Positions 1 to 64,000 of a stretch of DNA of 64,000 nt are shown here, piece after piece. The translations under genes and the position numbers were made by a program. Within the stretch, counting starts at the first letter, position 1, and each line of letters begins with the position of its first letter. The notes beneath the pieces were generated by a model. It searched no databases. It saw nothing but the letters and a program-made list of their open reading frames with translations, and was not told the DNA's origin. The DNA is from an uncultured Pseudomonadota bacterium (lineage in GTDB: Bacteria; Oederibacteriota; Muellerivitia; Muellerivitales; Muellerivitaceae): contig CAWJKT010000010.1 in the NCBI GenBank assembly GCA_963843375.1, positions 32,001 to 96,000 of the forward strand. The letters are read 5' to 3'.

Positions 1-882
1 CTGGTCGGCCCCACCCTGCTGGCCCACGGGACACCCGAGCAGAAGGAGCGCTTCCTCCCCCGGATCCTCTCGGCGTCCGAGCTGTGGTGCCAGCTCTTCA
101 GCGAGCCCGACGCCGGGAGCGACCTGGCCTCGCTCACCACCCGCGCCGTTCCCGTCGAGGGCGGCTACCGGGTCAGCGGGCGCAAGGTCTGGACCTCCTA
201 CGCCCAGTTCGCCGACTGGGGCCTCTGCCTCACGCGGAGCGACCCCACCGCACCGAAGCGCCAGCAGGGCATCACCGCGCTCGTCATCGACATGCACGCC
301 GAGGGCGTCGTGGTGCACCCGCTCGTGCAGTCGACCGGCGAAGCCGAGTTCAACGAGGTCGAGCTGGACGACGTCTTCGTGCCCGACGACCGACGTGTCG
401 GCCCCGAGGGCGAGGGGTGGGGCGTCGCCGGGTCCACGCTGGCCCACGAGCGCGGCATCAACCCCCGCCAGCTGGTGATCCACACGCAGCTCATTGAGGA
501 GCTGCTCCGCCTGGCCGAGGCCAACGGGAGCTTCGACGATTGGCGCCTGCGCCAGTCCCTGGCGCAGGCCGCCACCGAGGTGCGGCTCTTCCAACTGCAC
601 AATTGGCGCTCGCTGACCCGCCTCTCCAAGGGCGAGGCGCCCGGCCCCGAGGGCAGCGCCCTCAAGCTCTACTGGAGCGAGATGTCCAAGCGGCTGCACC
701 AGACCGCGCTCGACGTGCTGGGCCCGGCCTCCCCCTTGTGGGAGGGGGCGGAGGGCAACCCCGCCGACGGCGCCTGGCAGCGTTCGTGGCTGTATTACCA
801 GGCATCGTCCATCTTCGCCGGGACCAACGAGATCCAGCGCACGCTGGTGGGCGAGCGGGTCCTCGGGCTCCCCCGGGGTTGA
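1..882 (+). CDS. Acyl-CoA dehydrogenase (5' partial)
   Basis: Frame 1 is open from base 1: WCQLFSEPDAGSDLASL, GRKVWTS, FNEVELDDV, IFAGTNEIQR. Confidence 0.93.
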   Translation: MVGPTLLAHGTPEQKERFLPRILSASELWCQLFSEPDAGSDLASLTTRAVPVEGGYRVSGRKVWTSYAQFADWGLCLTRSDPTAPKRQQGITALVIDMHAEGVVVHPLVQSTGEAEFNEVELDDVFVPDDRRVGPEGEGWGVAGSTLAHERGINPRQLVIHTQLIEELLRLAEANGSFDDWRLRQSLAQAATEVRLFQLHNWRSLTRLSKGEAPGPEGSALKLYWSEMSKRLHQTALDVLGPASPLWEGAEGNPADGAWQRSWLYYQASSIFAGTNEIQRTLVGERVLGLPRG

Positions 883-939
883 GCGTCACCGGGCGGCGCG
901 CGGCACGGCAGGATGGGCGACCGAGCAAGGATGGGTGAG

Positions 940-1783
940 ATGGCAGAGAACTTCGAGACGATCCTCTACGTGGTCGATGGTGCCGTGGCCACCATCACCA
1001 TGAACCGGCCGGACATGGCCAACGCGCAGGACTCGACGCTCATTGACGAGCTCGATGCCGCCTTCGACCTGGCCGACGCGGACGACGCGGTCCGGGTCGT
1101 GATCCTGGCCGGTGCGGGCAAGCACTTCTCCTCGGGCCATGACCTCAAGGCACTGGTCAGCGGTGACGGGTCCGACCCCTGGGTCGCCCTGCGGGAGACG
1201 CCCGAAGGCAAGTTCCAGCACGAGAAGACGATGTACTACGACCGCTGCATGCGCATCCACGACTTCCGCAAGCCGACCATCGCCGCCGTGCAGGGCAGCT
1301 GCGTTGCGGCCGGTCTGATGCTGGCGGCCATGTGCGACCTCATCGTCGCCGCCGACGACGCCGAGTTCTCCAACCCGGTCCTGCGCCTGACGGGGGCCGG
1401 CGTCGAGCTGCTGGTCGAGCCCTGGGAGCTCGGCATCCGCAAGGCGAAGGAGTTCCTGCTCACCGGCGACACCATCGACGCGCAGGAGGCCTGGCGCCTG
1501 GGGCTGGTCAACCGGGTGGTCCCCCGGCAACGAGCTCGAGACGAAGACGCGGGAGCTGGCGGACAGGATCGCCCTCGTCCCCCCGGTCACGGCCCAGACG
1601 GTCAAGGACAGCCTCAACCAGACCGGCACGCTCATGGGCAAGCGCGACGCGCTCAAGTACCACTTCATGGCCCACCACTGGGTGCACAACTCGGCCACCG
1701 CGCTCAACGCGCTCGCCGCCCGCAAGGCCAAGGGCTCCATGCGCGAGGTCATGGCCGAGCGCGACAAGGGTCACCCGGAATGA
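940..1783 (+). CDS. Enoyl-CoA hydratase/isomerase family (frameshift ~1528, probably a sequencing error)
   Basis: ATITMNRP, FSSGHDL, KPTIAAVQG..AAGLMLAAMCDL, IDAQEAWRLGLVNRVV; C-terminus continues in another frame to TGA at 1781-1783, which overlaps the next ATG. Confidence 0.88.
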
Positions 1784-2992
1784 GCGACCCGTCCCAGGGG
1801 CCGCTGGCCGGCATCCGGGTGATCGATGTCGGGACGCGGATCTCCGCACCGTTCTGCGCCGGGCTGCTCGGCGAGCTCGGCGCCGACGTCATCAAGGTCG
1901 AGCTGCCGGGCGAGGGTGACTTCATGCGCACGATCGGCCCGTTCGTCCCGGTGGAGGACGGCCCCGACTACTCGTTGTTCTGGGCCGTGGAGGGCCGGGG
2001 CCGGCGCGGCGTCACCTGCGACCTGCGCAAGCCCGAGGGCAAGGAGCTCTTCAAGCGCCTGGTGGCGACGGCGGACGTCCTGTGCGAGAACTTCCGCCCC
2101 GGCACCATGGAGCGCTGGGGTCTCGGCCCGGCCGACCTGCCCGACGAGCTCGTCTACGTGCGCATCAGCGTCTTCGGGCAGACCGGGCCCTACGCCCCGC
2201 GCCCGGGGTTGGACCGGCTCGGGCATCGCCTTCGGCGGGCTCCTCAACCTCACGGGCGATCCCGATCGCCCGCCCGTGCGGCCCGGCGTCACCGTCTCGG
2301 ACTACCTCACCGGCACCTTCGCCGCCTTCGCGGCGGTCGCCGCGCTGTACGGCCGGGACCAGGCAGGCCACGGGGGCGACGTCATCGACGCGCCGCTCTA
2401 CGGCTCCATCCTGCGCATTCTGGAGTGGACGCTGGCGGGGTACGACAAGCTGGGCATTGTGCGCCAGCGCGAGGGCAACCGGCTCTCGACCTCGGCCCCG
2501 CTCGACAACTACCCGACGGCGGACGGCCACTTCATCTGCATTGTGGCGGGCTCGGACGCCAACTTCCATCGCCTGTGCACGGCCATGGACCGGCCGGACC
2601 TGATCGAGGACCCCCGTTTTCTCACGCTGGCCGAGCGGGCGTCCCGCAGCGGCGAGATCAACGGCATCGTGGCCGACTGGACCTCGAGCCTTCCCGCCGA
2701 GGAGATCACGGCCCGCTGCGTCGAGCACGACGTCCCGGTCGGCACCGCCTACAGCGCCGCCGACATCTTCGCCGACCCGCACATGGCCGCCCGCGGCGAC
2801 CTCGTGGCCGTCGACGATCCGGTCATCGGGCCGGTCCGCCAGCAGGCGCCGTTTCCCCGCCTCGCCAACAGCCCGGCCGCCGTCCCGCGTGGCGCACCAC
2901 GGCTCGGCGAGCACAACCGCGAGGTCTGGTGCGACCTGGTGGGCCTCAGCGACGACGAGCTGGCCGACCTGGACTCCCGCGGCGTGATCTGA
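1780..2992 (+). CDS. CaiB/BaiF family III CoA-transferase (frameshift ~2221)
   Basis: PLAGIRVID, LGELGADVIKVE, ADVLCENFRPG, ISVFGQTGPY, C-terminal APRLGEHNREV. Confidence 0.9.
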
Positions 2993-3028
2993 GCCTCGAG
3001 CGGCCACGCAGAGACGTCGGACCGGGTG

Positions 3029-3372
3029 ATGGCCGAACGGAGCACACAAGAGCTTCTCGATGTCGAGCAGGAGAAGACGATGGCCCGCATTGCGGCGCTG
3101 ACCGCCGAGTTGGATGACATCGTCGCGGCGACGGCGGACGCCAACGTTGATGACGAACATGACCCCGAGGGATCGACGATCGCGTTTGAGCGAGCGAGAG
3201 TCTCCACGCTGTTGAGCCAGGGGCGTGCATACCTGGGAGAACTCGCACTCGCACAAGTCGGGTCGAGGACGGCACGTACGGAATGTGTGAGCATTGTGGG
3301 TCTGCAATCCCGCCCGAACGTCTGCGGGCGCGCCCCGTGGCCCGCACGTGCATCCAGTGCCCACCTCCGTAG
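3029..3372 (+). CDS. DksA/TraR C4 zinc-finger protein (frameshift ~3260)
   Basis: Coiled coil with DDEHDPEGSTIAFER, then GTYGMCEHCGSAIPPERLRARPVARTCIQC in a shifted frame. Confidence 0.85.
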
Positions 3373-3440
3373 GGTCAGACCTCTGACCCCCATGAGGCCT
3401 GGGCCCGTGCCGGCTCCTCCGCCGGATACGTTCTCGGTCC

Positions 3441-3954
3441 ATGGAACAGGCTCTGGCCGACCTCGTCGGTCCTGATCTGCGTGTCCTCTTCTGTGGCATC
3501 AACCCCGGGACGCTGTCGGGCGAGCTCGGCCTGCATTTCGCCCGGACGGGGAACCGATTCTGGAAGTTGCTCGCCGCCGGTGGGTTCACCGAATCGGTCC
3601 TCTCACCGGCGGAGCAGCAGATCCTGCCTGAGCTCGGGATCGGCATCACGAACCTCGTGGGGAGGGTGACTGCCGCCGCGAGCGAGCTCAGCAGCTCCGA
3701 GCTGCGCAAGGGCGCAGCGCAACTCGAAGCCAAGGTGGAGATCCTGCGGCCCCGCTGCGTCGCGGTGCTCGGGCTGCAGGCATACCGGACGGCCTTTCGC
3801 AGACCCGGAGCAACCATCGGTCCCCAGCCCGAACGCCCTCGGGGGCGCTCTGCTGTGGCTCCTCCCCAACCCGAGCGGCCTGCAGGCCCGCTATCAAGTC
3901 CCCGAGATGACCGACATGTTCAGAGCGCTCTTCGACGCCACCGAGGCGACCTGA
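3441..3954 (+). CDS. mug: G/U mismatch-specific DNA glycosylase (frameshift ~3840)
   Basis: VLFCGINPG, HFARTGNRFW, GITNLV, and WLLPNPSG in a shifted frame. Confidence 0.9.
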
Positions 3955-3965
3955 CTTCGACATCG

Positions 3966-5328
3966 TCAGGAGGCGAATCGGATGGTGACTGCCTTGGTAT
4001 CAGCCGGATTGGTCGAACTGGCGTTGTTCACCACGACGTAGCAGCTGTGTGCCGCGTCGCACACACCGTTGCCGATCGGTGCCGGTGCCGATGTGGAGGA
4101 GCACCGAGCCCGATCCCGTGGGGTCGGGATGCAGAATCGCCGCGTGGGCGAAGCTGCAGCCGGCTGAGCTGGCCGTCGAGATCTCCACCGTGGAGCACTC
4201 GAGGATGTTGACCACCTTGCCCGCGGTGTAGCCACTCCACCGAACGGTGACAGCCTGGCCGTCGCGGAGGCCGGTGTCGGGACTGACGGTGGCGTGGAGG
4301 TGGACCGCTGCGGCCTTGGGAAGGGGCAACGCGGCGCGCGATCCCTCAGCCCAGGCGGTGTGCACCGTCGACTGGGACGTCCGACCGTCGGTTGCCACGG
4401 CCTGCAGCGCTCCGTGCTGATGCTTGAGGTAGGCGTCGAAGAAGGCCGTCGTCGACGCAATGACTGCTCCCGAGGTCGGTCCGACCACCCCCGAGGCGGC
4501 CATGTGGGCAACCGACCCAGTCGTGTCTGAGCGAGCGTCCCAACTGAGCGCGAGCAACGCCTTGGGCCCACGCGCCTGGTTGAAGACGGCGACAGCATCG
4601 CCGTACGGAATGAGCCCATCGTGGAGATCCTGGACGATGAGCAGCGGCGGTGCCTCGGCCATGTCGTAATCGGCCGCTGCCCAGACCCTCGGTGGTGCCG
4701 GCCATGACGACCGCTGCCTTGACCCTGGTGTCACGGCAGCAGCTGTTCGCAATCAGGCCCAGCGTCGTGATGGCGCCGTTGGAATGGCCTGCGGCCCCGA
4801 TCTCGTTCGGGTCGATCAGGCCCGACAACGGCCCGTTCGGGGTGCTGTCGGCCTTGAGCACCTCGTCTATGACGAAGCTCATGTCACCGGGCTGGTTCCC
4901 GATGTCCCCGGCGTCGGCGCCGCCAGGCGTCTCACTGCTCGACAATGGGAACAACGGGAGCAGCCACCACGTAGCCCGCGGCCGCCCAGGCGGTCAGCAG
5001 TTTGCTGTACCCCTGGGGCGAACCCCCCAGCCCGTGGGCAAAGACGATCAGCGGGTAGGGAGCCTGACCCGACGTGTCTGGCCGATCCCGACCGCGCCGG
5101 ATACCAGATGGTCGTGACGAGCGTTCGGGATGGCCGTGCCGGCATGCCGTCCCAGGGCGGGGTGGACCTCGAGGTGTCGACGAAGGTCATCGTCATCTTC
5201 GCCACGGGCGCCGAGCTGGTTGCTCCGACGGCCTGCGTCGGCGCGGCGACTCCCGCCAAGGCGGTGGCGGGCAGGAGCAGGCCACAGGCAACTGCACCCA
5301 ACAGCGCCGTCCGCTGTATCGGCCTCAT
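3966..5328 (-). CDS. Secreted alpha/beta hydrolase with C-terminal neocarzinostatin-apoprotein-like domain (several frameshifts)
   Basis: Signal peptide MRPIQRTALLGAVACG; VDTSR..RTLVTTIWYP; NQPGDMSFVID; nucleophile motif GHSNG; C-terminal ATVSPDTGLRDGQAVTV..C..C..C..C. Confidence 0.7.
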
Positions 5329-5559
5329 CCCCTTCTCCCTCCCAGACGAGACGCCATCGTGCCACAAGCACTGCTTCGTCTCTCGGCCCGTCCCCTGGGG
5401 AGTTCAAGCCCTGTAGAAGCAGCTCTTGTACCAGCCGGGTGCGGGATCGCCGAGGAATGGCGGCGGGCAGATCAGGACGCCGTCGTAGCTGACGCCGGCG
5501 AGACCAAGTGTGCGTGTGGTGGCACAGCGGGACATCGCTGCGCCGGTCCTCCCCTACCG

Positions 5560-7051
5560 TCAGCCCGGCGTGCTGACGACCCGCCCGAAGTAGGTGGCGC
5601 CGCCGAAGGTGAAGATGCCGCCGTCGGCCGCCGCCATCCAGTACCCGTTGGTGGCATTGTCGGCCGCCATGCCCACGACCGGCGCCGCCAGGCTCAGGCT
5701 TCCGGTGCTGCCGTCGAAGGGCGCTTGCCCGTAGGTGAAGATGCCGCCGTCGGAGGCCACGAAGCGGTACCCCTGCCCGTTCGGCGACGCCTCCATGCCC
5801 ACGATGGGCTGGTTCAGGTGGATGCTCCCGGTGCTGCCGTAGAACGGAGCGTTGTAGCTGAAGATGCCGCCGTCGGTGGCGACCTCCCAGTAGCCGCCGG
5901 TGGCCGGGTCGGCGGCGATCCCGACGATGGGCTGGTTGAGGGGCTTGCCACCCATGGAGCCGAAGAATTCCGCGTCGCCGAAGCTGAAGATGCCGCCGTC
6001 GGAGGCCACCATCCAGTAGCCCTTGCCGTTGGGCGTGGTGGCGATGCCGACGATCGGCTTGTTGAGGCGCAGGGAGCCGGTGGACCCGTAGAACGTCGGC
6101 ATCGCCGAAGCTGAAGATGCCGCCGTCGGACCCGACCAGCCAGTAGCCCTTGCCGTCGGGCGTGGACGCCATGCCGACGATGGGCGAGTTGAGCTGACCG
6201 CTCAGGGAGCCGTAGTTCTGGGCGGAGCCGAAGGCGGCGACCGTGCCGTTCGCCTGCGTCTCCCAGTAGCCGGTGCCGTTGGGGGTCGGCGCGATGGCGA
6301 CCGTCCGCGAGCCGGACTGGACCGCGGAGGCGAGCTGGCTCCAGCTGTCCGTGATGTCAGTCGGCGGCGAGCACGAGCTGACGAAGATGGCGGCGATGGA
6401 GCCGCCCGAGGAGTCAGAGGAGAAGGCCGCCCCCATCGACAGGATCGGCGGGCCGCTCGGGCAGTTGGCGAACTCGTGCAGAATGATGTCGCGGTGGCCC
6501 CAGCAGCCGGACGGGCTCGACAGGCTGCAGGCCGAGTTGGTCGTCGACGAGCCGCTGTAGCCGTCGTCGTACATCCAGTAGTAGTCGGCCTCGAGCACCG
6601 AGGTCAGTCCGCCGGCCCAGATCGACCCGCCGTAGGTGATCGGGGCGCCGCCGGTGAGCGCCGTCGGAAAGCTCGGGTCGGTGCCGCCGTTGGCGCCGCC
6701 CTGCGCGTACCCGTCGAGCTGCGAGGTGATGTAGTCGATCGGCGGGAGGCCACGGTCGACGCGCTCGTCGTTCACCACCGTGAACACCTGCTGGTCGAGC
6801 GGCAGGGCATCGAAGGCCGCCTCCGACAGGTCCATGTCCCCGACGCCTTCCTGGCTGCGCCGCGCCGTCGATCGCGGTGAGCCAGTCGGAGCTGTCCGGC
6901 GGGATGTTGGCCGAAGGGTTGGAGGGCGGCAGAATGCCGGCGGCCGATGCGGGCGCACTGGTGATCACACCGGCGCCGGCCAGACTCAGGAGAGTGGCCG
7001 CGACGGGGAGGAGGAGTGTCGCGCTACGGCGCCTGGCACGCTGCGGTGCAC
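5560..7051 (-). CDS. Secreted CAP/SCP-like protein with six C-terminal GYW..SDGGIF repeats (frameshifts; start uncertain)
   Basis: Signal-like TLLLPVAATLLSLAGAG; VNDERVDRGLPP..WMYDDG..CWGHRDIIL; repeats PIVGMAxTPxGxGYWxVxSDGGIFSFG. Confidence 0.75.
5580..6305 (-). repeat. Six ~42-aa coding tandem repeats (probable beta-propeller)
   Basis: GAAGATGCCGCCGTCGG recurs on the + strand about every 125 nt. Confidence 0.85.
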
Positions 7052-7409
7052 GCTGGGATCCCCCTCTTCGACTGCTCGACGATGGAGTCAGTATCGGAAG
7101 GAATCCGGGCGCGGCGAATAGGACTTTTTGACTAAATATGAACTATTCCCGCAGGTCCAAGCCCTGTGGGCCTCGCCCACACACGTATTGGATCCGGCGC
7201 CGTCGCAACCGGGTCATCCGCTCCCTGCGACCCCCGTGCCGTGCTCAGAAATCCACGCACGCGGCAACCCGTGCAACCGGTCGGCGACGCCGTGGCAATC
7301 ACGACCACAACGGCGGTGGCGGTGACAACGGGGGCGCAATTGACGCACCCGAAATGCAACCCGGTCGTCGGTGATCAGCCCGAGGCGATGAGGCGCTCGA
7401 GCCGGCCCC

Positions 7410-8670
7410 TCAGCCCCGGGGAAGGCCGAGCACACGCTCGGCCACGATGTTGCGCTGGATCTCCGACGTCCCGCCGGCGATGGTGCCGGAGAAGGAACGC
7501 AGGTACTGCAGGGCCAACGCGCCGTCGTAGAACGAGCCGATCGCGCTCTCGCTCCGACCGGGCCGGCTCGAAGTGGGCGAGGTCCCACTCGGTGAAGCGG
7601 TTCGGGCCCGGGCCGTCGAGGTCGAGGCCCTCGAGGCCCAGCGCCTCCTGAGCCAGCAGGCAGGCCCGCTGCTCGGCCTCGCTGGTGAACAGCTTCAGCA
7701 CCATGTGCTCGGGCGACATCTCGCCCCGGGTCGCCTTGGCGAAGCCGCGGTAGCCGAGGCAGCGCATGGCCGCCGTGTCGGTGGCCAGCCGGCCGATGGC
7801 CTCGGCGAGGCGCGGGTCGTCGCCCAGGGTCCCGCCGCGGCCGTCGGGGCGCTGGGCCATGCGCACCAGTCCCTTCAGCGTGCGCTCCATCTTCGACACG
7901 TTCATGATCCAGAGCATGCCCCGCTCGTGGCGCAGCGAGCCCTGGCTCACCGCCCAGCCGTGGTTGCGCTCCCCCAGCAGGTTCTCCTCCGGCACCTCCA
8001 CGTCAGTGAAGAAGACCTCGTTGAAGTCGGCGTGGTGCGGGTCGGTCAGCTCGGGCAGCGGCCGGCAGGTGATGCCCGGCGTGCGCATGTCGATGATGAG
8101 CACGCTGATGCCGCGGTGCTTCGGCGCCTCGGGGTCGGTCCGCACGTAACACATGCAGTAGTCGGCCTCGTGGGCGCCCGACGTCCACACCTTCTGCCCG
8201 TTCACCACGAAGAGGCCGTCGCGCTCCTCGGCCCGCGTGGTCAGCGAGGCCAGGTCGCTCCCCGCGTTGGGCTCGCTCATGCCGAGGCACCACGTGATCT
8301 CGCCCTTCAGCGTCGGGAGGACGAAGCGCTCCTTCTGATCGTCGGTGCCGTACTCGACGATGGAGGCGGCACAGATGGAGAGGCCCTGCGGGTTGAGCGA
8401 ACGCGGCGCCATGCGCTCGGTGATGACCTCGAAGTAGGCCATCTGCTCTTTCGGGGTGGCGTTGCGGCCGCCCAGCTCGGGCGGCCACCCCGGCACGAGG
8501 TAGCCCGCCTCGAACAGCTCGCGCTGGAAGGTGCGGGCCCACTCCGGCAGGTGCGCCGAGGAACGGCGCTGCTCGTCGGCCATCGCCTCGGGTGCGGGCA
8601 GGTGCTCGTCCAGCCATGCTTCGAACTCGCGGCGGAACGCAGTCAGCGAGTCGTCAGGGGCGAGGCGCAT
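7410..8670 (-). CDS. Acyl-CoA dehydrogenase (frameshift ~7545)
   Basis: WCLGMSEPNAGSDLA, NGQKVWTSGA, FNEVFFTDV, TIAGGTSEIQRN in a shifted frame. Confidence 0.92.
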
Positions 8671-8679
8671 GGCCAACTA

Positions 8680-8693
8680 TGACACGGGCGTCA
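8680..8693. promoter_or_regulatory. TGAC-N6-GTCA palindrome (candidate operator)
   Basis: TGACACGGGCGTCA just upstream of the ACAD start at 8670. Confidence 0.55.
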
Positions 8694-9110
8694 TTCGGCC
8701 AGCGAGTCGCCGTCGTCCTCTTCCTGCGCGCTCGCCGAGCCCTGCTTGTAGCCGCGCCGGGCGGACGGCCACGCCTGAATGGCGAGCGCGATCCCGAAGG
8801 CCGGCTCGGTGAGGAGGATCGACCCGGCGATCTCGTCCCAGGTGGCGCCGACCTCGGCGGCCAGCCGGGCATGGCGCTGCACGCCGCCGGGCTGGCGGGC
8901 GATGACGGTGCACACCATGCGGATCAGCTCGTGCGTCTTGCGGTCGGGCGCGCGCAGCGAGTCGATGGAGGCCATCCATGCGTTCTGGGCCTGCAGGACG
9001 CCCGGGGCCCACTCGTGCAGGAAGCGCTCCGACGGAAAGGGCCACACGTCCTCCTGGACGTTGATGTCGAAGGCCTCGTCGGGTTCGCCTGGCGTCATGG
9101 CGTCGGTCAT
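8691..9110 (-). CDS. Carboxymuconolactone decarboxylase/AhpD-like protein
   Basis: PDRKTHELI...HARLAAEVGATWDEI. Confidence 0.8.
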   Translation of the reverse strand: MTDAMTPGEPDEAFDINVQEDVWPFPSERFLHEWAPGVLQAQNAWMASIDSLRAPDRKTHELIRMVCTVIARQPGGVQRHARLAAEVGATWDEIAGSILLTEPAFGIALAIQAWPSARRGYKQGSASAQEEDDGDSLAE

Positions 9111-9120
9111 CGTACCGGCC

Positions 9121-11388
9121 TCAGGAGCCGGGCTCGGGGTCGCGGGGCTGGCCGAGGATGCGCTCCGCGATCACGTTGCGCTGCACCTCGCTCGTGCCGC
9201 CGGCGATGGTGAGGCAGCGGGTGGAGAGGAAGCCCTCCTCCCAGCGCTGCGCCTTGCCGTCGAGCACCGCGCCGTCGGCGCCGTAGAGCGCCATCCCCAT
9301 CTCCTGCACACGCTGCTCGTGCTCCACGCCGAGCAGCTTGCGCACGCTGGTCCCGCTGCCGGGATCCACGCCCGAGAGCGTGCGCAGCGTGGAGCGGTGG
9401 CCGAGCAGGGCGATCGACTGCGCCTCGGCGATCAGGTGCCCCAGCCGCTCCTCCATGCTGGGCGGGCTCGGCTCGCCGCGCTCGCTCCGGCGCGCCACGG
9501 TCCGGATCAGCGACTCGACGCCGTGGCCGAAGGAGGCGCCCGACGACATGGAGACGCGCTCGTTGGCCAGCGTCGTCCGCCCGATGCGCCAGCCGTCCCC
9601 CGGCGCGCCGACCACGGCGTCGTCGGGGACGAAGACGTCGTTGAAGAAGACCTCGTTGAACATGGCGGCGCCGGTCAGCTCGCGCAGCGGCCGGATGTCG
9701 ATGCCCTCGGCGTGCATGTCGACGATGAAGTAGGTGATGCCGGCGTGCTTGGCCGCGTCGGGGTCCGAGCGGGCCAGGCAGATGCCGAAGTCGGCCATCT
9801 GGGCCAGCGACGTCCACACCTTCTGCCCGTTGAGGACCCAGCCGCCCTCGACGCGTTCGGCCCTGGTGCTCAGGGCGGCGAGGTCGGACCCCGCGCCGGG
9901 CTCGCTGAAGAGCTGGCACCAGTTGAGCCGGCCGTGCAGCGTCGGGCGCACCCAGCGCTCCTGCTGCTCCGCGGTGCCGTGCGCGATGAGCGTCGGCAGC
10001 GCCCACGCCCCGACCGCCAGGTGGGGGCGCGGGACGCCGGCGGCGGCCAGCTCCTCGTCGATGACGAGCTGCTCGAGGGGCGAGGCGCCCCGGCCCCACG
10101 GCGCGGGCCAGTGCGGCATGATCAGCCCCGCCTCGGCGATGGCGGCGCGCCGGTCGGCCTCCCCCGCCGCGGCGACCTCCGCCACGACCGCGCGGATCTC
10201 CTCGCGCAGCGACTCCGCCTCGGGCGGCAGGTCGGCGGCCAGGTTGCGCCGGGACCCGGCGATGGCCAGCGCGGCCACCTCGTGCTCGAGCGCGCCGACG
10301 TCGCCGCCGGCGACCAGCTGCAGGTTGGCCATGGCCCGCTTCAGGTAGAGGTGGGCGTCGTGCTCCCAGGTGAAGCCGATGCCGCCGAGAAGCTGAATGC
10401 ACTCCTTGGCGCAGTGCGCGGCCGCCCCGAGCGCCACGGCGCCGGCGATGCGCGCGCTGAGGTGGCGGTCCCGGGTCTCGTCGTCCGCACCGCTGTCGGC
10501 GTCATCCTCGCTCCAGGCGGCCGCGGCGTCCCAGGCCACCGCGGCGGACTGCTCGACCGCGACCAGCATGTCGGCCAGCGCGTGCTTGACCGCCTGGAAC
10601 TGGCCGATGGGCCGGCCGAACTGGACGCGCACCTTGGCGTACTCCGACGCCGTCTGCAGGCACCAGCGGGCGATCCCCGCGCTCTCGGCCGCGGCCAGCG
10701 TCAGGGCCAGGCCGCGCACGTCGTCGTCGGACACCATGACCTGCTCGTGCCGCGGCACCGTGACCCCGCCGCCGGCGATGGTCAGCTGCCCGACGGCGCG
10801 GGTGCCGTCGAGCGCCGGGAGCGCCTCGACGGAGACGGCGTCGCCGAGGGCCTCCCGGTCGAGCAGGAGCCAGCCGGTGCCGGTGCCGTAGTCGAGCGGC
10901 ACGAGGACCAGGCGGGCGGTGGGCAGCCCGAGCACCGGGCGCACCGTGCCCGCGAGGGAGAGCGCCCCGTCCTGCGCCGGCTGCCAGGGGTGGGCCGCCG
11001 CGCCCAGCGCCACCGCCGCCGTGATGGAGCCGTCGGCCAGGCCGCGGAGCCACTCCGGCGGCACGGCCGCCGGCCCGCGGGGCACGCGGGCCAGGGCGGC
11101 GGAGACCAGCACCGTCGGCAGCAGCGGTCCGGGGAAGAGGGCGTGACCGAGCTCCTCGAGCACGACGGCCAGCTCGGCCAGCGTGAAGCCCTGGCCGCCG
11201 TGCTCCTCGGGCAGGTGGAGGCCGAGCCACCCCTGGGCCGCCATCTTCTCCCAGGCGGCGGGCAGCTCCGCCGATCCGGGCGGGGCCTCGGCCACCTGCC
11301 GCGGCACCGCGGGCGGGCAGTGCGTCTGGGCCCAGCGCAGCGCGGTGGCGCGCAGGGACTCGTGGTCCTCGGTGACGGCGATCGGCAT
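9121..11388 (-). CDS. Two-domain acyl-CoA dehydrogenase (FadE34/FadE22-like, 755 aa)
   Basis: MPIAVTEDH start; RVQFGRPIGQFQAVKH and GGIGFTWEH, then a second ACAD module WCQLFSEPGAGSD...TIAGGTSEVQRN. Confidence 0.92.
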   Translation of the reverse strand: MPIAVTEDHESLRATALRWAQTHCPPAVPRQVAEAPPGSAELPAAWEKMAAQGWLGLHLPEEHGGQGFTLAELAVVLEELGHALFPGPLLPTVLVSAALARVPRGPAAVPPEWLRGLADGSITAAVALGAAAHPWQPAQDGALSLAGTVRPVLGLPTARLVLVPLDYGTGTGWLLLDREALGDAVSVEALPALDGTRAVGQLTIAGGGVTVPRHEQVMVSDDDVRGLALTLAAAESAGIARWCLQTASEYAKVRVQFGRPIGQFQAVKHALADMLVAVEQSAAVAWDAAAAWSEDDADSGADDETRDRHLSARIAGAVALGAAAHCAKECIQLLGGIGFTWEHDAHLYLKRAMANLQLVAGGDVGALEHEVAALAIAGSRRNLAADLPPEAESLREEIRAVVAEVAAAGEADRRAAIAEAGLIMPHWPAPWGRGASPLEQLVIDEELAAAGVPRPHLAVGAWALPTLIAHGTAEQQERWVRPTLHGRLNWCQLFSEPGAGSDLAALSTRAERVEGGWVLNGQKVWTSLAQMADFGICLARSDPDAAKHAGITYFIVDMHAEGIDIRPLRELTGAAMFNEVFFNDVFVPDDAVVGAPGDGWRIGRTTLANERVSMSSGASFGHGVESLIRTVARRSERGEPSPPSMEERLGHLIAEAQSIALLGHRSTLRTLSGVDPGSGTSVRKLLGVEHEQRVQEMGMALYGADGAVLDGKAQRWEEGFLSTRCLTIAGGTSEVQRNVIAERILGQPRDPEPGS

Positions 11389-11636
11389 TACGTACTCTCC
11401 TCGAGCGGGACCTCGGCGCCGTCGCGCCAGAGGGAGATGGCGCCGACCGGGCAGCCCTGCGCCGCGGTGCGGAGCCGCTCCTCGTCGGTGGCCGCGGCAT
11501 CCACGACGACGGCGTGGCCGTCGTCGCTCAGGTCGAAGGTCTCGGGGGCCCAGAAGACGCAGTTGCCCGACCCCATGCAGCGGTCCCAGTCGACCCGCAC
11601 GTCGAGCGGCCGCGGCTCGGCCGCGTCGTCCGCCAT
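11388..11636 (-). CDS. Ferredoxin (P450 redox partner type)
   Basis: VDWDRCMGSGNC...APETF...CPVGAI; adjacent to the P450. Confidence 0.9.
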   Translation of the reverse strand: MADDAAEPRPLDVRVDWDRCMGSGNCVFWAPETFDLSDDGHAVVVDAAATDEERLRTAAQGCPVGAISLWRDGAEVPLEEST

Positions 11637-11717
11637 CAGGCCGACCCCGGCACGACGCCGCTCTCGATGGCCGCTGCGTCCTGCAGCGGGTTGGCTCTGC
11701 CGCCCATGTGCCTGAAA

Positions 11718-12965
11718 CTACCCCCCGGGGGTGAACACCACCGGCAGGGACAGCGGCGAGCGGAAGGCCATCCCCTCGATGTGCGGCGGTTCGGCATCGG
11801 GGTCCAACGTGAAGGGCCCCAGGCGGTCGAGGAGGGTGTTGATGGCGACGCGCGACTCCATGCGGGCGAGATGCATGCCCAGGCAGACATGGACGCCGAA
11901 GCCGAAGCCCACGTGCTGGCGCTGCTCGCGGAACATGTCGTAGCGGTCGGGCTCGGGGTACTTGCGCTCGTCGCGGTTGGCCGCGCCGATCAGGAGGGCG
12001 ATATCGGCCCCGCTCTCGATCTGCACGCCGGCCAGCTCCGTCTCGCGGGTGGCCCGGCGCAGGATCACGCACACCGGCGGCTCCCAGCGCACGACCTCCT
12101 CGAAGGCCTGGGCGAACAGCGAGCGGTCGTTGTAGAGCGCGTCGAACTGCGTCCGGTCGTGCAGCAGCGCGAAGAGCAGGCTGCCCGAGGCGCGGTAGGT
12201 CGTCTCCACCCCGGCCGGCAGGATCAGGCGGAGGAACGAGAAGATCTCCTCGTCGGTGAGGTGCCGGCCCTCGACCTCGGTCCGCACCAGTTCGCTGATG
12301 AGGTCGTCGCCGGGGTGGGCCCGGCGCTCCTCCATGACGTCGGCGAAGTAGTCGCGCAGCGCGTTCGACGCCGCGATGCCGCGCTCCCAGTTGGCGGCGA
12401 CACTCGTGAGCTCCAGCGCCCAGCGCTGGAACTTCGGGTAGTCCTCCCGCGGCAGCCCGAGGATGCGGGCGATCACCTGCACGGGGAAGTTGAAGGTCAC
12501 CGAGCGCACGAGGTCGGTGCGGCCCTCGTCGATGAAGGTGTCGATCAGCTCGTTGACGACGAGGGCGACCAGATCCTCTTCCCAGCGCTCCAGCATCTTG
12601 GAGCGGAAGCTCGATGCGACGAGGGTGCGGATGCTGCGGTGCTCGGGCTCGTCCATCTGCAGGATGGTGCGGCCCATCACCATGCCCATCACTTCCTCGT
12701 AGATGGTCGAGGAGTACGTGTCGTTGTCGCGCAGCACCTGGACGACCTCGTCGTAGCCGAACACGGTGACGGGCGCCGGCTTGGTGGGGTCGGCGATCTC
12801 GGCGCCCTCGCCGAGGTCGATCGGGCCGGAGTGCACCGGGCTGATGCGACGCAGCGCCTGCATCGCGGGGTACGGGTCGCGGATGGTGCCGCCGACCACG
12901 TCTTTCAGCTCGTAGGGATCGAAGGGGACAGCCGCAGAATCAGCCGTCGAATTTAGGCCTGGCAT
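11718..12965 (-). CDS. Cytochrome P450
   Basis: AGVETT I-helix, EEVVR (ExxR), heme motif FGFGVHVCLG. Confidence 0.96.
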   Translation of the reverse strand: MPGLNSTADSAAVPFDPYELKDVVGGTIRDPYPAMQALRRISPVHSGPIDLGEGAEIADPTKPAPVTVFGYDEVVQVLRDNDTYSSTIYEEVMGMVMGRTILQMDEPEHRSIRTLVASSFRSKMLERWEEDLVALVVNELIDTFIDEGRTDLVRSVTFNFPVQVIARILGLPREDYPKFQRWALELTSVAANWERGIAASNALRDYFADVMEERRAHPGDDLISELVRTEVEGRHLTDEEIFSFLRLILPAGVETTYRASGSLLFALLHDRTQFDALYNDRSLFAQAFEEVVRWEPPVCVILRRATRETELAGVQIESGADIALLIGAANRDERKYPEPDRYDMFREQRQHVGFGFGVHVCLGMHLARMESRVAINTLLDRLGPFTLDPDAEPPHIEGMAFRSPLSLPVVFTPGG

Positions 12966-13014
12966 GTCTTTCGCGCAACCCCCTAGATTCCGGGTGTCAC
13001 ACAGGGGTCGGACC

Positions 13015-13028
13015 TGACTCCCCTGTCA
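13015..13028. promoter_or_regulatory. TGAC-N6-GTCA palindrome (candidate operator)
   Basis: TGACTCCCCTGTCA between the divergent P450 and TetR genes. Confidence 0.5.
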
Positions 13029-13229
13029 TGTATAGCAAACGATCGTTGGGGAGTCCACGAACAGGGGTTCCCGGCGCACACGGTGACGCTCTGGTTTGTG
13101 CCGGATCCGACCCGGACAAGGTAAGACGAGCGAGCAAGGGCGGGAGGCCACACGCCAGCGAGGGGACTCATCGGGCAGCGTTTCGTCGTCCCGAGGTCGG
13201 AGAGCGGAGAATGGGACCGAAGATGAGCG

Positions 13230-13878
13230 TTGGCACGCCCCCCAAGGGTGACACGCACGCGCGAGCGAGGAGCAGCCGGCCCCGGAGAGGGGTCGGCGAC
13301 TCGGCGCCGGATCCTGCAGATCGCCCTCACCCTGATGGCCCAGCGCGGCGTCGACGGGACCAGCATGCGGGACCTGGCCTCGGCCGCCGGCCTCAACGTG
13401 GCCTCGCTGTACCACTACTTCCCGAGCAAGCGGACCTCCTGGAGTCGGTGCTCATCGAGCAGGGGTTCCTCCCGATCAGGCCGGCGCACGTCGACCCCGC
13501 AGGGCGAGAGCCCTGCCACCGAGCCCCTGACGCTGGCCCAGCTCCTGGCCGAGATCATGACCTCCATGTTCGAGGTCGAGGACTTCGTCCGCCTGATGGT
13601 CGGCGAGGCGATGCGCGGCGAGGAGACCGCCCGCGCCGTGGGTGTGGACCTCTTCGCCTCGTTCGAGTCGAGCATCGAGGACTGGGTGAAGAACAACCGT
13701 CCCGACCTCAGCGAGCGGGCCGGGCGCCGCCGCGGTGGCCCGCCTCCTCAGCGCCATGGTGGTCGGGATCTTCATCCAGCACGCCGCCGATGTGCTCGGT
13801 GAGGAGGGGGATGACCTCACCGCCCTGTCCCTCGACCGGGCCCGCGAGGCGGCCTCCATCCTCCGGCCGCCGGGTTAA
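13230..13878 (+). CDS. TetR/AcrR family regulator (two frameshifts)
   Basis: TRRRILQIA...GVDGTSMRDLASAAGLNVASLYHYFPSK helix-turn-helix. Confidence 0.88.
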
Positions 13879-13879
13879 G

Positions 13880-15603
13880 AGGCGGGCGACTCCTCGCCCT
13901 CGGGTCCCGGCATCGCATCCGAGGTCCGGGATCCGCACCACGGAAGTCGGCGTGCACCGGAGGGCGGTCGAGCGCGAAGATCCGCCGGCACGGCCCATCC
14001 GGCCAGGGTGTGGATGTCCTTCCCCAGGTCCGGCCGGCCCGTCCACCCAGTCGTCGATGCCGGCCGTCACCCAGGCGACGGCGTCGTGGTCCCAGGTCCC
14101 GTACAACTTGGACTCGGTGATGCAGAGGGGCACGAACTCGCCGCCCAACACCAGCTCCCACACGGCCAGGGCCACACCCGGGTTGTGCGGGGTGGAGATG
14201 TTCCCGAAGGCCACCAGGCCGCCCGGCCCGAGCAGCGTGCGCGCCGTGGCCACGTCCTGGCGCACGACGTCGTAGCGGTGGCCGCCGTCCACGTGGACGA
14301 TCCGGCACGTGCCCGCCCGCTCCTCCGCATCGATCCCCCCCGACGGTCCGACGATGACGTCGGGCGGCTGCTCGTGGAAGCGCTCGTACTCCTGGAGGAA
14401 CCCCTTCTCGCTCACGTCGGCGTACCAGTGGTTGATGATCATGAGGCTCTCGGGGTCGAGCGCCTGCTTGTGCTCGAACACGTCGCACACCGTGAGGCGC
14501 TCGTCGGGCGGGCGGGCCAGATAGCCCAACAGGATGGCGCTCTTGCCGAACGAGGTGCCGATCTCGAAGAGGTCGCCGCGCCCGCCGTGCCCGCGCTGCA
14601 GCCGGTCGAGTTCGACCAGAACGCGGGCGTCGAGGGGGGAGAACCACCCGGGCACCGTGTCCAGGGCGAGGAGGTACGCCGCGCTGCGGGCTCCAGGTCG
14701 TCGGTCGCGTTGGTTGCCTCCGCATCCGTCGTCCGCACCTGCGGTGCGACCGCCTCGACCACGTCCTTGAGCCGGTCGTCATGGACGAGCTCGTGGCGTT
14801 TCCCGCCGACGGTGATGGCACCGTCCTCGTAGCTCAGCGCCTCCCATTCGCGGTCGAGCGTGCCCTCGCGGGCCATCTGCCACCAGCGCTTGAGATGCCA
14901 GGCGGCCTCCGCCGATGACCGCTCTTCGATCGAACGTCTCCCGTGGTCGAGCTTCTGCACCAGCAACGAGCGCGCCCGCAGCGGCGCGTGGAGGCAGGTC
15001 AGCGCGTCCGTGGAGACACCACCCGCGATGCCGGAGAGATGATTGCCGGCCCCGACGAAGACACCCGGGACGGCGCGGTGGACGACCTTGGGGGCGTACG
15101 GCAATTCCAGCCAGCTGACTGCGCCCGTCTGTACCAGGCGAGAGGCCTCTTCGGCCGTTCCGACGACGCGCGTCCGGGCGCATGGTCATGGTGGCCACGA
15201 CACCGGGATGCGCCGCCAGCACGTCGCGCCGCTGCACGAAGTTGATCACGTCCACGAACAGCGCCCGGGCGTCGACCGGCGCCTCTTCCAGGACGGACCG
15301 GAACGGCGCGTCCAGCGCGACCCAGAACTCGTCGGCGTCAATCGGGAGGACCCAATCCGCTCCCTGCTGCGCCGCGAAGCGGGCCATCCGCGTCACCCGG
15401 CCGGACTGGTACACGTGCCCGGTCTCGCTCGCCAGCTGCAGGGGCAGCTCGCCGGCCAGCTCCACCAGGAGCTCGAACGTCCCGTCGGTGGAGCCGTTGT
15501 CGACGACGATGGCCTCGTCGAGAACCGTCGTGAGGTGGTGGCGCAGATTGGTCTCAATGATGTCCACCTCGTTGCGGACCAGGTAGAGACCGACGACCTT
15601 CAC
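13880..15603 (-). CDS. Glycosyltransferase family 2 domain probably fused to a class I SAM methyltransferase (frameshifts; 3' end approximate)
   Basis: VRNEVDIIETNLRHH, VVDNGSTDGT, IDADEFW; then PGWF, LFEIGTSFGKS, HVDGGHRY. Confidence 0.72.
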
Positions 15604-15679
15604 GGAGCGAGTGTAGGGCGCTCCCCCCCGGCTCACTTGCCCGCGCCGGCCGGCCCGGCACACACTGGCGCCGTGCCCG

Positions 15680-16276
15680 ATGCCACCCCCGATCGCCACC
15701 CCGACCGCCGTTGCCACCGCCGTCTTCTCGGTGCCGGCCGAGACCGTGTGGGCCTACCGCCTCGACTTCGCCAACCTTCCGGAGTACAACCCCGACGTGC
15801 AGGACGTGACGCGCGTGGCCGACGGGACCGGCGACGCGGCGGGTGGCGTGCACGGGCCCGGCGCCCGTTACACGTTCGGCTTGGCCGACCCGCGCCGGCC
15901 CGGCGTGTATCAACCGATTGAGTTGTGGACCGTGGAGGCCGTCGCCCCGACGCTCGTGGCCGCCGGGATGTCGGGTGGGAGCGAGGCCTACGAGGAGTTC
16001 GTCGTGGAGCCCCTCGGCGACGGCGGGTGCGAAGCCACGCTCACGCTGTGGGTCACCCTGCCCGAAGGCCTCCCCGAGGACGTGGTCGCCGCTGCCGCGG
16101 CCGGCAGCCTGGACTCCATCAGCAAAGAGCTTCGCCTGATGAAGCAGGTGCTCGACGGCGCTCTGACTGACCGCGCGCCTAGTGGCTGTAGTGCGCGTCC
16201 GCGTCGGCGAGACGCTCGGCCAGTCGGGCCAGCATCTTCACGCCGATTCTCGGCGTCGTCATCAACATCGACCTGA
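15680..16276 (+). CDS. SRPBCC/polyketide-cyclase-like protein (true end probably ~16170)
   Basis: PAETVWAYRLDFANLPEYNPDV...GPGARY...ELRLMKQVLD; the tail overlaps the opposing gene. Confidence 0.75.
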   Translation: MPPPIATPTAVATAVFSVPAETVWAYRLDFANLPEYNPDVQDVTRVADGTGDAAGGVHGPGARYTFGLADPRRPGVYQPIELWTVEAVAPTLVAAGMSGGSEAYEEFVVEPLGDGGCEATLTLWVTLPEGLPEDVVAAAAAGSLDSISKELRLMKQVLDGALTDRAPSGCSARPRRRDARPVGPASSRRFSASSSTST

Positions 16277-16610
16277 ACTCACGGGCGTCGAGGACCAGCA
16301 ACTCCATGTCCGTCTCTGCGACCACGTCCGCCGTGCGGATCCCACCGTGGAGGAGTGCCAGTTCGCCGAAGTACCCCCCGGTCGTGAACTCCGCGATCTC
16401 ACGCTTCCCCACGCGGCACGAGGCGATGCCGGAGAGCACGAGGAAGAACTCCCGGCCGACGGAGCCCTGGGCGGTCAGGAGCTCGCCGCTCTCGACACTG
16501 ACGGGGGTGCCGAGCTGCGCAATGGATCGGAGGTCGCTCTGCGAGCACCCCGAGAAGAGCGGGACCGCCTTCAACAGATCGATCTGCTGCTTCGGGATTC
16601 GATGCCGCAT
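16179..16610 (-). CDS. Stand-alone cyclic nucleotide-binding domain protein
   Basis: LKAVPLFSG, GYFGELALL, RTADVVA; no HTH. Confidence 0.88.
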   Translation of the reverse strand: MRHRIPKQQIDLLKAVPLFSGCSQSDLRSIAQLGTPVSVESGELLTAQGSVGREFFLVLSGIASCRVGKREIAEFTTGGYFGELALLHGGIRTADVVAETDMELLVLDAREFRSMLMTTPRIGVKMLARLAERLADADAHYSH

Positions 16611-16714
16611 GTGGCCACCTGTACTGGGCTGGAACTGCTTGGAAACGCCAGTTGGAGCGTACCTCCCCCATCCCCCGAGCGCAGGGTCTTTCGGCAGGCG
16701 GCGCCTCTGGGCGC

Positions 16715-18344
16715 TCACCCGCCTTCCCGCAGGCGCTGGCGCAGCACGAACTTCTGGATCTTCCCCGAGGGCGTCCGCGGCAGCTCGTCGACGATGCGGA
16801 TCTCCTCGGGCCACTTCTGGCGGGTCAGCCCGGCCTCCTGGAGGTGCGCCCGCAGGGCCTCGAGGTCGGGCGGCGCGCTCCCCGGCTGCATGCGGAAGAA
16901 CGCGCAACCGTGCTCGCCGAGCCGTTCGTCGGGCGCCGCCACCACCGCCACCTCGGCCACGCCCTTCATGTGGGCCAGGAGCTGCTCGACCTCGGCCGCG
17001 CTCACGTTCTCGCCGCCGCGGATGATGATGTCCTTCACCCGGTCCGTGATGGTGAGGTAGCCGTCCGCGTCGATCACGCCGATGTCGCCGGTGCTGAACC
17101 AGCCGTCGGCGTCGACCGCCTCCGCCGTCAGCGCGAGGTCCGTGTAGCCCGCAAAGCGGTCCGGCCCCCGGCTCAGGATCTCGCCGGGCTGGCCCACCTC
17201 GACGTCGCGACCGTCCTCGTCGACGGTGCGGATCTCGACCCAGGCCATCGGCCGGCCGTCGGTGTGGATGCGCTTCTCCTTGGGGGCGTCGTGCTGGGAA
17301 CCCGTGATGGAGGGGTGCTCGGTCGACCCGTACGAGCGCACCAGCGAAATCCCGAGCGCGTCCGCCCGCTCCGCCACCGCGTTGGGGATGGGCGAGCCGC
17401 CGAGCCCGACGAACCGCATGAGCTCCACGTGCTCGGGGCCGAAGCCGGGGCTGTCGAGCAGGCTCGTGAAGAAGAACGTGGAGCCGCTCCCGGCGGCGAT
17501 GTGCTCCTCGACCATGGCGTCGAGGACGGTGGGCGGGTCCCAGCCGTCGATCATGTAGATGGGTCGCCCGCTGTAGAGGGGGCAGAGCAGCCCACCGAGC
17601 ATGCCGATGGCATGGCCGACCGGAGCACCCACGAGGCTCGGCAGATCGCGCATGGCCTGGTGATCGGACGAGCTGGCGCACCTCGCAGCCCAGGGTGCGG
17701 TGCGTGTGCACGACGCCCTTGGGGTCGGCCGTCGTGCCCGAGGTGTAGCCGATGACCGCCGCGCCGTCGGGGTCGACGTGCGCCGGGCCGTCGATCGGCT
17801 CCGCCTGGCGCAGGTCGTCGAAGCGAACGTACCCGGACGCGTCGCCGGCGATGTCGCCCACCACCACGACCGTGCTCGAGGCTCTCGCAGCCCGTCGCGC
17901 ACCGTGGCCAGGTCGGCCAGGTAGTCGCGCTGACCGATGCTCGACACGATCACCAGCGCACGGGCGCCGCTCTGGCGGAGGATGAAGCCCAGCTCCTTGG
18001 GGCCGTAGAAGTGCACGATCGGCACCAACGTCACACCGAGCATGCTGCAGGCGTAGAAGGTGATGGCCGCGTCGACCCAGTTGGGCAACTGGAAGGCCAC
18101 CACGTCGCCGGGCCCGAGGCCGAGCGCGCGCAAGCCGCCCGCCACGCGCAGCGACTCCTCGTAGACCTCGCCGACGGTGCCCGAGGTACGGGTGCGTCGG
18201 CGACCAAATGCGGAAGCGCCGCGTCGGGTCCTCCAGGAGGGCGTCGCGCAGGAACTCCCCGAGCGTGCGGTCGTCCCAGGCGCCCTCGGCCAGGTAGCGC
18301 TCGGCCAGCTCGGGCGGCACGGGGCGCAGCTCGAAGGTGGTCAT
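16715..18344 (-). CDS. AMP-dependent acyl-CoA synthetase (frameshifts)
   Basis: YTSGTTADPKG, YGSTE, FSTGDIG, DRVKDIIIRGGEN, PRTPSGKIQK. Confidence 0.9.
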
Positions 18345-19438
18345 GCCGATTCGATGAAGAGCGTCGCCAGCCGGTGGCGCTGGGCTGCCGGCGCCGCCCG
18401 CGAGGAGCTCGTTCTGCTTCACCCGCTTGAAGAGGAAATGGGCGTCGTTGGCCCAGGTGAACCCGACGCCGCCGTGCAGCTGAATGTCGTCGCCGGTGAC
18501 CCGCACACCGGCGTCCGCCGCGTAGCTCGAGGCCATGGCCGCGGCCTGTTCCCGCTCGGGCGACTCCGTGTCCGAGGCCCAGGCCGCGAACTGGAAGCCG
18601 GCCCGCGCCATCTCGACCTGCTGGAACATCTCGACGAGCCGGTGACGCACCGTCTGGTAGGTGGCGACCGGCTTGTCGAAGACGATCCGCTCCGACGTGT
18701 AGGCGATGGCCTCGGTCAGGGCCCGGTGCGCCGCGCCGACGGTCTCCGCCGCCAACCCGACGGCGATGTCGTCCTGCACCCGCTGCCACAGGCCCAGCTG
18801 GTTGCCCGACGGGCCCAGCGGAATGACCGGCGTGTCGTCGAGCACGAGCCGGGCCAGCTTGCGCGTGGGGTCGAGCGACGGGACCAAGGTCGCCCTCGGG
18901 CGACTCGAGGAGATACGACCGCACCCCCTCCTCGCTGCGGGCCACCACGATGACCCAGTCCGCCGTGTGCCCGTCGACCACGACCGGCTTCTCGCCGCTG
19001 ACGACCCACTGGGCCGCCTTCCGGCGCGCCCGCGTCCGCACCGTCGAGACGGGGTCGCCGTGGCCCTGCTCCCCCAGCGCCACCGTCCCCCGGCGGGTGC
19101 CGGCGGCCAGGTCGGCCAGCAGCTCGCTCGCGCCCAGGGCACGCGCGGCAAGGGTGGCCGCCACGGAGGAGGAGAAGAAGGGGCCGGGCAGCGGGAATGC
19201 GACCCATCTCTTCGAGGACGACGCACATTTCGAGCAGGCCGGCCCCGCTGCCGCCGTACTCGTCGGGCACCAGCAGGCCGGTCCATCCGAGCTCCACCAG
19301 CGTGGACCACAGCGCCGGAGTGATGCCGTCGGCCTCCTCGGCCAGTTGGCGCACCACGTCAGGCCCGCACTCGCGCTCCAGCGCGCTGCGGGCGACCTCC
19401 TGCAGTGCGAGCTGCTCGTCGTCGTACGTGAAGTCCAC
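18341..19438 (-). CDS. Acyl-CoA dehydrogenase (partner-subunit type; frameshifts)
   Basis: VDFTYDDEQ, LVELGW..VPDEYGG, ERIVFDKPVATYQTVRH, QLHGGVGFTW. Confidence 0.88.
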
Positions 19439-19476
19439 GGCCTCCCCTACGTCTCGCTCACCGACGCGCCATTCCC

Positions 19477-19490
19477 TGACACCGGCGTCA
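19477..19490. promoter_or_regulatory. TGAC-N6-GTCA palindrome (candidate operator)
   Basis: TGACACCGGCGTCA between two divergent ACAD genes. Confidence 0.6.
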
Positions 19491-19520
19491 GAGTACACGG
19501 TGGTCGGGTACCCTTCCCCC

Positions 19521-19673
19521 GTGGATTTTGCCCTTGCACCGGAGGACGAGAAGTTCCGCGACGAGTTGCGCGCCTGGCTCGACGAGCACCTGCCGCCCTT
19601 CCTGGAGGCGGAAGCGTTGGGCGACGACGCCAGCCTCTCGGGAGAGGCGAGCCAACAGCGTCGCCAGAAGTGG
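19521..19673 (+). pseudogene. N-terminal fragment of an acyl-CoA dehydrogenase, cut at the junction
   Basis: VDFALAPEDEKFRDELRAWLDEHLP...RRQKW, followed by unrelated sequence. Confidence 0.8.
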
Positions 19674-19680
19674 GAGGTTC
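19670..19680. other. Abrupt compositional junction (probable chimeric assembly)
   Basis: GC falls from about 70% to about 50%; genes are truncated on both sides; no integrase, IS or tRNA. Confidence 0.85.
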
Positions 19681-20064
19681 CGGTGGTGTTATTGGGACGG
19701 CGGCTGGTGGTGGTGGCAGGACCCTTACGATAGTGTGGTTTATGCTTATGACAACGGCCGGTACGTTCCCGATGGACCTTATGGGTCCCCGGCAGGCGGG
19801 GTAGTTGAATTCCGAAGCAATGACGGAACCCGCACAGTCAAAATGGTCGGGCAAGACGCCTTTCTTTTCGATACATCAGGTTCCAACACATTCAAACCTG
19901 TTTTCTTGGAAAGGGGAGTCGTGCAAGTGTGGTTTTCAAAGCCGAGCGGTGGAAAACCTCCCCGGATTCGGGCTGAACTCAACGACGGCACCTTTGAATT
20001 TTTTGACGAACAAGGGAAACTCATGGAGAGCCCAGCAAAAGAAAATTCAACAATGGATCAATAA
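19674..20064 (+). CDS. C-terminal part of a Trp/Tyr-rich hypothetical protein (5' truncated)
   Basis: RWCYWDGGWWWWQDPY...; open to 20064 and followed by a terminator. Confidence 0.65.
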
Positions 20065-20100
20065 CCTCTTCTAAATTATTTTGATTGGTTTGGACGCTCT

Positions 20101-20131
20101 AAGCCTCCGGCTCAAAAGCCGGAGGCTTTTT
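20101..20131 (+). terminator. Rho-independent terminator
   Basis: AAGCCTCCGGCT-CAAA-AGCCGGAGGCTT-TTT. Confidence 0.9.
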
Positions 20132-20161
20132 ATTATTTGCGGTTTTGAACCAACTTTCAGC

Positions 20162-20175
20162 ATGTCCGGGATCAT
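20162..20175 (+). promoter_or_regulatory. ATGA-N6-TCAT box (1 mismatch)
   Basis: ATGTCCGGGATCAT; GAAAAT at 20198, 22 nt downstream. Confidence 0.55.
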
Positions 20176-20225
20176 ATGTAGCCGTCAGAAAAGGATAGAA
20201 AATATATAGCAGGAAGAGGCAAGCT

Positions 20226-21311
20226 ATGATCCTGCGATTGGATGGAACCATTAAAAGGGTGTTCCTCGTCCTCCAGATCATGTTTGTGGGAGGGTTGAAA
20301 TCTCTGTTTGCCGCCCCGCCCCAGGTCATGGTGTTGGATTGCACCAATTCAATGGTTCCATCCGATCTTACTTCCAAGTCAAGCGTGGTTTATCTTCCCA
20401 ACCATCATTTCGATGGTTCCACTTTCGAGGAAGATGGCACCATCAGTAAGGTTAATTTCAACAACCTTCTAAAGACAGGATTGAAAAAATCCAAGGGCCA
20501 GATTCGTTTTTTCTCAAGGAAAAACGATGAGATCGATGTTTATGTGGTGACCTCCATTCCCGTTAAAACCACCGCACAGATGTTGGACTCGTCCGTACCA
20601 CCGCCTGTTTTAATGGTTAGCGGGCCCCTGACCCTAGCCCTTCCGGCTCCTCAGGGAAAGGAAAAGGCCATCGCCGTCAGCCAGCCAGTGACTCTCTCTA
20701 TTCTTCAAACAGCCCGGTTTCTCTTGGAGGAACGTAAAAGGCCAACCTCGCTGGAAGCGGGGCATTCGGAGGTGGTCTCCAATTTTTTAGGGGTGAGCTT
20801 CAAGGCCATTCCGGCCTCCGATATCGATGGGAATGATTTTTATTACTATCATCTGGAAAAATACAAGTTAAAATCCGATAGCGGCACTCTTAAACTTTCA
20901 TTCCAGAACCAGAATGGAGATCAGCAAAACATTACGACCGTCATAACGGGTCCCTCGGAAAACTGGTTCCTGATGGCGGGCGGCCCGATCCATTCCTATA
21001 CCTTCGGGCCAAACGACTTCGATAATAACCCCGCAGGGCTTTACTTGAGCCTGAACTGGTCCATTCATGATATTTATGATCCTTCGCCCCGCTGGCTGAT
21101 TGTGAACCTACTGGACATCAACACCACTAATCCCACCCAAGCGATCGGGTTGGTGGGATTGGGAGTGGGTTTCCCTAAAATGAATGAATTCGTACCACTG
21201 TCTACCCTCGCCCTAACGGGAAGCTTGTTTTACAATCTCGATTTTTCACAGTTCCAGTTTGTCCTCATGATCAATTATGATCTGGGGGATATCTTTCAGA
21301 TTTTTCACTGA
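20226..21311 (+). CDS. Hypothetical exported protein
   Basis: 361-aa ORF with a hydrophobic N-terminus and a beta-rich C-terminus; no motif recognised. Confidence 0.7.
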   Translation: MILRLDGTIKRVFLVLQIMFVGGLKSLFAAPPQVMVLDCTNSMVPSDLTSKSSVVYLPNHHFDGSTFEEDGTISKVNFNNLLKTGLKKSKGQIRFFSRKNDEIDVYVVTSIPVKTTAQMLDSSVPPPVLMVSGPLTLALPAPQGKEKAIAVSQPVTLSILQTARFLLEERKRPTSLEAGHSEVVSNFLGVSFKAIPASDIDGNDFYYYHLEKYKLKSDSGTLKLSFQNQNGDQQNITTVITGPSENWFLMAGGPIHSYTFGPNDFDNNPAGLYLSLNWSIHDIYDPSPRWLIVNLLDINTTNPTQAIGLVGLGVGFPKMNEFVPLSTLALTGSLFYNLDFSQFQFVLMINYDLGDIFQIFH

Positions 21312-21347
21312 TACTTGTATTCTTTCATGGAGAAAAGAAAGGTTTTA

Positions 21348-23151
21348 TCATTTGGAAGCAATGATATCCTTGAGACAGCACCCGGGAGGATCCGTTTTGG
21401 TAAAGCGTAGCCCGGCATAATAGAGACGGATGTGCCCGTCTTCCCGGCTGGCGTGGACTGTGTCCCCGTCTGGATAGAAAAGCCCGGAGATCACCGCGTC
21501 CTCGGTCTGAAATGGATTCCAGGGTGATCAAATAGTCCGTATCCGTAATATCGAAAACTTTACTGGTTATTCTGGCATTGACGGTCAAGAGCCCTCCCCG
21601 GTCTTCCAAGGTCATATTTTTAAATTGGGTCTGGCCATCCGGGTTGTCTAACTGATATCGTCCCAAGCATTCCTGCCAGGCCAAGGGGATCGGGATGGGT
21701 TGGATCTTTTCGAAAACCACAGGGTCGCCCAGTCCACTCAGGATGGCTACGTCCTTTCCCTCGACTGTGGTGAATTCAACACCGTATTGGGGAATGTGAA
21801 TTGGAAAGAAGAGGATCATGATCCTCGGAATGAACTTGTTTTCGGCGGTAGGCACCAGGTCGAATTGGTGATCCATCAGGTCTGCTCTCAAATGGGCCCC
21901 CCCTTTGGAGATTTCGGCGGCCTTGCCGATCCCTGAATAAAACCCCACAAATTGATTTATTTTTTCCTCTGGGACACTGATCAACACCGGCATGACGATC
22001 TTGGGTTTCGTGAGGTCCGCAGGGACGCCGTATTTGGCCTCCCGCATCAATTTCAAAGCCCGGAGGGCCAGATCCCTCACTAGGAGACGCGATTCCTCGC
22101 AATTGGAAAAGATCACCACTCCCAGTTTTTCCTTTGTCAATAGGGCGATTCGGCAGAAATGGGGGACGTAGTCTCCGTCATGCCAAGCCAGGTTCTTGGT
22201 GTTGTCCATTCCCAAGCCATTCAGCATCCATCCCAGCCCCATGTGGTGGCCGAAATCCAGGGGTATCCCGGTGTACTGTTCCTGATACATTGAATTTAAA
22301 ATATCAGGTTTCACGAGAGAGGGCTGGTCAGTGAAAATAAATCTTAGGAGCCGAGCCATGTCGTCCGCGCTGGAAACCATCCCGCCGGCGGGAATGTCCC
22401 GTAAATAGAGCTGGGGTCTTTCCTTGCCGCCGCTATAGCCTTTGGCCATTCTTTCACGGACGGAAGGGCTTAGGTCGAAGGTGGAGGAATCCATGCCCAA
22501 TGGCCTCAATAAATGGTCCCGCATAGCGTCGCTAAAGGATTGGCGGTCTTTCAGTTCGATGATCCGGCCCAAAAGACTATAGTCCAAATCGGAGTATTTA
22601 TAAAAACTTTGGGGTGGCGCAACCAGGTAGTCTTGTTTCAAGTCCTCGGCTAGTTGGGCGAGGGATTCGGCTTTTTCCACCCACATGCCCTGGTGGTAAG
22701 CGGCCGGTAGCCCCGAATGGTGCGCCAGAAGGGAACGAATGGTGATTTCCTTCGAATCTTTGAAACGGCTGCGAATGGAGAAGCCCGGAAGGGCTTCAGC
22801 GACCGGTTGGTCCAAAGTGAGTCTGCCTTTTTGCGTCAATCGCATGATTTCCAAAGCCGTGAGAATCTTCGAGACCGAATCAACACGGTAAAGAGTGTCC
22901 GCTGTGGCGGGGATCTTGTTTTTTTCGTCCGCCTCCCCGAAGCCCGTTTTCCAAACTATCTTGCCGCCGTCGACCAGGGCTAGACTGAGCCCTTTTACAT
23001 TATCCCGACCCATGCCCTGTCGGATGAAGTCCTTCAAATTTTCAATAGTAGAGGTGTAGTCAGTCTGAGCGAATAGAACATCATAGGCCCAACCCTTTTG
23101 AACCACGACAGGCACCAAGGGTAGTAAGAATGAAAAAAAGAATATTAACAT
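21348..23151 (-). CDS. Serine hydrolase, beta-lactamase/AmpC family (frameshift ~21505)
   Basis: SVSK (SxxK), LLAHHSGLP, YSD, PAGGMVSS, WHDG; the shifted tail matches the paralog at 27962. Confidence 0.88.
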
Positions 23152-23267
23152 TGGAGATAAATGGAATTTGAAAAAACCCTTTTGGATTTTAAATTCCTGA
23201 ATTACTGTTCTTGCCGAGACGAAGGGTTTTATTGTTGCCCTTCGGGGTTTAAATATCTTTGATTGAC

Positions 23268-24887
23268 TCACGCTGGCACCGCTTCCAAGGTTTCCGTGTG
23301 TACCACCTTAAATCGGGGGTCGCCCTCCTTTTCCAGCTTCTCAATGTCCTTTTCAAGTCTCGAGAGCACAATATCCCTGAATTTTTGAAAGTGGAGGTAG
23401 AGAGCCATAAGGGAGAGAGCGTCCCGAAAAGCCATGGGGTTTTTCCATAAAGTAAGGGCTAGGACCCTCCAATAATGATAGCCCGTGGAGGGCTTGGCCA
23501 TCATCCTGGTCGAAAGTTTGAAAAGGGCTTGTAGGTCATTGAAGATATTCAAGGGATTAAAATGCTGGCGACGTTTTTTTGCGTTGAGCATCAGTGAACT
23601 GCGCAAGACCCGGTTGAAATACTTCTTGGGGGTGAGGATTTCCTTCACGATCCGCCCGTAATCCTTCAAGATATCCAGCCGGGGCCGGGTGGTAATGAAG
23701 TTTAATCCGCTCACGCATTGGTCCCCGGTGTCGTCCATAGGGGTTTCGAAATCGGGGTCCAAACGGCCTTCCTTTTTCAGTCGTCGAGTGAGCTGGGTGT
23801 TGGGTACGGCCATCATCAGCCCCACCATGTTGACAGCGATATTGGTTTCCTCGATGTTGTCCAACATTCTCTGGGCCACGTCGTTCTTTTCCCCGTCAAA
23901 TCCGACGATATAGCCCGCCATCACGATCAGCCCGTGTCGGTTGAGCTTGTGGATACTTTCGGCGATGGAACGGTTCGTGTTCTGACGTTTTTGGGTCATC
24001 AGCAGAGTTTCCTTATCCGGAGTCTCAATGCCGGTGAACATCCAGGTGAAACCAGCCTCCTCCATCAGATTCATCAACTCGTCGTCATCAGCCAGATTCA
24101 AGGAGGCCTCCGTGCTGAAATCGAAAGGCCAATCGTGCTGTTTTTGCCACTCAATGAGGGCCGGAAGCAGGATCTTGACCGCTTTTTTATTACCGATGAA
24201 ATTGTCGTCCACGATTCCCACCTGTCCACGGTAGCCCAGGTCGTAGATGGTTTGAAGTTCATTCTGTAATTGAGTGATGGTTTTGCCCCGTGGCACCCGA
24301 CCAAAGAGTTCGATGATGTCGCAGAACTCGCACATAAAAGGACAACCCCGGTTCCATTGGATTCCCAAATTGAGGTAGTTGGAAAATTTCAACAGGTCGA
24401 ATCGGGGAGTGGGAGAGGTTTTCATGTCGGCTTTACGTTCCCCCGGTTCGTAGCGGTGCTTGGCCTCACCCGAGGTGTAATCCGCCAAAAACTCTGGAAA
24501 GGTGACTTCGGCTTCTCCCAGTATCAAGTGGCTGGCGCGGTCGTAAAGATGGGGGCTGGAGGTGGCGTCAGGGCCGCCTATGATGACGGTTTTTCCCAGG
24601 CTGCGGAAATGGTCGATGAGGCGAAGGTGTTCTTTCTGCTGAAAAATTTGTCCGCCAATAAAAATGAGGTCGGCCCACTCCACGCTTTTATCATTGAGTT
24701 TCTCGACGTTCATGTCATTGAGACGGATTTCCCAGGAGGGAGGCAGCATTGCGGCCACGGTGATGAGGCCCAAAGGTGCCTCGGGATACTTGGCGCCGAC
24801 CAGATCGCAGGCGTCGCGGAAATTCCAAAAAGATTGAGAAGTGAAACGGGGATAAACAAACAAACAACATGGAGTGGAAGAAATCAT
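23268..24887 (-). CDS. B12-binding radical SAM protein (DUF4070-type C-terminus)
   Basis: PLGLITVAAM, IGGPDAT, RGCPFMCEFC, DDNFIG, GYIVGFD. Confidence 0.9.
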   Translation of the reverse strand: MISSTPCCLFVYPRFTSQSFWNFRDACDLVGAKYPEAPLGLITVAAMLPPSWEIRLNDMNVEKLNDKSVEWADLIFIGGQIFQQKEHLRLIDHFRSLGKTVIIGGPDATSSPHLYDRASHLILGEAEVTFPEFLADYTSGEAKHRYEPGERKADMKTSPTPRFDLLKFSNYLNLGIQWNRGCPFMCEFCDIIELFGRVPRGKTITQLQNELQTIYDLGYRGQVGIVDDNFIGNKKAVKILLPALIEWQKQHDWPFDFSTEASLNLADDDELMNLMEEAGFTWMFTGIETPDKETLLMTQKRQNTNRSIAESIHKLNRHGLIVMAGYIVGFDGEKNDVAQRMLDNIEETNIAVNMVGLMMAVPNTQLTRRLKKEGRLDPDFETPMDDTGDQCVSGLNFITTRPRLDILKDYGRIVKEILTPKKYFNRVLRSSLMLNAKKRRQHFNPLNIFNDLQALFKLSTRMMAKPSTGYHYWRVLALTLWKNPMAFRDALSLMALYLHFQKFRDIVLSRLEKDIEKLEKEGDPRFKVVHTETLEAVPA

Positions 24888-25153
24888 GCGCGGTTCCTTT
24901 TAAGAAGGCTGGAGGAACAATAAGGACCTGGCGCGTAAAAATGGCTCGATCAGAACTCTGCAACCGACTTTTTTTATTTATGTAGCTTTATGTAGTATAA
25001 GAAGATTATTTGGTTTTAATAAGGTGAAAGATAAGAAATGCCGAAAGAAAATGGGACATACCTTTTCCCTATGCATACTTTGAATTGCCATAGGAAATAT
25101 ATCTAAATTGATCCGGCAAATATAAGACCAGGTCACTTTTGAAGTTTCTTCAG

Positions 25154-25167
25154 GTGATCCTAGTCAT
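25154..25167 (+). promoter_or_regulatory. ATGA-N6-TCAT box (1 mismatch)
   Basis: GTGATCCTAGTCAT; perfect TATAAT at 25189, 21 nt downstream. Confidence 0.7.
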
Positions 25168-25260
25168 ATTTAATAAATGTTTTAGAGGTATAATTTACTC
25201 AAGAAGTGATCTCTAAGGATCCCTCGGGGATTTTGGTCAAATAGAGGGTTGAGGTGCGTT

Positions 25261-25677
25261 ATGAAATTTAAAAAAAACACGCTGTTTTGGGTGGTGATTC
25301 TTTTTCCTTTCCTGGTTTGGACGTTAAAAAGTTCAGTGGTTTTGAGTGCACCATCGCCCATCCTGAGCACCGTGACGGGTTCGGATGTGGTGGCCACCCC
25401 CATTGGCACGACCATCGCCGTTACCCCGGTGGGAACACCTTTGGGAATTTTGGTGGGAACACCCATTCCTTATATCCCCATAGCCGTCAATATCTCCACT
25501 CCTATCCAATCCACCCCCTTGGGAATATCGATTGGCACCCCCGTTGGCCAGCCGGTGGTACCCATGACCCCAATTGGCGTGCCTTTTGGAACTATTACCC
25601 CCAAGCCCTCGGTAACACCTGAAATTACCCCGTTGAATGTAGTGGCGTCTCCGGCACCTGTGGTCACGCCGGAGTAA
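25261..25677 (+). CDS. Small exported Thr-Pro repeat protein
   Basis: GAGGTG RBS; MKFKKNTLFWVVILF signal; repeated TP[IVL]G. Confidence 0.7.
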   Translation: MKFKKNTLFWVVILFPFLVWTLKSSVVLSAPSPILSTVTGSDVVATPIGTTIAVTPVGTPLGILVGTPIPYIPIAVNISTPIQSTPLGISIGTPVGQPVVPMTPIGVPFGTITPKPSVTPEITPLNVVASPAPVVTPE

Positions 25678-25802
25678 AAAAAGTTTTTGGGCCAAGAACA
25701 ATTTTGAAAGACTAAATTCTCAGGGTGTGTTGGCCAAGGCTAATTCAGGTGGCCCTTCCGGTGATTTGGACAGTATTACTCGACGGGTTCATGAACTGCT
25801 CT

Positions 25803-26576
25803 TTAATCCAGACCGTAATTGCCATAGGTGTTATGGTGGGTGAAACTTTCCACATCCCGTCGGACTCTCAAGTAGGGGCCGGATTTTGAGGCGGGGTAAC
25901 CTATTCGGCAGGTGAAGGCAATTCGCTTAGTGGCGGGGAAACCGAGAATTTTACGGGCTTCGTTCTCAACACTCTCTCCCACCATGTTCGAGCTCAAGGC
26001 GCTGATGATGTGGAAACCCAGTCCTAAGGATTGGGCTACCAGCCACATGTTTTCCATCACACAGCCTAGGCTAATGAAACCCAGCGCATCGTTTTCCGAA
26101 GCTGGAGCCCGCCGGGTTGAATCGTAAAGTACTACTAGAAGCACCGGACCGCCATGAAGGGTATCCCAGAGGTGGGATCTGCCCTCCGCCCCCTCCACCT
26201 TGCCCTGTGAAGCTTCCTTTGTTCGCCAGGAAGGAGGGAACATTTCAGCCAGGACTCCTCTTTTCTTCTGGAGGAATTCCTCAACTGAAAAGGACATTTG
26301 TTCGTAGTTTTCTTTAATGAAGTCCGAAGAAAGCGCGGACTTGATGTTCCCGAGTTTTCCCAGGGGTGACTTGTCGTCCACGACGATGACATCGTAATTC
26401 TGCATATTGTGGGCCGTGGGAGCCCAGCGGGCAGCCTCAAGGATTTGGAGAATTGAGCGGTTGGGAACGGTCTGGGTGAGGTCAAAAGGCATCCGGGAAG
26501 AATGTCTTTTTTGGATAAGTTGCATCAGGCCATGGGTCTTGTCGGCTTGGGGTTTTTGTCTGGTTTTAGTGGCCAT
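25803..26576 (-). CDS. Nitroreductase family protein
   Basis: KRHSSR, ILEAARWAPTAHNMQ, ENMWLVAQSLGLG, IGYP; AGGAGG RBS. Confidence 0.9.
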   Translation of the reverse strand: MATKTRQKPQADKTHGLMQLIQKRHSSRMPFDLTQTVPNRSILQILEAARWAPTAHNMQNYDVIVVDDKSPLGKLGNIKSALSSDFIKENYEQMSFSVEEFLQKKRGVLAEMFPPSWRTKEASQGKVEGAEGRSHLWDTLHGGPVLLVVLYDSTRRAPASENDALGFISLGCVMENMWLVAQSLGLGFHIISALSSNMVGESVENEARKILGFPATKRIAFTCRIGYPASKSGPYLRVRRDVESFTHHNTYGNYGLD

Positions 26577-26756
26577 TTTTCCTCCTTTAAGATTCATAAA
26601 TTGTAATTTTCACTCCCAACCTTTGGTATTTTGCCAAGGCCAGTTAAAACCACATTGTTGACAAGAAAAAAAGATTGGTTTTACAAGTAATTTAAATCTC
26701 CTTTGCCCAATGCTGTTCTTGGCGGACTTTTTTATTGGTGGTGAAATGTTTTTAAT

Positions 26757-26957
26757 TTAATACGAGGCTTTTTCCTCGTGGAACTCCAATATTGGCTCGA
26801 TTTTGGCAAACTCCTCCAACGATATCTGGTGGGGTTCGCCGCCGGAAACCTCGATCAAGCAGATCGATTCCTCCGCTGAACAGGAGATGGCTGAAACTCG
26901 GTCGAGATTCATCCACAAATTCTTGTTGTCGATTGTCTTGACGTGTATGAATGCCAT
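26757..26957 (-). CDS. Small hypothetical protein (66 aa)
   Basis: AAGGA RBS; starts 12 nt downstream of the SDR. Confidence 0.65.
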   Translation of the reverse strand: MAFIHVKTIDNKNLWMNLDRVSAISCSAEESICLIEVSGGEPHQISLEEFAKIEPILEFHEEKASY

Positions 26958-26969
26958 GTCTGATCCTTC

Positions 26970-27761
26970 TTAAGAAAGTAACATGCCGCCGTCTACGACG
27001 ACCAAGGAACCGGTCATATAGTCGGCAGCTCCGGAAGCCAGGAACAGAACCACTTTGGCGATGTCGTCTGGCAACCCCATACGTTTAAGGGGAATCCGAC
27101 TTGAAAATCCATCCATCATTTCTTTCAATTGGGCCTGGTTCATTCCGCTACCCTGCAGTGGCTGGGCCGTCCCTTCGGTGTTGATTCCTCCAGGAGCGAT
27201 GGCGTTGACCAGGATTCCGTGGGGAGCCACTTCCACTGCGAAGTTCTTGGTGAAACTCAAAACCCCGCCCTTGGAGGAATCATAGGCCGCCAGTCCTATC
27301 ATTGAGGGGTGGACGCTGTCGATGGAGGCGATGTTGATGATCCGCCCACGCTTGTCCTGCTTAATCATCTGAAGTGCGGCCGCCTTGCACAGGAAAGCCA
27401 GGCCCCGCAGATTGACGGCGTAAACCTTGTCGAAAAGAGAAGGCTCCATCTTCAACATAGGCACCTGAGGGTAAATGCCCGCGTTGTTGACCAGGATGTC
27501 CAACTTCCCGAATTCGCTTACACAGGTTTTTACGACCTTTTCCCAACTCTCATCCTTAGAAACGTCCACTGCAAGTGTCCGAACTTTCCCTTTTTTCAGG
27601 CGGTTAGGCACTTCCGCCAAGGCCTTCAAGTTCATGTCGACCACCAGCACTTCTGTTCCGGCATCCACCAGCCGTTCGACGATTCCGAAGCCGATTCCCA
27701 GTGCCCCGCCCGTGACGATGGCGGACTTTCCTGAAACATCAAATGGGTTTGTACTTTCCAT
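26970..27761 (-). CDS. Short-chain dehydrogenase/reductase
   Basis: TGGALGIG, NNAG, YDSSK, VNAIAPG, VDGG; GGAGG RBS. Confidence 0.95.
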   Translation of the reverse strand: MESTNPFDVSGKSAIVTGGALGIGFGIVERLVDAGTEVLVVDMNLKALAEVPNRLKKGKVRTLAVDVSKDESWEKVVKTCVSEFGKLDILVNNAGIYPQVPMLKMEPSLFDKVYAVNLRGLAFLCKAAALQMIKQDKRGRIINIASIDSVHPSMIGLAAYDSSKGGVLSFTKNFAVEVAPHGILVNAIAPGGINTEGTAQPLQGSGMNQAQLKEMMDGFSSRIPLKRMGLPDDIAKVVLFLASGAADYMTGSLVVVDGGMLLS

Positions 27762-27828
27762 AAACCTTCCTCCGGTTAGAGAGTTTTCAAAGTCATTTAT
27801 AGAATGCAACGGGGAATGAAAAGCCGTT

Positions 27829-27842
27829 ATGACCGGGGTCAT
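27829..27842 (-). promoter_or_regulatory. ATGA-N6-TCAT box
   Basis: ATGACCGGGGTCAT; weak -10 CATTCT 22 nt away on the minus strand, toward the SDR. Confidence 0.75.
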
Positions 27843-27873
27843 GTAAGGGTGAGGATGAAAACTTCGGCCCGAT

Positions 27874-27887
27874 ATGACTCTGGTCAT
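27874..27887. promoter_or_regulatory. ATGA-N6-TCAT box
   Basis: ATGACTCTGGTCAT upstream of 27962; no good -10 at 22 nt. Confidence 0.7.
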
Positions 27888-27961
27888 GTTTGCCGCCGCT
27901 CTGGATATCCGAACTGCTCCCCCTTATTATTTTCTTTTATCCCCCTTCGGTGAGGAGTCCC

Positions 27962-29752
27962 ATGAAAATCCAAATTCTCTTTTTTCTCTTGGCTTTCCTT
28001 TTGACCGCTTCCCAGGGCTTTCTCCAAACCCCTCCGGACCCGGGTAAACCGGCCATCCCTTCGGTGAATTACGGCGGGGTTGAAAAGGACTTGGCAGAAT
28101 TTATCCGAAAAAAAATGGATCATGCGGACGTCAAGGGTTTAAGCCTCGCCCTGGTTGATGGAACCGGCGTCGTATGGGTGAAAGGTTTTGGTTTTGCCGA
28201 CGTCGCCCAAAAGATTCAGGCGACTGGCGACACTCTTTATTTACTTGGGGCGCCAACCAAGTTGTTCACGGCGGGAGAAATCCTTAAGCTAGCGGGGGAA
28301 GGTAAGGTTCGCCTGGACGATCCGCTCCAAAAGGATCTTCCCGGATTCTCCATCCATAGTCGCTTTAAGGTGGCCAAACCCATCACTCTGCGGGCCCTGC
28401 TGGCAAACCATTCGGGCCTGCCGGGCTTTTTCATCAAGGGGGCAATGGCCGATAAAACCGAAAACCTGGAACACTTTGTCATAGGATTGAGATCCGACTA
28501 CCTGACAGCGCCTCCACAGACACTCTATAAATACTCGTACGTCGATTACGATCTATTGGGTCGAATTATCGAACTAAAGAGAAAAAGTTCATTTGGGGAG
28601 GCCCTGCAAAAGGACTGGCTGGACCCCTTGGGAATGGATAATTCCACCTTCCACCGGAGTCCCGATTTGGAAGACCGGATGTCGAAAGGTTATTTGAGGG
28701 GTAAACCGACCCCCTTGAATCATCTGCGGGATGAACCTGCCGCAGGATTGATCACAAACGCCAGGGACATGTCGCGGTTCCTTTGTTTCGTCCTGGGGGC
28801 ACCCCTATCGAAAAGCGCCTCGCCCCTTTCCCGTGCCGCAATGGAATCCATGTTCGAACCCCAATATGGCGGTGCCGCACTTAATTTCGACCATGAGGTG
28901 GGCATTGGGTGGACCTTGAGCGGGTTGAACGTGGAGGGGTCCGAGGGGACGGCTTGGCACGACGGCGTCTATCCACCCTATGTCTCCGAGATAGCGGTCT
29001 TGGACAAACAAAAATTGGGGGTAGTGCTTTTGGCCAACTCGGAGGAGACCATTAAGATTGCCGATGACATCATCATCCGGGCCCTGAAGGGGATGCTGAA
29101 CGCCAAGTACGGACTAAAACTGGATTTGGAAAAGAAAAAAATAAAAATGCAAAAAATCGTGCAAGTTCCACTGGAAAGGCTGGACCGTTATACCGGTTCC
29201 TATTCCGCAGCGGGCCAACTAACTTCCGTCACTCGGCGGGGAAACCACCTGGCGACCGAACTGCTTCACTACGGGCTGGATCTGAACCCCATATCCCAAG
29301 ATACCTTCGTGCCGCGCTTCACCTTTCTTTTCTTCTTTACTTTTGACTTCCCAGAAAACACCATGACTTTTTCCACAGTTGAAGGGCATGACGTCACGGT
29401 TTTCAACGGGTTCACCTATCCGATCGTGCTGGAGAAAATCAATCCCATTCCCATCCCCGATACTTGGCGCAGGCGCATGGGGAACTATGTCCTGGAAAAC
29501 CCGGACGATTCGATCCAATTCAGGAAAGTTTCCTTAACCCAGAAAGACGGGTTCTTGACTGCGATGATGAAGGTTTCATTTCCCGCTTTTGACATCAGTG
29601 ACCGGGAATACAATGTGGCTCTGGAACCCATTTCAGACGAGGACGCCGTGGAACCGGGCCTTTTTTATGAGGACGGCGGCACATTGCATGCAGTGGAAGA
29701 TGGCGGTGCCACCCGACTCTATTACTCGGGTTATTGGTTCCGGAAGCAGTAA
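27962..29752 (+). CDS. Beta-lactamase-family serine hydrolase paralog lacking the catalytic Ser
   Basis: Colinear with 21348-23151, but APTK replaces SVSK; signal peptide; GAGGAG RBS. Confidence 0.88.
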   Translation: MKIQILFFLLAFLLTASQGFLQTPPDPGKPAIPSVNYGGVEKDLAEFIRKKMDHADVKGLSLALVDGTGVVWVKGFGFADVAQKIQATGDTLYLLGAPTKLFTAGEILKLAGEGKVRLDDPLQKDLPGFSIHSRFKVAKPITLRALLANHSGLPGFFIKGAMADKTENLEHFVIGLRSDYLTAPPQTLYKYSYVDYDLLGRIIELKRKSSFGEALQKDWLDPLGMDNSTFHRSPDLEDRMSKGYLRGKPTPLNHLRDEPAAGLITNARDMSRFLCFVLGAPLSKSASPLSRAAMESMFEPQYGGAALNFDHEVGIGWTLSGLNVEGSEGTAWHDGVYPPYVSEIAVLDKQKLGVVLLANSEETIKIADDIIIRALKGMLNAKYGLKLDLEKKKIKMQKIVQVPLERLDRYTGSYSAAGQLTSVTRRGNHLATELLHYGLDLNPISQDTFVPRFTFLFFFTFDFPENTMTFSTVEGHDVTVFNGFTYPIVLEKINPIPIPDTWRRRMGNYVLENPDDSIQFRKVSLTQKDGFLTAMMKVSFPAFDISDREYNVALEPISDEDAVEPGLFYEDGGTLHAVEDGGATRLYYSGYWFRKQ

Positions 29753-29830
29753 AATCAAAATCGAAGAAAAAGCCTAAGCCATCCTTCTCTGACTATGGTT
29801 ATATTTTATTTTTTTGCTTGATGGGATTAA

Positions 29831-31135
29831 TCAGGCCTGGTGATGAAGACTAAAAATCCGCTTCCGGTCGTCATAGACGAAAATTTCAGCGTAACGGCCC
29901 CAGGCAATAACGGTCTGTAAGGTTCTTTCCGCATCGCTCTGGCTCAGGTGGTCCTCAAACTCAAGTTCGAACCTCCGTCGGGGCGCCTCATGCCCCTCCC
30001 TCTCCTCCAGGATGCGACAAATGTGGGCGGTGAGGGGAACAAAGCGCAACAGATGCTCCTTGAAAATCTTCAGGCGATCCTCCGGGCTGCTTTGGGCGAA
30101 CACCTGCCCGGCGGCGGTCAGCTTGACCTTGTTTTCTTGAAGTTCGGCGAATTCCAGTATATGGAGCGCTTCGGCAACCCCCAAAGGATGCTTGAGGCCT
30201 AGGAATGAGGAGTGGACCAAATCGGTAAATTCCGCCTGCCCTTCATATGGCTTTGCGGCAAGGGCCTCGATGAATGCCACGATTAAAGGGCTTCCCACGG
30301 CCGGCAAGGCCAGGGCCAAGCCGCCATGAAGTTTGCGTTCCGCCTTCAAAGACTCGGCTACACGCGAGGTCAGGATGGAATAGAATTCGTCCACAATATC
30401 GTGAAAAGCCGCGTCCAGACGGTTTCGGGGATGGGGAAGTGTGACGTTGATCTCCGCTTCAATTCGCCCCGGGCCCGAGGAAAGAACCAGTATCCGGTCG
30501 CACATTTGAACCGCCTCCTCAATATTGTGGGTCACGAGCAAGACCGCTTTGGTGGAAAGCTGGTGTTCCATATAGAGGTCCAGGAAATCAGTGCGTAGGG
30601 TTTCGGCAGTCAGGACGTCCAGCGCCGAAAAGGGCTCGTCCATCAACAACACCAAGGGCTGAATCACCGTGGCTCTGGCAAAACCAACCCGCTGGCGCAT
30701 TCCCCCGGACAACTCGCGTGGATAGGCGGATTGAAAACCGCTGAGCCCGATCAGGTCGATGGCGGCTAGAGAGCGGCGTCGGGCCTCCTCGCGGGATACT
30801 CCCATCGCGTCCAGACCGAGTTCAACATTCTCTAGAACCGTCAACCAGGGCATCAGGGCGAAAGTCTGGAATACAATGGCCATGCCGTCAGCGGGGCCCG
30901 TCAGAGGCTTGCCCTGAAAAAGCACTACTCCTGAACTGGGAGGCATCAGACCGCCTCCAATTCGCAGCAGAGTCGACTTTCCAGAACCCGAACGCCCCAG
31001 AAGACCTAGAATCTCACCTTCGCTTATTGAAAGATCGATGCCTTCCAGCGCTGTCAGTGGTTTGGCTGGAGGTCGTTCAAAGGCCTTACTCACCTTGCGC
31101 ATTTCCAGAATGACAGGTTTTTGTATCGATTCCAT
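29831..31135 (-). CDS. NitT/TauT-type ABC ATPase with C-terminal AAA-associated domain
   Basis: GRSGSGKS, LSGGMRQR, LMDEPFSALD, C-terminal WGRYAEIF. Confidence 0.93.
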   Translation of the reverse strand: MESIQKPVILEMRKVSKAFERPPAKPLTALEGIDLSISEGEILGLLGRSGSGKSTLLRIGGGLMPPSSGVVLFQGKPLTGPADGMAIVFQTFALMPWLTVLENVELGLDAMGVSREEARRRSLAAIDLIGLSGFQSAYPRELSGGMRQRVGFARATVIQPLVLLMDEPFSALDVLTAETLRTDFLDLYMEHQLSTKAVLLVTHNIEEAVQMCDRILVLSSGPGRIEAEINVTLPHPRNRLDAAFHDIVDEFYSILTSRVAESLKAERKLHGGLALALPAVGSPLIVAFIEALAAKPYEGQAEFTDLVHSSFLGLKHPLGVAEALHILEFAELQENKVKLTAAGQVFAQSSPEDRLKIFKEHLLRFVPLTAHICRILEEREGHEAPRRRFELEFEDHLSQSDAERTLQTVIAWGRYAEIFVYDDRKRIFSLHHQA

Positions 31136-31142
31136 GGGTCCC

Positions 31143-32882
31143 TCAGTCCAGCTTAGTCCGTCGCTCTGCGAATATGTAGAGCGGTCTCCATATCAGCCGG
31201 TTCATCAATACGACAAAAACGGACATGACCGCCACCCCAAGCGCAATGCGGGGATAATCCCCAGCGTCCGTGGCTTGGGCAATATAGGCTCCCAAGCCCG
31301 AGGCGTTGAGTTTGGTATTTCCCCAAGAAACAACTTCCGAAACGATGGAAGCATTCCAGGACCCGCCCGCAGCGGTAATGGCTCCGGTAACGTAATAAGG
31401 AAAAATTCCCGGGAGCATAACTTGGCGCCACCAGCGCCAGCCCCGCACATGGAAGCAATTGGCCGCTTCCCTCAAATCGCTTGGGAATGCGCTGGCGCCA
31501 GCAATCACATTAAATAAGATGTACCACTGAGTTCCAAGGATCATCAAAGGGGTCAACCAGACCTTGGGGCTAAGGTGGAACCGAAGGATTAGGAAGACCG
31601 CGACGGGAAAAAGCAGGTTCGCAGGAAAGGCAGCAAGGAACTGGGCGATAGGCTGAACCTTTTCAGCCAGTTTCGGCCGAAGCCCAACCATGACGCCGAT
31701 GGGAACCCATATCACCGACGCGATGATAATCAGGATGATTACCCGCATTAACGTGAGGAACCCGTTGTTGATTACCGTTGTTAGATCGGCCCAAGCTAGT
31801 GTCGGGGCAGTAAATTCGATCGCTTTCCTTATCAGAAAAGCCAATAGCGCAACCATCGCCCCCACCCAAACAATATCCCCGAGGTGTTTGTGAGAAGAGT
31901 TGGCCCGAAAGGGCCTGGGTCGGAACAAGGAAAAACGGGACCGGGCGATGCCCTGCAGAGCTAGTCCAAACGGTTCCACCAATCGTCGCACCAACTTGGC
32001 TTGACGGAAGAGATCCAACAGTAGACTCCGGGATCCAACCAGGCCCGCCGTTTGTTCATAGCGGAACTTGTCCGCCCAAGCCACCATCGGCCGGAACATC
32101 AACTGATCATAGAGGACGATGGTGATTGTCATCGCCAAAATCGCCCATCCAACCGCCGGCAAATTCCGCTGGTTAATGGCCAGTGCGACGTAGGATCCGA
32201 TTCCCGGTAGGGCTACGTTGATCGTGCCCACCGTGATTGCCTCGGATGCGACGACAAAGAACCAGCCGCCGGACATTGACATCATGGTATTCCAGATGAG
32301 CCCAGGCATCGCGAAGGGCACCTCAATGCGCCAGAAGCGTTGCCAGGCGGATAAACGGAACCCCCGGCCAGCTTCATCCAGGTCGGTTGGAATTGTCCGC
32401 AAGGACTGATAGAAGCTGAAGGTCATATTCCAGGCTTGGGAGGTGAAAATCGCGAAGATTGCGGCTAGTTCCGGACCCAGGACGCTTCCGGGAAATAGCG
32501 AGATGAAAAAAACGACCGTAAAGGACAAGTATCCGAGCACGGGAACGGATTGAAGAACGTCGAGGAGCGGGATGAGAATCATTTCCGCTCGGCGGCTCTT
32601 GGCCGCTGCGGTGGCGTAGGTAAAGGTGAAGAGCAAGGAGGCTAGGAGGGCCGCGAACATCCGAAAGGTTGTTCGAAGGGCACAAACCGGAAGGGTCGAA
32701 GGAGATAGTGAAATGGTAGACGGCTGCGCCAAGGTAAAAGGCCCGGTCAACTGGCGCGCACCCGATCCCACGAGAATCACGATCCCCAAGACAAGGATCA
32801 GTGCCGCCAAATCTCGCCAACCGGGGATTTGCGGCTTCCACGTTTTTCCGATGAGTATTTCCGCGTGCTGTTCCACGTTCAT
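31143..32882 (-). CDS. NitT/TauT-type ABC permease (double-length)
   Basis: LDVLQSVP, FTSQAWN, MMMSMSGGWF, GGSWNASIVSE. Confidence 0.92.
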   Translation of the reverse strand: MNVEQHAEILIGKTWKPQIPGWRDLAALILVLGIVILVGSGARQLTGPFTLAQPSTISLSPSTLPVCALRTTFRMFAALLASLLFTFTYATAAAKSRRAEMILIPLLDVLQSVPVLGYLSFTVVFFISLFPGSVLGPELAAIFAIFTSQAWNMTFSFYQSLRTIPTDLDEAGRGFRLSAWQRFWRIEVPFAMPGLIWNTMMSMSGGWFFVVASEAITVGTINVALPGIGSYVALAINQRNLPAVGWAILAMTITIVLYDQLMFRPMVAWADKFRYEQTAGLVGSRSLLLDLFRQAKLVRRLVEPFGLALQGIARSRFSLFRPRPFRANSSHKHLGDIVWVGAMVALLAFLIRKAIEFTAPTLAWADLTTVINNGFLTLMRVIILIIIASVIWVPIGVMVGLRPKLAEKVQPIAQFLAAFPANLLFPVAVFLILRFHLSPKVWLTPLMILGTQWYILFNVIAGASAFPSDLREAANCFHVRGWRWWRQVMLPGIFPYYVTGAITAAGGSWNASIVSEVVSWGNTKLNASGLGAYIAQATDAGDYPRIALGVAVMSVFVVLMNRLIWRPLYIFAERRTKLD

Positions 32883-32931
32883 CCTCTCACTGGTTTAATG
32901 AAGATGATAGGTTCAAGCCTTTGGCATGGCT

Positions 32932-32945
32932 ATGACAGGAGTCAT
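32932..32945. promoter_or_regulatory. ATGA-N6-TCAT box, bidirectional promoter
   Basis: ATGACAGGAGTCAT; TATTCT (+, 32968) and TATCAT (-, 32909-32904), each 22 nt away. Confidence 0.85.
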
Positions 32946-32981
32946 GTTTTATCAGTGATTTAAGCCCTATTCTAAAAAACT

Positions 32982-33563
32982 ATGCTCCATTGGCTTCATT
33001 CTTTATTGCCTCACATCTCCCATTTTGGATACTTGTTCGTCTTTATTGTCGTGTTATTGAAAAATATTGGTATTCCTTTGCCGGGCGATACGATTCTTTT
33101 GGGGACGGGATTTATTCTTGGAAAAAACGCTATTTCACTTTGGCAATCCATGGTGGCGGGAACGGCCGCTTGTTTTTTGGGCGGCTTTTGGGTTTTTTGC
33201 TGGGTCGTGGTTTGGGTTACAACGTATTTAAAAAAATCCATTGGCTTCATCTCACTACGGTGAGGGTGAAATGGGATGAAAGTTTTTTCAAACGCCATGG
33301 TCCCAAGGCCGTTATTATCGCGCGAATTATCTTCTTGCTTCCGCCTTTTGCAGCCAACCTGTTGGCAGGAATGGCGAAAATGCGATGGGGGGGTCTTTCT
33401 TTTTTACGATTTCACAGGATCGGCGGCCTATGCCTGTAGCTACATTTTGATAGGATGTTTTTTCGGAAAAAAGTGGAAACTTCTTCAAGCTTGGTTAGGC
33501 CCTATTGTGCTCTATTTGATTATGGGAGGGGTAATTTTCATCGTTTTTAGGATTTATTTTTAG
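32982..33563 (+). CDS. DedA family membrane protein (two frameshifts; sequencing error or pseudogene)
   Basis: GIPLPGDTILL, FFKRHGPKAVIIAR, LAGMAKM, split over three frames. Confidence 0.8.
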
Positions 33564-33749
33564 GGACTTTTTATCGAAGTTGTGGGGTTTTCTTTTCTCG
33601 AAACCAGGTAAACGAAATTAATTAGGTAGTGGACGCTTCCTCCGCCTCTGTTTCTCAAGAAATAAAATAGGTTTAATTCTTTTAGGGTTTCTGCAGGAGT
33701 CCTGCTTGTTTAGCTGGAATACGACTCTCCTCCTTTGTTTTGAAATTAT

Positions 33750-33763
33750 ATGAGCCCCGTCAT
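33750..33763 (+). promoter_or_regulatory. ATGA-N6-TCAT box
   Basis: ATGAGCCCCGTCAT; GAAAAT 22 nt downstream. Confidence 0.8.
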
Positions 33764-33843
33764 GTGGGGCGGGCTGGGAAGGATGGAAAATAATGATCTG
33801 AAAGAGTCGGCTGTTTTTCAGCCTCGGTGAAAAGAGGGAAGGG

Positions 33844-34578
33844 ATGAAAATCGATCCAGCACAAACGGTGGGGCAAATCGCTGTTGAAAGCAAAGAGGCT
33901 ATCCCCGTTTTCGAAAAATACAACATCAATTATTACAGCGAAGGGAATAGGTCCTTGCGGGACGCCTGTTATCTCGCCGGGGTTCCCTTGGAAGAGATTT
34001 GTCCTGTCTTGGAAAAACTTCGGCACCATCCCCAAGTGTGGTATCGGCAGGAACCGGACTGGTGGAATGAATCCATGGCGGATTTGATCGTCTATATCGT
34101 GGGGGTGCACCACCGTTATACCCGTTCGCAACTGAGCCGTATTGAGGAAATGATGGATGCCCTGACGACGCAAAGGGGGAAGTCGAATTCCGAATTGATT
34201 GCGGCAAAACGGCTTTTCTTGAAACTGGCCGAAGACTTGAGGAACCACATGTTGCAGGAAGAGGAAGTGGTATTCCCATATCTCATTCAGGCTGAAAGGG
34301 CGAAGGAACGAAATGAACCGGTTCCGAGACCATTCACGGGCTACAACAGTTTCACCCATCCCATCCGCGCCATGTTATTTGAACATGGCATGATGGACCG
34401 AGAATGGAGAGATATAGTGAGGTTGACTCATCATTTTGAGCCCCCCCTTTCTCAGCGTAAATTGTTTCGGCCTCTTTACGAGGCAATGAAGGAATTGGAA
34501 AAGGACGACGAAAAACACGTCCATCTGGAGAACAACATCCTGCTTAAAAAAGCCGCCCAAATGGGCCTCTTGGATTAG
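33844..34578 (+). CDS. ric: Repair-of-iron-centres di-iron protein (Ric/YtfE/ScdA family)
   Basis: ScdA_N-like N-terminus; HHRY, HMLQEE.VVFP, MLFEH, HVHLENNIL. Confidence 0.88.
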   Translation: MKIDPAQTVGQIAVESKEAIPVFEKYNINYYSEGNRSLRDACYLAGVPLEEICPVLEKLRHHPQVWYRQEPDWWNESMADLIVYIVGVHHRYTRSQLSRIEEMMDALTTQRGKSNSELIAAKRLFLKLAEDLRNHMLQEEEVVFPYLIQAERAKERNEPVPRPFTGYNSFTHPIRAMLFEHGMMDREWRDIVRLTHHFEPPLSQRKLFRPLYEAMKELEKDDEKHVHLENNILLKKAAQMGLLD

Positions 34579-34636
34579 CCCTGGTCAAGGCCACTGATTC
34601 CAAAGTTTTCGTTCATAAAACCCTTTTCACAAATCT

Positions 34637-34650
34637 ATGATGGGAGTCAT
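34637..34650 (+). promoter_or_regulatory. ATGA-N6-TCAT box
   Basis: ATGATGGGAGTCAT; TAAATT 22 nt downstream. Confidence 0.85.
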
Positions 34651-34697
34651 AAGGTTTTTTCTTTTATCCTCCTAAATTTAAATTAAGGAGGTAGTTT

Positions 34698-36669
34698 ATG
34701 ATCCTTATTGAAGCCAAAGATCTTTTTAAAATCTACCACCTCGGAACTAATGAAGTGCGGGCCTTGGACGGTGTATCCCTGACAATAGAAACTGGGGAAT
34801 TCCTCGCCATCATGGGTCCCTCGGGGTCTGGCAAGTCCACCATGCTCCAAATCCTGGGCCTTTTGGACACCCCGGATTCGGGTTCCTACAAGTTATTGGG
34901 AAAAGAAGTTTCCAGCCTTTCCGAGGACGAACTGGCGGTTATCCGCAGCCAGACCCTCGGCTTCGTCTTCCAGACATTTAACCTCTTGTCCCGCACCAGC
35001 GCTCTGGAAAATGCCGCTCTTCCTCTGCTTTACGCCGATCCCCACACCCCCCACGACGATCCCAAAATACTTCTGGAAGAAGTGGGCCTTTCCAAAAGGG
35101 AGGATCACCGGCCCAATGAGCTTTCGGGGGGCCAGCAACAAAGGGTGGCTTTGGCCCGGGCTTTGGTCAATCGGCCTAAGTTGATCATGGCGGACGAACC
35201 AACCGGAAACCTGGACACGAAAAGTTCCATGGAGATCATTGGTCTTCTGGAAAAATTGAACTCGGAAGGCATCACAATCATCATGGTCACTCATGAGGAG
35301 GATATCGCTCGGCACGCTCATCGGGTCATCCATATGCGAGACGGGAAAATCGTAGGGGACCAGAAAGGCCATGGCCACACCGCCAAACTCCGGGAAGGGC
35401 GGGCGCCGAAGGTTTCGACTGAAACCAAAGTCTTTGCAGCCTTTAATCCCAAGCGGGTGGAAGAGTATTTTAACCAAGCTTTTCGGGCGCTAATGGCCAA
35501 CAAGATTCGTGCGGCGCTGTCCTTTCTGGGCATCCTGATCGGGGTGGGGGCCGTCATTACCATGCTGGCGATCGGCACCGGAGCCCAAAAGTCCATGCAG
35601 GAACAGATGGCCTCCCTTGGGACCAATTTGATTGTGCTGGTTCCTGGTTCCATACAAGTTGGCGGAATTCAGCAAGGCACCGGTTCCTGGAGTCGTATTC
35701 TTCCGGAATATGCTTTGGCGATGTCCAAAGTTCCCATGGTCAAGGCGGTGGCCCCCGAGGTCACGGGTCGGGTCCAGACAACTTACGCGGATCAGAACTG
35801 GAACACCCTTTTGAGTGGGACCTCGCCAAGTTACGCCGAAATGCGGGATGCCGAACCGATTTATGGGCGTTTTTTTAGCGAGGATGACGTGGACCGCCGT
35901 AAGAGGGTGTGCTTGCTGGGTATGACCGTGGTCAAACAGCTTTTCGGGGAAGCCAATCCCATCGGGGAAAACATGAAAATCAACAGAGTCAGTTTCCAGG
36001 TGATCGGGATATTGCCGGTCAAAGGTTCCAACGGTTTCCAGGACAGGGACGACCTGATCGTGGTGCCCTATACCACCGCCATGCACCGCCTTTTCGGCAA
36101 ACTCTACGTTAACCAGGTGGATATTGAGGTGGACAAACTGGAGAACACGGACGCCTGCGGGGACGCCGCAAAGGCTTATATGATGAAACTCACGAATATC
36201 CCCGAACTGCCGGGTAATGAGAACGCCTACATGGTTCGCAACATGGCGGACATCCAGGCCATGTTCACTAACATGACCAAAATTATGACCTTGCTTGTTG
36301 TCCTGTGTGGCGGCCATTTCACTGTTAGTTGGAGGAATCGGAATCATGAATATCATGTTGGTTTCGGTTACCGAGCGAACGAAAGAAATCGGTTTGCGCA
36401 AGGCCATCGGAGCCAGGCGTCTGGATATTCTTTCACAGTTTTTGATTGAGGCTATGACCATTAGCCTGATGGGGGGAGTGGCGGGTATCCTCATGGGCTG
36501 GGGTTCTTCCCTCGCCATTTCCTTCTTTGCGGGATGGCAAACCATTATCACGCCTTTCTCCGTGATCATCTCCACCCTTTTCTCGGCATTCGTTGGAATT
36601 GCCTTTGGGCTCTGGCCCGCCTATAAAGCTTCCCGTCTGAGCCCCATCCTGGCTTTGCGGTATGAATAA
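34698..36669 (+). CDS. MacB-like ABC ATPase-permease fusion (frameshift ~36298)
   Basis: [52 protein letters not shown]. Confidence 0.92.
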
Positions 36670-36747
36670 AAAACCAGTTTGACCTTGGGTCAAAAAAACT
36701 TCTTAGGAATTTTTTTATCCTTCCAATTCTGTTAAATTGAAAAGACC

Positions 36748-37914
36748 ATGCACCTTTTGCCCCGAATTTCCCTTTTTCTGACCGTTACCTGGTTCGTTCT
36801 TTTCGGGCTTCATTATTACATCTGGGCCCGCCTCATTCGAGACACCGGATTGGCCAAATCTGGGCGGTTGGGACTGACCCGTGTGCTCATCGTTCTTGGA
36901 CTTCTGATTCCTATCGGATTTGTCCTTACCCGTTCCGCACCCCTGACCGTTAGCAGACCGCTTCTTTGGCTGGTTTATACTTGGCTTGGAATGGCTTTTT
37001 TCCTGAACGTTTTATTGTTCTTGACTGACATGGCAAAGTTACTGACGGTGACCTTTCCTTTAAAGTTACGGGGCCGACCCCTTGATCCCGAACGGCGTCT
37101 GTTTCTTGCCCAAATGGTGGGAGTTGGGGTTGTCCTTTCCAATCTGGGTTTGTCGGTGTTGGGCTTGTTCAACGCCACGGCTGCCGCTGTTCGGGTGAAA
37201 AAAATCCGAGTGGCTTTGTCGAAACTGCCACAAGACTTGAAAGAATACCGGATTATTCAGGTGAGCGATATTCATATGGGGCCGACGATCGGCCAGGATT
37301 TTATCCAAACGATCGTTCGAGAAGTGAACGCCCTTAAGCCGGACCTAGTGGCCATCACAGGAGACCTAGTGGACGGCACCCTGACCCAATTGGAAGGGCA
37401 AACCGCACCCCTGAAAGAACTTCGGGCCCGTGATGGGGTTTTTTTCGTGACAGGAAATCACGAGTATTACACGGGGGATGTGGATGAGTGGTTGGCTTGG
37501 CTTTCGGGTATTGGAATCCGTTCCCTGCGTAATGAGCATATTACGATTCGAGGCGGATTCGATTTGGCGGGAACGGATGACTTTTCGGCCAGAGGCAACG
37601 GCCATCATCAGGACATCCCCAAGGCCCTGGAAGGGCGGGGAAAGGACAAACCCGTCATTCTAATGGCCCACCAACCCCGTTCCTTCCATGAAGCCAAGGG
37701 TTTGGGGGTTGACCTTCAACTTTCCGGGCACACTCATGGGGGTCAAATTTATCCTTTTACTTATGTGGTGGGTCTTTTCCAGCCCTATATGGCGGGTCTT
37801 TATCAGGAAGGGAATTCTCAGCTTTACGTGAGCCGGGGGACTGGCTATTGGGGCCCTCCCATGCGCCTGGGTTCACCGGCGGAAATAACGGAGATCACCC
37901 TCTTCCCAAGTTGA
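36748..37914 (+). CDS. Membrane-anchored metallophosphoesterase (YkuE/YaeI-like)
   Basis: SDIH, TGDLVD, GNHE, HQP, SGHTHGGQ. Confidence 0.92.
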   Translation: MHLLPRISLFLTVTWFVLFGLHYYIWARLIRDTGLAKSGRLGLTRVLIVLGLLIPIGFVLTRSAPLTVSRPLLWLVYTWLGMAFFLNVLLFLTDMAKLLTVTFPLKLRGRPLDPERRLFLAQMVGVGVVLSNLGLSVLGLFNATAAAVRVKKIRVALSKLPQDLKEYRIIQVSDIHMGPTIGQDFIQTIVREVNALKPDLVAITGDLVDGTLTQLEGQTAPLKELRARDGVFFVTGNHEYYTGDVDEWLAWLSGIGIRSLRNEHITIRGGFDLAGTDDFSARGNGHHQDIPKALEGRGKDKPVILMAHQPRSFHEAKGLGVDLQLSGHTHGGQIYPFTYVVGLFQPYMAGLYQEGNSQLYVSRGTGYWGPPMRLGSPAEITEITLFPS

Positions 37915-38149
37915 ACCTGAATCATCCTTTCGATTGATGTTTAAGATAGAAAATTTAACAAAAGACGGGGATTGAAAGTTTTTGGAATCTAACACACTTA
38001 CTCTTGTCGTTGCCGATCCCGTAATATGGTTCTATACTTCCTTCGGCAAAAAGCACGGAAATTTTGTTTCGCTGTGGTTCCTCGGCTCTCGCAAAGGCCG
38101 CTAAGTTTCCCAGCCGCTTGAATCTGGTGAAATCGAGTTAAAAGGATAT

Positions 38150-39427
38150 ATTATCTCTCCTTCGTCCCCATCAATCCAACGGCGTCAATCGTTAAGACAA
38201 CGACTCCTGGCTTTTTTGGCCGTCATGGGCCCGGGCCTAATCGTCATGCAGGCCGACACGGAAGCGGGCAGTATCACCACGGCGGCGGTGGCGGGAGCCC
38301 AATATGGCTATTTATTGGTGGGGATGCTTCTCGCTTTGGCGATCCCCCTTTATGTGGTTCAGGAAATGACCGCCCGCCTAGGTTCCGTCACCGGAAAGGG
38401 CCATGCCTATCTCATTCGGAAAAAATATGGAATGGGGTGGGCCTGGGTATCCCTTTCCATTCTGTTTATCTGCAATATCGCCGCCCTGGTTACTGAGTTC
38501 GCAGGGATCATGAGCGCGGCCCGGATCGTCCATGTCCCGCCCTTTGTATCGGTTGCGGTTTCCGCGACTCTCCTTTTATTCGTGGTCATGAGCGGTTCCT
38601 ACCGGAAAGCCGAATATATCGCGCTGGGATTCTGCCTGGCCGATCTTCTTTTTATCCCGGCGGCATTTTTAGCCCATCCGGACTGGGGAGAGGTTACCCA
38701 GGAAGTTTTTTCCGTTCCTACACAAGCTCTGACTCGTGATTTCGTGCTGGTGATCATCGGACTGATCGGGGCGGTCATCATGCCCTGGATGATTTATTAC
38801 CAACAAAGCGCCGTGGTGGACAAGAAGTTGACTGAAAAAGACCTGCTTTTTGAACGATGGGACACAGGCATTGGGGCGGTCGTGACCGAACTGGTCATGG
38901 CTTTCATCGTCATTTCCACTGGGGCTACCCTTTATACCCACCATCTTTCCATCGATGACGCGGCTCAAGCCGCAACCGCCCTCATTCCTTTGGCTGGAAA
39001 ATACGCGGGAACCCTTTTTTCAGTGGGCCTGATCAGCGCGGCTTTCCTGGGGGCTTTTGTAGTGGCGGTTTCCACCGCTTGGGCCTTTGGTGAGACATTC
39101 GAATGGCCCCACAGCCTCAATAATCGCCCTCCCCAGGCTAAAAGATTTTATGCTCTTTATGCGGCGGGGGTGGTTTTAGCGGCGGCGATCGTGCTGATTC
39201 CGAACATTCCCCTAGTGACCATTACGGTCTTGGTGGAGGCGGGGAACGCCCTCTTATTGCCTATCGTTCTGATTTTCCTTTTGCTTTTGACAAATGACAA
39301 AGAATTATTGGGCGAGCATGTCAATAATTGGAAATCCAACCTACTTGCCATTGCCACAGGTGTCGCTATCATTTTATTGGGGCTCCTAACGGTGGTTATG
39401 ACGATTTTTCCGGATTGGAAACCCTGA
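38150..39427 (+). CDS. Nramp-family divalent metal transporter (NRMT-like); start uncertain
   Basis: GPGLIVMQADTEAG, QEMTARLG, MPWMIYYQQS; the frame is open back to the AAAGGA SD at 38141-38146. Confidence 0.88.
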   Translation: MISPSSPSIQRRQSLRQRLLAFLAVMGPGLIVMQADTEAGSITTAAVAGAQYGYLLVGMLLALAIPLYVVQEMTARLGSVTGKGHAYLIRKKYGMGWAWVSLSILFICNIAALVTEFAGIMSAARIVHVPPFVSVAVSATLLLFVVMSGSYRKAEYIALGFCLADLLFIPAAFLAHPDWGEVTQEVFSVPTQALTRDFVLVIIGLIGAVIMPWMIYYQQSAVVDKKLTEKDLLFERWDTGIGAVVTELVMAFIVISTGATLYTHHLSIDDAAQAATALIPLAGKYAGTLFSVGLISAAFLGAFVVAVSTAWAFGETFEWPHSLNNRPPQAKRFYALYAAGVVLAAAIVLIPNIPLVTITVLVEAGNALLLPIVLIFLLLLTNDKELLGEHVNNWKSNLLAIATGVAIILLGLLTVVMTIFPDWKP

Positions 39428-39563
39428 TTCTTTTTTTGAGAAATCCAAATGCATTTGAATCGCTCCATGGATTTTTCTTTCTGAATGTCAGTGGGGAGGT
39501 AAAGCCAGCCGGAAATCTCTCTTTTTTCCCTAATGTGGTTTCCTTTCATCGAAAAGCGCAAAT

Positions 39564-39577
39564 ATGATCCAGATCAT
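39564..39577 (+). promoter_or_regulatory. ATGA-N6-TCAT box
   Basis: ATGATCCAGATCAT; TATAAG 22 nt downstream (39600). Confidence 0.85.
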
Positions 39578-39651
39578 GTTTATTGTCCGATGGAAGTTGT
39601 ATAAGTAAATTTGTAGAAAGTGTTCCAAGGTAAAGCACCCCAAGGGTGTGG

Positions 39652-39766
39652 CGGGGACTGAGGTCCCAAACCGAAAAAGAGCACTGCCGTCGAAAGCTGG
39701 AGGAACTGGTAAGGATTCCGGTTTTAAGCGCCTTATAGGCTGCTACGGGGACTGAGGTCCCAAACC
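39652..39766 (+). repeat. Exact 21-nt direct repeat CGGGGACTGAGGTCCCAAACC, two copies
   Basis: 39652-39672 and 39746-39766. Confidence 0.95.
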
Positions 39767-39986
39767 TTCAAGGAACCCGGCCTGGCGAAGCCAGTGAGTT
39801 ATATCGGAATATTTAAAACGGTTGTCATGCCGTTGTTGTTGAAGCCCGAAGTGGGGCTTTTCAAAGTATTTGTTGGAGGTATGTCGGTACAATCGTCGGA
39901 AAGGTTCACCGGTTGCGTTTCAATGACGCGGGGCAAAGGCCCAAAACTAACAAAGAACCTTGCTGAAGATGTTGCTGATGGTCGTG

Positions 39987-40020
39987 AAAGCCCCGGGACA
40001 CAGGGTCCCGGGGCTTTTTT
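39987..40020 (+). terminator. Rho-independent terminator
   Basis: AAAGCCCCGGGAC-ACAGG-GTCCCGGGGCTTT-TTT. Confidence 0.92.
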
Positions 40021-40069
40021 ATTTGGTGGAAAGGGTTTTTGAGACTTTTTTACTGTTATCGGACTCAAT

Positions 40070-40083
40070 GTGATCTTGGTCAT
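40070..40083 (+). promoter_or_regulatory. ATGA-N6-TCAT box (1 mismatch)
   Basis: GTGATCTTGGTCAT; GAAAAT 22 nt downstream. Confidence 0.75.
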
Positions 40084-40134
40084 GTCGCTCATAAAAAATG
40101 AGAGGGAAAATTAAATTGGGGGAGATGAATAATT

Positions 40135-40914
40135 ATGAAAATAATTCCATCCCAGACCGTTGGTCTTATTGCGGTGAATCTGAAAGAGTCCATCCCGGTA
40201 TTTGAGAAATATAAAATCAATTACTACAATCAGGGAAGCCGCAGCTTGAAAGATGCCTGTTATTTGGCCGGGGTTTCGTTGGAACAGGTTTCCTTGGAAT
40301 TGGAGACTTTGGTTTCAACTTCTGGCGAATGGTACCTCGATAAAAAAGACAGGCGTAACGAGCCCATGGTGGCGGTAATGGATCATAACGTTAAGACCCA
40401 CCATCACTACATTCGTAAACAGTTGGACCGGATTGAAAAAATGCTGGAAACCCTGATGAATCCCACCCGTCCTCCGGTTCCGGTTGTCTCCCAAATCCGC
40501 CCCTTTTTCGATGATATGTCCCGTAATTTAAAAATCCATTTGCGCCGGGAAGAAGAGGTTGTTTTCTCCTATTTGTTGGAGGTGGAAATGTCCATGGAGA
40601 CAGGGAGGACTCTTCCGCTGACCTTCAAGGGGTATAACGCCATCACGCATCCCTTTCGTATGCTTCAGGATGACCATGGGATGATGGATAACGAGTGGAT
40701 GAAAATCGAGGAATTGACCCATGGGTTTACTGCTTCCGACGATGCCGATTCGACTCTCAAAGAACTCTACCAGGCCTTCCGGGAAATGGAAAAGGACAAC
40801 CGCAAACATTTGCATTTGGAAAACAACGTTTTGTTTCATAGGGCCATTCAATTAGGTCTTTTAAGTAATGGAGAAAAAAATGGGAACCACGTCCAAGAAA
40901 CGCCCCATCTTTAA
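40135..40914 (+). CDS. ric: Second Ric/YtfE/ScdA paralog
   Basis: Colinear with 33844; HHHY, HLRREE, DDH, HLHLENN. Confidence 0.85.
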   Translation: MKIIPSQTVGLIAVNLKESIPVFEKYKINYYNQGSRSLKDACYLAGVSLEQVSLELETLVSTSGEWYLDKKDRRNEPMVAVMDHNVKTHHHYIRKQLDRIEKMLETLMNPTRPPVPVVSQIRPFFDDMSRNLKIHLRREEEVVFSYLLEVEMSMETGRTLPLTFKGYNAITHPFRMLQDDHGMMDNEWMKIEELTHGFTASDDADSTLKELYQAFREMEKDNRKHLHLENNVLFHRAIQLGLLSNGEKNGNHVQETPHL

Positions 40915-41587
40915 GAACAGGGAAGAAGCGGCCATGCTTCTGGCTCGGAGGCTGTTGCCTTATCGGGGGTTGAAGCCCCTGGTCTTGGGGGTACCGCGGG
41001 GCGGTGTTCCCATGGCAAAGATCATATCGGAGAAACTTCTGGGGGATTTGGACGTGGTTTTGGTTCATAAGCTTCAGGCTCCGGGAAATCCCGAATATGC
41101 TATCGGAGCCATATCGGAGGGTGGGACACTCTATCGGCCCCCCTATCCTCAACACCAGTGGATTCCAAAAGAATATCTTGACCGAGAAATCAATTGTGAG
41201 CTTCACGCCTTAAAGCAAAGGCGAAAACTTTACACACCCCATCATTTAGCCCAGAAAGCCGCCAACCGGATCGTTATTGTCGTGGATGATGGCATTGCCA
41301 CCGGATCCACCTTGCTTGCGGCTATGGGGGAATTGGATAGCCAAAAACCGGCCAAGGTTGTGGTGGCGGCGGCTGTTGCCCCTCCTGAGGCGGTTGAAAG
41401 GTTAAGAAAAGAAGCGGACGAAGTATTTATTTTGTCTATATGCCCCGACTTTTTGAAAATTAGCGATTTTTTTAAAGATTTTACCGAGGTGCCCGACACT
41501 GAAGTGGTTCGGATATTGGAGAATTCTTCTGCTTCCAAGCCAGGAATATCGAGGGATAACGCCCCTCTCAGAGGGAGGATGCGATGA
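40880..41587 (+). CDS. Phosphoribosyltransferase-like protein
   Basis: FKNREEAA, LGVPRGG, VVDDGIATGST; alternative start 40868. Confidence 0.88.
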   Translation: MGTTSKKRPIFKNREEAAMLLARRLLPYRGLKPLVLGVPRGGVPMAKIISEKLLGDLDVVLVHKLQAPGNPEYAIGAISEGGTLYRPPYPQHQWIPKEYLDREINCELHALKQRRKLYTPHHLAQKAANRIVIVVDDGIATGSTLLAAMGELDSQKPAKVVVAAAVAPPEAVERLRKEADEVFILSICPDFLKISDFFKDFTEVPDTEVVRILENSSASKPGISRDNAPLRGRMR

Positions 41588-42255
41588 GCGAGCGTTACGC
41601 CTGGGAAAAGCCATTTTTCAAAAATCGTAATGAAGCGGCCGAACTTTTGTCCGGAAGGTTGGCCGACCACAAAGGGCAAAATCCCTTGGTGTTGGCCATT
41701 CCTCGTGGTGCGGTGCCGATGGGTCGGATCATTGCGGATGATTTGGGCGGGGAATTGGACATTGTTCTAGTTCATAAGGTTGGTTCGCCCAACAATCCCG
41801 AATTAGCCTTAGGAGCGGTCGGGGAAAACGGTGAATTTTACGAGGCCCCTTTTGCGCGATCCTTGGGTTTTTCAGAAGAAACGCTTCAAAAAGAAATCCA
41901 TATTCAAACCGAAGCCTTAAAACAAAAACGAAAGCTTTATTTGTCTGATCGCCCCCTCTACAACGCGGAAGGACGAGTTGTTATTTTGCTGGATGACGGG
42001 ATTGCCACGGCTTCCACAATAATGGCCGGAATCCGTGACCTGCGTCGGCAAGGGCCCTTGAAGGTTGTGGTGGCCGCGCCTGTGGCCCCTCCCGAGGCGG
42101 TTAATATCATCCGGCAGGAAGCCGATGAGGTTGTGATATTGACCGTCCAAACCGATTTTGCGGTGATAAGTGAATTTTTCGAGGACTTCCGGCAGGTTAG
42201 TGACGAAGAGGTAAAACGGTGTCTTGAAAACACAGCGACGTTCCCTGGAAAATAA
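41584..42255 (+). CDS. Phosphoribosyltransferase-like protein (tandem paralog)
   Basis: FKNRNEAA, LAIPRG, LLDDGIATAST, DFRQVSDEEV. Confidence 0.9.
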   Translation: MSERYAWEKPFFKNRNEAAELLSGRLADHKGQNPLVLAIPRGAVPMGRIIADDLGGELDIVLVHKVGSPNNPELALGAVGENGEFYEAPFARSLGFSEETLQKEIHIQTEALKQKRKLYLSDRPLYNAEGRVVILLDDGIATASTIMAGIRDLRRQGPLKVVVAAPVAPPEAVNIIRQEADEVVILTVQTDFAVISEFFEDFRQVSDEEVKRCLENTATFPGK

Positions 42256-42317
42256 TATATATCTTTCCCGATTTTTAAAGACTTGAAGCTGAAATTATTT
42301 GGATAAGTTTTTTAGAT

Positions 42318-42950
42318 TTATCGTCCCTGTTGATAGAGATAGGCGGCGATATTTTTAATTTGATCCTGGGTTAAAATCCCCTTGAAACTTTTCATCTTAG
42401 TGCCCGAATTCAACTGGGCGGGATCGCTGATGTAATCCATGAGGAATCCCATATCCCTGTATTTACTTTCTTGGGAAAGATCATTCGAAAAGGCGCCGGT
42501 TTCATTGAGACTGTGGCATGCGCCGCATTGTTCGTTGAATAGCCCGGCTGCCTGAGGTGTGAAAGTATAACCGCCCAAACTATTCATATAAGCAACGAGG
42601 GCTCGGATCTGACTGTCCTTTAGGTTCATCTGGGCCATTTTCGTGCTGGGTGTAATGGCTTTCGGATGTCGGAAATGATCGGCCAACCATTCCTTAGTTC
42701 GCCTAAATCCCACATTGTCCAAGGTCGGTCCAACGGTTCCGCCCTTGCCCTTGAGACTATGACAATAAGAACATCTCAAATCGGCGTACAGCATCTTGCC
42801 ATTTGAAACCAGGGGATCTTTTTTAACTGAGGAATTTGCCGGGGTAAGCGTGGCTATTGGACTGGCGGAGGCTTGGAAGAGGAATAACCAGCTTAAACTG
42901 AAAGCAGTCCAAGACCAACCCCTGAGGAATATCTCTTTGTCGGTATCCAT
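42318..42950 (-). CDS. Diheme c-type cytochrome
   Basis: CSYCH and CGACH, each followed by P...TKM. Confidence 0.88.
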   Translation of the reverse strand: MDTDKEIFLRGWSWTAFSLSWLFLFQASASPIATLTPANSSVKKDPLVSNGKMLYADLRCSYCHSLKGKGGTVGPTLDNVGFRRTKEWLADHFRHPKAITPSTKMAQMNLKDSQIRALVAYMNSLGGYTFTPQAAGLFNEQCGACHSLNETGAFSNDLSQESKYRDMGFLMDYISDPAQLNSGTKMKSFKGILTQDQIKNIAAYLYQQGR

Positions 42951-42987
42951 TGATTCATCCTGATTAACGCCAAAAGTTTGGTTAAGG

Positions 42988-43239
42988 CTAATCGGCAATT
43001 CTTTTTGAAGGGACTAGCAAGAAAATACCCGCTAGAACCCAAAGGTCAAAGGCGGTCATGAAAAAGCAATAAATGACTGTAACCCATGCGAAAAGTGGGC
43101 GCTGGTCCCACAAGTCATTCCAGGACTGCAGGAGGGTATAGTCGGATAATTGGGAAAGGCTTAAAAGACCAGCGGCTACCATGGCGGTTCCCATTAAAGT
43201 CAACGAACCCATCGTGGCTAGAATTTGTGTTTTATTCAT
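42988..43239 (-). CDS. Small two-TM membrane protein
   Basis: AGGAGG RBS; 83 aa with two hydrophobic stretches. Confidence 0.7.
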   Translation of the reverse strand: MNKTQILATMGSLTLMGTAMVAAGLLSLSQLSDYTLLQSWNDLWDQRPLFAWVTVIYCFFMTAFDLWVLAGIFLLVPSKRIAD

Positions 43240-43330
43240 GGAATCCTCCTTGCCAACTTTTTTCTTTCGGTGATGAAAGCATTTATCACGAATTTCGATT
43301 TTAAATTACTCCCAATCTTCGTGCCGAAAG

Positions 43331-43344
43331 ATGATTTCTGTCAT
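43331..43344 (-). promoter_or_regulatory. ATGA-N6-TCAT box
   Basis: ATGATTTCTGTCAT; TAATTT 22 nt away on the minus strand. Confidence 0.85.
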
Positions 43345-43372
43345 GTTTGGGATATTATTTATATCCGTAAAT

Positions 43373-43457
43373 AAAAAAAGACCAAACTCCATCCGGAGTT
43401 GACCTTTTTTAAGGAGACTCGGGACTTTGTTGAGTTGGCAGCTGAAAGTCCCTTTTA
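43373..43457. terminator. Terminator-like hairpins after the radical SAM gene
   Basis: AACTCC/GGAGTT stem flanked by A/T tracts, and GGGACTTT...AAAGTCCC. Confidence 0.55.
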
Positions 43458-43478
43458 AAATTCGAGTTAATTTTTTCC

Positions 43479-44591
43479 TTATGCCCTAATTGCAACCATT
43501 TCGGCTGGAATGTATGAACAAAAAGGATCGGCTCCCATTATATCCCCGGTCAGGGCATAAGCTCTGGCTCTGGACCCTCCGCAAAGACGACGGTATTCAC
43601 ATTTTCCGCACTTCCCATTTAGGGAGTCGGTATCCCGCAATTTTTGAAAGAGCGGGCTTTCCCGATAAATTCCGTCCAACGGCTGGTCCTTCACGTTGCC
43701 TGCCGAAAGGGGTAGAAAACCGCTGGGACAAACATCCCCTTTATGAGATATAAAAACAAAGCCCCGGCCATCACCCACGCCCCGCGAGGTTCTTTGAAGG
43801 ACCGGGTCAGGGCGGAGGGTTAAGGCTTCCGGTAGCTCATCGGGTGTTATGCCATAACTCTGGAGGATCACCCGGCGGAAATGGTGGGCTTCGGTGGTTT
43901 TGACATCGAACCATCCCTGCTTAAGAATGTCATAAAGCTGCTTCAATACTTTTTCTGTCTCGGGGGCAGTTAAGGTTTGGTTCTTTTGGGCTCTTCCGGT
44001 TGGCACTAAAAAAAAGACCGACCAAAGGTCGATGGAAAATCGCCGGATGAGCTGGGCTATTTCCCAAACTTGGAACTTGTTATGCCGGCCGATCGTGGTG
44101 TTGATCTGAAGGTGCATTCCTAATTCCCGGATTGTTTGGGACGCCTCAAGGACCCGGTCAAAGGTGCCGGGGATACCGCGGAAAAGATCGTGTGTGACTG
44201 CGTTGGCACCATCCAGAGAAAGGGAAATCCGTTGAAGACCTTCATCCCGTAATTCCTCCAGGCGTTCCCTAGTTAACAAGGGGGTCACAGAAGGAGCCAA
44301 GGCAAAGTTCATCTTTCGTTGCGTGCATTCCCTGACCAGAAGGGTCAAATCCGGCCGTTTCAAAGGGTCCCCCCCTGTCATTACAAAAAGGGGGACACCC
44401 CAGTCCGCCAGTTGGTGGATCAAATCTAATGCTTGCCTTGTGTCAAGTTCATCGGGATAAATTTGGGATTGGGCCTCGGCCCGGCAATGGACGCAGGCCA
44501 AATCGCAAGCCCTTGTTGTTTCCCAAATGGCGATATAGGGTCGGTCGGCATGTCGGGCTGTTGGTTTTTGGGGCGCAGAGATTTTTTCCAT
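43479..44591 (-). CDS. Radical SAM/SPASM protein, AhbD/NirJ-like
   Basis: WETTRACDLACVHC, TGGDP, C-terminal CGKCEYRRLCGGSRARA..DPFC. Confidence 0.88.
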   Translation of the reverse strand: MEKISAPQKPTARHADRPYIAIWETTRACDLACVHCRAEAQSQIYPDELDTRQALDLIHQLADWGVPLFVMTGGDPLKRPDLTLLVRECTQRKMNFALAPSVTPLLTRERLEELRDEGLQRISLSLDGANAVTHDLFRGIPGTFDRVLEASQTIRELGMHLQINTTIGRHNKFQVWEIAQLIRRFSIDLWSVFFLVPTGRAQKNQTLTAPETEKVLKQLYDILKQGWFDVKTTEAHHFRRVILQSYGITPDELPEALTLRPDPVLQRTSRGVGDGRGFVFISHKGDVCPSGFLPLSAGNVKDQPLDGIYRESPLFQKLRDTDSLNGKCGKCEYRRLCGGSRARAYALTGDIMGADPFCSYIPAEMVAIRA

Positions 44592-44664
44592 TTGGGACTT
44601 CCATTTTTTGAAAGTTTATAAATATAGGTCCTAAGAACTTTAATGGAATCAAGAGACCAGAAGT

Positions 44665-44678
44665 ATGATTCTGCTCAT
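44665..44678. promoter_or_regulatory. ATGA-N6-TCAT box
   Basis: ATGATTCTGCTCAT; TAAAGT 22 nt away on the minus strand. Confidence 0.85.
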
Positions 44679-44787
44679 AAAGGGTTTAAGGGGAATGGTT
44701 GTTAAATAGGTCTTTGTTTAAGCACGTTATTCTGAAGGACGGTTTTTGAACAAACCTGTTCTTTTTCCGAATTCAAAAGGGGTTTTA

Positions 44788-46236
44788 ATGACTGAACCAA
44801 TGATTATCCAGGGTGGTATGGGAGTAGCAGTTTCCAATTGGAGACTAGCCCGAGCGGTTTCCAAAACCGGACAACTGGGGGTGGTATCCGGAACAGCCCT
44901 GGAAAACGTCCTAGCCCGCCGGCTTCAATTGGGGGACCAGGATGGTTCCGTTCGTCTGGCTTTGGATCATTTCCCGAATCCGACCATCGCCCGGAAGATT
45001 TTGGAAAGTTATTTCATACAAGGAGGGAAAACGAAAGGTGTCCCTTTCAAAAGTACGCACATGTTTTCCCTGAAATCGCCGCGGGAGTTAGTGGAGTTAA
45101 CTGTTGCGGCTAATTTCGTCGAGGTTTTTCTGGCTAAATTGGGACATCAGGGTCTGGTGGGAGTCAACTACCTGGAGAAAATACAACTTCCAACTTTGCC
45201 ATCACTCTATGGCGCGCTTTTGGCCGGAGTGGATTATGTTCTCATGGGGGCGGGAATTCCTCGCTCCATTCCCGCATTACTTGATCAATTGGTTTTACAC
45301 CAAGAAGTTTCATTAAAAGTTCAAGTTCAAGGTGCGGCTCCGGAGGATGATTATCGGGTATCTTTCGATCCCAAGGATGTTTTGGAATTCCCTGGAACTC
45401 CTTTGAAACGCCCCAAGTTCATCGCCATCGTCTCTTCGGAGATTCTAGCCATTACCTTGGCCAAGAAATCCACCGGGAAGATTGATGGATTTGTTATCGA
45501 AAATCCAAGCGCGGGCGGACACAACGCCCCGCCAAGGGGACCCCTCCATTTGAATGAAAAAGGTGAACCCCTTTATGGACCCAAAGATAAAGTGGATTTA
45601 GGTGCCTTCCGAAACCTAGCACTGCCTTTTTGGTTGGCTGGATCCTGCGCCGATCCCCAAAAACTCGTGGATGCGATTTCCCAAGGCGCCAACGGCATCC
45701 AAGTAGGAACCGTATTCGCCTATTGCGAGGAATCAGGGCTTATGGATCGAATCAAGCGGAAGGTTTTTACAAAAACCTTGAAGGGGGAGGAAGAGGTTTT
45801 TACCGATCCTGTGGCGTCTCCAACCGGTTTTCCTTTTAAGATTGTACGATTGGAGGGAACCATTTCGGAAAAAGAAGAATATAGGGATCGTCCAAGGACT
45901 TGTGATTTGGGTTATCTCAGAACGGTTTATAAACGAAAAGATGGAACGGTAGGCTATCGTTGCCCCGGGGAACCAAAGGAAATCTATCTTCAAAAAGAAG
46001 GAAAAGAAGAGGAGATGGATGGCCGCAAATGTATCTGCAACGGATTGATGGCCGGAATTGGATTAGGACAGGAACATAGAAATGGTTACCAGGAAAAACC
46101 GCTTGTGACTTCAGGCGACGATTTGGCCCGGATTGCCTCGATTCTTAAAGGGGATTATCTTTCATACACGGCTTCAGACGTTATTCGATACTTACTGAGT
46201 GCTTTAGGGGCTGGATTTGAACCCATGCCAACGTAA
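44788..46236 (+). CDS. Nitronate monooxygenase/FabK-like flavoprotein
   Basis: PMIIQGGMGVAVS, MGAGIP, AGGHN, IQVGTVF, SPTGFP. Confidence 0.85.
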   Translation: MTEPMIIQGGMGVAVSNWRLARAVSKTGQLGVVSGTALENVLARRLQLGDQDGSVRLALDHFPNPTIARKILESYFIQGGKTKGVPFKSTHMFSLKSPRELVELTVAANFVEVFLAKLGHQGLVGVNYLEKIQLPTLPSLYGALLAGVDYVLMGAGIPRSIPALLDQLVLHQEVSLKVQVQGAAPEDDYRVSFDPKDVLEFPGTPLKRPKFIAIVSSEILAITLAKKSTGKIDGFVIENPSAGGHNAPPRGPLHLNEKGEPLYGPKDKVDLGAFRNLALPFWLAGSCADPQKLVDAISQGANGIQVGTVFAYCEESGLMDRIKRKVFTKTLKGEEEVFTDPVASPTGFPFKIVRLEGTISEKEEYRDRPRTCDLGYLRTVYKRKDGTVGYRCPGEPKEIYLQKEGKEEEMDGRKCICNGLMAGIGLGQEHRNGYQEKPLVTSGDDLARIASILKGDYLSYTASDVIRYLLSALGAGFEPMPT

Positions 46237-46292
46237 CAGTTTTTAATTAGTTTTCCAAAATCCGAAATCCTTTCGACTGTAAAGCTACGATT

Positions 46293-47345
46293 TTATGATA
46301 TTAATGGCTTTTGGGCTGTAGCTTCTCTCCACAATTGGGCCAAGGCGCTTCCAAAACTTTTTCTTACGACTAAGGGATAAGGATTGCCGGGTGGCAATTG
46401 ACGCATGAGCCTTCGGTGAGTCTCGCCAAGGTTGTGATAGGGCATACCGGGAAAAAGATGATGCGTAGCGTGGAACCTAAGACCCACAGGAGCCCAAAGC
46501 GGGGTGGAATAAGGATTGCCAGGAATGTCGATGGAATCAAGGAATTGCTCCGAAAAACTCATTTCGTGGTTTGGAGGATTACGGTAACAATGAGCTACCA
46601 GAGTGCGTAACCCGTTAGTGAAAAGAATAAAAACCGCCGTCAGATACCAAAGAATTAGAACCTTCCAAGGCAGGATTCTCAGAGTCATCAGGGTTATCCC
46701 GGTAGTGCCATAGGCGAAAGTCAGAAATTCCTGGACCCACCAAATCCGTTTTTCTTTTTTATCCGGCAGGGCCCTTTTGAAACCACCGCCAACCGCCAAG
46801 GAAGAAGCCAATTCCCAAAGGGGTTTCCTCAAAGACTGGATGATATAGGAGAGGGGAGTGGCGATTAGGAATCGCAGAAGAAACACTGCGGGGGCCAGGA
46901 ACATGGTTAGCAAAAAGGTCAATATCCGGAATGGGTTTTCCAGGGCGAAGTCAAAATACTCGTGATCGTCCTTTGTCCCGTAAAGCTTTTGTTTGTGATG
47001 ATCAATATGCACTCCCATGTAAAGCATGGAGGGAACCATGAGGGGAAAGCCGCACAGCAGATTCCAAACTACGTGGAATATTCGAAAAGTTCCTTTTTTT
47101 AAGTGAGTTAGTTCGTGCACGAAAATAACCGCCCGGTAGAGAGCAAAGCCAGCCACAAAAAATGCGCCTATTTGAAACAATGAAAAATTATTGGATTTTA
47201 TCGCCAGGATAAAAGCTGTCCATCCCAAGGCAACGTTGAATAAGAAATCAATCCAATATATCCAAGGATTGGGGTTGAAAAGATCTTGAGTGATTCGCTT
47301 GGCATCGGCCATGGGGAAATCAATGGTTGGAGTTTTAAGAACCAT
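46293..47345 (-). CDS. Membrane fatty-acid desaturase family protein
   Basis: His boxes HELTH, HIDHH, HATHH; AGGAG RBS before the ATG at 47345. Confidence 0.9.
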   Translation of the reverse strand: MVLKTPTIDFPMADAKRITQDLFNPNPWIYWIDFLFNVALGWTAFILAIKSNNFSLFQIGAFFVAGFALYRAVIFVHELTHLKKGTFRIFHVVWNLLCGFPLMVPSMLYMGVHIDHHKQKLYGTKDDHEYFDFALENPFRILTFLLTMFLAPAVFLLRFLIATPLSYIIQSLRKPLWELASSLAVGGGFKRALPDKKEKRIWWVQEFLTFAYGTTGITLMTLRILPWKVLILWYLTAVFILFTNGLRTLVAHCYRNPPNHEMSFSEQFLDSIDIPGNPYSTPLWAPVGLRFHATHHLFPGMPYHNLGETHRRLMRQLPPGNPYPLVVRKSFGSALAQLWREATAQKPLIS

Positions 47346-47391
47346 GGGTGCTCCTGGCGGCACAATTTAAAACAAAGGTTCTTATCCCAAT

Positions 47392-47405
47392 ATGATCCAA
47401 ATCAT
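47392..47405. promoter_or_regulatory. ATGA-N6-TCAT box, bidirectional promoter
   Basis: ATGATCCAAATCAT; TATACT (+, 47428) and TAAATT (-, 47369-47364), each 22 nt away. Confidence 0.88.
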
Positions 47406-47483
47406 ATTGGGACGGTTAGTTTCTTTTTATACTTGCTTCACTTTCAAATAGTTCTGGTTCTTTTCTTAGGAGGTATTCGTACT

Positions 47484-47783
47484 ATGTCCTCGAAATCGGT
47501 AACCATGAATCACGGCTTTGTTTTTTCATCATTGGTAGTTTTGGTGTTTTGTTCCGTGGGTGTAAGCCTCCTGCATCTTTCTCCCGCAATCAATAATTTG
47601 GTTATTTTCGCCATAGCTTTTTTTATGGCTGCGCTTGTTGCGCTCCAATACATGGGATTACGGTTAGAGGGTCCTCTCGTTGTGTGGCTTGTCATCATAC
47701 CCTCGGTTCTCTTCGTCATAGTCGTGGTCCTCATGATGCCGGATGTCGCCCATGTGCGGGTGGATTTCCTTCGAAAGCTTTGA
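47484..47783 (+). CDS. Cytochrome c oxidase subunit IV-like small three-TM protein
   Basis: AGGAGG RBS; IAFFMAALVALQYMGLRLE resembles the ..KA.LV...FMHL..E pattern. Confidence 0.65.
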   Translation: MSSKSVTMNHGFVFSSLVVLVFCSVGVSLLHLSPAINNLVIFAIAFFMAALVALQYMGLRLEGPLVVWLVIIPSVLFVIVVVLMMPDVAHVRVDFLRKL

Positions 47784-47986
47784 GATGAAACTGGGTGGGG
47801 AGAATATTTTTCATCCTAAAGACGGCAGTTTTGCCGACTGCGAAGGATTTTCCTATGAAGGCGACTGTTCTAATATCTTTTCTCCTCCTTTTCGCGATTC
47901 TTGGCTTGCGATGGTTGAACCGGATTTTGAAACCCGTTTTTCCGCCCTTCTGAAAAGAATATTAAAAACAATTTAAAGGAGCAGTT

Positions 47987-48808
47987 ATGCCGACCGCCGA
48001 AATAAATAAGCAAATGGAGATTACCGAAAAATCAGAGGGATTAGACAAGCCCAGCGCCAAAACATGGGACGGACTTTCCCGAATGGCTTTCGCCGCCAAT
48101 TGGGATCCGGAAACGGCAGTAAATTGGAACCTACCCATCGAGTTGGGAAACGTTCGTGAAGGGTGGATCAATATCCTTCATTATTTTTACGAAGGCGAAT
48201 GGCAGGGGTTGGAAATCATTCAACGCCTCATGAACAAGGCGGCCCACTTATTTAACAAACCCGAGATGGTCACCTACTATTCCACCCAATGCTCGGATGA
48301 AGCAAAACACCTCCTGGTTTTCCGGAAATACCTTTATAAATTGAACTCGCCACCGGCTCGACAAAAAGTTTTTGACATTCTGGTTTGGTTGGCTACCAGC
48401 GGACCTTTGCCAGTAGAGCGATGGATATTAGGGACCTATTTTACCGAGACCATGGCCGGTGCCATTTTCCAGAAAACGCTGGAACTTCCCGCCATTGATC
48501 CTACCGGCAAGGAAATGATTCGGCTCCAACTTAAAGACGAATCCAGGCATATCGCCGGCACTAAACTGGGAGTTCAAACCCTGATGGATCATTGCGGGCC
48601 TATCAAGACCTGGATTTTAAAGGCTTGGTGGAAATTATTCGTGAAACTGGCGGTGAAGGAAGTCCGTGCCTTGAAACCTTACGGGGATCAGGTGGGAATG
48701 GACCCGGAATACATTCTCCACAAGTGTTTTTCTAAGATGGCCGAAATGAAGGAATTTGAACAAAAATTCCTTACTTTTTCCCAGGCCCAATACTTTTTAA
48801 GAAACTGA
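47987..48808 (+). CDS. Ferritin-like di-iron carboxylate protein
   Basis: GE...DEAKH...E...DESRH. Confidence 0.8.
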   Translation: MPTAEINKQMEITEKSEGLDKPSAKTWDGLSRMAFAANWDPETAVNWNLPIELGNVREGWINILHYFYEGEWQGLEIIQRLMNKAAHLFNKPEMVTYYSTQCSDEAKHLLVFRKYLYKLNSPPARQKVFDILVWLATSGPLPVERWILGTYFTETMAGAIFQKTLELPAIDPTGKEMIRLQLKDESRHIAGTKLGVQTLMDHCGPIKTWILKAWWKLFVKLAVKEVRALKPYGDQVGMDPEYILHKCFSKMAEMKEFEQKFLTFSQAQYFLRN

Positions 48809-48810
48809 TA

Positions 48811-50133
48811 ATGAAAGCCGCGTCCTTACCGGAAAGTTTTTTCAAGTTGACAAGCCAGATTACCCGTTGGTTTCCAAAAAAGGGGGCGAAAGCCCTGAAT
48901 AATGTTCTTTTTCCAATCCTGGGTAATCAATGGCTGGTGGATTCCTTTCGAAGGGCCAACCAAAAGAAGTTAAAAAAACTATCCTCTTTCAACCATCTTT
49001 TGGTGATTTCGGACATCCATATCGGTGATGCGGTTTTGATCCAAACGGCGGTTTCAGCCCTGCGGGATTTTTTTCCGAGTGCCCGGATCGATTATATGAT
49101 TAAAAAATCCGCTTCCTGTCTCTTGGAAGGCCATCCGGAAATCTCGGAGTTGTGGCCAGTTTTCATAGGGGCCCGGTTTCCTATCGAATCGGACATTCAA
49201 AACGTCCAAGAAATGTCGGTGGAGTATGACGCGGTTTTTAATTTTAGTCCCTTTCTCAATGCGAATTGCTTTCCGGAAGGATCGAACGTTTTTCATTTCA
49301 TGACTTACGCAGCCGATTTCGCCCAGAATGAATGGAAAGGAACGGGGATTAACCATATTTCCTATCAAGTCCATAGGTTTATTTATGATTTGTTTCATCC
49401 CTTGTTCTCGCTTAACAGGGCCCGCCAGTTTGAAGGCCCGGCTTTATTTCTTTCACCGCAGGCCATTGGGGAAGCCCGAGACTTCATTGAACAAACAACC
49501 GGTTCGGAAATGAAACCGATTGTTTTTTTGAATCCGGAAACAGCATCCCCCTTTACCCAGATTCCCATGATTTATCAACGGGAGCTTCTTCAGGGATTGT
49601 TGGAATTACCTTGCCGAATTCTCGTGGGGGAGGGGCATGTCCATCGGGAACTAACGGAACAACTACAGTTCTCGGTCCCAATTTGGCAAAGGAAGCGAAT
49701 CGCAATTGTTCCTGCTAGCATGTCCTTGGATGCCTATGCGGCCCTTATTGATTGGAGCAATATCTTCGTTTCAGGGGATACGGGTCCATTGCACATGGCC
49801 GCTGCTTGGAAAAAAGATCGAAGTGGACAATATTCCTTTCGAAACCAGACCTCAGTCCTTAGCGTCTTTGGGGCGACTCCCCCGAGATTGTCGGGATATG
49901 ATTCCTTCCGTTGGGAATTTTTGGAAGCGGAACAAAAAGCTTGGTCCCATGTCTATCAATCCGAAAGTTCCTGCCGAAACATAACTTGCATGCATAAAAT
50001 GGGAAAAGCCTGTAACGCCAAAGGTTGCTTTCAGTCCCTGGACACGGAAAAAATTCTTTCCGATATCAAAGACATTCTCCAAGAGCTATCGTTATCTTCT
50101 TCGAAAATGGAAAGCGTCTCTTCGAAAACATGA
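48811..50133 (+). CDS. Glycosyltransferase family 9
   Basis: HIGDAVL..SALRDFFPSARI, SGDTGPLHMAAA, VFGAT. Confidence 0.88.
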   Translation: MKAASLPESFFKLTSQITRWFPKKGAKALNNVLFPILGNQWLVDSFRRANQKKLKKLSSFNHLLVISDIHIGDAVLIQTAVSALRDFFPSARIDYMIKKSASCLLEGHPEISELWPVFIGARFPIESDIQNVQEMSVEYDAVFNFSPFLNANCFPEGSNVFHFMTYAADFAQNEWKGTGINHISYQVHRFIYDLFHPLFSLNRARQFEGPALFLSPQAIGEARDFIEQTTGSEMKPIVFLNPETASPFTQIPMIYQRELLQGLLELPCRILVGEGHVHRELTEQLQFSVPIWQRKRIAIVPASMSLDAYAALIDWSNIFVSGDTGPLHMAAAWKKDRSGQYSFRNQTSVLSVFGATPPRLSGYDSFRWEFLEAEQKAWSHVYQSESSCRNITCMHKMGKACNAKGCFQSLDTEKILSDIKDILQELSLSSSKMESVSSKT

Positions 50134-50149
50134 CATCTGGAACTTCGGT

Positions 50150-52740
50150 TTAATCTCGCTTTTGGATGACGGGGATGGGGTATTGGCCAGGTGACTTCCT
50201 TAAAAAAGCGGAAGAGCCTTCTGCCTGTTGTTTTATCTCACGGCGACTCTGCATCAAGGCCCATCCAATGAAACCCAGACATAGGATTATCGCAAGGAAG
50301 CCCTGCGTTTTGGCTTCGGGACCCAAGCTGGCCGCTTGAAGGTTATGGTTCATCACGAACCCCAAGCTTAATAAAGCTACCATGTTCATGACCTTTAACA
50401 GGGGGTTCAAAGCGGGGCCTGCTGTGTCTTTAAGAGGATCCCCACCGTGTCGCCGGTAACAGCAGCCTTATGGGCTTCAGATCCTTTTCCCCCATGATGA
50501 CCATCCTCAATCAACTTTTTTGCGTTATCCCAGGCTCCCCCGGCGTTAGACATGAAGACGGCCAGAAGCTGGCCGCAAAGGATGGCTCCGGCCAAAAAAC
50601 CTCCTAAAGCGTATGGCCCCAAGATAAGCCCTACCGCGAGGGGGGTAAAAACTGCCAGGGCGGCTGGACCCACCAGTTCCATTTGGGCTGTGCGGGTGCA
50701 GATATCCACGACCCGCCCGTAATCGGGCTTCTTTTTTCCTGACCAGACCAGCTTATCCATGAATTGAAGACGACATTCTTCTACGATATCGGCCGCAGCC
50801 CTCCCGACCGCTCTGATGAGCATGGAACTGAAAAGGAAGGGAATAGCTCCTCCGATCATGAAGCCTATGAAAACCACGGGATAGGCTGGTGAAAGTTTTC
50901 CTGCTTCGATCAAGTAGGTAGCCGCGGACATCTGGGGAATCTTGTCCTCGCTGCCGACGGCTATGACGGCGATAAAACTGGCGAAAAGGGAAACCGCTGC
51001 GATAACCGCCGAACCGATGGCGATACCCTTGGTTTCGGCCTTGGTAGTATTGCCTACGGCGTCCAAATCAGCAAGAATTCGACGGGCGCTTTGATAACTC
51101 CCCCGTTTTTCCTTTTCCATTTCGATACGGTTGTAACCCATTTCCCCGATACCATTGGCGTTATCGGCGATGGGGCCGAAGGCATCCATGGAAATAGTAT
51201 TCCCGGACAAGGTGAGCATTCCGATCCCTGTCATGGAAATACCGAAAGCGACGAAAATGGGAGGGGCCCCTGAATAGCAAAGAACCGATAGAAAAATAGC
51301 CGCACCGATAACAGCGATCGCCGCCACGGAACTTTCATAGCCGATGGCCAGGCCCTGGATGATGTTGGTTGCATGGCCGGTCTCACAGGCCTTGGCCAGG
51401 GATTTCACGGGGGAATGTTCGGTGTGGGTATAATAACTTGTCACCTTGTTGAGGGTTAGTGCCAGCAAAATGCCAATGAGGCAAGTGAGCATGGGCCGAA
51501 GGTCCAACCCCCCCTGGCCCAAAGTGAGCCACCAGGACAGATGGCTAGGTTGACCCTCGGGAAAACCCGCCAAAGCCACCGGATTCTGGGACAGATAAAG
51601 CGGATTGAAACGAAGGTAGAAATAACCCAAGGTAATAATACCAAGTACTGAAATAAACGAACCTACCCAATATCCCCGATGAATGCTTCGAAGGGCCATG
51701 CCCGAAGAATCGCCCTCCCGTGCTCTCACCACGAAAGTGCTCAGAATCGATCCAAGTACTCCTGTACCCCTCACCAAAAGAGGGAAGAGAACGCCGATGT
51801 GACCGAATGAGGCCAGTCCCAGGATCATGGCTGCCACGATGGTCACCTCGTAGCTCTCAAATACGTCGGCGGCCATTCCAGCACAATCCCCGACGTTATC
51901 CCCGACCAAGTCGGCGATAGTGGCTGCGTTGCGGGGATCGTCCTCAGGAATACCTTTTTCGATTTTACCTACCAAGTCCGCTCCAACATCCGCGCCTTTT
52001 GTATAAATGCCCCCGCCCACTCGCATAAAGAGAGCCAAAAGCGTGCCTCCAAAACCGAAACCCAGGAGAGCTTCATAAGATCGTTCGCCGTAAATTAAGA
52101 ATATGACCGTGCATCCGATAAGCCCCAAGCTGTCTAAAAGCATGCCGGTTATCTTTCCGGTTCGATAACCCAAACGGAGAGCCTCCGCATAGCTCTTGGT
52201 CGCCGCCGCGGCCACCCGGAGGTTGCCCTTAGTGGCGAAATGCATGCCGACGTAACCGATGGTCCAACTAAAAAGGGACCCCATGAGGAAAGCTGCGGCT
52301 CTTCCATAGGCGAAGGCGGGCTCATTTCCTGAGTAACTAAAGTAAAGGAGCACCGTCAGAAGAATGATAAAAAGGCTCAAACGTTGAAACTGGGCTCCCA
52401 AGTAGGCCTGGGAGCCTTCTTTAATGGCTGCGGCAATGGATTTCATTTTATCCGTTCCGCTTTCTGCCGAATTAACTTGTCCAATCAGAAACCATGCGAA
52501 GAGAAGACCAACCAAGGTCAGTCCCAAAACGGATAAGAGGGCAACAATCTCCAAGGAACTGTACCGGGGATCGGTAAAAAGGGAGAATGGTTGAAAACCT
52601 CCATTAGGTCCACTCGTTTGGGCCTGATTGAAGCCTAAAAGACGAAGGGGATGAAGGAATAGGGCGCAGCCTAATATAATTGGTCCTAAATATGCACTTG
52701 AATAAGAAAATCGTTTTTTGGCCTTTTTGCTTGGTTTCAT
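50150..52740 (-). CDS. hppA: Membrane H+-translocating pyrophosphatase (frameshift ~50435)
   Basis: DVGADLVGKIE, EDDPRN, DNVGD, GPIADNA, GNTTKA, GGAWDNAKK. Confidence 0.93.
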
Positions 52741-52800
52741 TTTGCCCCCTGAAATTTCTTGTTCTGACCCGAAGTTTAAAACGAAGAGGGGGGATTGCGT

Positions 52801-52814
52801 ATGACGAAGATCAT
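52801..52814 (-). promoter_or_regulatory. ATGA-N6-TCAT box
   Basis: ATGACGAAGATCAT; TAAACT 22 nt away on the minus strand. Confidence 0.85.
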
Positions 52815-52937
52815 CATTCAAGGGGAAACCGAAAATCTTGGACTGGAAAGCTTAAATTACCGCAAAAACTCCAAGGGTATCTTCGGAAACTTAACTTATC
52901 TTCAATGAGTTACCAGGATTTAGACAAGTTCGGAGAA

Positions 52938-53723
52938 TCATGAAACCTTGCGCCTGTTGAAGTTTTTAGACATTCGGATGGTATTTTGGATAATTCGATT
53001 ACGGCCCTTTTCCTTTGCCTCGTAAAGGGCCTGGTCTGCCAGGGCGATCAGTTGGCGGTAGTTTAAGCCCGAACTCTCGTAACTTGTCACGACACCTAAG
53101 CTGACTGTCAATTGGACCCGGTGATTATTTTGCACAAAAAGGTGCCTTTGTGTGGCTTTGCGGATCCGTTCGGCGACGATTCGCCCCTGAACCTGATCAC
53201 AATTGGGAAGGATGCAAAGAAATTCTTCCCCGCCGTAGCGGGCCACTGTGTCCCCTTCCCGAAGACATCGTCGAAAAATCATAGCAAAATGTTTTAAGAC
53301 GTAATCTCCGAAAGGATGACCATAAGTGTCATTGATTCTTTTGAAGTGATCCAGGTCCAGCATGAAGCAGGAGATAGGAAGGCGATTGGTGAGGTGGCGC
53401 CTAAACTCGATTTTGAAGGTGTCGTGAAGATAGCGGTGATTGCCCAAGCCGGTTAAGGGGTCAGTCAATACTTCTTTGGATAATACCGCGTCTTTTCGAA
53501 TGAGATGGTCCTCGCTTCGTCCGATGAAAAAACCAAAAATGGCGAAAACCAAGCATGTGTTAATGAGCATGTAAAGATAGAAATAATAATGGAGCGTCCA
53601 TTCTTGTGCGAGGAAAGTCGCAAAGGGAGTAGCGGAAAATAAAAATCTTGGAATAAATATTCCAAGTGGGGCGCCTGTACCGAGCAATAATCCAAAGAGG
53701 GTGAATAAATAGGACTTTTTCAT
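52938..53723 (-). CDS. Membrane diguanylate cyclase (GGDEF)
   Basis: Two TM helices, DPLTGLGN, DLDHFK, REGD I-site, RYGGEEF. Confidence 0.93.
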   Translation of the reverse strand: MKKSYLFTLFGLLLGTGAPLGIFIPRFLFSATPFATFLAQEWTLHYYFYLYMLINTCLVFAIFGFFIGRSEDHLIRKDAVLSKEVLTDPLTGLGNHRYLHDTFKIEFRRHLTNRLPISCFMLDLDHFKRINDTYGHPFGDYVLKHFAMIFRRCLREGDTVARYGGEEFLCILPNCDQVQGRIVAERIRKATQRHLFVQNNHRVQLTVSLGVVTSYESSGLNYRQLIALADQALYEAKEKGRNRIIQNTIRMSKNFNRRKVS

Positions 53724-53768
53724 ATATCCCCCTTTTAATTATTTTTCATCATTCGGGGGAATATTTAA

Positions 53769-53782
53769 ATGACAATCATCAT
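53769..53782 (-). promoter_or_regulatory. ATGA-N6-TCAT box
   Basis: ATGACAATCATCAT; AAAAAT 22 nt away on the minus strand. Confidence 0.75.
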
Positions 53783-54085
53783 ATGAAAGGGGTTAAAACC
53801 GGAAATCCATCAACGCTCATGCTGGGTTGCCGGGAAAGCCCCATATCTATTGCCTTTTTCAAGTCAAAGCCAGCTCGTAAGGTCCTTTTCTGGGTTACTT
53901 TTTCGGCTTCAATAGACGTGCGCTTTGGATTTTAATTTCTCAGGTTTTTCGAATTTTGCCCAGATTTTTGAAGAATTGTACCTGTTTTTCCCTTTTTAGG
54001 ATTTGGGCCCGAGTGCCTGGCTTGGAAAGTTTCCGGCTGCCATCCGAGGAATAAAGAATATATTTTCCTTTCCCTGTCCGTTTAA

Positions 54086-54607
54086 TCATGATCTTTGCCC
54101 CCCTTCGGGTTGGGTATCTTTATCAAAAGAGTCGACGGAAAAAGTGAGCAAGCGGCATAAAGCGGATTTTTCCTCGATGCCGATTACCCTTTCTAATTCC
54201 GGATAAAGAATCCGCTCTTCCCGAAGGGAATGGTGTTCAATGAACTTCTTGAAGTGGGCTTCATCATCCAAAAGAGAAATGACATCCTTGACGGCAGCCA
54301 CGAAATCCAATCGAGAAAGCCTTAATTTGATGCGGTTCAACCATTCATCGATTTTTTGGTGTTCCTGGATGAAAGTGTCGGGGTCCCCTCCGCGAATGGG
54401 GGCGACTCTTTTACTGTAAAGAGGCAAAAGGATTTCCTCCTCCTCTTTTAAATGACATCGGAGAGCTTCTTCATAGGTTTTAAGCAGACGAGTTGCGTTT
54501 GATCTTGTCGGTTTCAAAAGGGCCACTTGATGATGAAAGAACAACTCATCCAATTCCCGGTGGATATTACTTAAGTCCAATAGGCTTTTAGGAGGGGAAG
54601 GGATCAT
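54086..54607 (-). CDS. Hemerythrin (HHE) domain protein
   Basis: H..., HLKEEE..L, EH, HSLREERILYP. Confidence 0.85.
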   Translation of the reverse strand: MIPSPPKSLLDLSNIHRELDELFFHHQVALLKPTRSNATRLLKTYEEALRCHLKEEEEILLPLYSKRVAPIRGGDPDTFIQEHQKIDEWLNRIKLRLSRLDFVAAVKDVISLLDDEAHFKKFIEHHSLREERILYPELERVIGIEEKSALCRLLTFSVDSFDKDTQPEGGQRS

Positions 54608-54665
54608 GTTTATTCCTTATTTTTTTAAACCGTTTTTATGATAATTTTCAGTTTTCAGAATCCAT

Positions 54666-54679
54666 ATGACCGGTCTCAT
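54666..54679 (-). promoter_or_regulatory. ATGA-N6-TCAT box
   Basis: ATGACCGGTCTCAT; TATCAT 22 nt away on the minus strand. Confidence 0.85.
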
Positions 54680-54734
54680 AAAAAGGATAAAAGATGTGAG
54701 AGGCTTGGGTTGGAACTCGAAGTTTAAAAGGAAT

Positions 54735-55868
54735 CTAATTCAGCGTCTGCCGGAAACGCCCTGAACTGACCCAAACCATAAAGACCGCCATAGCATAGAG
54801 GATGCCCGCATAGGTGCAAAAGAGTCCCAGGTCCCCCCCCTTGAGCATAATATTTCTTAAAAGCGCCACGAAATACATCACCGGGTCCATGTAAGCGATA
54901 GGCTTCAATATCCAGGGCATATTCTCAATGGGGTAAATCAGGCCCGACAGCTGAATAGCCGGAAAGATAAACAAAAACCCAAACATCGATGATTGCTGCA
55001 TGTTGCGGACAAAACTGGAAAGAAGCACTCCCAAGCTCACGGTGTTAATCACAAAGCCTAGCGCACCCACAAACAGCATCCAAATGGGGCCCCGCATTGG
55101 AACATGAAACACCAACACCGCCACCGTTAGTACCAAAAACATGTCCACCATGCCAAAAATAACGTAAGGCACCGTTTTGCCCATCAAAATCTCAATCGGC
55201 TTGGCGGGCGAGGCTATCAGCGCCTCAAAGGTGCCCAACTCCTTTTCACGAGCGATGGAAGAACTGGTCAAGACTACCGTAATAATCACCAGTACCATGC
55301 AAAGAACACCCGGAACCATGAAAACAGACGTTTCCAATTCCGGATTGTAAAGATACCGTACCGAGAACTGAATGGGAGGGTTTGGTTGTTTTAAATGTGT
55401 GTGCTCCTCCAGCGCCTCTGCCACAATGGATTTCACATAGCCGTCGATGCTCTGGGCTTTCTCGATATTTTCCGCATCCACTAATAGCTGTACCCGGCCC
55501 TTGCCGATTTCCGTCGCCCTCGTTAAACCGCCCTCCGGAGCCATAAGTACCGCGTCCGCCCTCCCCGATTGAATCAAGTGAAAAGGATTGCTGTCATCCT
55601 TCGGGGCTGGAATAAACCAGCTCGATCCATAACAGCGATCCTCAATTTCCCGCATCAACACGTCATTAGGTTTGTAGACAAAAGAGATCTTGATGTTCCT
55701 CACATCGGTGGAAAGGGCAAAACCAAAGAGAATTAGTTGGATCATGGGCGCCACTAAAAGCAAAAAACGCATGCGGGTATCCCTCAAAGTCTGCACCAGT
55801 TCCTTCTTGATAAAACCTATCAGGGTGGGGTTCAATTTGAGCTTGAAATTCGGTAGTTTAAATTTCAT
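54735..55868 (-). CDS. ABC-2 permease (YbhR-like)
   Basis: KELVQTLRD, YNPEL, AREKELGTFE, LSGLIYPIENMP. Confidence 0.92.
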   Translation of the reverse strand: MKFKLPNFKLKLNPTLIGFIKKELVQTLRDTRMRFLLLVAPMIQLILFGFALSTDVRNIKISFVYKPNDVLMREIEDRCYGSSWFIPAPKDDSNPFHLIQSGRADAVLMAPEGGLTRATEIGKGRVQLLVDAENIEKAQSIDGYVKSIVAEALEEHTHLKQPNPPIQFSVRYLYNPELETSVFMVPGVLCMVLVIITVVLTSSSIAREKELGTFEALIASPAKPIEILMGKTVPYVIFGMVDMFLVLTVAVLVFHVPMRGPIWMLFVGALGFVINTVSLGVLLSSFVRNMQQSSMFGFLFIFPAIQLSGLIYPIENMPWILKPIAYMDPVMYFVALLRNIMLKGGDLGLFCTYAGILYAMAVFMVWVSSGRFRQTLN

Positions 55869-56983
55869 GGCTCCACATCCCTTTTAAAAAATCTTACCGC
55901 CATGTTGATAAACAAAATATCCATTCCCAGCAAAATCAACAGCGGCCATATCAGTTCCTCAATTCCTGCTCCCCTTAAAAACAAACCCCGCACCACCACC
56001 ATGTACCAGCGTGCGGGGAAGATCATGGTGAAATACTGAAAAAATATGGGCATGCTTTCCACTGGAAATACAAAGCCGGAAAGCATCATGGCGGGCAATT
56101 GCCCAAGGGTTTGGGAAAATTGAATGGCTGCGATTTGGTGTCGGGTGGTGACCGAAATAATCAGCCCTTGGGCCATGCAGGCCGTTAAAAAAAGCAGGGT
56201 GCCGATAAAAAGAAGGATATGACTACCCGCGAAAGGCACGCCAAAAAGAAGTCTGGCGGCAAGGTAAATAATGGTCTGTCCGATAAAACCCATCACTAAA
56301 TAGGGAAAAAGCTTACCTACGATAATTTCCGCTGGCGACACAGGTGTTGATAGCAACATCTCCATGGACCCGTTTTCCCATTCTCTCGCCACTGTCAGAG
56401 CGGTCAACATGATGCCCAAAATGGCCAAAACCACCACCGATAACCCTGGTACCGTAAACCACCTGCTGTTCAGTTCACCATTGAATAAATAACGGGTGAC
56501 GACACTCACGGGCTGGGACGCGGTCTGCCCGGTTATTTTTTGTATCGCTGCCATTTGAACACCCGAAAGGTAGCCGCCGATGACGCCGGCAGTGGAATTA
56601 TCCGATCCATCAATAAGCACTTGGGTCGTGACCGTTCCTTCCCGGTTCATGTCCCGCTCAAAATGAGGTTGTATGTATAAAACACCTCGGGCCTTTTGGG
56701 AGTCCAAAGTCTTGGCCATGTTTGCGTCCAGGTCCCGGAAATGAATGTTGAAATAACCCGAGGACTGAAAGGTTTCCGCCAGTTGGCGGGAAGAGCGGCT
56801 ATGGTCCAGGTCGTAAACTGTCAAGTCGATATCATGAACGTTAAAATCCATAGCATATCCGAAGAAAAGGACCATGAGCAAAGGTAGGCCGATGGCCAGC
56901 CCTAAGGTAAAAGGGTCTCTGACGATATGGCGAACTTCCTTGCGGGCGATGGAATAGGCCCGTCGAAAGCTAAACCCGTTCAT
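55865..56983 (-). CDS. ABC-2 permease (YbhS-like)
   Basis: KEVRHIVRD, DGSD, AREWENGSME, LSGFVFPVESMP. Confidence 0.92.
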   Translation of the reverse strand: MNGFSFRRAYSIARKEVRHIVRDPFTLGLAIGLPLLMVLFFGYAMDFNVHDIDLTVYDLDHSRSSRQLAETFQSSGYFNIHFRDLDANMAKTLDSQKARGVLYIQPHFERDMNREGTVTTQVLIDGSDNSTAGVIGGYLSGVQMAAIQKITGQTASQPVSVVTRYLFNGELNSRWFTVPGLSVVVLAILGIMLTALTVAREWENGSMEMLLSTPVSPAEIIVGKLFPYLVMGFIGQTIIYLAARLLFGVPFAGSHILLFIGTLLFLTACMAQGLIISVTTRHQIAAIQFSQTLGQLPAMMLSGFVFPVESMPIFFQYFTMIFPARWYMVVVRGLFLRGAGIEELIWPLLILLGMDILFINMAVRFFKRDVEP

Positions 56984-57011
56984 GAGGTACCCCTGGCAAA
57001 AAAATAATTTC

Positions 57012-57136
57012 ATCGCCAAGACACCCAAACGCCAAGAACTGTAAAATGAAAACCATAAATATATTTTTATGAAAAAACATAAAAACCAATATTGTTTTAA
57101 TAGATTGGTTTGATGCTCTTTTAGCATCTTGGCAAT
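57012..57136. repeat. Degenerate long inverted-repeat intergenic element
   Basis: ATCGCCAAGACACCCAAA ... TTTTAGCATCTTGGCAAT around an AT-rich core. Confidence 0.55.
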
Positions 57137-57154
57137 AGACACCTTGTTGAGTTT

Positions 57155-58072
57155 TCATTTTTTCTTTCCTTCCACCAGGCGTATAAAAACATCTTCCAGG
57201 GAAGGTTTAATTGGCTTATTCTCGAAATCGCCGGAAAAACGTTTCGCCGTTTTGTTCCAGGCCTGCGCATCGCTTACCACTATATGAAAACGCATACCAT
57301 AGGGGTTCACTTCCTCCACGGCCTTTTCCTTTTTTAACTTTTCTATCCAACCGCGTGAATGGGTTTTGGGGTTTATCTCAAAGATGGGCTCGTGAAAAGC
57401 TTTTTTCTTCAACTGGTCCGGGCTTCCAATGGCGATAATCGCTCCTTCCCTCATCAGGGCAATCCGACCGCACTGCTCTGCCTCATCCATATAGTGGGTG
57501 GTGACAAACACCGTTTTGCCTTTTTTCGACAAACCCTTGATGATGCTCCAAAAGCGTACGCGAAATACCGGAGATACACCCGCTGTGGGCTCATCCAAAA
57601 AAATAATCTCGGGGTCATGAAGCAGGGCCGCCACCAGGCTAACTTCCTGCCTCGTCCCGCCGCTTAGCTCCCTCACTAGACGTTTGGGGCTTTCTTTAAA
57701 GCGGATAAACTTCAGCCATTTTTCTTGCCGTTCAAGCTGGATTTTTTTGGGGATCTTGTGCAATGCAGCCGTAAAGTCCAGGTTTTCCTCTACTGTCATG
57801 TCCTGGTAAAGGGTAAATTTTTGGCTCATATAACCCACCTGTGCCTTTATTGCTTCCAGCCCCTTTTTCGGGTCGAGCCCCGCTACCCGCACCTCCCCCG
57901 AGGTGGGTATGAGGAGGCCGCATAAAACCCTTATGGTCGTGGTCTTGCCCGCCCCGTTGGCACCCAAAAAGCCAAATATTTCCCCGGGGTTTACGGAAAA
58001 GGAAATGTCATTGACCGCAATGAATGCGCCGAACTTAACGGTTAAGGTTTTCACTTCTACAGAGAAAGGCAT
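57155..58072 (-). CDS. ABC ATP-binding protein
   Basis: GANGAGKTT, LSGG, LDEPTAG, TTHYMDEAE. Confidence 0.95.
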   Translation of the reverse strand: MPFSVEVKTLTVKFGAFIAVNDISFSVNPGEIFGFLGANGAGKTTTIRVLCGLLIPTSGEVRVAGLDPKKGLEAIKAQVGYMSQKFTLYQDMTVEENLDFTAALHKIPKKIQLERQEKWLKFIRFKESPKRLVRELSGGTRQEVSLVAALLHDPEIIFLDEPTAGVSPVFRVRFWSIIKGLSKKGKTVFVTTHYMDEAEQCGRIALMREGAIIAIGSPDQLKKKAFHEPIFEINPKTHSRGWIEKLKKEKAVEEVNPYGMRFHIVVSDAQAWNKTAKRFSGDFENKPIKPSLEDVFIRLVEGKKK

Positions 58073-58830
58073 TACTTCACCGCCTTCTCGGTTTGAACAT
58101 CCAAATAGTCGTACTTCAAAAAGAGTTGCTCGAAACTCTTCACTTTTTCCTTAACCAAAATCTCTTGAGGATCGCCGCTACCCAGTAAGTTACCGCGCTC
58201 CATCACATGCACCTGGTCGCACCGCTCCGCTTCATCCATGTAAGCGGTAGTAATGACTATCAAAATGCCATCGTCCCGAAGCCGGTAAAGCAGTTCCCAA
58301 AATTCCCGCCGACTGATGGGGTCTACTCCCGTGGTAGGCTCGTCCAGCAATACCAGTTCAGGGCTTCTCAACAGCGCACACATGAGTCCCAGTTTTTTAT
58401 ACATGCCGCCTGAAAGTTGTCCCGCGGGTCTTTCCTGGAAAGCTTCCATGCGAGTGATGTGCAACAGTTCCTGGCGTCGGGCCTTGTAAATGTTGTCGGG
58501 GATTTGGTAGAGATCACGGAAAAAATCCAGATGTTCGCCCACCGAAAGGTCGGCGTAAAGGCTTTGTAACTGGGGCATATAAGCCATCATCGGTCGGATT
58601 TTTTCAAAGGCCATTGGTTTGCCATTGTTTAGATAGGTTACCTTGCCCTCGGTAGGTTTGAGCAGGCCCATGATGATACGCAACATGGTGGTTTTGCCCG
58701 AACCTTCCGGGCCGATCAGCCCGTGCAGCATGGCGGGTTTAAAGAAAATGCTCACGCCCTTAATGGCGCTGTTGTGCCCCATTTGCTTGACGATTTTTTC
58801 AGCCTCAATGCCGATCTTTGGATTTTTCGT
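58072..58830 (-). CDS. ABC ATP-binding protein (start uncertain)
   Basis: GPEGSGKTT, LSGG, LDEPTTGVDP; the frame is open back to ACG at 58830, after a GGAAGG SD. Confidence 0.9.
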   Translation of the reverse strand, partial: TKNPKIGIEAEKIVKQMGHNSAIKGVSIFFKPAMLHGLIGPEGSGKTTMLRIIMGLLKPTEGKVTYLNNGKPMAFEKIRPMMAYMPQLQSLYADLSVGEHLDFFRDLYQIPDNIYKARRQELLHITRMEAFQERPAGQLSGGMYKKLGLMCALLRSPELVLLDEPTTGVDPISRREFWELLYRLRDDGILIVITTAYMDEAERCDQVHVMERGNLLGSGDPQEILVKEKVKSFEQLFLKYDYLDVQTEKAVK

Positions 58831-58843
58831 AAAACACCTTCCT

Positions 58844-58931
58844 TACCACAGAGACATGGAGGCACGAAGAACTGCAAAAATCCTATAATCTGAAGAATTT
58901 TATTTCCTTGGGTCCCTGGACTCTGTTGTGA
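58844..58931. repeat. Degenerate long inverted-repeat intergenic element
   Basis: TACCACAGAGACATGGAG ... TCCCTGGACTCTGTTGTGA. Confidence 0.55.
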
Positions 58932-58940
58932 TTTCCTATT

Positions 58941-59672
58941 TCATTCTTTTGGCAAATCGGCTTCCAGAGTCATGCCGGGTTTCAACAAACCATCCGGATT
59001 ATCGAAAGTGATTTTGATGGCGTAAACCAGGTTGGTTCTTTCAGCTTCAGTTTGCACGTTTTTCGGGGTGAATTCGGCCTCGTCGTTGATGTGTGTGATC
59101 ATCCCTTGAAATGTTTTCCCCTTCATCTCTGGCAGAGTGGCATTCACCTTTTGGCCGTAGGAAAGTTTTACCAAGATCGGCTGGGGAACGTAAAAATAAC
59201 ACCAAACCTGTTGTAGATCGGCCAAGGTAAAAAGCTTGCTTCCCGGAGCCACCCAATCCCCCGGTTCATGGTATTTGGTGAGAATGGTCGCCTTCAGTGG
59301 GGAAGCAATTGAACACCACTGCACATGCAGATCCGCGAGCTGTTTTTGGGCCTTCAAATGGTTGAAAGTTTCCACAGGCATGGAGCCCGCTTGATAAAGT
59401 CTCAGTCCCCTGGCGTAATCATCATTTGCACTGTCCTGGGCAACCTTATAATCCGGCCCATCCAGGGTGACCAGCGGTTGTCCTAATGTGACGGCCTGTC
59501 CTTCGTCGGCCTGAAGGGAATTGACCGTGGAAGAAACTTGGGAAGCCACGTCGACCTCGGTGGCCTCCACCGTTCCAGCGTATGCAAACTTATTGGCTTG
59601 GATTCTCCAATAGATCAGAGCCCCCAAAACCAGAATGGCAAGGGGAATGAGGAACTTCAGCCGTTTTTTCAT
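58941..59672 (-). CDS. HlyD-family membrane fusion protein (YbhG-like)
   Basis: GTVEATEV, IASP, AEFTPKNVQT, LKPGM. Confidence 0.92.
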   Translation of the reverse strand: MKKRLKFLIPLAILVLGALIYWRIQANKFAYAGTVEATEVDVASQVSSTVNSLQADEGQAVTLGQPLVTLDGPDYKVAQDSANDDYARGLRLYQAGSMPVETFNHLKAQKQLADLHVQWCSIASPLKATILTKYHEPGDWVAPGSKLFTLADLQQVWCYFYVPQPILVKLSYGQKVNATLPEMKGKTFQGMITHINDEAEFTPKNVQTEAERTNLVYAIKITFDNPDGLLKPGMTLEADLPKE

Positions 59673-59676
59673 GGAT

Positions 59677-61131
59677 CTACTCCTTTCCCGCGAGGGACGA
59701 TATGACGGATAACTGCATTAATATCTGAACATTGTTTGAGGCGGCAAGTATATTGGCGTTTAAGGCCTGGAAATTTGCGGTTTGGACTTCCAGGAAACGA
59801 ACTGTTCCCGCTCGATAGGCTCCGTAGGTGAGTTTAGCCAATTCTTGAGTCTCGGACACCGCTGTTTCGTTTAAGTTCTGTTGGTATTCAAGCGACCTTA
59901 AAGAGTCACCAGCCTTGTTCCAGTCGCGCCAAAGGTCGGATCTGGCCTGGTCCAAGTCCTTCAGATAGGCTTCGGATTGTTGGCGTTTGGAATCCGAATC
60001 TTTCAGGATGGTGCCCCAATCAAACAAGGGCATGGTTGCCGATATGGAAATAATGTTTTGTTCTTTTGTTTCCGGTATCACCTGGTCGGCAGGATTCTCA
60101 AAACCAGCTTGGGCTGATAGCGTGATCTTGGGTAAAAGTTCGGAATTTAATGCGTTTGCCGCGAGGCGGGCGGAATCGGCTAGGTAGGCATAGGTCTTGA
60201 GTTGGGGGACCGAGTCGTCGGGAGGAACAGAAGATTCTCTTTGAAGGGGCCCAAGGGTGTCTTTCACCAAATCGGTGGAGAGCCAAGCCGTGGGATCCGG
60301 AATACCTTCTGGGAGGCCCCCTTCCATGTGGCTGTCGAGAGGACGGGTAAAATCGGCCGGTTCCTTTTCTCCCACCAAATCGAATAGATCTCTCAAGGAT
60401 TGGGCCAGATTGGCTTGGGCTTGGATGAACTGCCGCTGATAATTCAAAACTTCCTGGTGAGAGGATAACTGGTCCATCCGACTTGCGGTTCCGAAGCGGG
60501 CTTGGTGGACGATATCGGCGTACTGGGCCTGGGCAACTTTGAGAGAATCACCTAAGAGTCGGACCTGCTCCACGTTGATTTTCATTTGGAAATAAGCCAG
60601 TCTTACCGCCAAACGCAACTGCCTTTGGACGGCAAAATATTGTTGTTCCTGAGATTGGGAAGCCGCCGTAGAGCTGTTGGCCATGTTGTGCTGGGAACGA
60701 AAATCCCATAGGTTCCAGTTCAAGGTGGCCTGGGCGTTCCAGTTGTTGGCTTCACCGAAAGGCAGGTTGTGGATATAGGGCGGAAGGTTAAGATCGGGTA
60801 CAAAGGTTTGGTAGAAGTAAGTTCCACCCACCCCAAGCCGTGGAAACTCCGCTGCGCCCATTGAACCCGCCTCACTTCGAACGGATTCGTAGCTTAATTT
60901 CGCTGATTGAAGCATGGCGGAATTTTGAAAAGCTGTTTGAACCAATTCGGAAAGGAATAAGGCCAAATGGGTCACGGCCGCTTGATTTGGGTTTTTGGAA
61001 GGAGTAAAGGCCTCTTCTTGAGCCCTGGGACTAAAAGGAGCGAGGTTTGTGATTCCAGCGTTGTCGGATCCGGGTTGGCCCCAAACCCGAACAACGAGGA
61101 ACCATAGCAGTAAAGCAAGTTTTTGTTTCAT
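59677..61131 (-). CDS. TolC-family outer membrane efflux protein
   Basis: Signal peptide, helical repeats, WNLWD and PLFDWG, YRAG..FLEV; operon context. Confidence 0.85.
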   Translation of the reverse strand: MKQKLALLLWFLVVRVWGQPGSDNAGITNLAPFSPRAQEEAFTPSKNPNQAAVTHLALFLSELVQTAFQNSAMLQSAKLSYESVRSEAGSMGAAEFPRLGVGGTYFYQTFVPDLNLPPYIHNLPFGEANNWNAQATLNWNLWDFRSQHNMANSSTAASQSQEQQYFAVQRQLRLAVRLAYFQMKINVEQVRLLGDSLKVAQAQYADIVHQARFGTASRMDQLSSHQEVLNYQRQFIQAQANLAQSLRDLFDLVGEKEPADFTRPLDSHMEGGLPEGIPDPTAWLSTDLVKDTLGPLQRESSVPPDDSVPQLKTYAYLADSARLAANALNSELLPKITLSAQAGFENPADQVIPETKEQNIISISATMPLFDWGTILKDSDSKRQQSEAYLKDLDQARSDLWRDWNKAGDSLRSLEYQQNLNETAVSETQELAKLTYGAYRAGTVRFLEVQTANFQALNANILAASNNVQILMQLSVISSLAGKE

Positions 61132-61778
61132 TGGTTTTCCAGTCCTTTCTTGGGTGTAAGGGTTTTCAGAATCAAATCTACCCTTGTTTTAATTGCCTTA
61201 TCCGTGGCGACAGCGGTCCTGGCAACAGCAAAGGGGATGAAGCCCAAACGCTTCACTTCAAGGTGTTCCAACATGGCCACCATGATCAGTGGAAAAAGGC
61301 AGGTCCCCATAAGTACCGACATAATGGAGGGAAGCGGCATTTTACGAAGGGAGGCTTCTTTTTGGCATTGTCGCACCAAATCCACAATGGCTAGTCCATG
61401 ACGGGGAACGTTGGTCTTTAAAAAATCAAGAACGACTCGGTTTTTGTTTAACACGTCGTACAGAATGCCCAAGAGCATCCTCCGGTTCGTGCCCACGAAA
61501 CGACCCAAGGTATAAAGGGCCGAACGGAGCCTTTCCAGTGCGGGTCCATCCCCGGAAGTTTCCAGAGAAAATTGCCGGAAAAACTTCTCGTAAGTATCCT
61601 GTAAAACTGAACGGGTAAACTGCTCCTTGGTTTTGAAATGGTAATGGAACATCCCCAGGTTAACACCAGCCTTTTTGGCTACTTGGCGTAGGTTCATTTG
61701 AGACAGGCCGGATTTGTTGAGAAGATTCCTGGCGGCTTCTATGAGCCTTTGGTCGGTGTTTCCGGAAGGTCTCGACAT
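61128..61778 (-). CDS. TetR family regulator
   Basis: LRQVAKKAGVNLGMFHYHFKTKE. Confidence 0.92.
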   Translation of the reverse strand: MSRPSGNTDQRLIEAARNLLNKSGLSQMNLRQVAKKAGVNLGMFHYHFKTKEQFTRSVLQDTYEKFFRQFSLETSGDGPALERLRSALYTLGRFVGTNRRMLLGILYDVLNKNRVVLDFLKTNVPRHGLAIVDLVRQCQKEASLRKMPLPSIMSVLMGTCLFPLIMVAMLEHLEVKRLGFIPFAVARTAVATDKAIKTRVDLILKTLTPKKGLENQ

Positions 61779-61806
61779 ATTTTACCTTTTATTTTAATTA
61801 AAACCC

Positions 61807-61836
61807 TATACAGTTGTATAACTATACAACTGTATA
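61807..61836. promoter_or_regulatory. Perfect 14-2-14 inverted repeat, probable TetR operator
   Basis: TATACAGTTGTATA-AC-TATACAACTGTATA, ~30 nt upstream of tetR. Confidence 0.8.
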
Positions 61837-61920
61837 AAAAAAAGAACGTATGATGCAAAGCGTTGTTTCCCCCAACTTTTTTCTTTTTGGGCGGTTTAAA
61901 TCAACTTCAGGAGTCCATCA

Positions 61921-62568
61921 TTAGGGAACTGGTGTTGTCGCGGTTTGCTTGGCCAGTTCGACTGGGCTTGATTTTTCCTTAGCCACCTCGGCTTGGCGTC
62001 GCAAAATTTCATGCCGTACCGCGTTCAACAAGTCCTTTACCCCGCCTCGCATGTAATCGCCTGCGAAAGGAGCGTCAAAATTTTGCTTGGCGTTCAAAGT
62101 GTAAATAATTTCTAATCCCTTGTCTGGGTCTGGAACCAATTGCCAGGAACCCTCGTAAAACTCGAAATCCTTGTGGTCGATATCCGTGAAAATGATCGAT
62201 TGGTACCAGGTCTCATGGACGTCCAGAAGAACATGAACACTTTTGGTGAAAAAGAGGAATCCGCCTTCAAATACCTGCTCTAAAAGGAAATGATAGGGCC
62301 CTAAATCCTCAGTCACATGGCTTTTTTTTAGGCTTCCCACGAATTTTGGAATGTGTTCGTAACCCGTCAAAACATCCCAAACAGATGGGGTGTCATTGGC
62401 GACGTAAAAAGAACCGTTGATGTGGTAAGCGTGATCTTTTTCCTGGAAGTTGAGGGAAACGGCATCAGCGGCTTGGCTTGCGCCGCAGGAGAGAGCGACG
62501 CAAGCGGCCACCATCGCAGCCCCGTGAAAGAGCCGGCGATGAATTCTTTTTCTTTCCATGAGTGTCAT
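61921..62568 (-). CDS. Exported SRPBCC/polyketide cyclase family protein
   Basis: Signal peptide; VWDVLTGYEHIPKFV, FEFYEGSW. Confidence 0.8.
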   Translation of the reverse strand: MTLMERKRIHRRLFHGAAMVAACVALSCGASQAADAVSLNFQEKDHAYHINGSFYVANDTPSVWDVLTGYEHIPKFVGSLKKSHVTEDLGPYHFLLEQVFEGGFLFFTKSVHVLLDVHETWYQSIIFTDIDHKDFEFYEGSWQLVPDPDKGLEIIYTLNAKQNFDAPFAGDYMRGGVKDLLNAVRHEILRRQAEVAKEKSSPVELAKQTATTPVP

Positions 62569-62673
62569 GGTTTTGGTTCCTTCCCTAAAAAAAGGCCCCT
62601 TTGCGGAGGCCCTTATTTAGGGGCCCTCAAAGGCCCTTTGCAGGGCTCGAGGGCTCCATTATCCTAATTATTC

Positions 62674-64000
62674 TTAAAAGCTGAACTGGAACATCATACG
62701 GCCGACTGGAACTAAGGGGTTGCGGGTGACCGGGTTCAAGGGGTTGGCGTTGGAAGATTGGCTCGGTTCCTCGGTGAGTACGTACTCGCCGTCTCCGCCA
62801 AAAACTTCCGGCGTATCGATCAGCCACATGGCCTCGGCGATGATCTTGACATCCGGGTTCACCTTGCAAGTAATGGAAGGCAAGGTCAATTCATAGATCG
62901 CTTTGGTTCCCAAGATGGAAGTGGCCCATGGTCCGACCAAATGATCCACAGTTGCTCCCAGTGTTACCGATCCCGAACCGGTGTTCACCATACCCGCATC
63001 GGGGAAGAAAGCGGCGAAGCGGCCCGCAATCACCCAGGGATTGTCCCCAAGGGAGGCCTGGATCTCGCCCCCACCGATGTTAATCGTGCCGCCCGTCACT
63101 ACGTTCGAACCGATAGTTGTGGGGGCGAAGTTAGAGGCTGTAAATTGGGCTGCGTTGGCTTGGGCCTGGACGGTGAAGATCGTGTCACCCACAGGTGCAC
63201 GGAACTCTGCGTCCACGCTGGTCTGCCAGTACTGAGCGGTCACTCGACCATAATTAATCGCGGTTTTGCCCAAGTAGGGATTCCACTCGCCCGACAACAA
63301 GAAGTTGCCGTAATCGTCGGTCGTGGCGCTTCCTACGGTGACGTAGCTGCTTTCCAGGGCTGCGTCGGTGGAGTGTCCGGCGTTGCTGTCATTCAAGTAG
63401 ATCCCGTTCAAGTGGATAGCGAACTGGTTCGCGTCCGGCTTTTCGAAATCGGTCTGCTTGGGGTGCCAAGGGCTGTCCTTGATCCCATCGGTGATTCCCA
63501 AACGAACGAAGGTCATGGGCGGGAAGTTGAAATATTCCGGCAAGTAACGTTGCGGTAGGTCCGCCGCGCCGTCCTCAACCCCCACGATGGCGTCAAAGTC
63601 GCCGCTCTTGCCCGACAATGCGATTCCTTCGTCGTAACCCATTCCGAAGAACATGGTCATGAGTTCGGATTTCTCGGTGAAGAGCAGGTTCGCGTCGTAA
63701 TCGGCGCTTTCCAGGTTGGCCGGTTCACGGAACTGGCCCAACATCACGGAAACGCCTTCCGTCAAGGGAACATTGGCGTCGAATTCCAGAAGGTTAATCT
63801 GGTTATTGGAGGTGGAATAGGCTTCCCCCCCAAAAGCGGTTTCGAAGAAAAAGTCAATTCCCTTATATTTGCCGTCCGCCAAGAGACGGTTCTCCGTGTC
63901 GAACAAGTAAACCCGAGCTTTGTCCCGGAGGGGATCGTCAGCTTCATATTCTAATTCCCCCAGTTCCTGGAAACGCCCGCCCAGGTGTAACGTCAAGTCC
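62674..64000 (-). CDS. Outer-membrane porin-like beta-barrel (5' partial)
   Basis: GQFREP (OprO/P-like), alternating beta strands, C-terminal FQFSF. Confidence 0.7.
   Translation of the reverse strand, partial: DLTLHLGGRFQELGELEYEADDPLRDKARVYLFDTENRLLADGKYKGIDFFFETAFGGEAYSTSNNQINLLEFDANVPLTEGVSVMLGQFREPANLESADYDANLLFTEKSELMTMFFGMGYDEGIALSGKSGDFDAIVGVEDGAADLPQRYLPEYFNFPPMTFVRLGITDGIKDSPWHPKQTDFEKPDANQFAIHLNGIYLNDSNAGHSTDAALESSYVTVGSATTDDYGNFLLSGEWNPYLGKTAINYGRVTAQYWQTSVDAEFRAPVGDTIFTVQAQANAAQFTASNFAPTTIGSNVVTGGTINIGGGEIQASLGDNPWVIAGRFAAFFPDAGMVNTGSGSVTLGATVDHLVGPWATSILGTKAIYELTLPSITCKVNPDVKIIAEAMWLIDTPEVFGGDGEYVLTEEPSQSSNANPLNPVTRNPLVPVGRMMFQFSF

Follow-up and report, generated by a model that had tools for sequence, protein, structure and literature searches.

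Organization of the locus

The stretch of DNA analyzed (64,000 nucleotides, called the window below) belongs to an uncultured soil bacterium and carries most of a cluster of about 19 palindromic boxes spread over 50 kb of stress-type genes, the consensus of the boxes being wTATGAY-N4-RTCATAw. The leftmost box (20162..20175, plus strand, ATGTCCGGGATCAT, one mismatch, 17.2 bits) is separated by 22 nt from the -10-like hexamer GAAAAT and faces a 361-aa ORF (20226-21311) giving no Pfam or NCBIfam match, and the box at 25154..25167 (plus strand, GTGATCCTAGTCAT, one mismatch, 16.9 bits) is separated by 21 nt from TATAAT and faces a small ORF with no assigned family (25249-25677). At all the other boxes for which a hexamer is given here, the gap is 22 nt. 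The box at 27829..27842 (minus strand, CATTCT) faces an SDR/FabG-like dehydrogenase gene (26970-~27740, minus strand) and is conserved upstream of the G001 ortholog, and the box at 27874..27887 (plus strand) adjoins a serine hydrolase gene (beta-lactamase-fold, AmpH-like, ~27962-29752), shows no -10-like hexamer at a gap of 22 nt, and might serve the divergent SDR promoter as an additional site. The box at 32932..32945 is common to two divergent promoters, with TATCAT toward an ABC permease/ATPase operon (31143-32882 and 29831-31135, minus strand) and TATTCT toward a DedA/VTT gene (32990-33439, plus strand).

The plus-strand boxes at 33750..33763 (GAAAAT) and 34637..34650 (TAAATT) face the genes encoding Ric1 (ScdA_N plus hemerythrin, 33844-34578) and a MacB-type ABC exporter (34698-36449), respectively, the latter being followed by a metallophosphoesterase (36748-37914) and then an NRAMP gene (38216-39427). 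No protein gene is present directly downstream of the box at 39564..39577 (plus strand, TATAAG): its predicted start site, at ~39612, is the 5' end of a candidate non-coding RNA of ~410 nt, and no Rfam families were found in the region 19600-64000. The box at 40070..40083 (plus strand, one mismatch, 19.2 bits, GAAAAT) faces Ric2 (40135-40914) and, beyond it, two phosphoribosyltransferase genes (40868-41587 and 41584-42255). The minus-strand box at 43331..43344 (TAATTT) faces an 83-aa ORF (42988-43239) and a dihaem-type cytochrome c gene (42318-42998), and that at 44665..44678 (minus strand, TAAAGT) faces a radical SAM/SPASM gene (43479-44591; TIGR04053 family, AhbD-like), no -10 being present at a gap of 22 nt on its plus side, toward the divergent NMO/FabK-like gene (44746-46236). 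The box at 47392..47405 lies in a 12-4-12 palindrome and is common to two sides, with TAAATT toward a fatty-acid desaturase gene (46293-~47345, minus strand) and TATACT toward small ORFs and the genes of an AurF-like di-iron protein (47987-48808) and a GT9 glycosyltransferase (48811-50133). The last three boxes in the window, all on the minus strand, face the genes encoding an H+-pyrophosphatase (50407-~52740; box 52801..52814, TAAACT, with the weakest matrix score, 13.0 bits), a GGDEF diguanylate cyclase (52938-53723; box 53769..53782, AAAAAT), and a hemerythrin (54086-54607; box 54666..54679, TATCAT).

In a reading made from the sequence alone (the sequence-only reading), the cluster was taken to be a 35-kb island ending at 54679. 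Both the limit and the term have to be revised: four more boxes occur further right, at window-equivalent positions 65038, 65251, 66799, and 69626 (C10:97038, 97251, 98799, and 101626), giving 50 kb in all and extending the cluster 5.6 kb beyond the window, and the 49% GC of this stretch is the normal composition of the genome. The last of these boxes stands directly before a gene encoding a 219-aa Crp/Fnr protein. On the other side, the 70% GC sequence to the left of 19675..19676 is probably an assembly chimera, joined there to the 49% GC genome; this probable mis-join lies outside the regulon and sets its apparent left border.

Enrichment of the boxes

Perfect matches to ATGA-N6-TCAT occur 14 times in the window, versus 0.65 expected (mean of 100 dinucleotide-preserving shuffles of the window; maximum 3, none of the 100 reaching 14), and include all 12 perfect boxes listed in the sequence-only reading. 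The two additional matches, at 4869 in the 70% GC part and at 49385 within the ORF 48811-50133, look like chance or coding matches. The three one-mismatch boxes of the same list (20162, 25154, and 40070) are as described there but were chosen out of 41 such matches in the window, where matches with at most one mismatch total 55, versus 17.0 expected. Their position-weight-matrix scores (16.9-19.2 bits) are circular because these sites belonged to the training set, as are all the scores within the cluster, since the matrix was trained on its 19 boxes; their intergenic location and -10 spacing provide further support.

On the basis of rough ORF calls, the density of the loose pattern throughout the genome is 0.77 per 10 kb in intergenic DNA, 0.54 in the first 120 nt of ORFs, and 0.23 deep in ORFs, and the motif is therefore commoner between genes than in coding DNA. 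Matches scoring at least 17 bits number 24 in the genome, versus 2.7 in shuffles, and are distributed between intergenic DNA (18), ORF edges (3), and deep coding DNA (3), the latter being ~6.6 times as long as the intergenic DNA; 15 of the 24, in this case with the circularity mentioned above, are inside the 50 kb, versus 0.3 expected (binomial tail ~3e-23). Conservation is confined to the inner 14-18 bp, where it includes, besides the core, the flanks and positions 5 and 10.

Position of the boxes in the promoters

Of the 23 gene-facing sides of the 19 cluster boxes (chosen by inspection of an approximate ORF map), 17 show an nAnnnT hexamer separated from the box by precisely 22 nt, versus five sides at most for any other gap from 8 to 39. 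The sides facing no gene show it at 22 nt in 2 cases out of 15, and the intergenic background rate is 7.3%. Among the 15 boxes originally listed, 12 have nAnnnT at this gap on a gene-facing side, which, together with TATAAG at 22 nt (39564) and TATAAT at 21 nt (25154), matches the 13 boxes at 22 nt and one at 21 nt previously reported. Three boxes (32932, 47392, and 69626) stand between divergent genes and show a -10 at 22 nt in each direction. Since the -35 position mostly shows only one or two of the six bases of TTGACA, the box promoters would be weak without help. Most of the predicted 5' UTRs measure 10-57 nt, and they bear Shine-Dalgarno sequences.

Given the gap of 22 nt, the centre of the box would fall near -41.5. 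In the case of CRP and FNR, exact phasing and boxes common to divergent promoters are hallmarks of class II activation. The boxes are thus predicted to bind a dimeric activator of the Crp/Fnr family, which, once bound, would recruit RNA polymerase to promoters having no usable -35.

A cysteine-rich Crp/Fnr protein at the edge of the cluster

The statement that the window contains no gene for such a regulator is literally true, and one was found 5.7 kb past its right end (C10:101674-102333, window-equivalent 69674-70333, L021:5674-6333). The 219-aa product carries cNMP_binding (66.7 bits) and HTH_Crp_2 (51.6 bits) domains, and its structure model has the Crp/Fnr fold (TM 0.84-0.85 to Mycobacterium tuberculosis CRP, GlxR, and holo-FNR). 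None of the named Crp/Fnr subfamilies was matched at the model cut-offs, the scores being 38.6 bits versus 228 in the case of Fnr and 62.6 bits versus 266 in that of CRP. A box is present 35 nt 5' of the ATG, and autoregulation is therefore predicted. This protein is a new, cysteine-rich Crp/Fnr family member and the most likely candidate for the common activator of the cluster.

The residues C72, C83, C84, and C93 are invariant in all 121 family members. Their positions coincide with the cAMP-binding region of CRP: in the alignment with 4ev0, the FGE...RS cassette corresponds to FGTCCCF...YPC, and the cassette that binds the cyclic-nucleotide phosphate has lost its Glu and Arg. The four cysteines may hold an Fe-S cluster or another metal/thiol centre sensing O2, NO, or a related redox stress. 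The tandem cysteines form an unusual ligand set, and the model of the loop carrying them is of low confidence (pLDDT 52, residues 81-90); a Zn site, a thiol switch, or a haem might also account for the motif.

The recognition helix (TVETCIR) retains the Glu and Arg by which CRP and FNR recognize the TGA core, and shares with FNR its Val-Glu-Thr...Arg pattern; it has Val in place of Arg180 of CRP and Ile in place of the Ser of FNR (Ser212). These substitutions may explain the A found in the box where CRP sites have G and FNR sites have T. In the part of the family treated by Rodionov et al. (2005, PMC1274295), residue 180 co-varies with this position of the motif. A paralog in the same genome which has Arg there (VREVVSR) adjoins GTGAC/T-N4-GTCAC boxes.

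Conservation in related genomes

Five related genomes have syntenic regions in which the boxes, their spacing, and the regulator are found again, with 17, 20, 7, 6, and 4 boxes, versus ~0.1-0.25 expected in each. At least one side shows nAnnnT 22 nt away in 36 of these 54, any other gap accounting for 15 at most. Boxes of at least 15 bits are present upstream of the regulator ortholog and of a histidine kinase gene in all five regions, upstream of hemerythrin orthologs in three (plus one at 14.6 bits), and upstream of Ric1 in three; radical SAM orthologs have a box in two of three genomes, and Ric orthologs have one in G001, G016, G018, G002, G008, and G012. Some of the regulon members proposed in the sequence-only reading are not conserved as targets, namely HppA (a box upstream of 0/1 orthologs examined), GGDEF (0/2), the desaturase (1/5), and cytochrome c (1/3); no box was found upstream of the two AurF-like orthologs examined.

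Among 31 genomes, in which the related ones are non-independent samples, the box counts track the regulator with some exceptions. Genomes with a regulator ortholog at least 62% identical contain 28-60 ATGAY-N4-RTCAT matches, 12 genomes of other families contain 7-21, and G017 (97% complete, no match to the regulator) contains 10, the reversed pattern used as a control giving 0-8 per genome. The exceptions are G007 and G011, which have only 9 and 11 matches with regulators 57-60% identical, and G014 and G015, which have 22 and 17 matches with no detected regulator (63% and 82% complete).

Other possible explanations

The boxes may be used mainly or also by a second paralog (C4:437890-438585), 49% identical to the regulator and lacking the CCC motif, the helix of which (SVETCIR, in SVETCIRTFS) is essentially the same; one set of promoters could in that case respond to two signals through two proteins, as with FNR/ANR and DNR or the FixK-type pairs, and the clade is indeed represented by several paralogs in most of the related genomes and includes a TVETSIR subclade. 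We nevertheless regard this as unlikely, since the C4 gene shows no linkage to the cluster and no visible box in the 150 nt upstream, whereas in five other genomes the cysteine-rich gene shares a contig with the cluster, to which it is linked, and is preceded by a box in 5/5.

That the boxes are operators of a repressor, of the Crp/Fnr or another family, the phasing reflecting promoter occlusion, seems quite improbable. Some Crp/Fnr proteins do repress, and a box ending at -35 overlaps the place of sigma region 4; however, nearly all the box promoters have a poor -35, and the exact phasing at one helical position, together with common boxes flanked by a -10 at 22 nt in either direction, contrasts with repressor operators, the location of which usually varies and covers the -10 or the start site.

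It is very improbable that the palindromes are recombination or cassette-boundary sites, or a repetitive extragenic element, rather than transcription-factor sites. Although they separate many single genes or small operons, and those at 47392 and 69626 lie within extended palindromes of 26-28 bp, they occur upstream of genes in either orientation and never at 3' ends, show the -10 phasing and the short conserved core described above, and are kept upstream of orthologs in other genera even where the gene order differs; an inverted-repeat scan of 19676-64000 in the window yielded no family of long palindromes. Lastly, an artefact of composition or codon usage, due to start codons and their complements within ATGA/TCAT, was rejected as scarcely credible, because even if 71 of the 132 loose matches in the genome are deep in coding DNA and some intergenic ones overlap start codons (C9:110829 is ATG ATG GCC GTC ATG, minus strand), the shuffles, the reversed pattern, and the conservation of the flanks, of positions 5 and 10, and of the -10 phasing all contradict it.

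Comparison with known systems

The regulator resembles FNR/ANR (E. coli FNR, TTGAT-N4-ATCAA, class II promoters at -41.5) in its superfamily and fold, its predicted palindromic site with a TGA-N6-TCA core ~22 nt from the -10 and a weak -35, and a gene content centred on O2, NO, and iron centres. Unlike FNR, it has no N-terminal Cys cluster, its first Cys being C72 and its four invariant Cys lying in the beta-roll, and its predicted targets are gathered in a single 50-kb cluster, those of FNR being dispersed. Its best sequence and structure matches are CRP, GlxR, and M. tuberculosis CRP (TGTGA-N6-TCACA), the closest being 4ev0 (E 2e-19) and 4a2u and 4cyd (TM 0.84), with which it would share class II promoter activity; it differs from CRP in lacking the phosphate-binding residues, and the identity is only 20-24%.

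The sensor of DNR and Porphyromonas gingivalis HcpR is a haem, in contrast to the Cys4 motif of the regulator. According to Rodionov et al. (2005, PMC1274295), the regulons predicted for the NO-responsive Crp/Fnr factors HcpR, DNR, and NnrR often include genes of the hemerythrin, cytochrome c, and ferredoxin types, dnrN/ytfE (Ric) is a typical member of the NO regulon, and, as here, helix residues co-vary with motif bases and several paralogs with different boxes can occur per genome. None of the motifs given there (wTGTGA-N6-TCACAw, wyTTGAC-N4-GTCAArw, and GTAAC-N4-GTTAC) has A at the box position (PMC1274295). The core target hcp was not found in the present genome, which is 80% complete.

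In M. tuberculosis, the DosR "dormancy" regulon is ascribed to a single regulator and comprises a few dozen genes of the hypoxia/NO type, several of them clustered. The likeness to the present cluster would lie in one regulator governing clustered genes of this type, DosR being a NarL/LuxR-type response regulator with another motif and mechanism. On its gene content, the cluster may be a "hypoxia/NO dormancy" regulon, as suggested in the sequence-only reading. Enrichment, phasing, poor -35 regions, the linked regulator, conservation, and co-occurrence agree with the sequence-only reading as regards a single Crp/Fnr-type activator of variant specificity acting at about -41.5. In this bacterium, one cysteine-rich Crp/Fnr protein therefore probably acts at the boxes as a class II activator of the clustered promoters, with its putative Cys centre perhaps as the sensor.

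Distribution of the boxes in the window and in the genome

The 12 perfect ATGA-N6-TCAT palindromes listed in the sequence-only reading were all recovered in the 64-kb window, at positions 27829, 27874, 32932, 33750, 34637, 39564, 43331, 44665, 47392, 52801, 53769, and 54666 (positions are those of the window unless a contig or locus is named). This pattern occurs 14 times in the window, as compared with a mean of 0.65 and a maximum of 3 in dinucleotide-preserving shuffles. The two matches which were not listed, at 4869 in the GC-rich left part of the window and at 49385 inside the ORF of a GT9 glycosyltransferase, are probably due to chance. When up to one mismatch is allowed, 55 matches are found versus 17.0 expected. 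The three one-mismatch boxes proposed in the same reading (20162, 25154, and 40070) are present, although they were selected from 41 one-mismatch matches in the window, so that their credibility comes from their context and not from the pattern alone.

These 15 boxes and the four found beyond the window form a set of 19, spread over about 50 kb of the contig carrying the window (C10:52-102 kb) and referred to here as the cluster. The consensus of the aligned boxes is wTATGAY-N4-RTCATAw, in which the T, G, A and T, C, A residues are invariant or nearly so. The matrix built from the cluster's own 19 boxes contains the palindromic TGA-N6-TCA core of Crp/Fnr-type sites, the T of TGA being preceded by A in 36 of the 38 symmetrised half-sites. 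Scores inside the cluster are circular, since the matrix was trained on the same boxes. Genome-wide, 24 sites score at least 17 bits with this matrix, versus 2.7 in block-shuffled controls, and 15 of them lie in C10:52-102 kb, which represents 1.2% of the genome and where 0.3 would be expected. The box is not equally frequent in coding DNA: based on our own rough longest-ORF calls, 18 of the 24 sites are intergenic, three are located no more than 120 nt from the start of a called ORF, and three lie deep in ORFs.

Outside the cluster, 18 sites score at least 15 bits, and about half a dozen of these show a phased -10 element facing a gene. The genes behind them encode an acyl-CoA dehydrogenase and mostly unknown proteins, and the gene content at these 18 sites gives no clue to the signal. 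The site at position 110829 of another contig, C9, was also considered as a regulon box; it overlaps a start-codon region and has no -10-like hexamer at a distance of 22 nt, and is probably a chance match. The idea that the boxes might be cassette or recombination sites was rejected, an inverted-repeat scan of positions 19676-64000 having revealed no family of long palindromes.

Borders of the cluster

The source assembly (4.05 Mb in 32 contigs, 80% complete, 4% contamination) consists mostly of contigs with a GC content of 47-52% (about 49-50%). In the window, the GC content amounts to about 70% at positions 1-20000 and to about 49% in the rest. The box-rich stretch had been described as an island; its GC content of about 49% is the normal composition of the genome, like that of the other contigs, and a compositional island was therefore rejected. 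It is the left part of the window which stands out. The window is matched only from position 19676 rightwards by contigs of two public runs (X1 record 1 and X3 record 17), and these contigs run on leftward of this point with a sequence unlike that of the window. The contig is probably mis-joined (chimeric) at 19675/19676, positions 1-19675 of the window likely belonging to another organism, and the left border of the cluster in this contig would consequently be only an apparent border. The mis-join is a practical warning for users of this assembly, and similar GC jumps occur in contigs C4, C24, and C27. On the right-hand side, where the end of the cluster had been placed at 54679, the boxes in fact run past the window: the genome-wide scan yielded four more perfect boxes, at C10:97038, 97251, 98799, and 101626.

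Organization of the promoters

Of the sides of the 19 boxes, 23 were counted as facing the start of an adjacent gene and 15 as non-facing. A -10-like hexamer, nAnnnT, is separated from the 14-bp core by a gap of exactly 22 nt on 17 of the 23 gene-facing sides, and takes the form TAnnnT in 10 of these 17 cases, which bears out the class II spacing suggested by the sequence-only reading. Each of the other gaps from 8 to 39 nt occurs on at most five of the 23 sides. On the non-facing sides, the hexamer is found at gap 22 in 2 of 15 cases, and the intergenic background is 7.3%. The -10 elements in question are consensus matches and not mapped promoters, and a search of sequencing runs listed no RNA run containing this DNA; with a predicted start 7 nt after the hexamer, a gap of 22 nt places the center of the box at -41.5. 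Class II architecture, with an activator site centered near -41.5, is known for CRP and FNR, and judging from the predicted -10 elements, it is also that of the box promoters. The agreement with TTGACA at the -35 position does not exceed two of the six bases at 17 of 22 promoters, and amounts to three or four bases at the other five. The predicted 5' UTRs are mostly 10-57 nt long and include Shine-Dalgarno sequences. Three boxes located between divergent genes (32932, 47392, and window-equivalent 69626) have a gap-22 hexamer on both sides.

Two promoters show particular features. At that of the histidine kinase gene (C10:98799, window-equivalent 66799), the -10-like hexamer, of the CATCAT or TATGAT type, is found at gap 21, and the same offset is seen at the promoters of its orthologs in four out of five related genomes examined. 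Downstream of the box at 39564 (stretch 39564-40022), which shows TATAAG at gap 22, no protein gene is encountered before Ric2, one of two Ric/ScdA-type di-iron protein genes in the cluster. The predicted transcription start lies at about 39612, and no Rfam family attained its gathering score at positions 19600-64000 of the window, which include the candidate RNA downstream of this box.

Genes located downstream of the boxes

The first genes downstream of the boxes include those encoding the two Ric/ScdA-type di-iron proteins (Ric1 and Ric2), a hemerythrin, an SDR, a fatty-acid desaturase, an H+-pyrophosphatase, and a GGDEF cyclase. Boxes also precede the genes encoding a cytochrome c along with a small ORF, a TIGR04053 radical SAM/SPASM protein (AhbD-like, scoring below the AhbD cut-off), an ABC importer and a DedA protein, a MacB-type exporter followed by a metallophosphoesterase and an NRAMP protein, and an AurF-like di-iron protein with the GT9 transferase. 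Two phosphoribosyltransferase genes lie behind Ric2. Beyond the window, the list includes two YceI proteins, a stand-alone cNMP-binding protein, a histidine kinase, a Zn-ADH, and the regulator described below.

Repair of iron centres, proteins binding O2/NO, transport of metals, and membrane changes make up the content of the cluster, which resembles that of NO/O2-stress regulons. This is a resemblance only: in the available text of Rodionov et al. (2005, PMC1274295), HcpR regulons include hemerythrin-, cytochrome c-, and ferredoxin-like genes, and dnrN/ytfE belongs to NsrR regulons. The hcp gene (PF03063) was not found in the source genome, which is 80% complete.

A perfect 14-2-14 palindrome (TATACAGTTGTATA/TATACAACTGTATA) is present at 61807-61836, between a TetR-family gene (61128-61778) and a polyketide-cyclase-like gene (61921-62568) and upstream of an efflux operon (54735-61131). 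It is probably a TetR operator.

A cysteine-rich Crp/Fnr protein encoded at the edge of the cluster

No regulator gene had been noticed in the window, and a search for the Crp/Fnr genes of the genome had been proposed. The gene of the predicted regulator, a protein of 219 aa, was found at the right edge of the cluster (L021:5674-6333, corresponding to C10:101674-102333), with a box of its own (C10:101626) 35 nt upstream of its ATG. The cNMP_binding beta-roll domain (PF00027, residues 31-118) scores 66.7 bits versus a cut-off of 27.5, and the C-terminal Crp-type HTH scores 51.6 versus 27 with PF13545 (HTH_Crp_2) and 28.1 versus 21 with PF00325. The AlphaFold2 model (pLDDT 80) gives TM scores of 0.84-0.85 with M. 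tuberculosis CRP, GlxR, and holo-FNR (4a2u, 4cyd, and 9qly), at 20-24% identity. By its domains and fold, the regulator belongs to the Crp/Fnr superfamily. It remains below every NCBIfam equivalog or subfamily cut-off, as in the case of CRP (NF008732, 62.6 bits versus 266), NtcA (52.5 versus 245), FixK (45.1 versus 300), and Fnr (NF008365, 38.6 versus 228). Its best solved relative in terms of sequence is the Thermus Crp-family protein 4ev0 (E 2e-19). A search of 5.8 billion proteins yielded 222 relatives at E values of at most 1e-20; the names are generic among the matches listed, and the best 120 of the 222 originate from metagenomes or MAGs.

The residues C72, C83, C84, and C93 are invariant in all 121 sequences compared (the regulator and the best 120 of the 222 relatives), and C85 is present in 87 of them. 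In the alignment with 4ev0, the regulator has FG-T-CCC-F...Y-P-C in place of the phosphate-binding cassette FGE...RS, T82 replacing the cassette Glu and Y91-P92 the Arg-Ser pair. The Glu and Arg of the cNMP-binding cassette hold the cyclic phosphate, and this mismatch therefore indicates that both phosphate-holding residues are gone from the regulator. Three of the four invariant cysteines lie in this same region, and it is in the Cys loop that the model is least confident (low pLDDT). FNR proper, an O2 sensor with an N-terminal [4Fe-4S] cluster, is characterized by a Cys cluster at the N-terminus and one central Cys. This N-terminal Cys cluster is absent from the regulator, no Cys being present before residue 72.

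In the regulator's own promoter (L021:5626-5676, window-equivalent 69626-69676), TAATTT at gap 22 is followed by 6 nt and then by the start codon. Transcription is predicted to begin at this very ATG, which would give a leaderless mRNA provided that the start codon has been assigned correctly; in other genomes, the orthologs seem to begin at a point further upstream.

Recognition helix and paralogs

In the same 121 sequences (the regulator and the best 120 of 222), the recognition helix reads TVETCIR in 77, TVETSIR in 36, TVESSIR in five, and SVETCVR in one, and the pattern was unmatched in two. The Glu and Arg of the CRP recognition helix read the TGA core, and the helix of FNR has Ser212 where the regulator has Ile. 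The helix of the regulator retains the Glu and the Arg, and carries Val at the position of CRP Arg180. The residue at this position co-varies with one base of the motif, G in the CRP-like type and T in the FNR-like type, according to the available text of Rodionov et al. (PMC1274295). The matching base is A in the boxes of the cluster.

A paralog at C9:110162-110875 provides an internal control from the same genome: its helix, VREVVSR, has Arg at the CRP Arg180 position, and GTGAC/T-N4-GTCAC boxes occur nearby (C9:100871, 110048, and 110880). Its gene is divergent from a third Ric gene, the two lying within C9:110162-111708. The Ric paralogs of related genomes are associated with GTGAC-N4-GTCAC boxes and a -10-like hexamer at gap 22. 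The C9 paralog and these GTGAC/T-N4-GTCAC boxes make up a second, small Crp/Fnr system. Another paralog, at C4:437890-438585, is 49% identical to the regulator. The CCC motif is missing from this protein, but its recognition helix is the same (SVETCIR), and it may share the regulator's boxes, competing or cooperating with it.

Conservation in related genomes

Among ten related 20-kb regulator loci, nine contain one to five perfect boxes and the tenth none, and six have a box at a distance of 48-187 nt upstream of the point at which the regulator alignment begins. The pattern ATGAY-N4-RTCAT was counted in 31 genomes of the phylum sample. There are 28-60 copies in the genomes in which the best regulator match is at least 62% identical, 7-21 in 12 genomes of other families, and 10 in a genome which is 97% complete and has no regulator match (G017); the reversed-pattern control gives 0-8 matches per genome. 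The exceptions are G003 and G006, which have regulators 58-61% identical and 35 and 41 matches, G007 and G011, which have regulators 57-60% identical and only 9 and 11 matches, and G014 and G015 (63 and 82% complete), where no regulator was detected and 22 and 17 matches are present. No P value is attached to this phyletic pattern because the related genomes are not independent.

In five genomes, a Ric gene occurs on the same contig as the regulator gene, within tens of kb of it. These regions, which are 80, 75, 75, 40, and 35 kb long, contain 17, 7, 20, 6, and 4 boxes scoring at least 15 bits, respectively, and the shuffled source genome contains about 12 such sites per 4 Mb. Of the 54 boxes in the five regions, 36 have the hexamer nAnnnT at gap 22 on one or both sides, and at most 15 have it at any other gap.

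Orthologs in these regions were scored for a box of at least 15 bits within 350 nt upstream, seven query genes having no usable ortholog there. A box precedes all the orthologs of the regulator (5/5), the histidine kinase (5/5), YceI (2/2), the SDR (1/1), MacB (1/1), and the ADH (1/1). The proportion is 3/5 in the case of the hemerythrin (a fourth box scoring 14.6 bits), 3/5 for Ric1, 2/3 for the radical SAM protein, 2/4 for the NMO-like protein, 1/3 for cytochrome c, and 1/5 for the desaturase. None was found upstream of the orthologs of the AurF-like protein (0/2), HppA (0/1), or the GGDEF protein (0/2). These counts define a conserved core (the regulator, kinase, hemerythrin, Ric, radical SAM protein, and YceI) and a variable periphery.

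Predicted mode of action and biological significance

The linkage, the box upstream of the regulator's own gene, and the phyletic pattern point to the cysteine-rich regulator as the protein which would bind the boxes, in the form of a dimer. Once bound, it would activate RNA polymerase from -41.5, at its own gene among others, and its activity would be set by a cofactor held by the four cysteines and reacting with O2, NO, or related oxidants. An Fe-S cluster seems to be the most likely choice, with roughly a little less than an even chance of being correct; the other candidates are a different metal site, a thiol/disulfide switch, and haem.

The predicted mode of action of the regulator at class II promoters is like that of FNR/ANR, CRP, and HcpR. 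Unlike FNR proper, it has no Cys cluster at the N-terminus, and its boxes are not TTGAT-N4-ATCAA; unlike CRP, it has no cAMP cassette and its boxes are not TGTGA. It differs from HcpR in that the hcp target was not found in this incomplete genome, and the motif differs from all three HcpR motifs given in the available text of PMC1274295. A word search of the open-access literature yielded no description of the box or of the Cys4 subfamily. Nor was any account of gene regulation in the candidate division FCPU426 found in that literature, where the papers on FCPU426 among the matches listed are surveys, judging from their titles and the beginning of their abstracts. We tentatively suggest, with somewhat more doubt than in the case of the Fe-S cluster, that this may be an undescribed Crp/Fnr branch in which the cyclic-nucleotide pocket has been turned into a Cys4 sensor containing Fe-S or another metal, A serves as a third "letter" at the base that determines specificity in the family, and some 20 activator-dependent promoters of an uncultured candidate-phylum lineage have remained packed into a single redox/NO-stress supercluster of 50-70 kb across genera.

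The regulon itself is a solid, testable prediction; the sensor and the clustering are unusual, and no new principle is involved. For the Crp/Fnr field, it provides a third, naturally occurring variant of the code by which residues recognize bases, and a sensor domain with an invariant Cys4 motif in place of the cAMP cassette is also of note. It is unusual for so many separate promoters of one regulon to be clustered in such a tight and conserved manner, and this may help to study why regulons cluster. The regulon names about 25 genes which are likely to act together, several of them of unknown function. In a lineage with no cultured member, it gives a first testable handle on the redox/NO stress response of these soil and peat bacteria.

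Follow-up and report, generated by a model that had tools for sequence, protein, structure and literature searches.

What is encoded between the promoter-like box at 39564 and the terminator near 40020 in the window, that is, in the whole 64-kb stretch of DNA that was analysed (G000:C10:32001-96000): the leader of a neighbouring gene, the message of a small protein, or an RNA that works in its own right? A preliminary description of the window had argued for the last of these, namely, a densely paired transcript of no recognised family, with its own regulon promoter and terminator and with a 5' domain closed by a long-range helix, and had likened it to FnrS and DrrS. Comparison with homologous sequences bears out the stand-alone character, the lack of a known family, the covarying structure and the regulon box, but it upholds neither the 5' closing helix nor an FnrS-like mechanism. 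We consider it very likely that positions 39612-40020 of the plus strand represent a real and novel structured RNA gene. This gene is stand-alone, non-coding, about 400 nt long and previously uncatalogued, and its predicted architecture consists of three homologous three-way-junction modules of ~70 nt each, a variable linker and a terminator. Accordingly, we rate it as a new RNA class, restricted to one family of the uncultured phylum FCPU426. As to its function, the reading that we prefer, with a probability of roughly 0.35-0.5, is that of a stress-induced, trans-acting platform that would bind three copies of the same partner; for identity and mechanism taken together, the odds appear to be about even.

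The elements on which the preliminary description was built, namely, the box, the TATAAG hexamer, the terminator and a second box farther downstream, are all present in the DNA at the positions given in Table 1, with the terminator as placed by the terminator scan. Conservation among the homologues begins at about position 39611 and stops at the terminator; the hairpin of the latter is present in the consensus fold of seven homologues and, together with the T-run, is seen in all 12 homologous sequences. The minimum free energy of the segment is -159.6 kcal/mol, as compared to -132.9 +/- 6.2 kcal/mol for dinucleotide shuffles (z = -4.33), and none of 100 such shuffles folds as well. The RNA also contains a direct repeat (39643-39688 and 39737-39782).

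Table 1. Features of the RNA locus and its surroundings, in window coordinates
Feature	Position	Strand	Remarks
CRP/FNR-type palindromic box ATGATCCAGATCAT	39564..39577	.	centre 41.5 bp upstream of predicted start, class II activator position
-10 hexamer TATAAG	39600..39605	+	from sequence; position kept in homologues
Whole predicted RNA	39612..40020	+	~409 nt; 5' end inferred from -10, 3' end from terminator
Module U1, three-way junction	39615..39686	+	R3 75.8 bits
U1 P1	39620-39626 with 39678-39684	+	96.3% paired, 5/7 pairs compensatory
U1 P2	39636-39640 with 39644-39648	+	model-fitted alignment
U1 P3	39654-39658 with 39663-39667	+	loop UGAG, then AAACCGA; helix 3: 100% paired
Conserved connector CGUCGAAAG	39687..39712	+	5' strands of U2 outer stem and inner helix
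U2 outer stem	39696-39700 with 39791-39795	+	helix 4: 100% paired
Inner helix of connector	39706, 39708-39710 with 39780-39782, 39784	+	model-fitted alignment
Module U2	39709..39780	+	R3 61.7 bits
U2 P1	39713-39719 with 39772-39778	+	89.8% paired, 5 pairs compensatory
U2 P2	39728-39734 with 39737-39743	+	92.9% paired, 5 pairs compensatory
U2 P3	39748-39752 with 39757-39761	+	loop UGAG, then AAACC; 98.3% paired, 2 pairs compensatory
Outer-stem 3' strand (39791-39795) and conserved GUGAG	39781..39800	+	alternative local hairpin 39782-39794
Variable linker	39801..39883	+	two lineage-specific hairpins in this genome: 39817-39834, 39842-39859
3' domain	39884..39978	+	outer stem 39884-39887 with 39975-39978
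Module U3	39898-39964	+	R3 61.9 bits; set in longer stem
U3 P1	39901-39907 with 39955-39961	+	3'-domain alignment
U3 junction helix	39911-39914 with 39945-39948	+	3'-domain alignment
U3 P2	39915-39920 with 39925-39929	+	3'-domain alignment
U3 P3	39931-39934 with 39939-39942	+	3'-domain alignment
Intrinsic terminator	39986..40018	+	14-pair G+C-rich stem, then T-run (terminator scan)
Second box GTGATCTTGGTCAT	40070..40083	.	precedes RIC gene 40135-40914; outside RNA

How widespread is this RNA? When 40 relatives were compared by blastn, the only genomes with the region were those of the same family. Covariance models were made for the 5' domain (R1), the 3' domain (R2) and the single module (R3). 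Among 99 genomes of the phylum, R1 matches 10 of the 31 genomes of family f1, G000 included, and none of the 68 genomes from 22 other families. In total, 12 distinct homologues were collected, each with both domains and each the only locus of its genome; R1 and R2 match together in all of them, with scores of 76.9-207.9 and 36.8-116.4 bits, respectively. The RNA is present in 8 of the 17 family genomes that are at least 90% complete, and its occurrence is patchy even within genera (one of four genomes in g2, one of four in g5, three of four in g10 and one of three in g13). Of the 31 family genomes, 21 lack it, among them G003, which is 99% complete and consists of 5 contigs, so that its role must be dispensable. 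The exact pattern of the 5' hairpin was encountered at only five loci in genome contigs, and the pattern of the 3' domain at three loci in metagenome contigs, one of them identical to G004 and two new; the exact-pattern scan yielded no loci in viral contigs, and blastn gave no match in plasmids. The RNA is thus rare and displays no sign of a phage or plasmid link. The family that carries it comprises uncultured bacteria of soil and peat, and we know of no cultured member of the candidate phylum FCPU426.

The preliminary description had named covariation as one of the checks that its proposal called for. In a plain MAFFT alignment of seven sequences, which owes nothing to a structural model, RNAalifold predicts 84 pairs, 24 of them with compensatory changes. 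In the alignments of all 12 sequences, which were fitted to models derived from the same sequences and hence favour structure, 94.8% of the cells are paired in the 5' domain, with compensatory changes in 22 of 42 pairs, and 94.6% in the 3' domain, with such changes in 10 of 28 pairs. None of 500 shuffles was as good for the 5' domain or as high for the 3' domain, although, the 12 sequences being related to one another, these counts overstate the significance; slid controls pair 61.7% or less and 50.7% or less, respectively. Compensatory changes are, accordingly, found in both domains. The long 3' stem proposed from the single sequence, which closes at AAGGTTC/GAACCTT and contains one GCGTT/GACGC and one GGGC/GCCC hairpin, is thereby confirmed. 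The helix between 39622-31 and 39764-76, which had been thought to close the 5' domain, finds no support in the homologues: only 55.8% of its cells are paired, and 251 of 500 shuffles are as good. The complementarity of these segments in the present sequence stems from the similarity of the stem sequences of the three modules. The hairpins noticed earlier at 39782, 39817 and 39842 do exist, but the latter two belong to the variable segment, and the first one, CTGGC-GAA-GCCAG (39782-39794), is 86.7% paired with no covariation beyond that of shuffles and competes with the better-supported outer stem of U2. A GGU/ACC pairing inside U1 and U2 is weak (59% paired, with 20 of 500 shuffles as high). 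In a scan for further long-range helices and pseudoknots, the sole pairings to emerge joined P1 strands from separate modules, as can be explained by the similarity of the P1 sequences.

The structure thus resolves into three copies of one module. The common plan includes a purine-rich GUMGRAAG ahead of P1, a closing stem P1 (mostly GGUUCC/GGAACC), a variable hairpin P2, a G-rich P3 of 4-5 bp with the loop NRAG (UGAG in U1 and U2), and an A-rich 3' junction, AAAC(C), after P3. The modules differ in their setting: U2 is nested within an extra stem, where pair 95/194 of the connector region is CG in seven sequences, UA in three and UG in one, and U3 is preceded by the variable linker, the length and sequence of which differ among genera and most of which is replaced by gaps in four members of the seven-sequence MAFFT alignment. 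The 3' domain contains, in addition, a conserved internal loop, ACAAUCG opposite AAGAUGUU, and a poorly conserved stretch separates U3 from the terminator. The kinship of the modules can be seen from cross-matches of the models, R1 finding U3 and R2 finding U1 and U2. In an unfitted MAFFT alignment of 36 modules, a common three-helix structure, which was supplied by hand as RNAalifold recovered only P3 from this alignment, is formed in 83.6% of the cells, with compensatory changes in 14 of 16 pairs and with none of 500 shuffles as good. R3 has two or three matches in each of the 10 RNA-bearing genomes, all of them inside the RNA locus; elsewhere in the 99 genomes it has none, so that no solitary module precedes any gene there. 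Orthologous modules are 60-72% identical and paralogous ones 50-58%, and paralogues from the same RNA resemble each other no more closely than those taken from different RNAs; hence, the triplication predates the genera that carry the RNA.

One might also think of a self-contained RNA, the modules of which would assemble with each other or with other copies of the RNA, or which would be catalytic, resembling OLE, ROOL, GOLLD and raiA. The large size, the strongly conserved junctions that look three-dimensional and the similar P1 sequences of the three modules are what such an RNA might display, and the neighbours of the 12 loci include no protein gene that accompanies the RNA from genome to genome. 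What speaks against mutual assembly is the clear preference of the P1 strands for their own module: own strands pair in 99%, 91% and 100% of the cells in the three modules, and strands of different modules in 61-87%. On balance, we regard this explanation as quite unlikely.

Could the locus code for a small protein instead? The plus-strand frame 39794-40042, which starts with GTG and encodes 82 aa, had been taken for the only one; it is, indeed, the only plus-strand frame of at least 60 aa, but three more of 30-37 aa are present. This frame begins in the non-conserved linker and runs through the terminator. If it, or a shorter one, were translated, the substitutions would be expected to respect codons, whereas each codon position of the 12 homologues has practically the same number of variable columns (50, 50 and 49 of 65 each in the 5' domain; 28, 28 and 27 in the 3' domain), and 125 of the 152 gap runs are 1 nt long. 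Several homologues do contain open frames of about 100 codons, on both strands, yet 6 of the 12 sequences is the most in which any given frame, plus or minus, stays open. The non-coding nature of the transcript, as suggested in the preliminary description, is thus apparent from the lack of both a codon-position bias and a conserved open frame among the 12 homologues, and a role as the mRNA of a small protein seems extremely improbable.

The promoter region provides the next clue. A -10-like hexamer lies 6-7 nt upstream of the conserved 5' GTMG in 11 of the 12 homologues. A scan for consensus promoters did not list one at 39600-39605 because a -35 element is missing, as would be expected of an activator-dependent promoter. 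Specifically, 7 of the 12 homologues, which represent six genera, have a TGA-N6-TCAT box, the end of which lies 22-23 nt upstream of the -10-like hexamer; its centre is at -41.5 or -42.5, the class II activator position, and the sequence of the 22-23-nt spacer is not conserved. The box is absent in the other 5 homologues (four that stem from genus g10 or its metagenome relative, and the one of G013), so that control by this CRP/FNR-family regulator cannot be universal. The window contains 12 copies of the box core TGAYNNNNRTCA versus 2.47 +/- 1.65 expected ones, and the pattern ATGAY-N4-RTCAT is found 53 times in the genome versus 7-24 times when the spacer is set to 2, 3, 5, 6 or 7 nt; a crude calling of ORFs places 23 of these 53 copies between genes. 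Taken with the geometry kept in the homologues, these counts support the notion, put forward with the original finding of the box, that it is a real regulon element.

Which genes would belong to this regulon? The second box (Table 1) precedes a RIC gene with ScdA_N and hemerythrin domains, the product of which matches FeS_repair_RIC with E = 2.8e-37, a match that stays below the curated cut-off of that family. Another RIC gene of the same domain composition (ScdA_N and hemerythrin), C9:111016-111711, is also preceded by a box, and a third RIC gene, 33844-34578, is situated between two boxes. Other box-preceded genes encode a MacB-type ABC transporter, a fatty-acid desaturase and a GGDEF protein, and a cytochrome c gene follows a box via a small upstream ORF. 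A gene for a CRP/FNR-family regulator (C10:101674-102333), located 5.7 kb past the window, has a box of its own 35 nt before its start. The regulator, P0001, has a cysteine-rich patch and reaches no subfamily cut-off, being a generic CRP/FNR-family protein; close orthologues are encoded in 27 of the 31 family genomes, RNA-bearing and RNA-lacking alike.

In comparing this set with described regulons, we take dnrN to be the same as RIC/ytfE. According to Rodionov et al. (2005; PMC1274295), dnrN is a core member of NO-responsive regulons, FNR-like HcpR sites have the form TTGACnnnnGTCAA, and genes resembling those of hemerythrin and cytochrome c occur in HcpR regulons. The presence of ATGAY-N4-RTCAT ahead of two RIC genes and a CRP/FNR gene can be set beside regulons of the HcpR/DNR/NnrR type. 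Since the putative regulon holds RIC genes, hemerythrin domains and cytochrome c, it is reasonable to infer that the RNA would be induced by an NO, redox or oxygen (hypoxia) signal.

A regulated promoter would also be compatible with a cis-acting leader, in which the modules would be tandem riboswitch aptamers and the terminator the expression platform for a downstream gene. The modules do look like tandem aptamers, a terminator follows them, and the next ORF lies on the same strand in five of the 12 loci (G000, G001, G021, G075 and L035). However, each of these five ORFs comes from a family of its own (RIC, phosphoribosyltransferase, protein kinase, epimerase and thioesterase), and in the other seven loci the next downstream ORF is convergent. 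The poorly conserved stretch parts the terminator from the third module, and the next gene in the window has a box of its own. More generally, every genus has its own set of flanking genes, no Pfam family is shared by the surroundings of the 12 loci, and no conserved gene lies downstream on the same strand. Because the neighbours differ and 7 of the 12 downstream ORFs are convergent, the RNA does not behave as a leader, in keeping with the stand-alone transcript originally proposed; gene order thus appears to largely refute the leader, which we deem very improbable. A link to PyrR was considered separately, as PyrR-site matches with E = 0.31 and 0.52 fall on the terminator and G000 and G001, though no other genomes, have two phosphoribosyltransferase genes behind the RNA; it was rejected because the other genera have no phosphoribosyltransferase neighbours.

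Is the RNA made at all? Contigs from four metatranscriptome runs, which belong to three studies of peat and soil, align to 39616-39993 at identities of at least 80%. Single contigs from RNA libraries join U2, the linker and U3 (record 16 corresponding to 39682-39975 and record 18 to 39688-39978), and one contig of 112 nt has 2 differences over 39874-39981 (98% identical). Loose ends of the aligned contigs point to further, divergent relatives. These are Logan contigs, which, even when they come from RNA libraries, may contain DNA and reveal nothing about the strand or the ends of a transcript. No RNA-library contig covers 39400-39615 or 39994-40200; we do not take these missing flanks as evidence for the transcript ends because the contigs come from relatives with non-alignable flanks. 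Relatives of the RNA, as judged by sequence identity, do occur in RNA libraries, which is short of a formal proof of transcription.

Does the RNA belong to a known family? The preliminary description had recognised none and had suggested a search of Rfam. At gathering thresholds, Rfam 15 gives no match in the 64-kb window. When matches with E up to 10 are considered for this RNA and two divergent homologues, the better-scoring ones all overlap the terminator, and those on the module regions are few, belong to eukaryotic or archaeal families, score at most 16 bits with E of at least 0.5, and do not recur. The lack of a known family thus holds. We also found no paper linking FCPU426 with riboswitches or noncoding RNA in the portion of PubMed Central that was searched. 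A housekeeping RNA was considered and rejected, as 6S RNA (RF00013) and RNase P RNA (RF00010) have their matches on different contigs of G000, G001 and G018, and the RNA is missing from most genomes of the family. Hfq (PF17209) was detected in none of the 31 family genomes, the control genomes having responded, and CsrA (PF02599) in none of the 31 either. A sponge of the CsrB/RsmZ type was rejected on the latter ground and because the conserved loops read UGAG or NRAG and not GGA.

The possibility that the RNA is a base-pairing small RNA deserves consideration in this context. In such a case, messages belonging to the stress regulon would be bound by one or more conserved unpaired segments, e.g. 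ACAAUCG or CGUCGAAAG, and the modules would only serve as a scaffold or stabiliser. A stand-alone gene with a regulon promoter and an intrinsic terminator is what one expects of such an RNA, and several unpaired stretches are nearly invariant among the homologues. However, the family appears to lack Hfq, and the most conserved unpaired bases are not confined to one segment but are repeated in the junctions and loops of all three modules. Base pairing as the main activity is, in our opinion, unlikely. Given that the three modules share the same loop and junction letters while their stems covary freely, the conserved element would be a repeated three-dimensional binding surface rather than a single antisense seed.

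Hence our preference for a trans-acting, trivalent binding platform. Upon activation of the cognate CRP/FNR-family regulator, the RNA would be made in quantity, the signal probably being damage that NO, oxygen or redox stress inflicts on iron centres, as proposed on account of the RIC genes that share this regulon. Acting in trans, the RNA might then work by each of its three near-identical junction-and-loop surfaces capturing one copy of the same partner, be it an RNA-binding protein, a small ligand or an ion. The partner would be titrated or scaffolded for as long as the stress lasts. Since neither Hfq nor CsrA was found in any of the family genomes, the partner is presumably neither of the two. 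A bolder version, which we hold to be rather doubtful, is a free-standing "riboswitch without a gene": the modules would all bind the same small molecule or metal ion, one connected with NO or redox damage of iron centres, or co-assemble into a higher-order particle, so that the ligand would be sensed or buffered in trans, with a CRP/FNR-family regulator in control.

Bacteria have few large RNAs with intricate conserved folds, and every one of those characterised to date has shown unexpected biochemistry. The present RNA seems particularly tractable: the invariant junction and loop bases of three paralogous junctions point to one repeated binding surface, the readable promoter logic ties the RNA to a putative regulon with iron-sulfur repair (RIC) genes, environmental RNA libraries contain contigs of its relatives, and the module of ~70 nt is small enough for in-line probing, ligand screens and structure determination without culture of the host.

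How does this RNA compare with known systems? FnrS of enterobacteria is an FNR-activated RNA of ~120 nt, which requires Hfq and recognises its targets by means of a seed. The RNA described here is similar to FnrS in being encoded by a stand-alone gene with an intrinsic terminator and in its promoter, which, in 7 of the 12 homologues, has a putative CRP/FNR-family site in the activator position. It differs in its length of ~400 nt, in the three folded modules, in the apparent lack of Hfq in the family and in the absence of Rfam matches to any small-RNA family outside the terminator. Thus, the likeness to FnrS that had been suggested does not extend to the mechanism: the three-module fold is not that of a short, seed-bearing small RNA, and the Hfq that such an RNA would need was not detected in the 31 family genomes. 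DrrS of mycobacteria, which is regulated by DosR, is likewise a longer structured transcript within a stress regulon of the hypoxia/NO type, but the regulator here would be of the CRP/FNR family, there is no match in sequence or structure, and, to our knowledge, DrrS has no repeated three-way-junction modules. With CsrB/RsmZ and 6S RNA, our RNA would share the titration of a protein by repeated or mimetic sites on an abundant stand-alone RNA; the unit, however, is a three-way junction of ~70 nt and not a GGA hairpin as in CsrB/RsmZ, and the fold lacks the rod shape and central bubble of 6S RNA, which, moreover, maps elsewhere in these genomes.

Tandem riboswitch aptamers, such as those of the glycine and glnA types, consist of two or three modules in the 5' leaders of the genes that they control. 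The present modules resemble these aptamers in being serial and homologous, with covarying stems and invariant junction bases, but are followed by no conserved downstream gene and match no riboswitch model. Finally, OLE, ROOL, GOLLD and raiA are all in Rfam, and their functions were not known at discovery. Our RNA matches none of them, is found in one family of one candidate phylum and, unlike these RNAs, has a recognisable regulon promoter; it resembles them in being a long, intricately folded bacterial RNA brought to light by comparative analysis.

The box, a CRP/FNR-type palindrome (ATGAY-N4-RTCAT) that precedes the RNA, is abundant in this part of the contig: its core, TGAYNNNNRTCA, occurs in 12 copies between window positions 25155 and 53781, as compared to 2.5 expected. 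The majority of these copies are intergenic and located upstream of varied genes; behind the copies are found an SDR/beta-lactamase-fold pair, an ABC transporter, MacB, RIC, a cytochrome c, a fatty-acid desaturase and a GGDEF protein. The surrounding region resembles a regulon island within contig C10. Specifically for RIC (ScdA_N plus hemerythrin), the genome (G000) encodes three paralogous iron-sulfur repair genes (see the table), two of which carry the box immediately upstream. At window positions 25154-25677, the box is followed, at a spacing of 21 nt, by a perfect TATAAT upstream of a 142-aa ORF.

Features within and around the window
Feature	Position	Remark
ORF of 142 aa, downstream of box and TATAAT	window 25249-25677	no Pfam match
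RIC gene	window 33844-34578	
RIC gene	window 40135-40914	
Two tandem paralogous phosphoribosyltransferase-domain genes	window 40868-42255	
CRP/FNR-family regulator gene (L049)	G000:C10:101674-102333	5.7 kb past the window end
RIC gene (L043)	G000:C9:111016-111711	

The surroundings of the RNA vary among its homologues. In genome G001, the phosphoribosyltransferase pair (L021 2062-3194) directly follows the RNA, the RIC gene being absent there. In four loci from genus g10 and a metagenome relative (L025, L026, L028, L034), no box is found ahead of the RNA; all four share the -10 element TAAAAT, and three of them have TGAAT/TCATGA, a palindrome-like element shorter than the box, some 40-60 nt ahead of the RNA. 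Since this element occupies roughly the usual place of the missing box, the upstream sequences suggest that the regulator of the RNA switched in genus g10.

The RNA itself shows parallel changes in separate modules: in two homologues (L027 of G009 and L030 of G013), the P1 closing stems of both U1 and U3 have changed from the GGUUCC/GGAACC type to the GGAUCC type. Possible causes are gene conversion, a constraint common to both modules, and a functional pairing of one module with the other. Metatranscriptome contigs have non-aligning ends at window positions 39887, 39891 and 39908 that resemble the linker and module U3 of additional, more diverged homologues, indicating that RNA libraries contain more homologues than genome collections.

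The CRP/FNR-family regulator gene has orthologues in 27 of the 31 family genomes and itself carries the box, 35 nt upstream of its start, a distance compatible with either a leaderless mRNA or a wrongly placed start. The encoded protein contains a cysteine-rich patch (..GTCCCFGGGQYPC..) that is distinct from the N-terminal motif of FNR.
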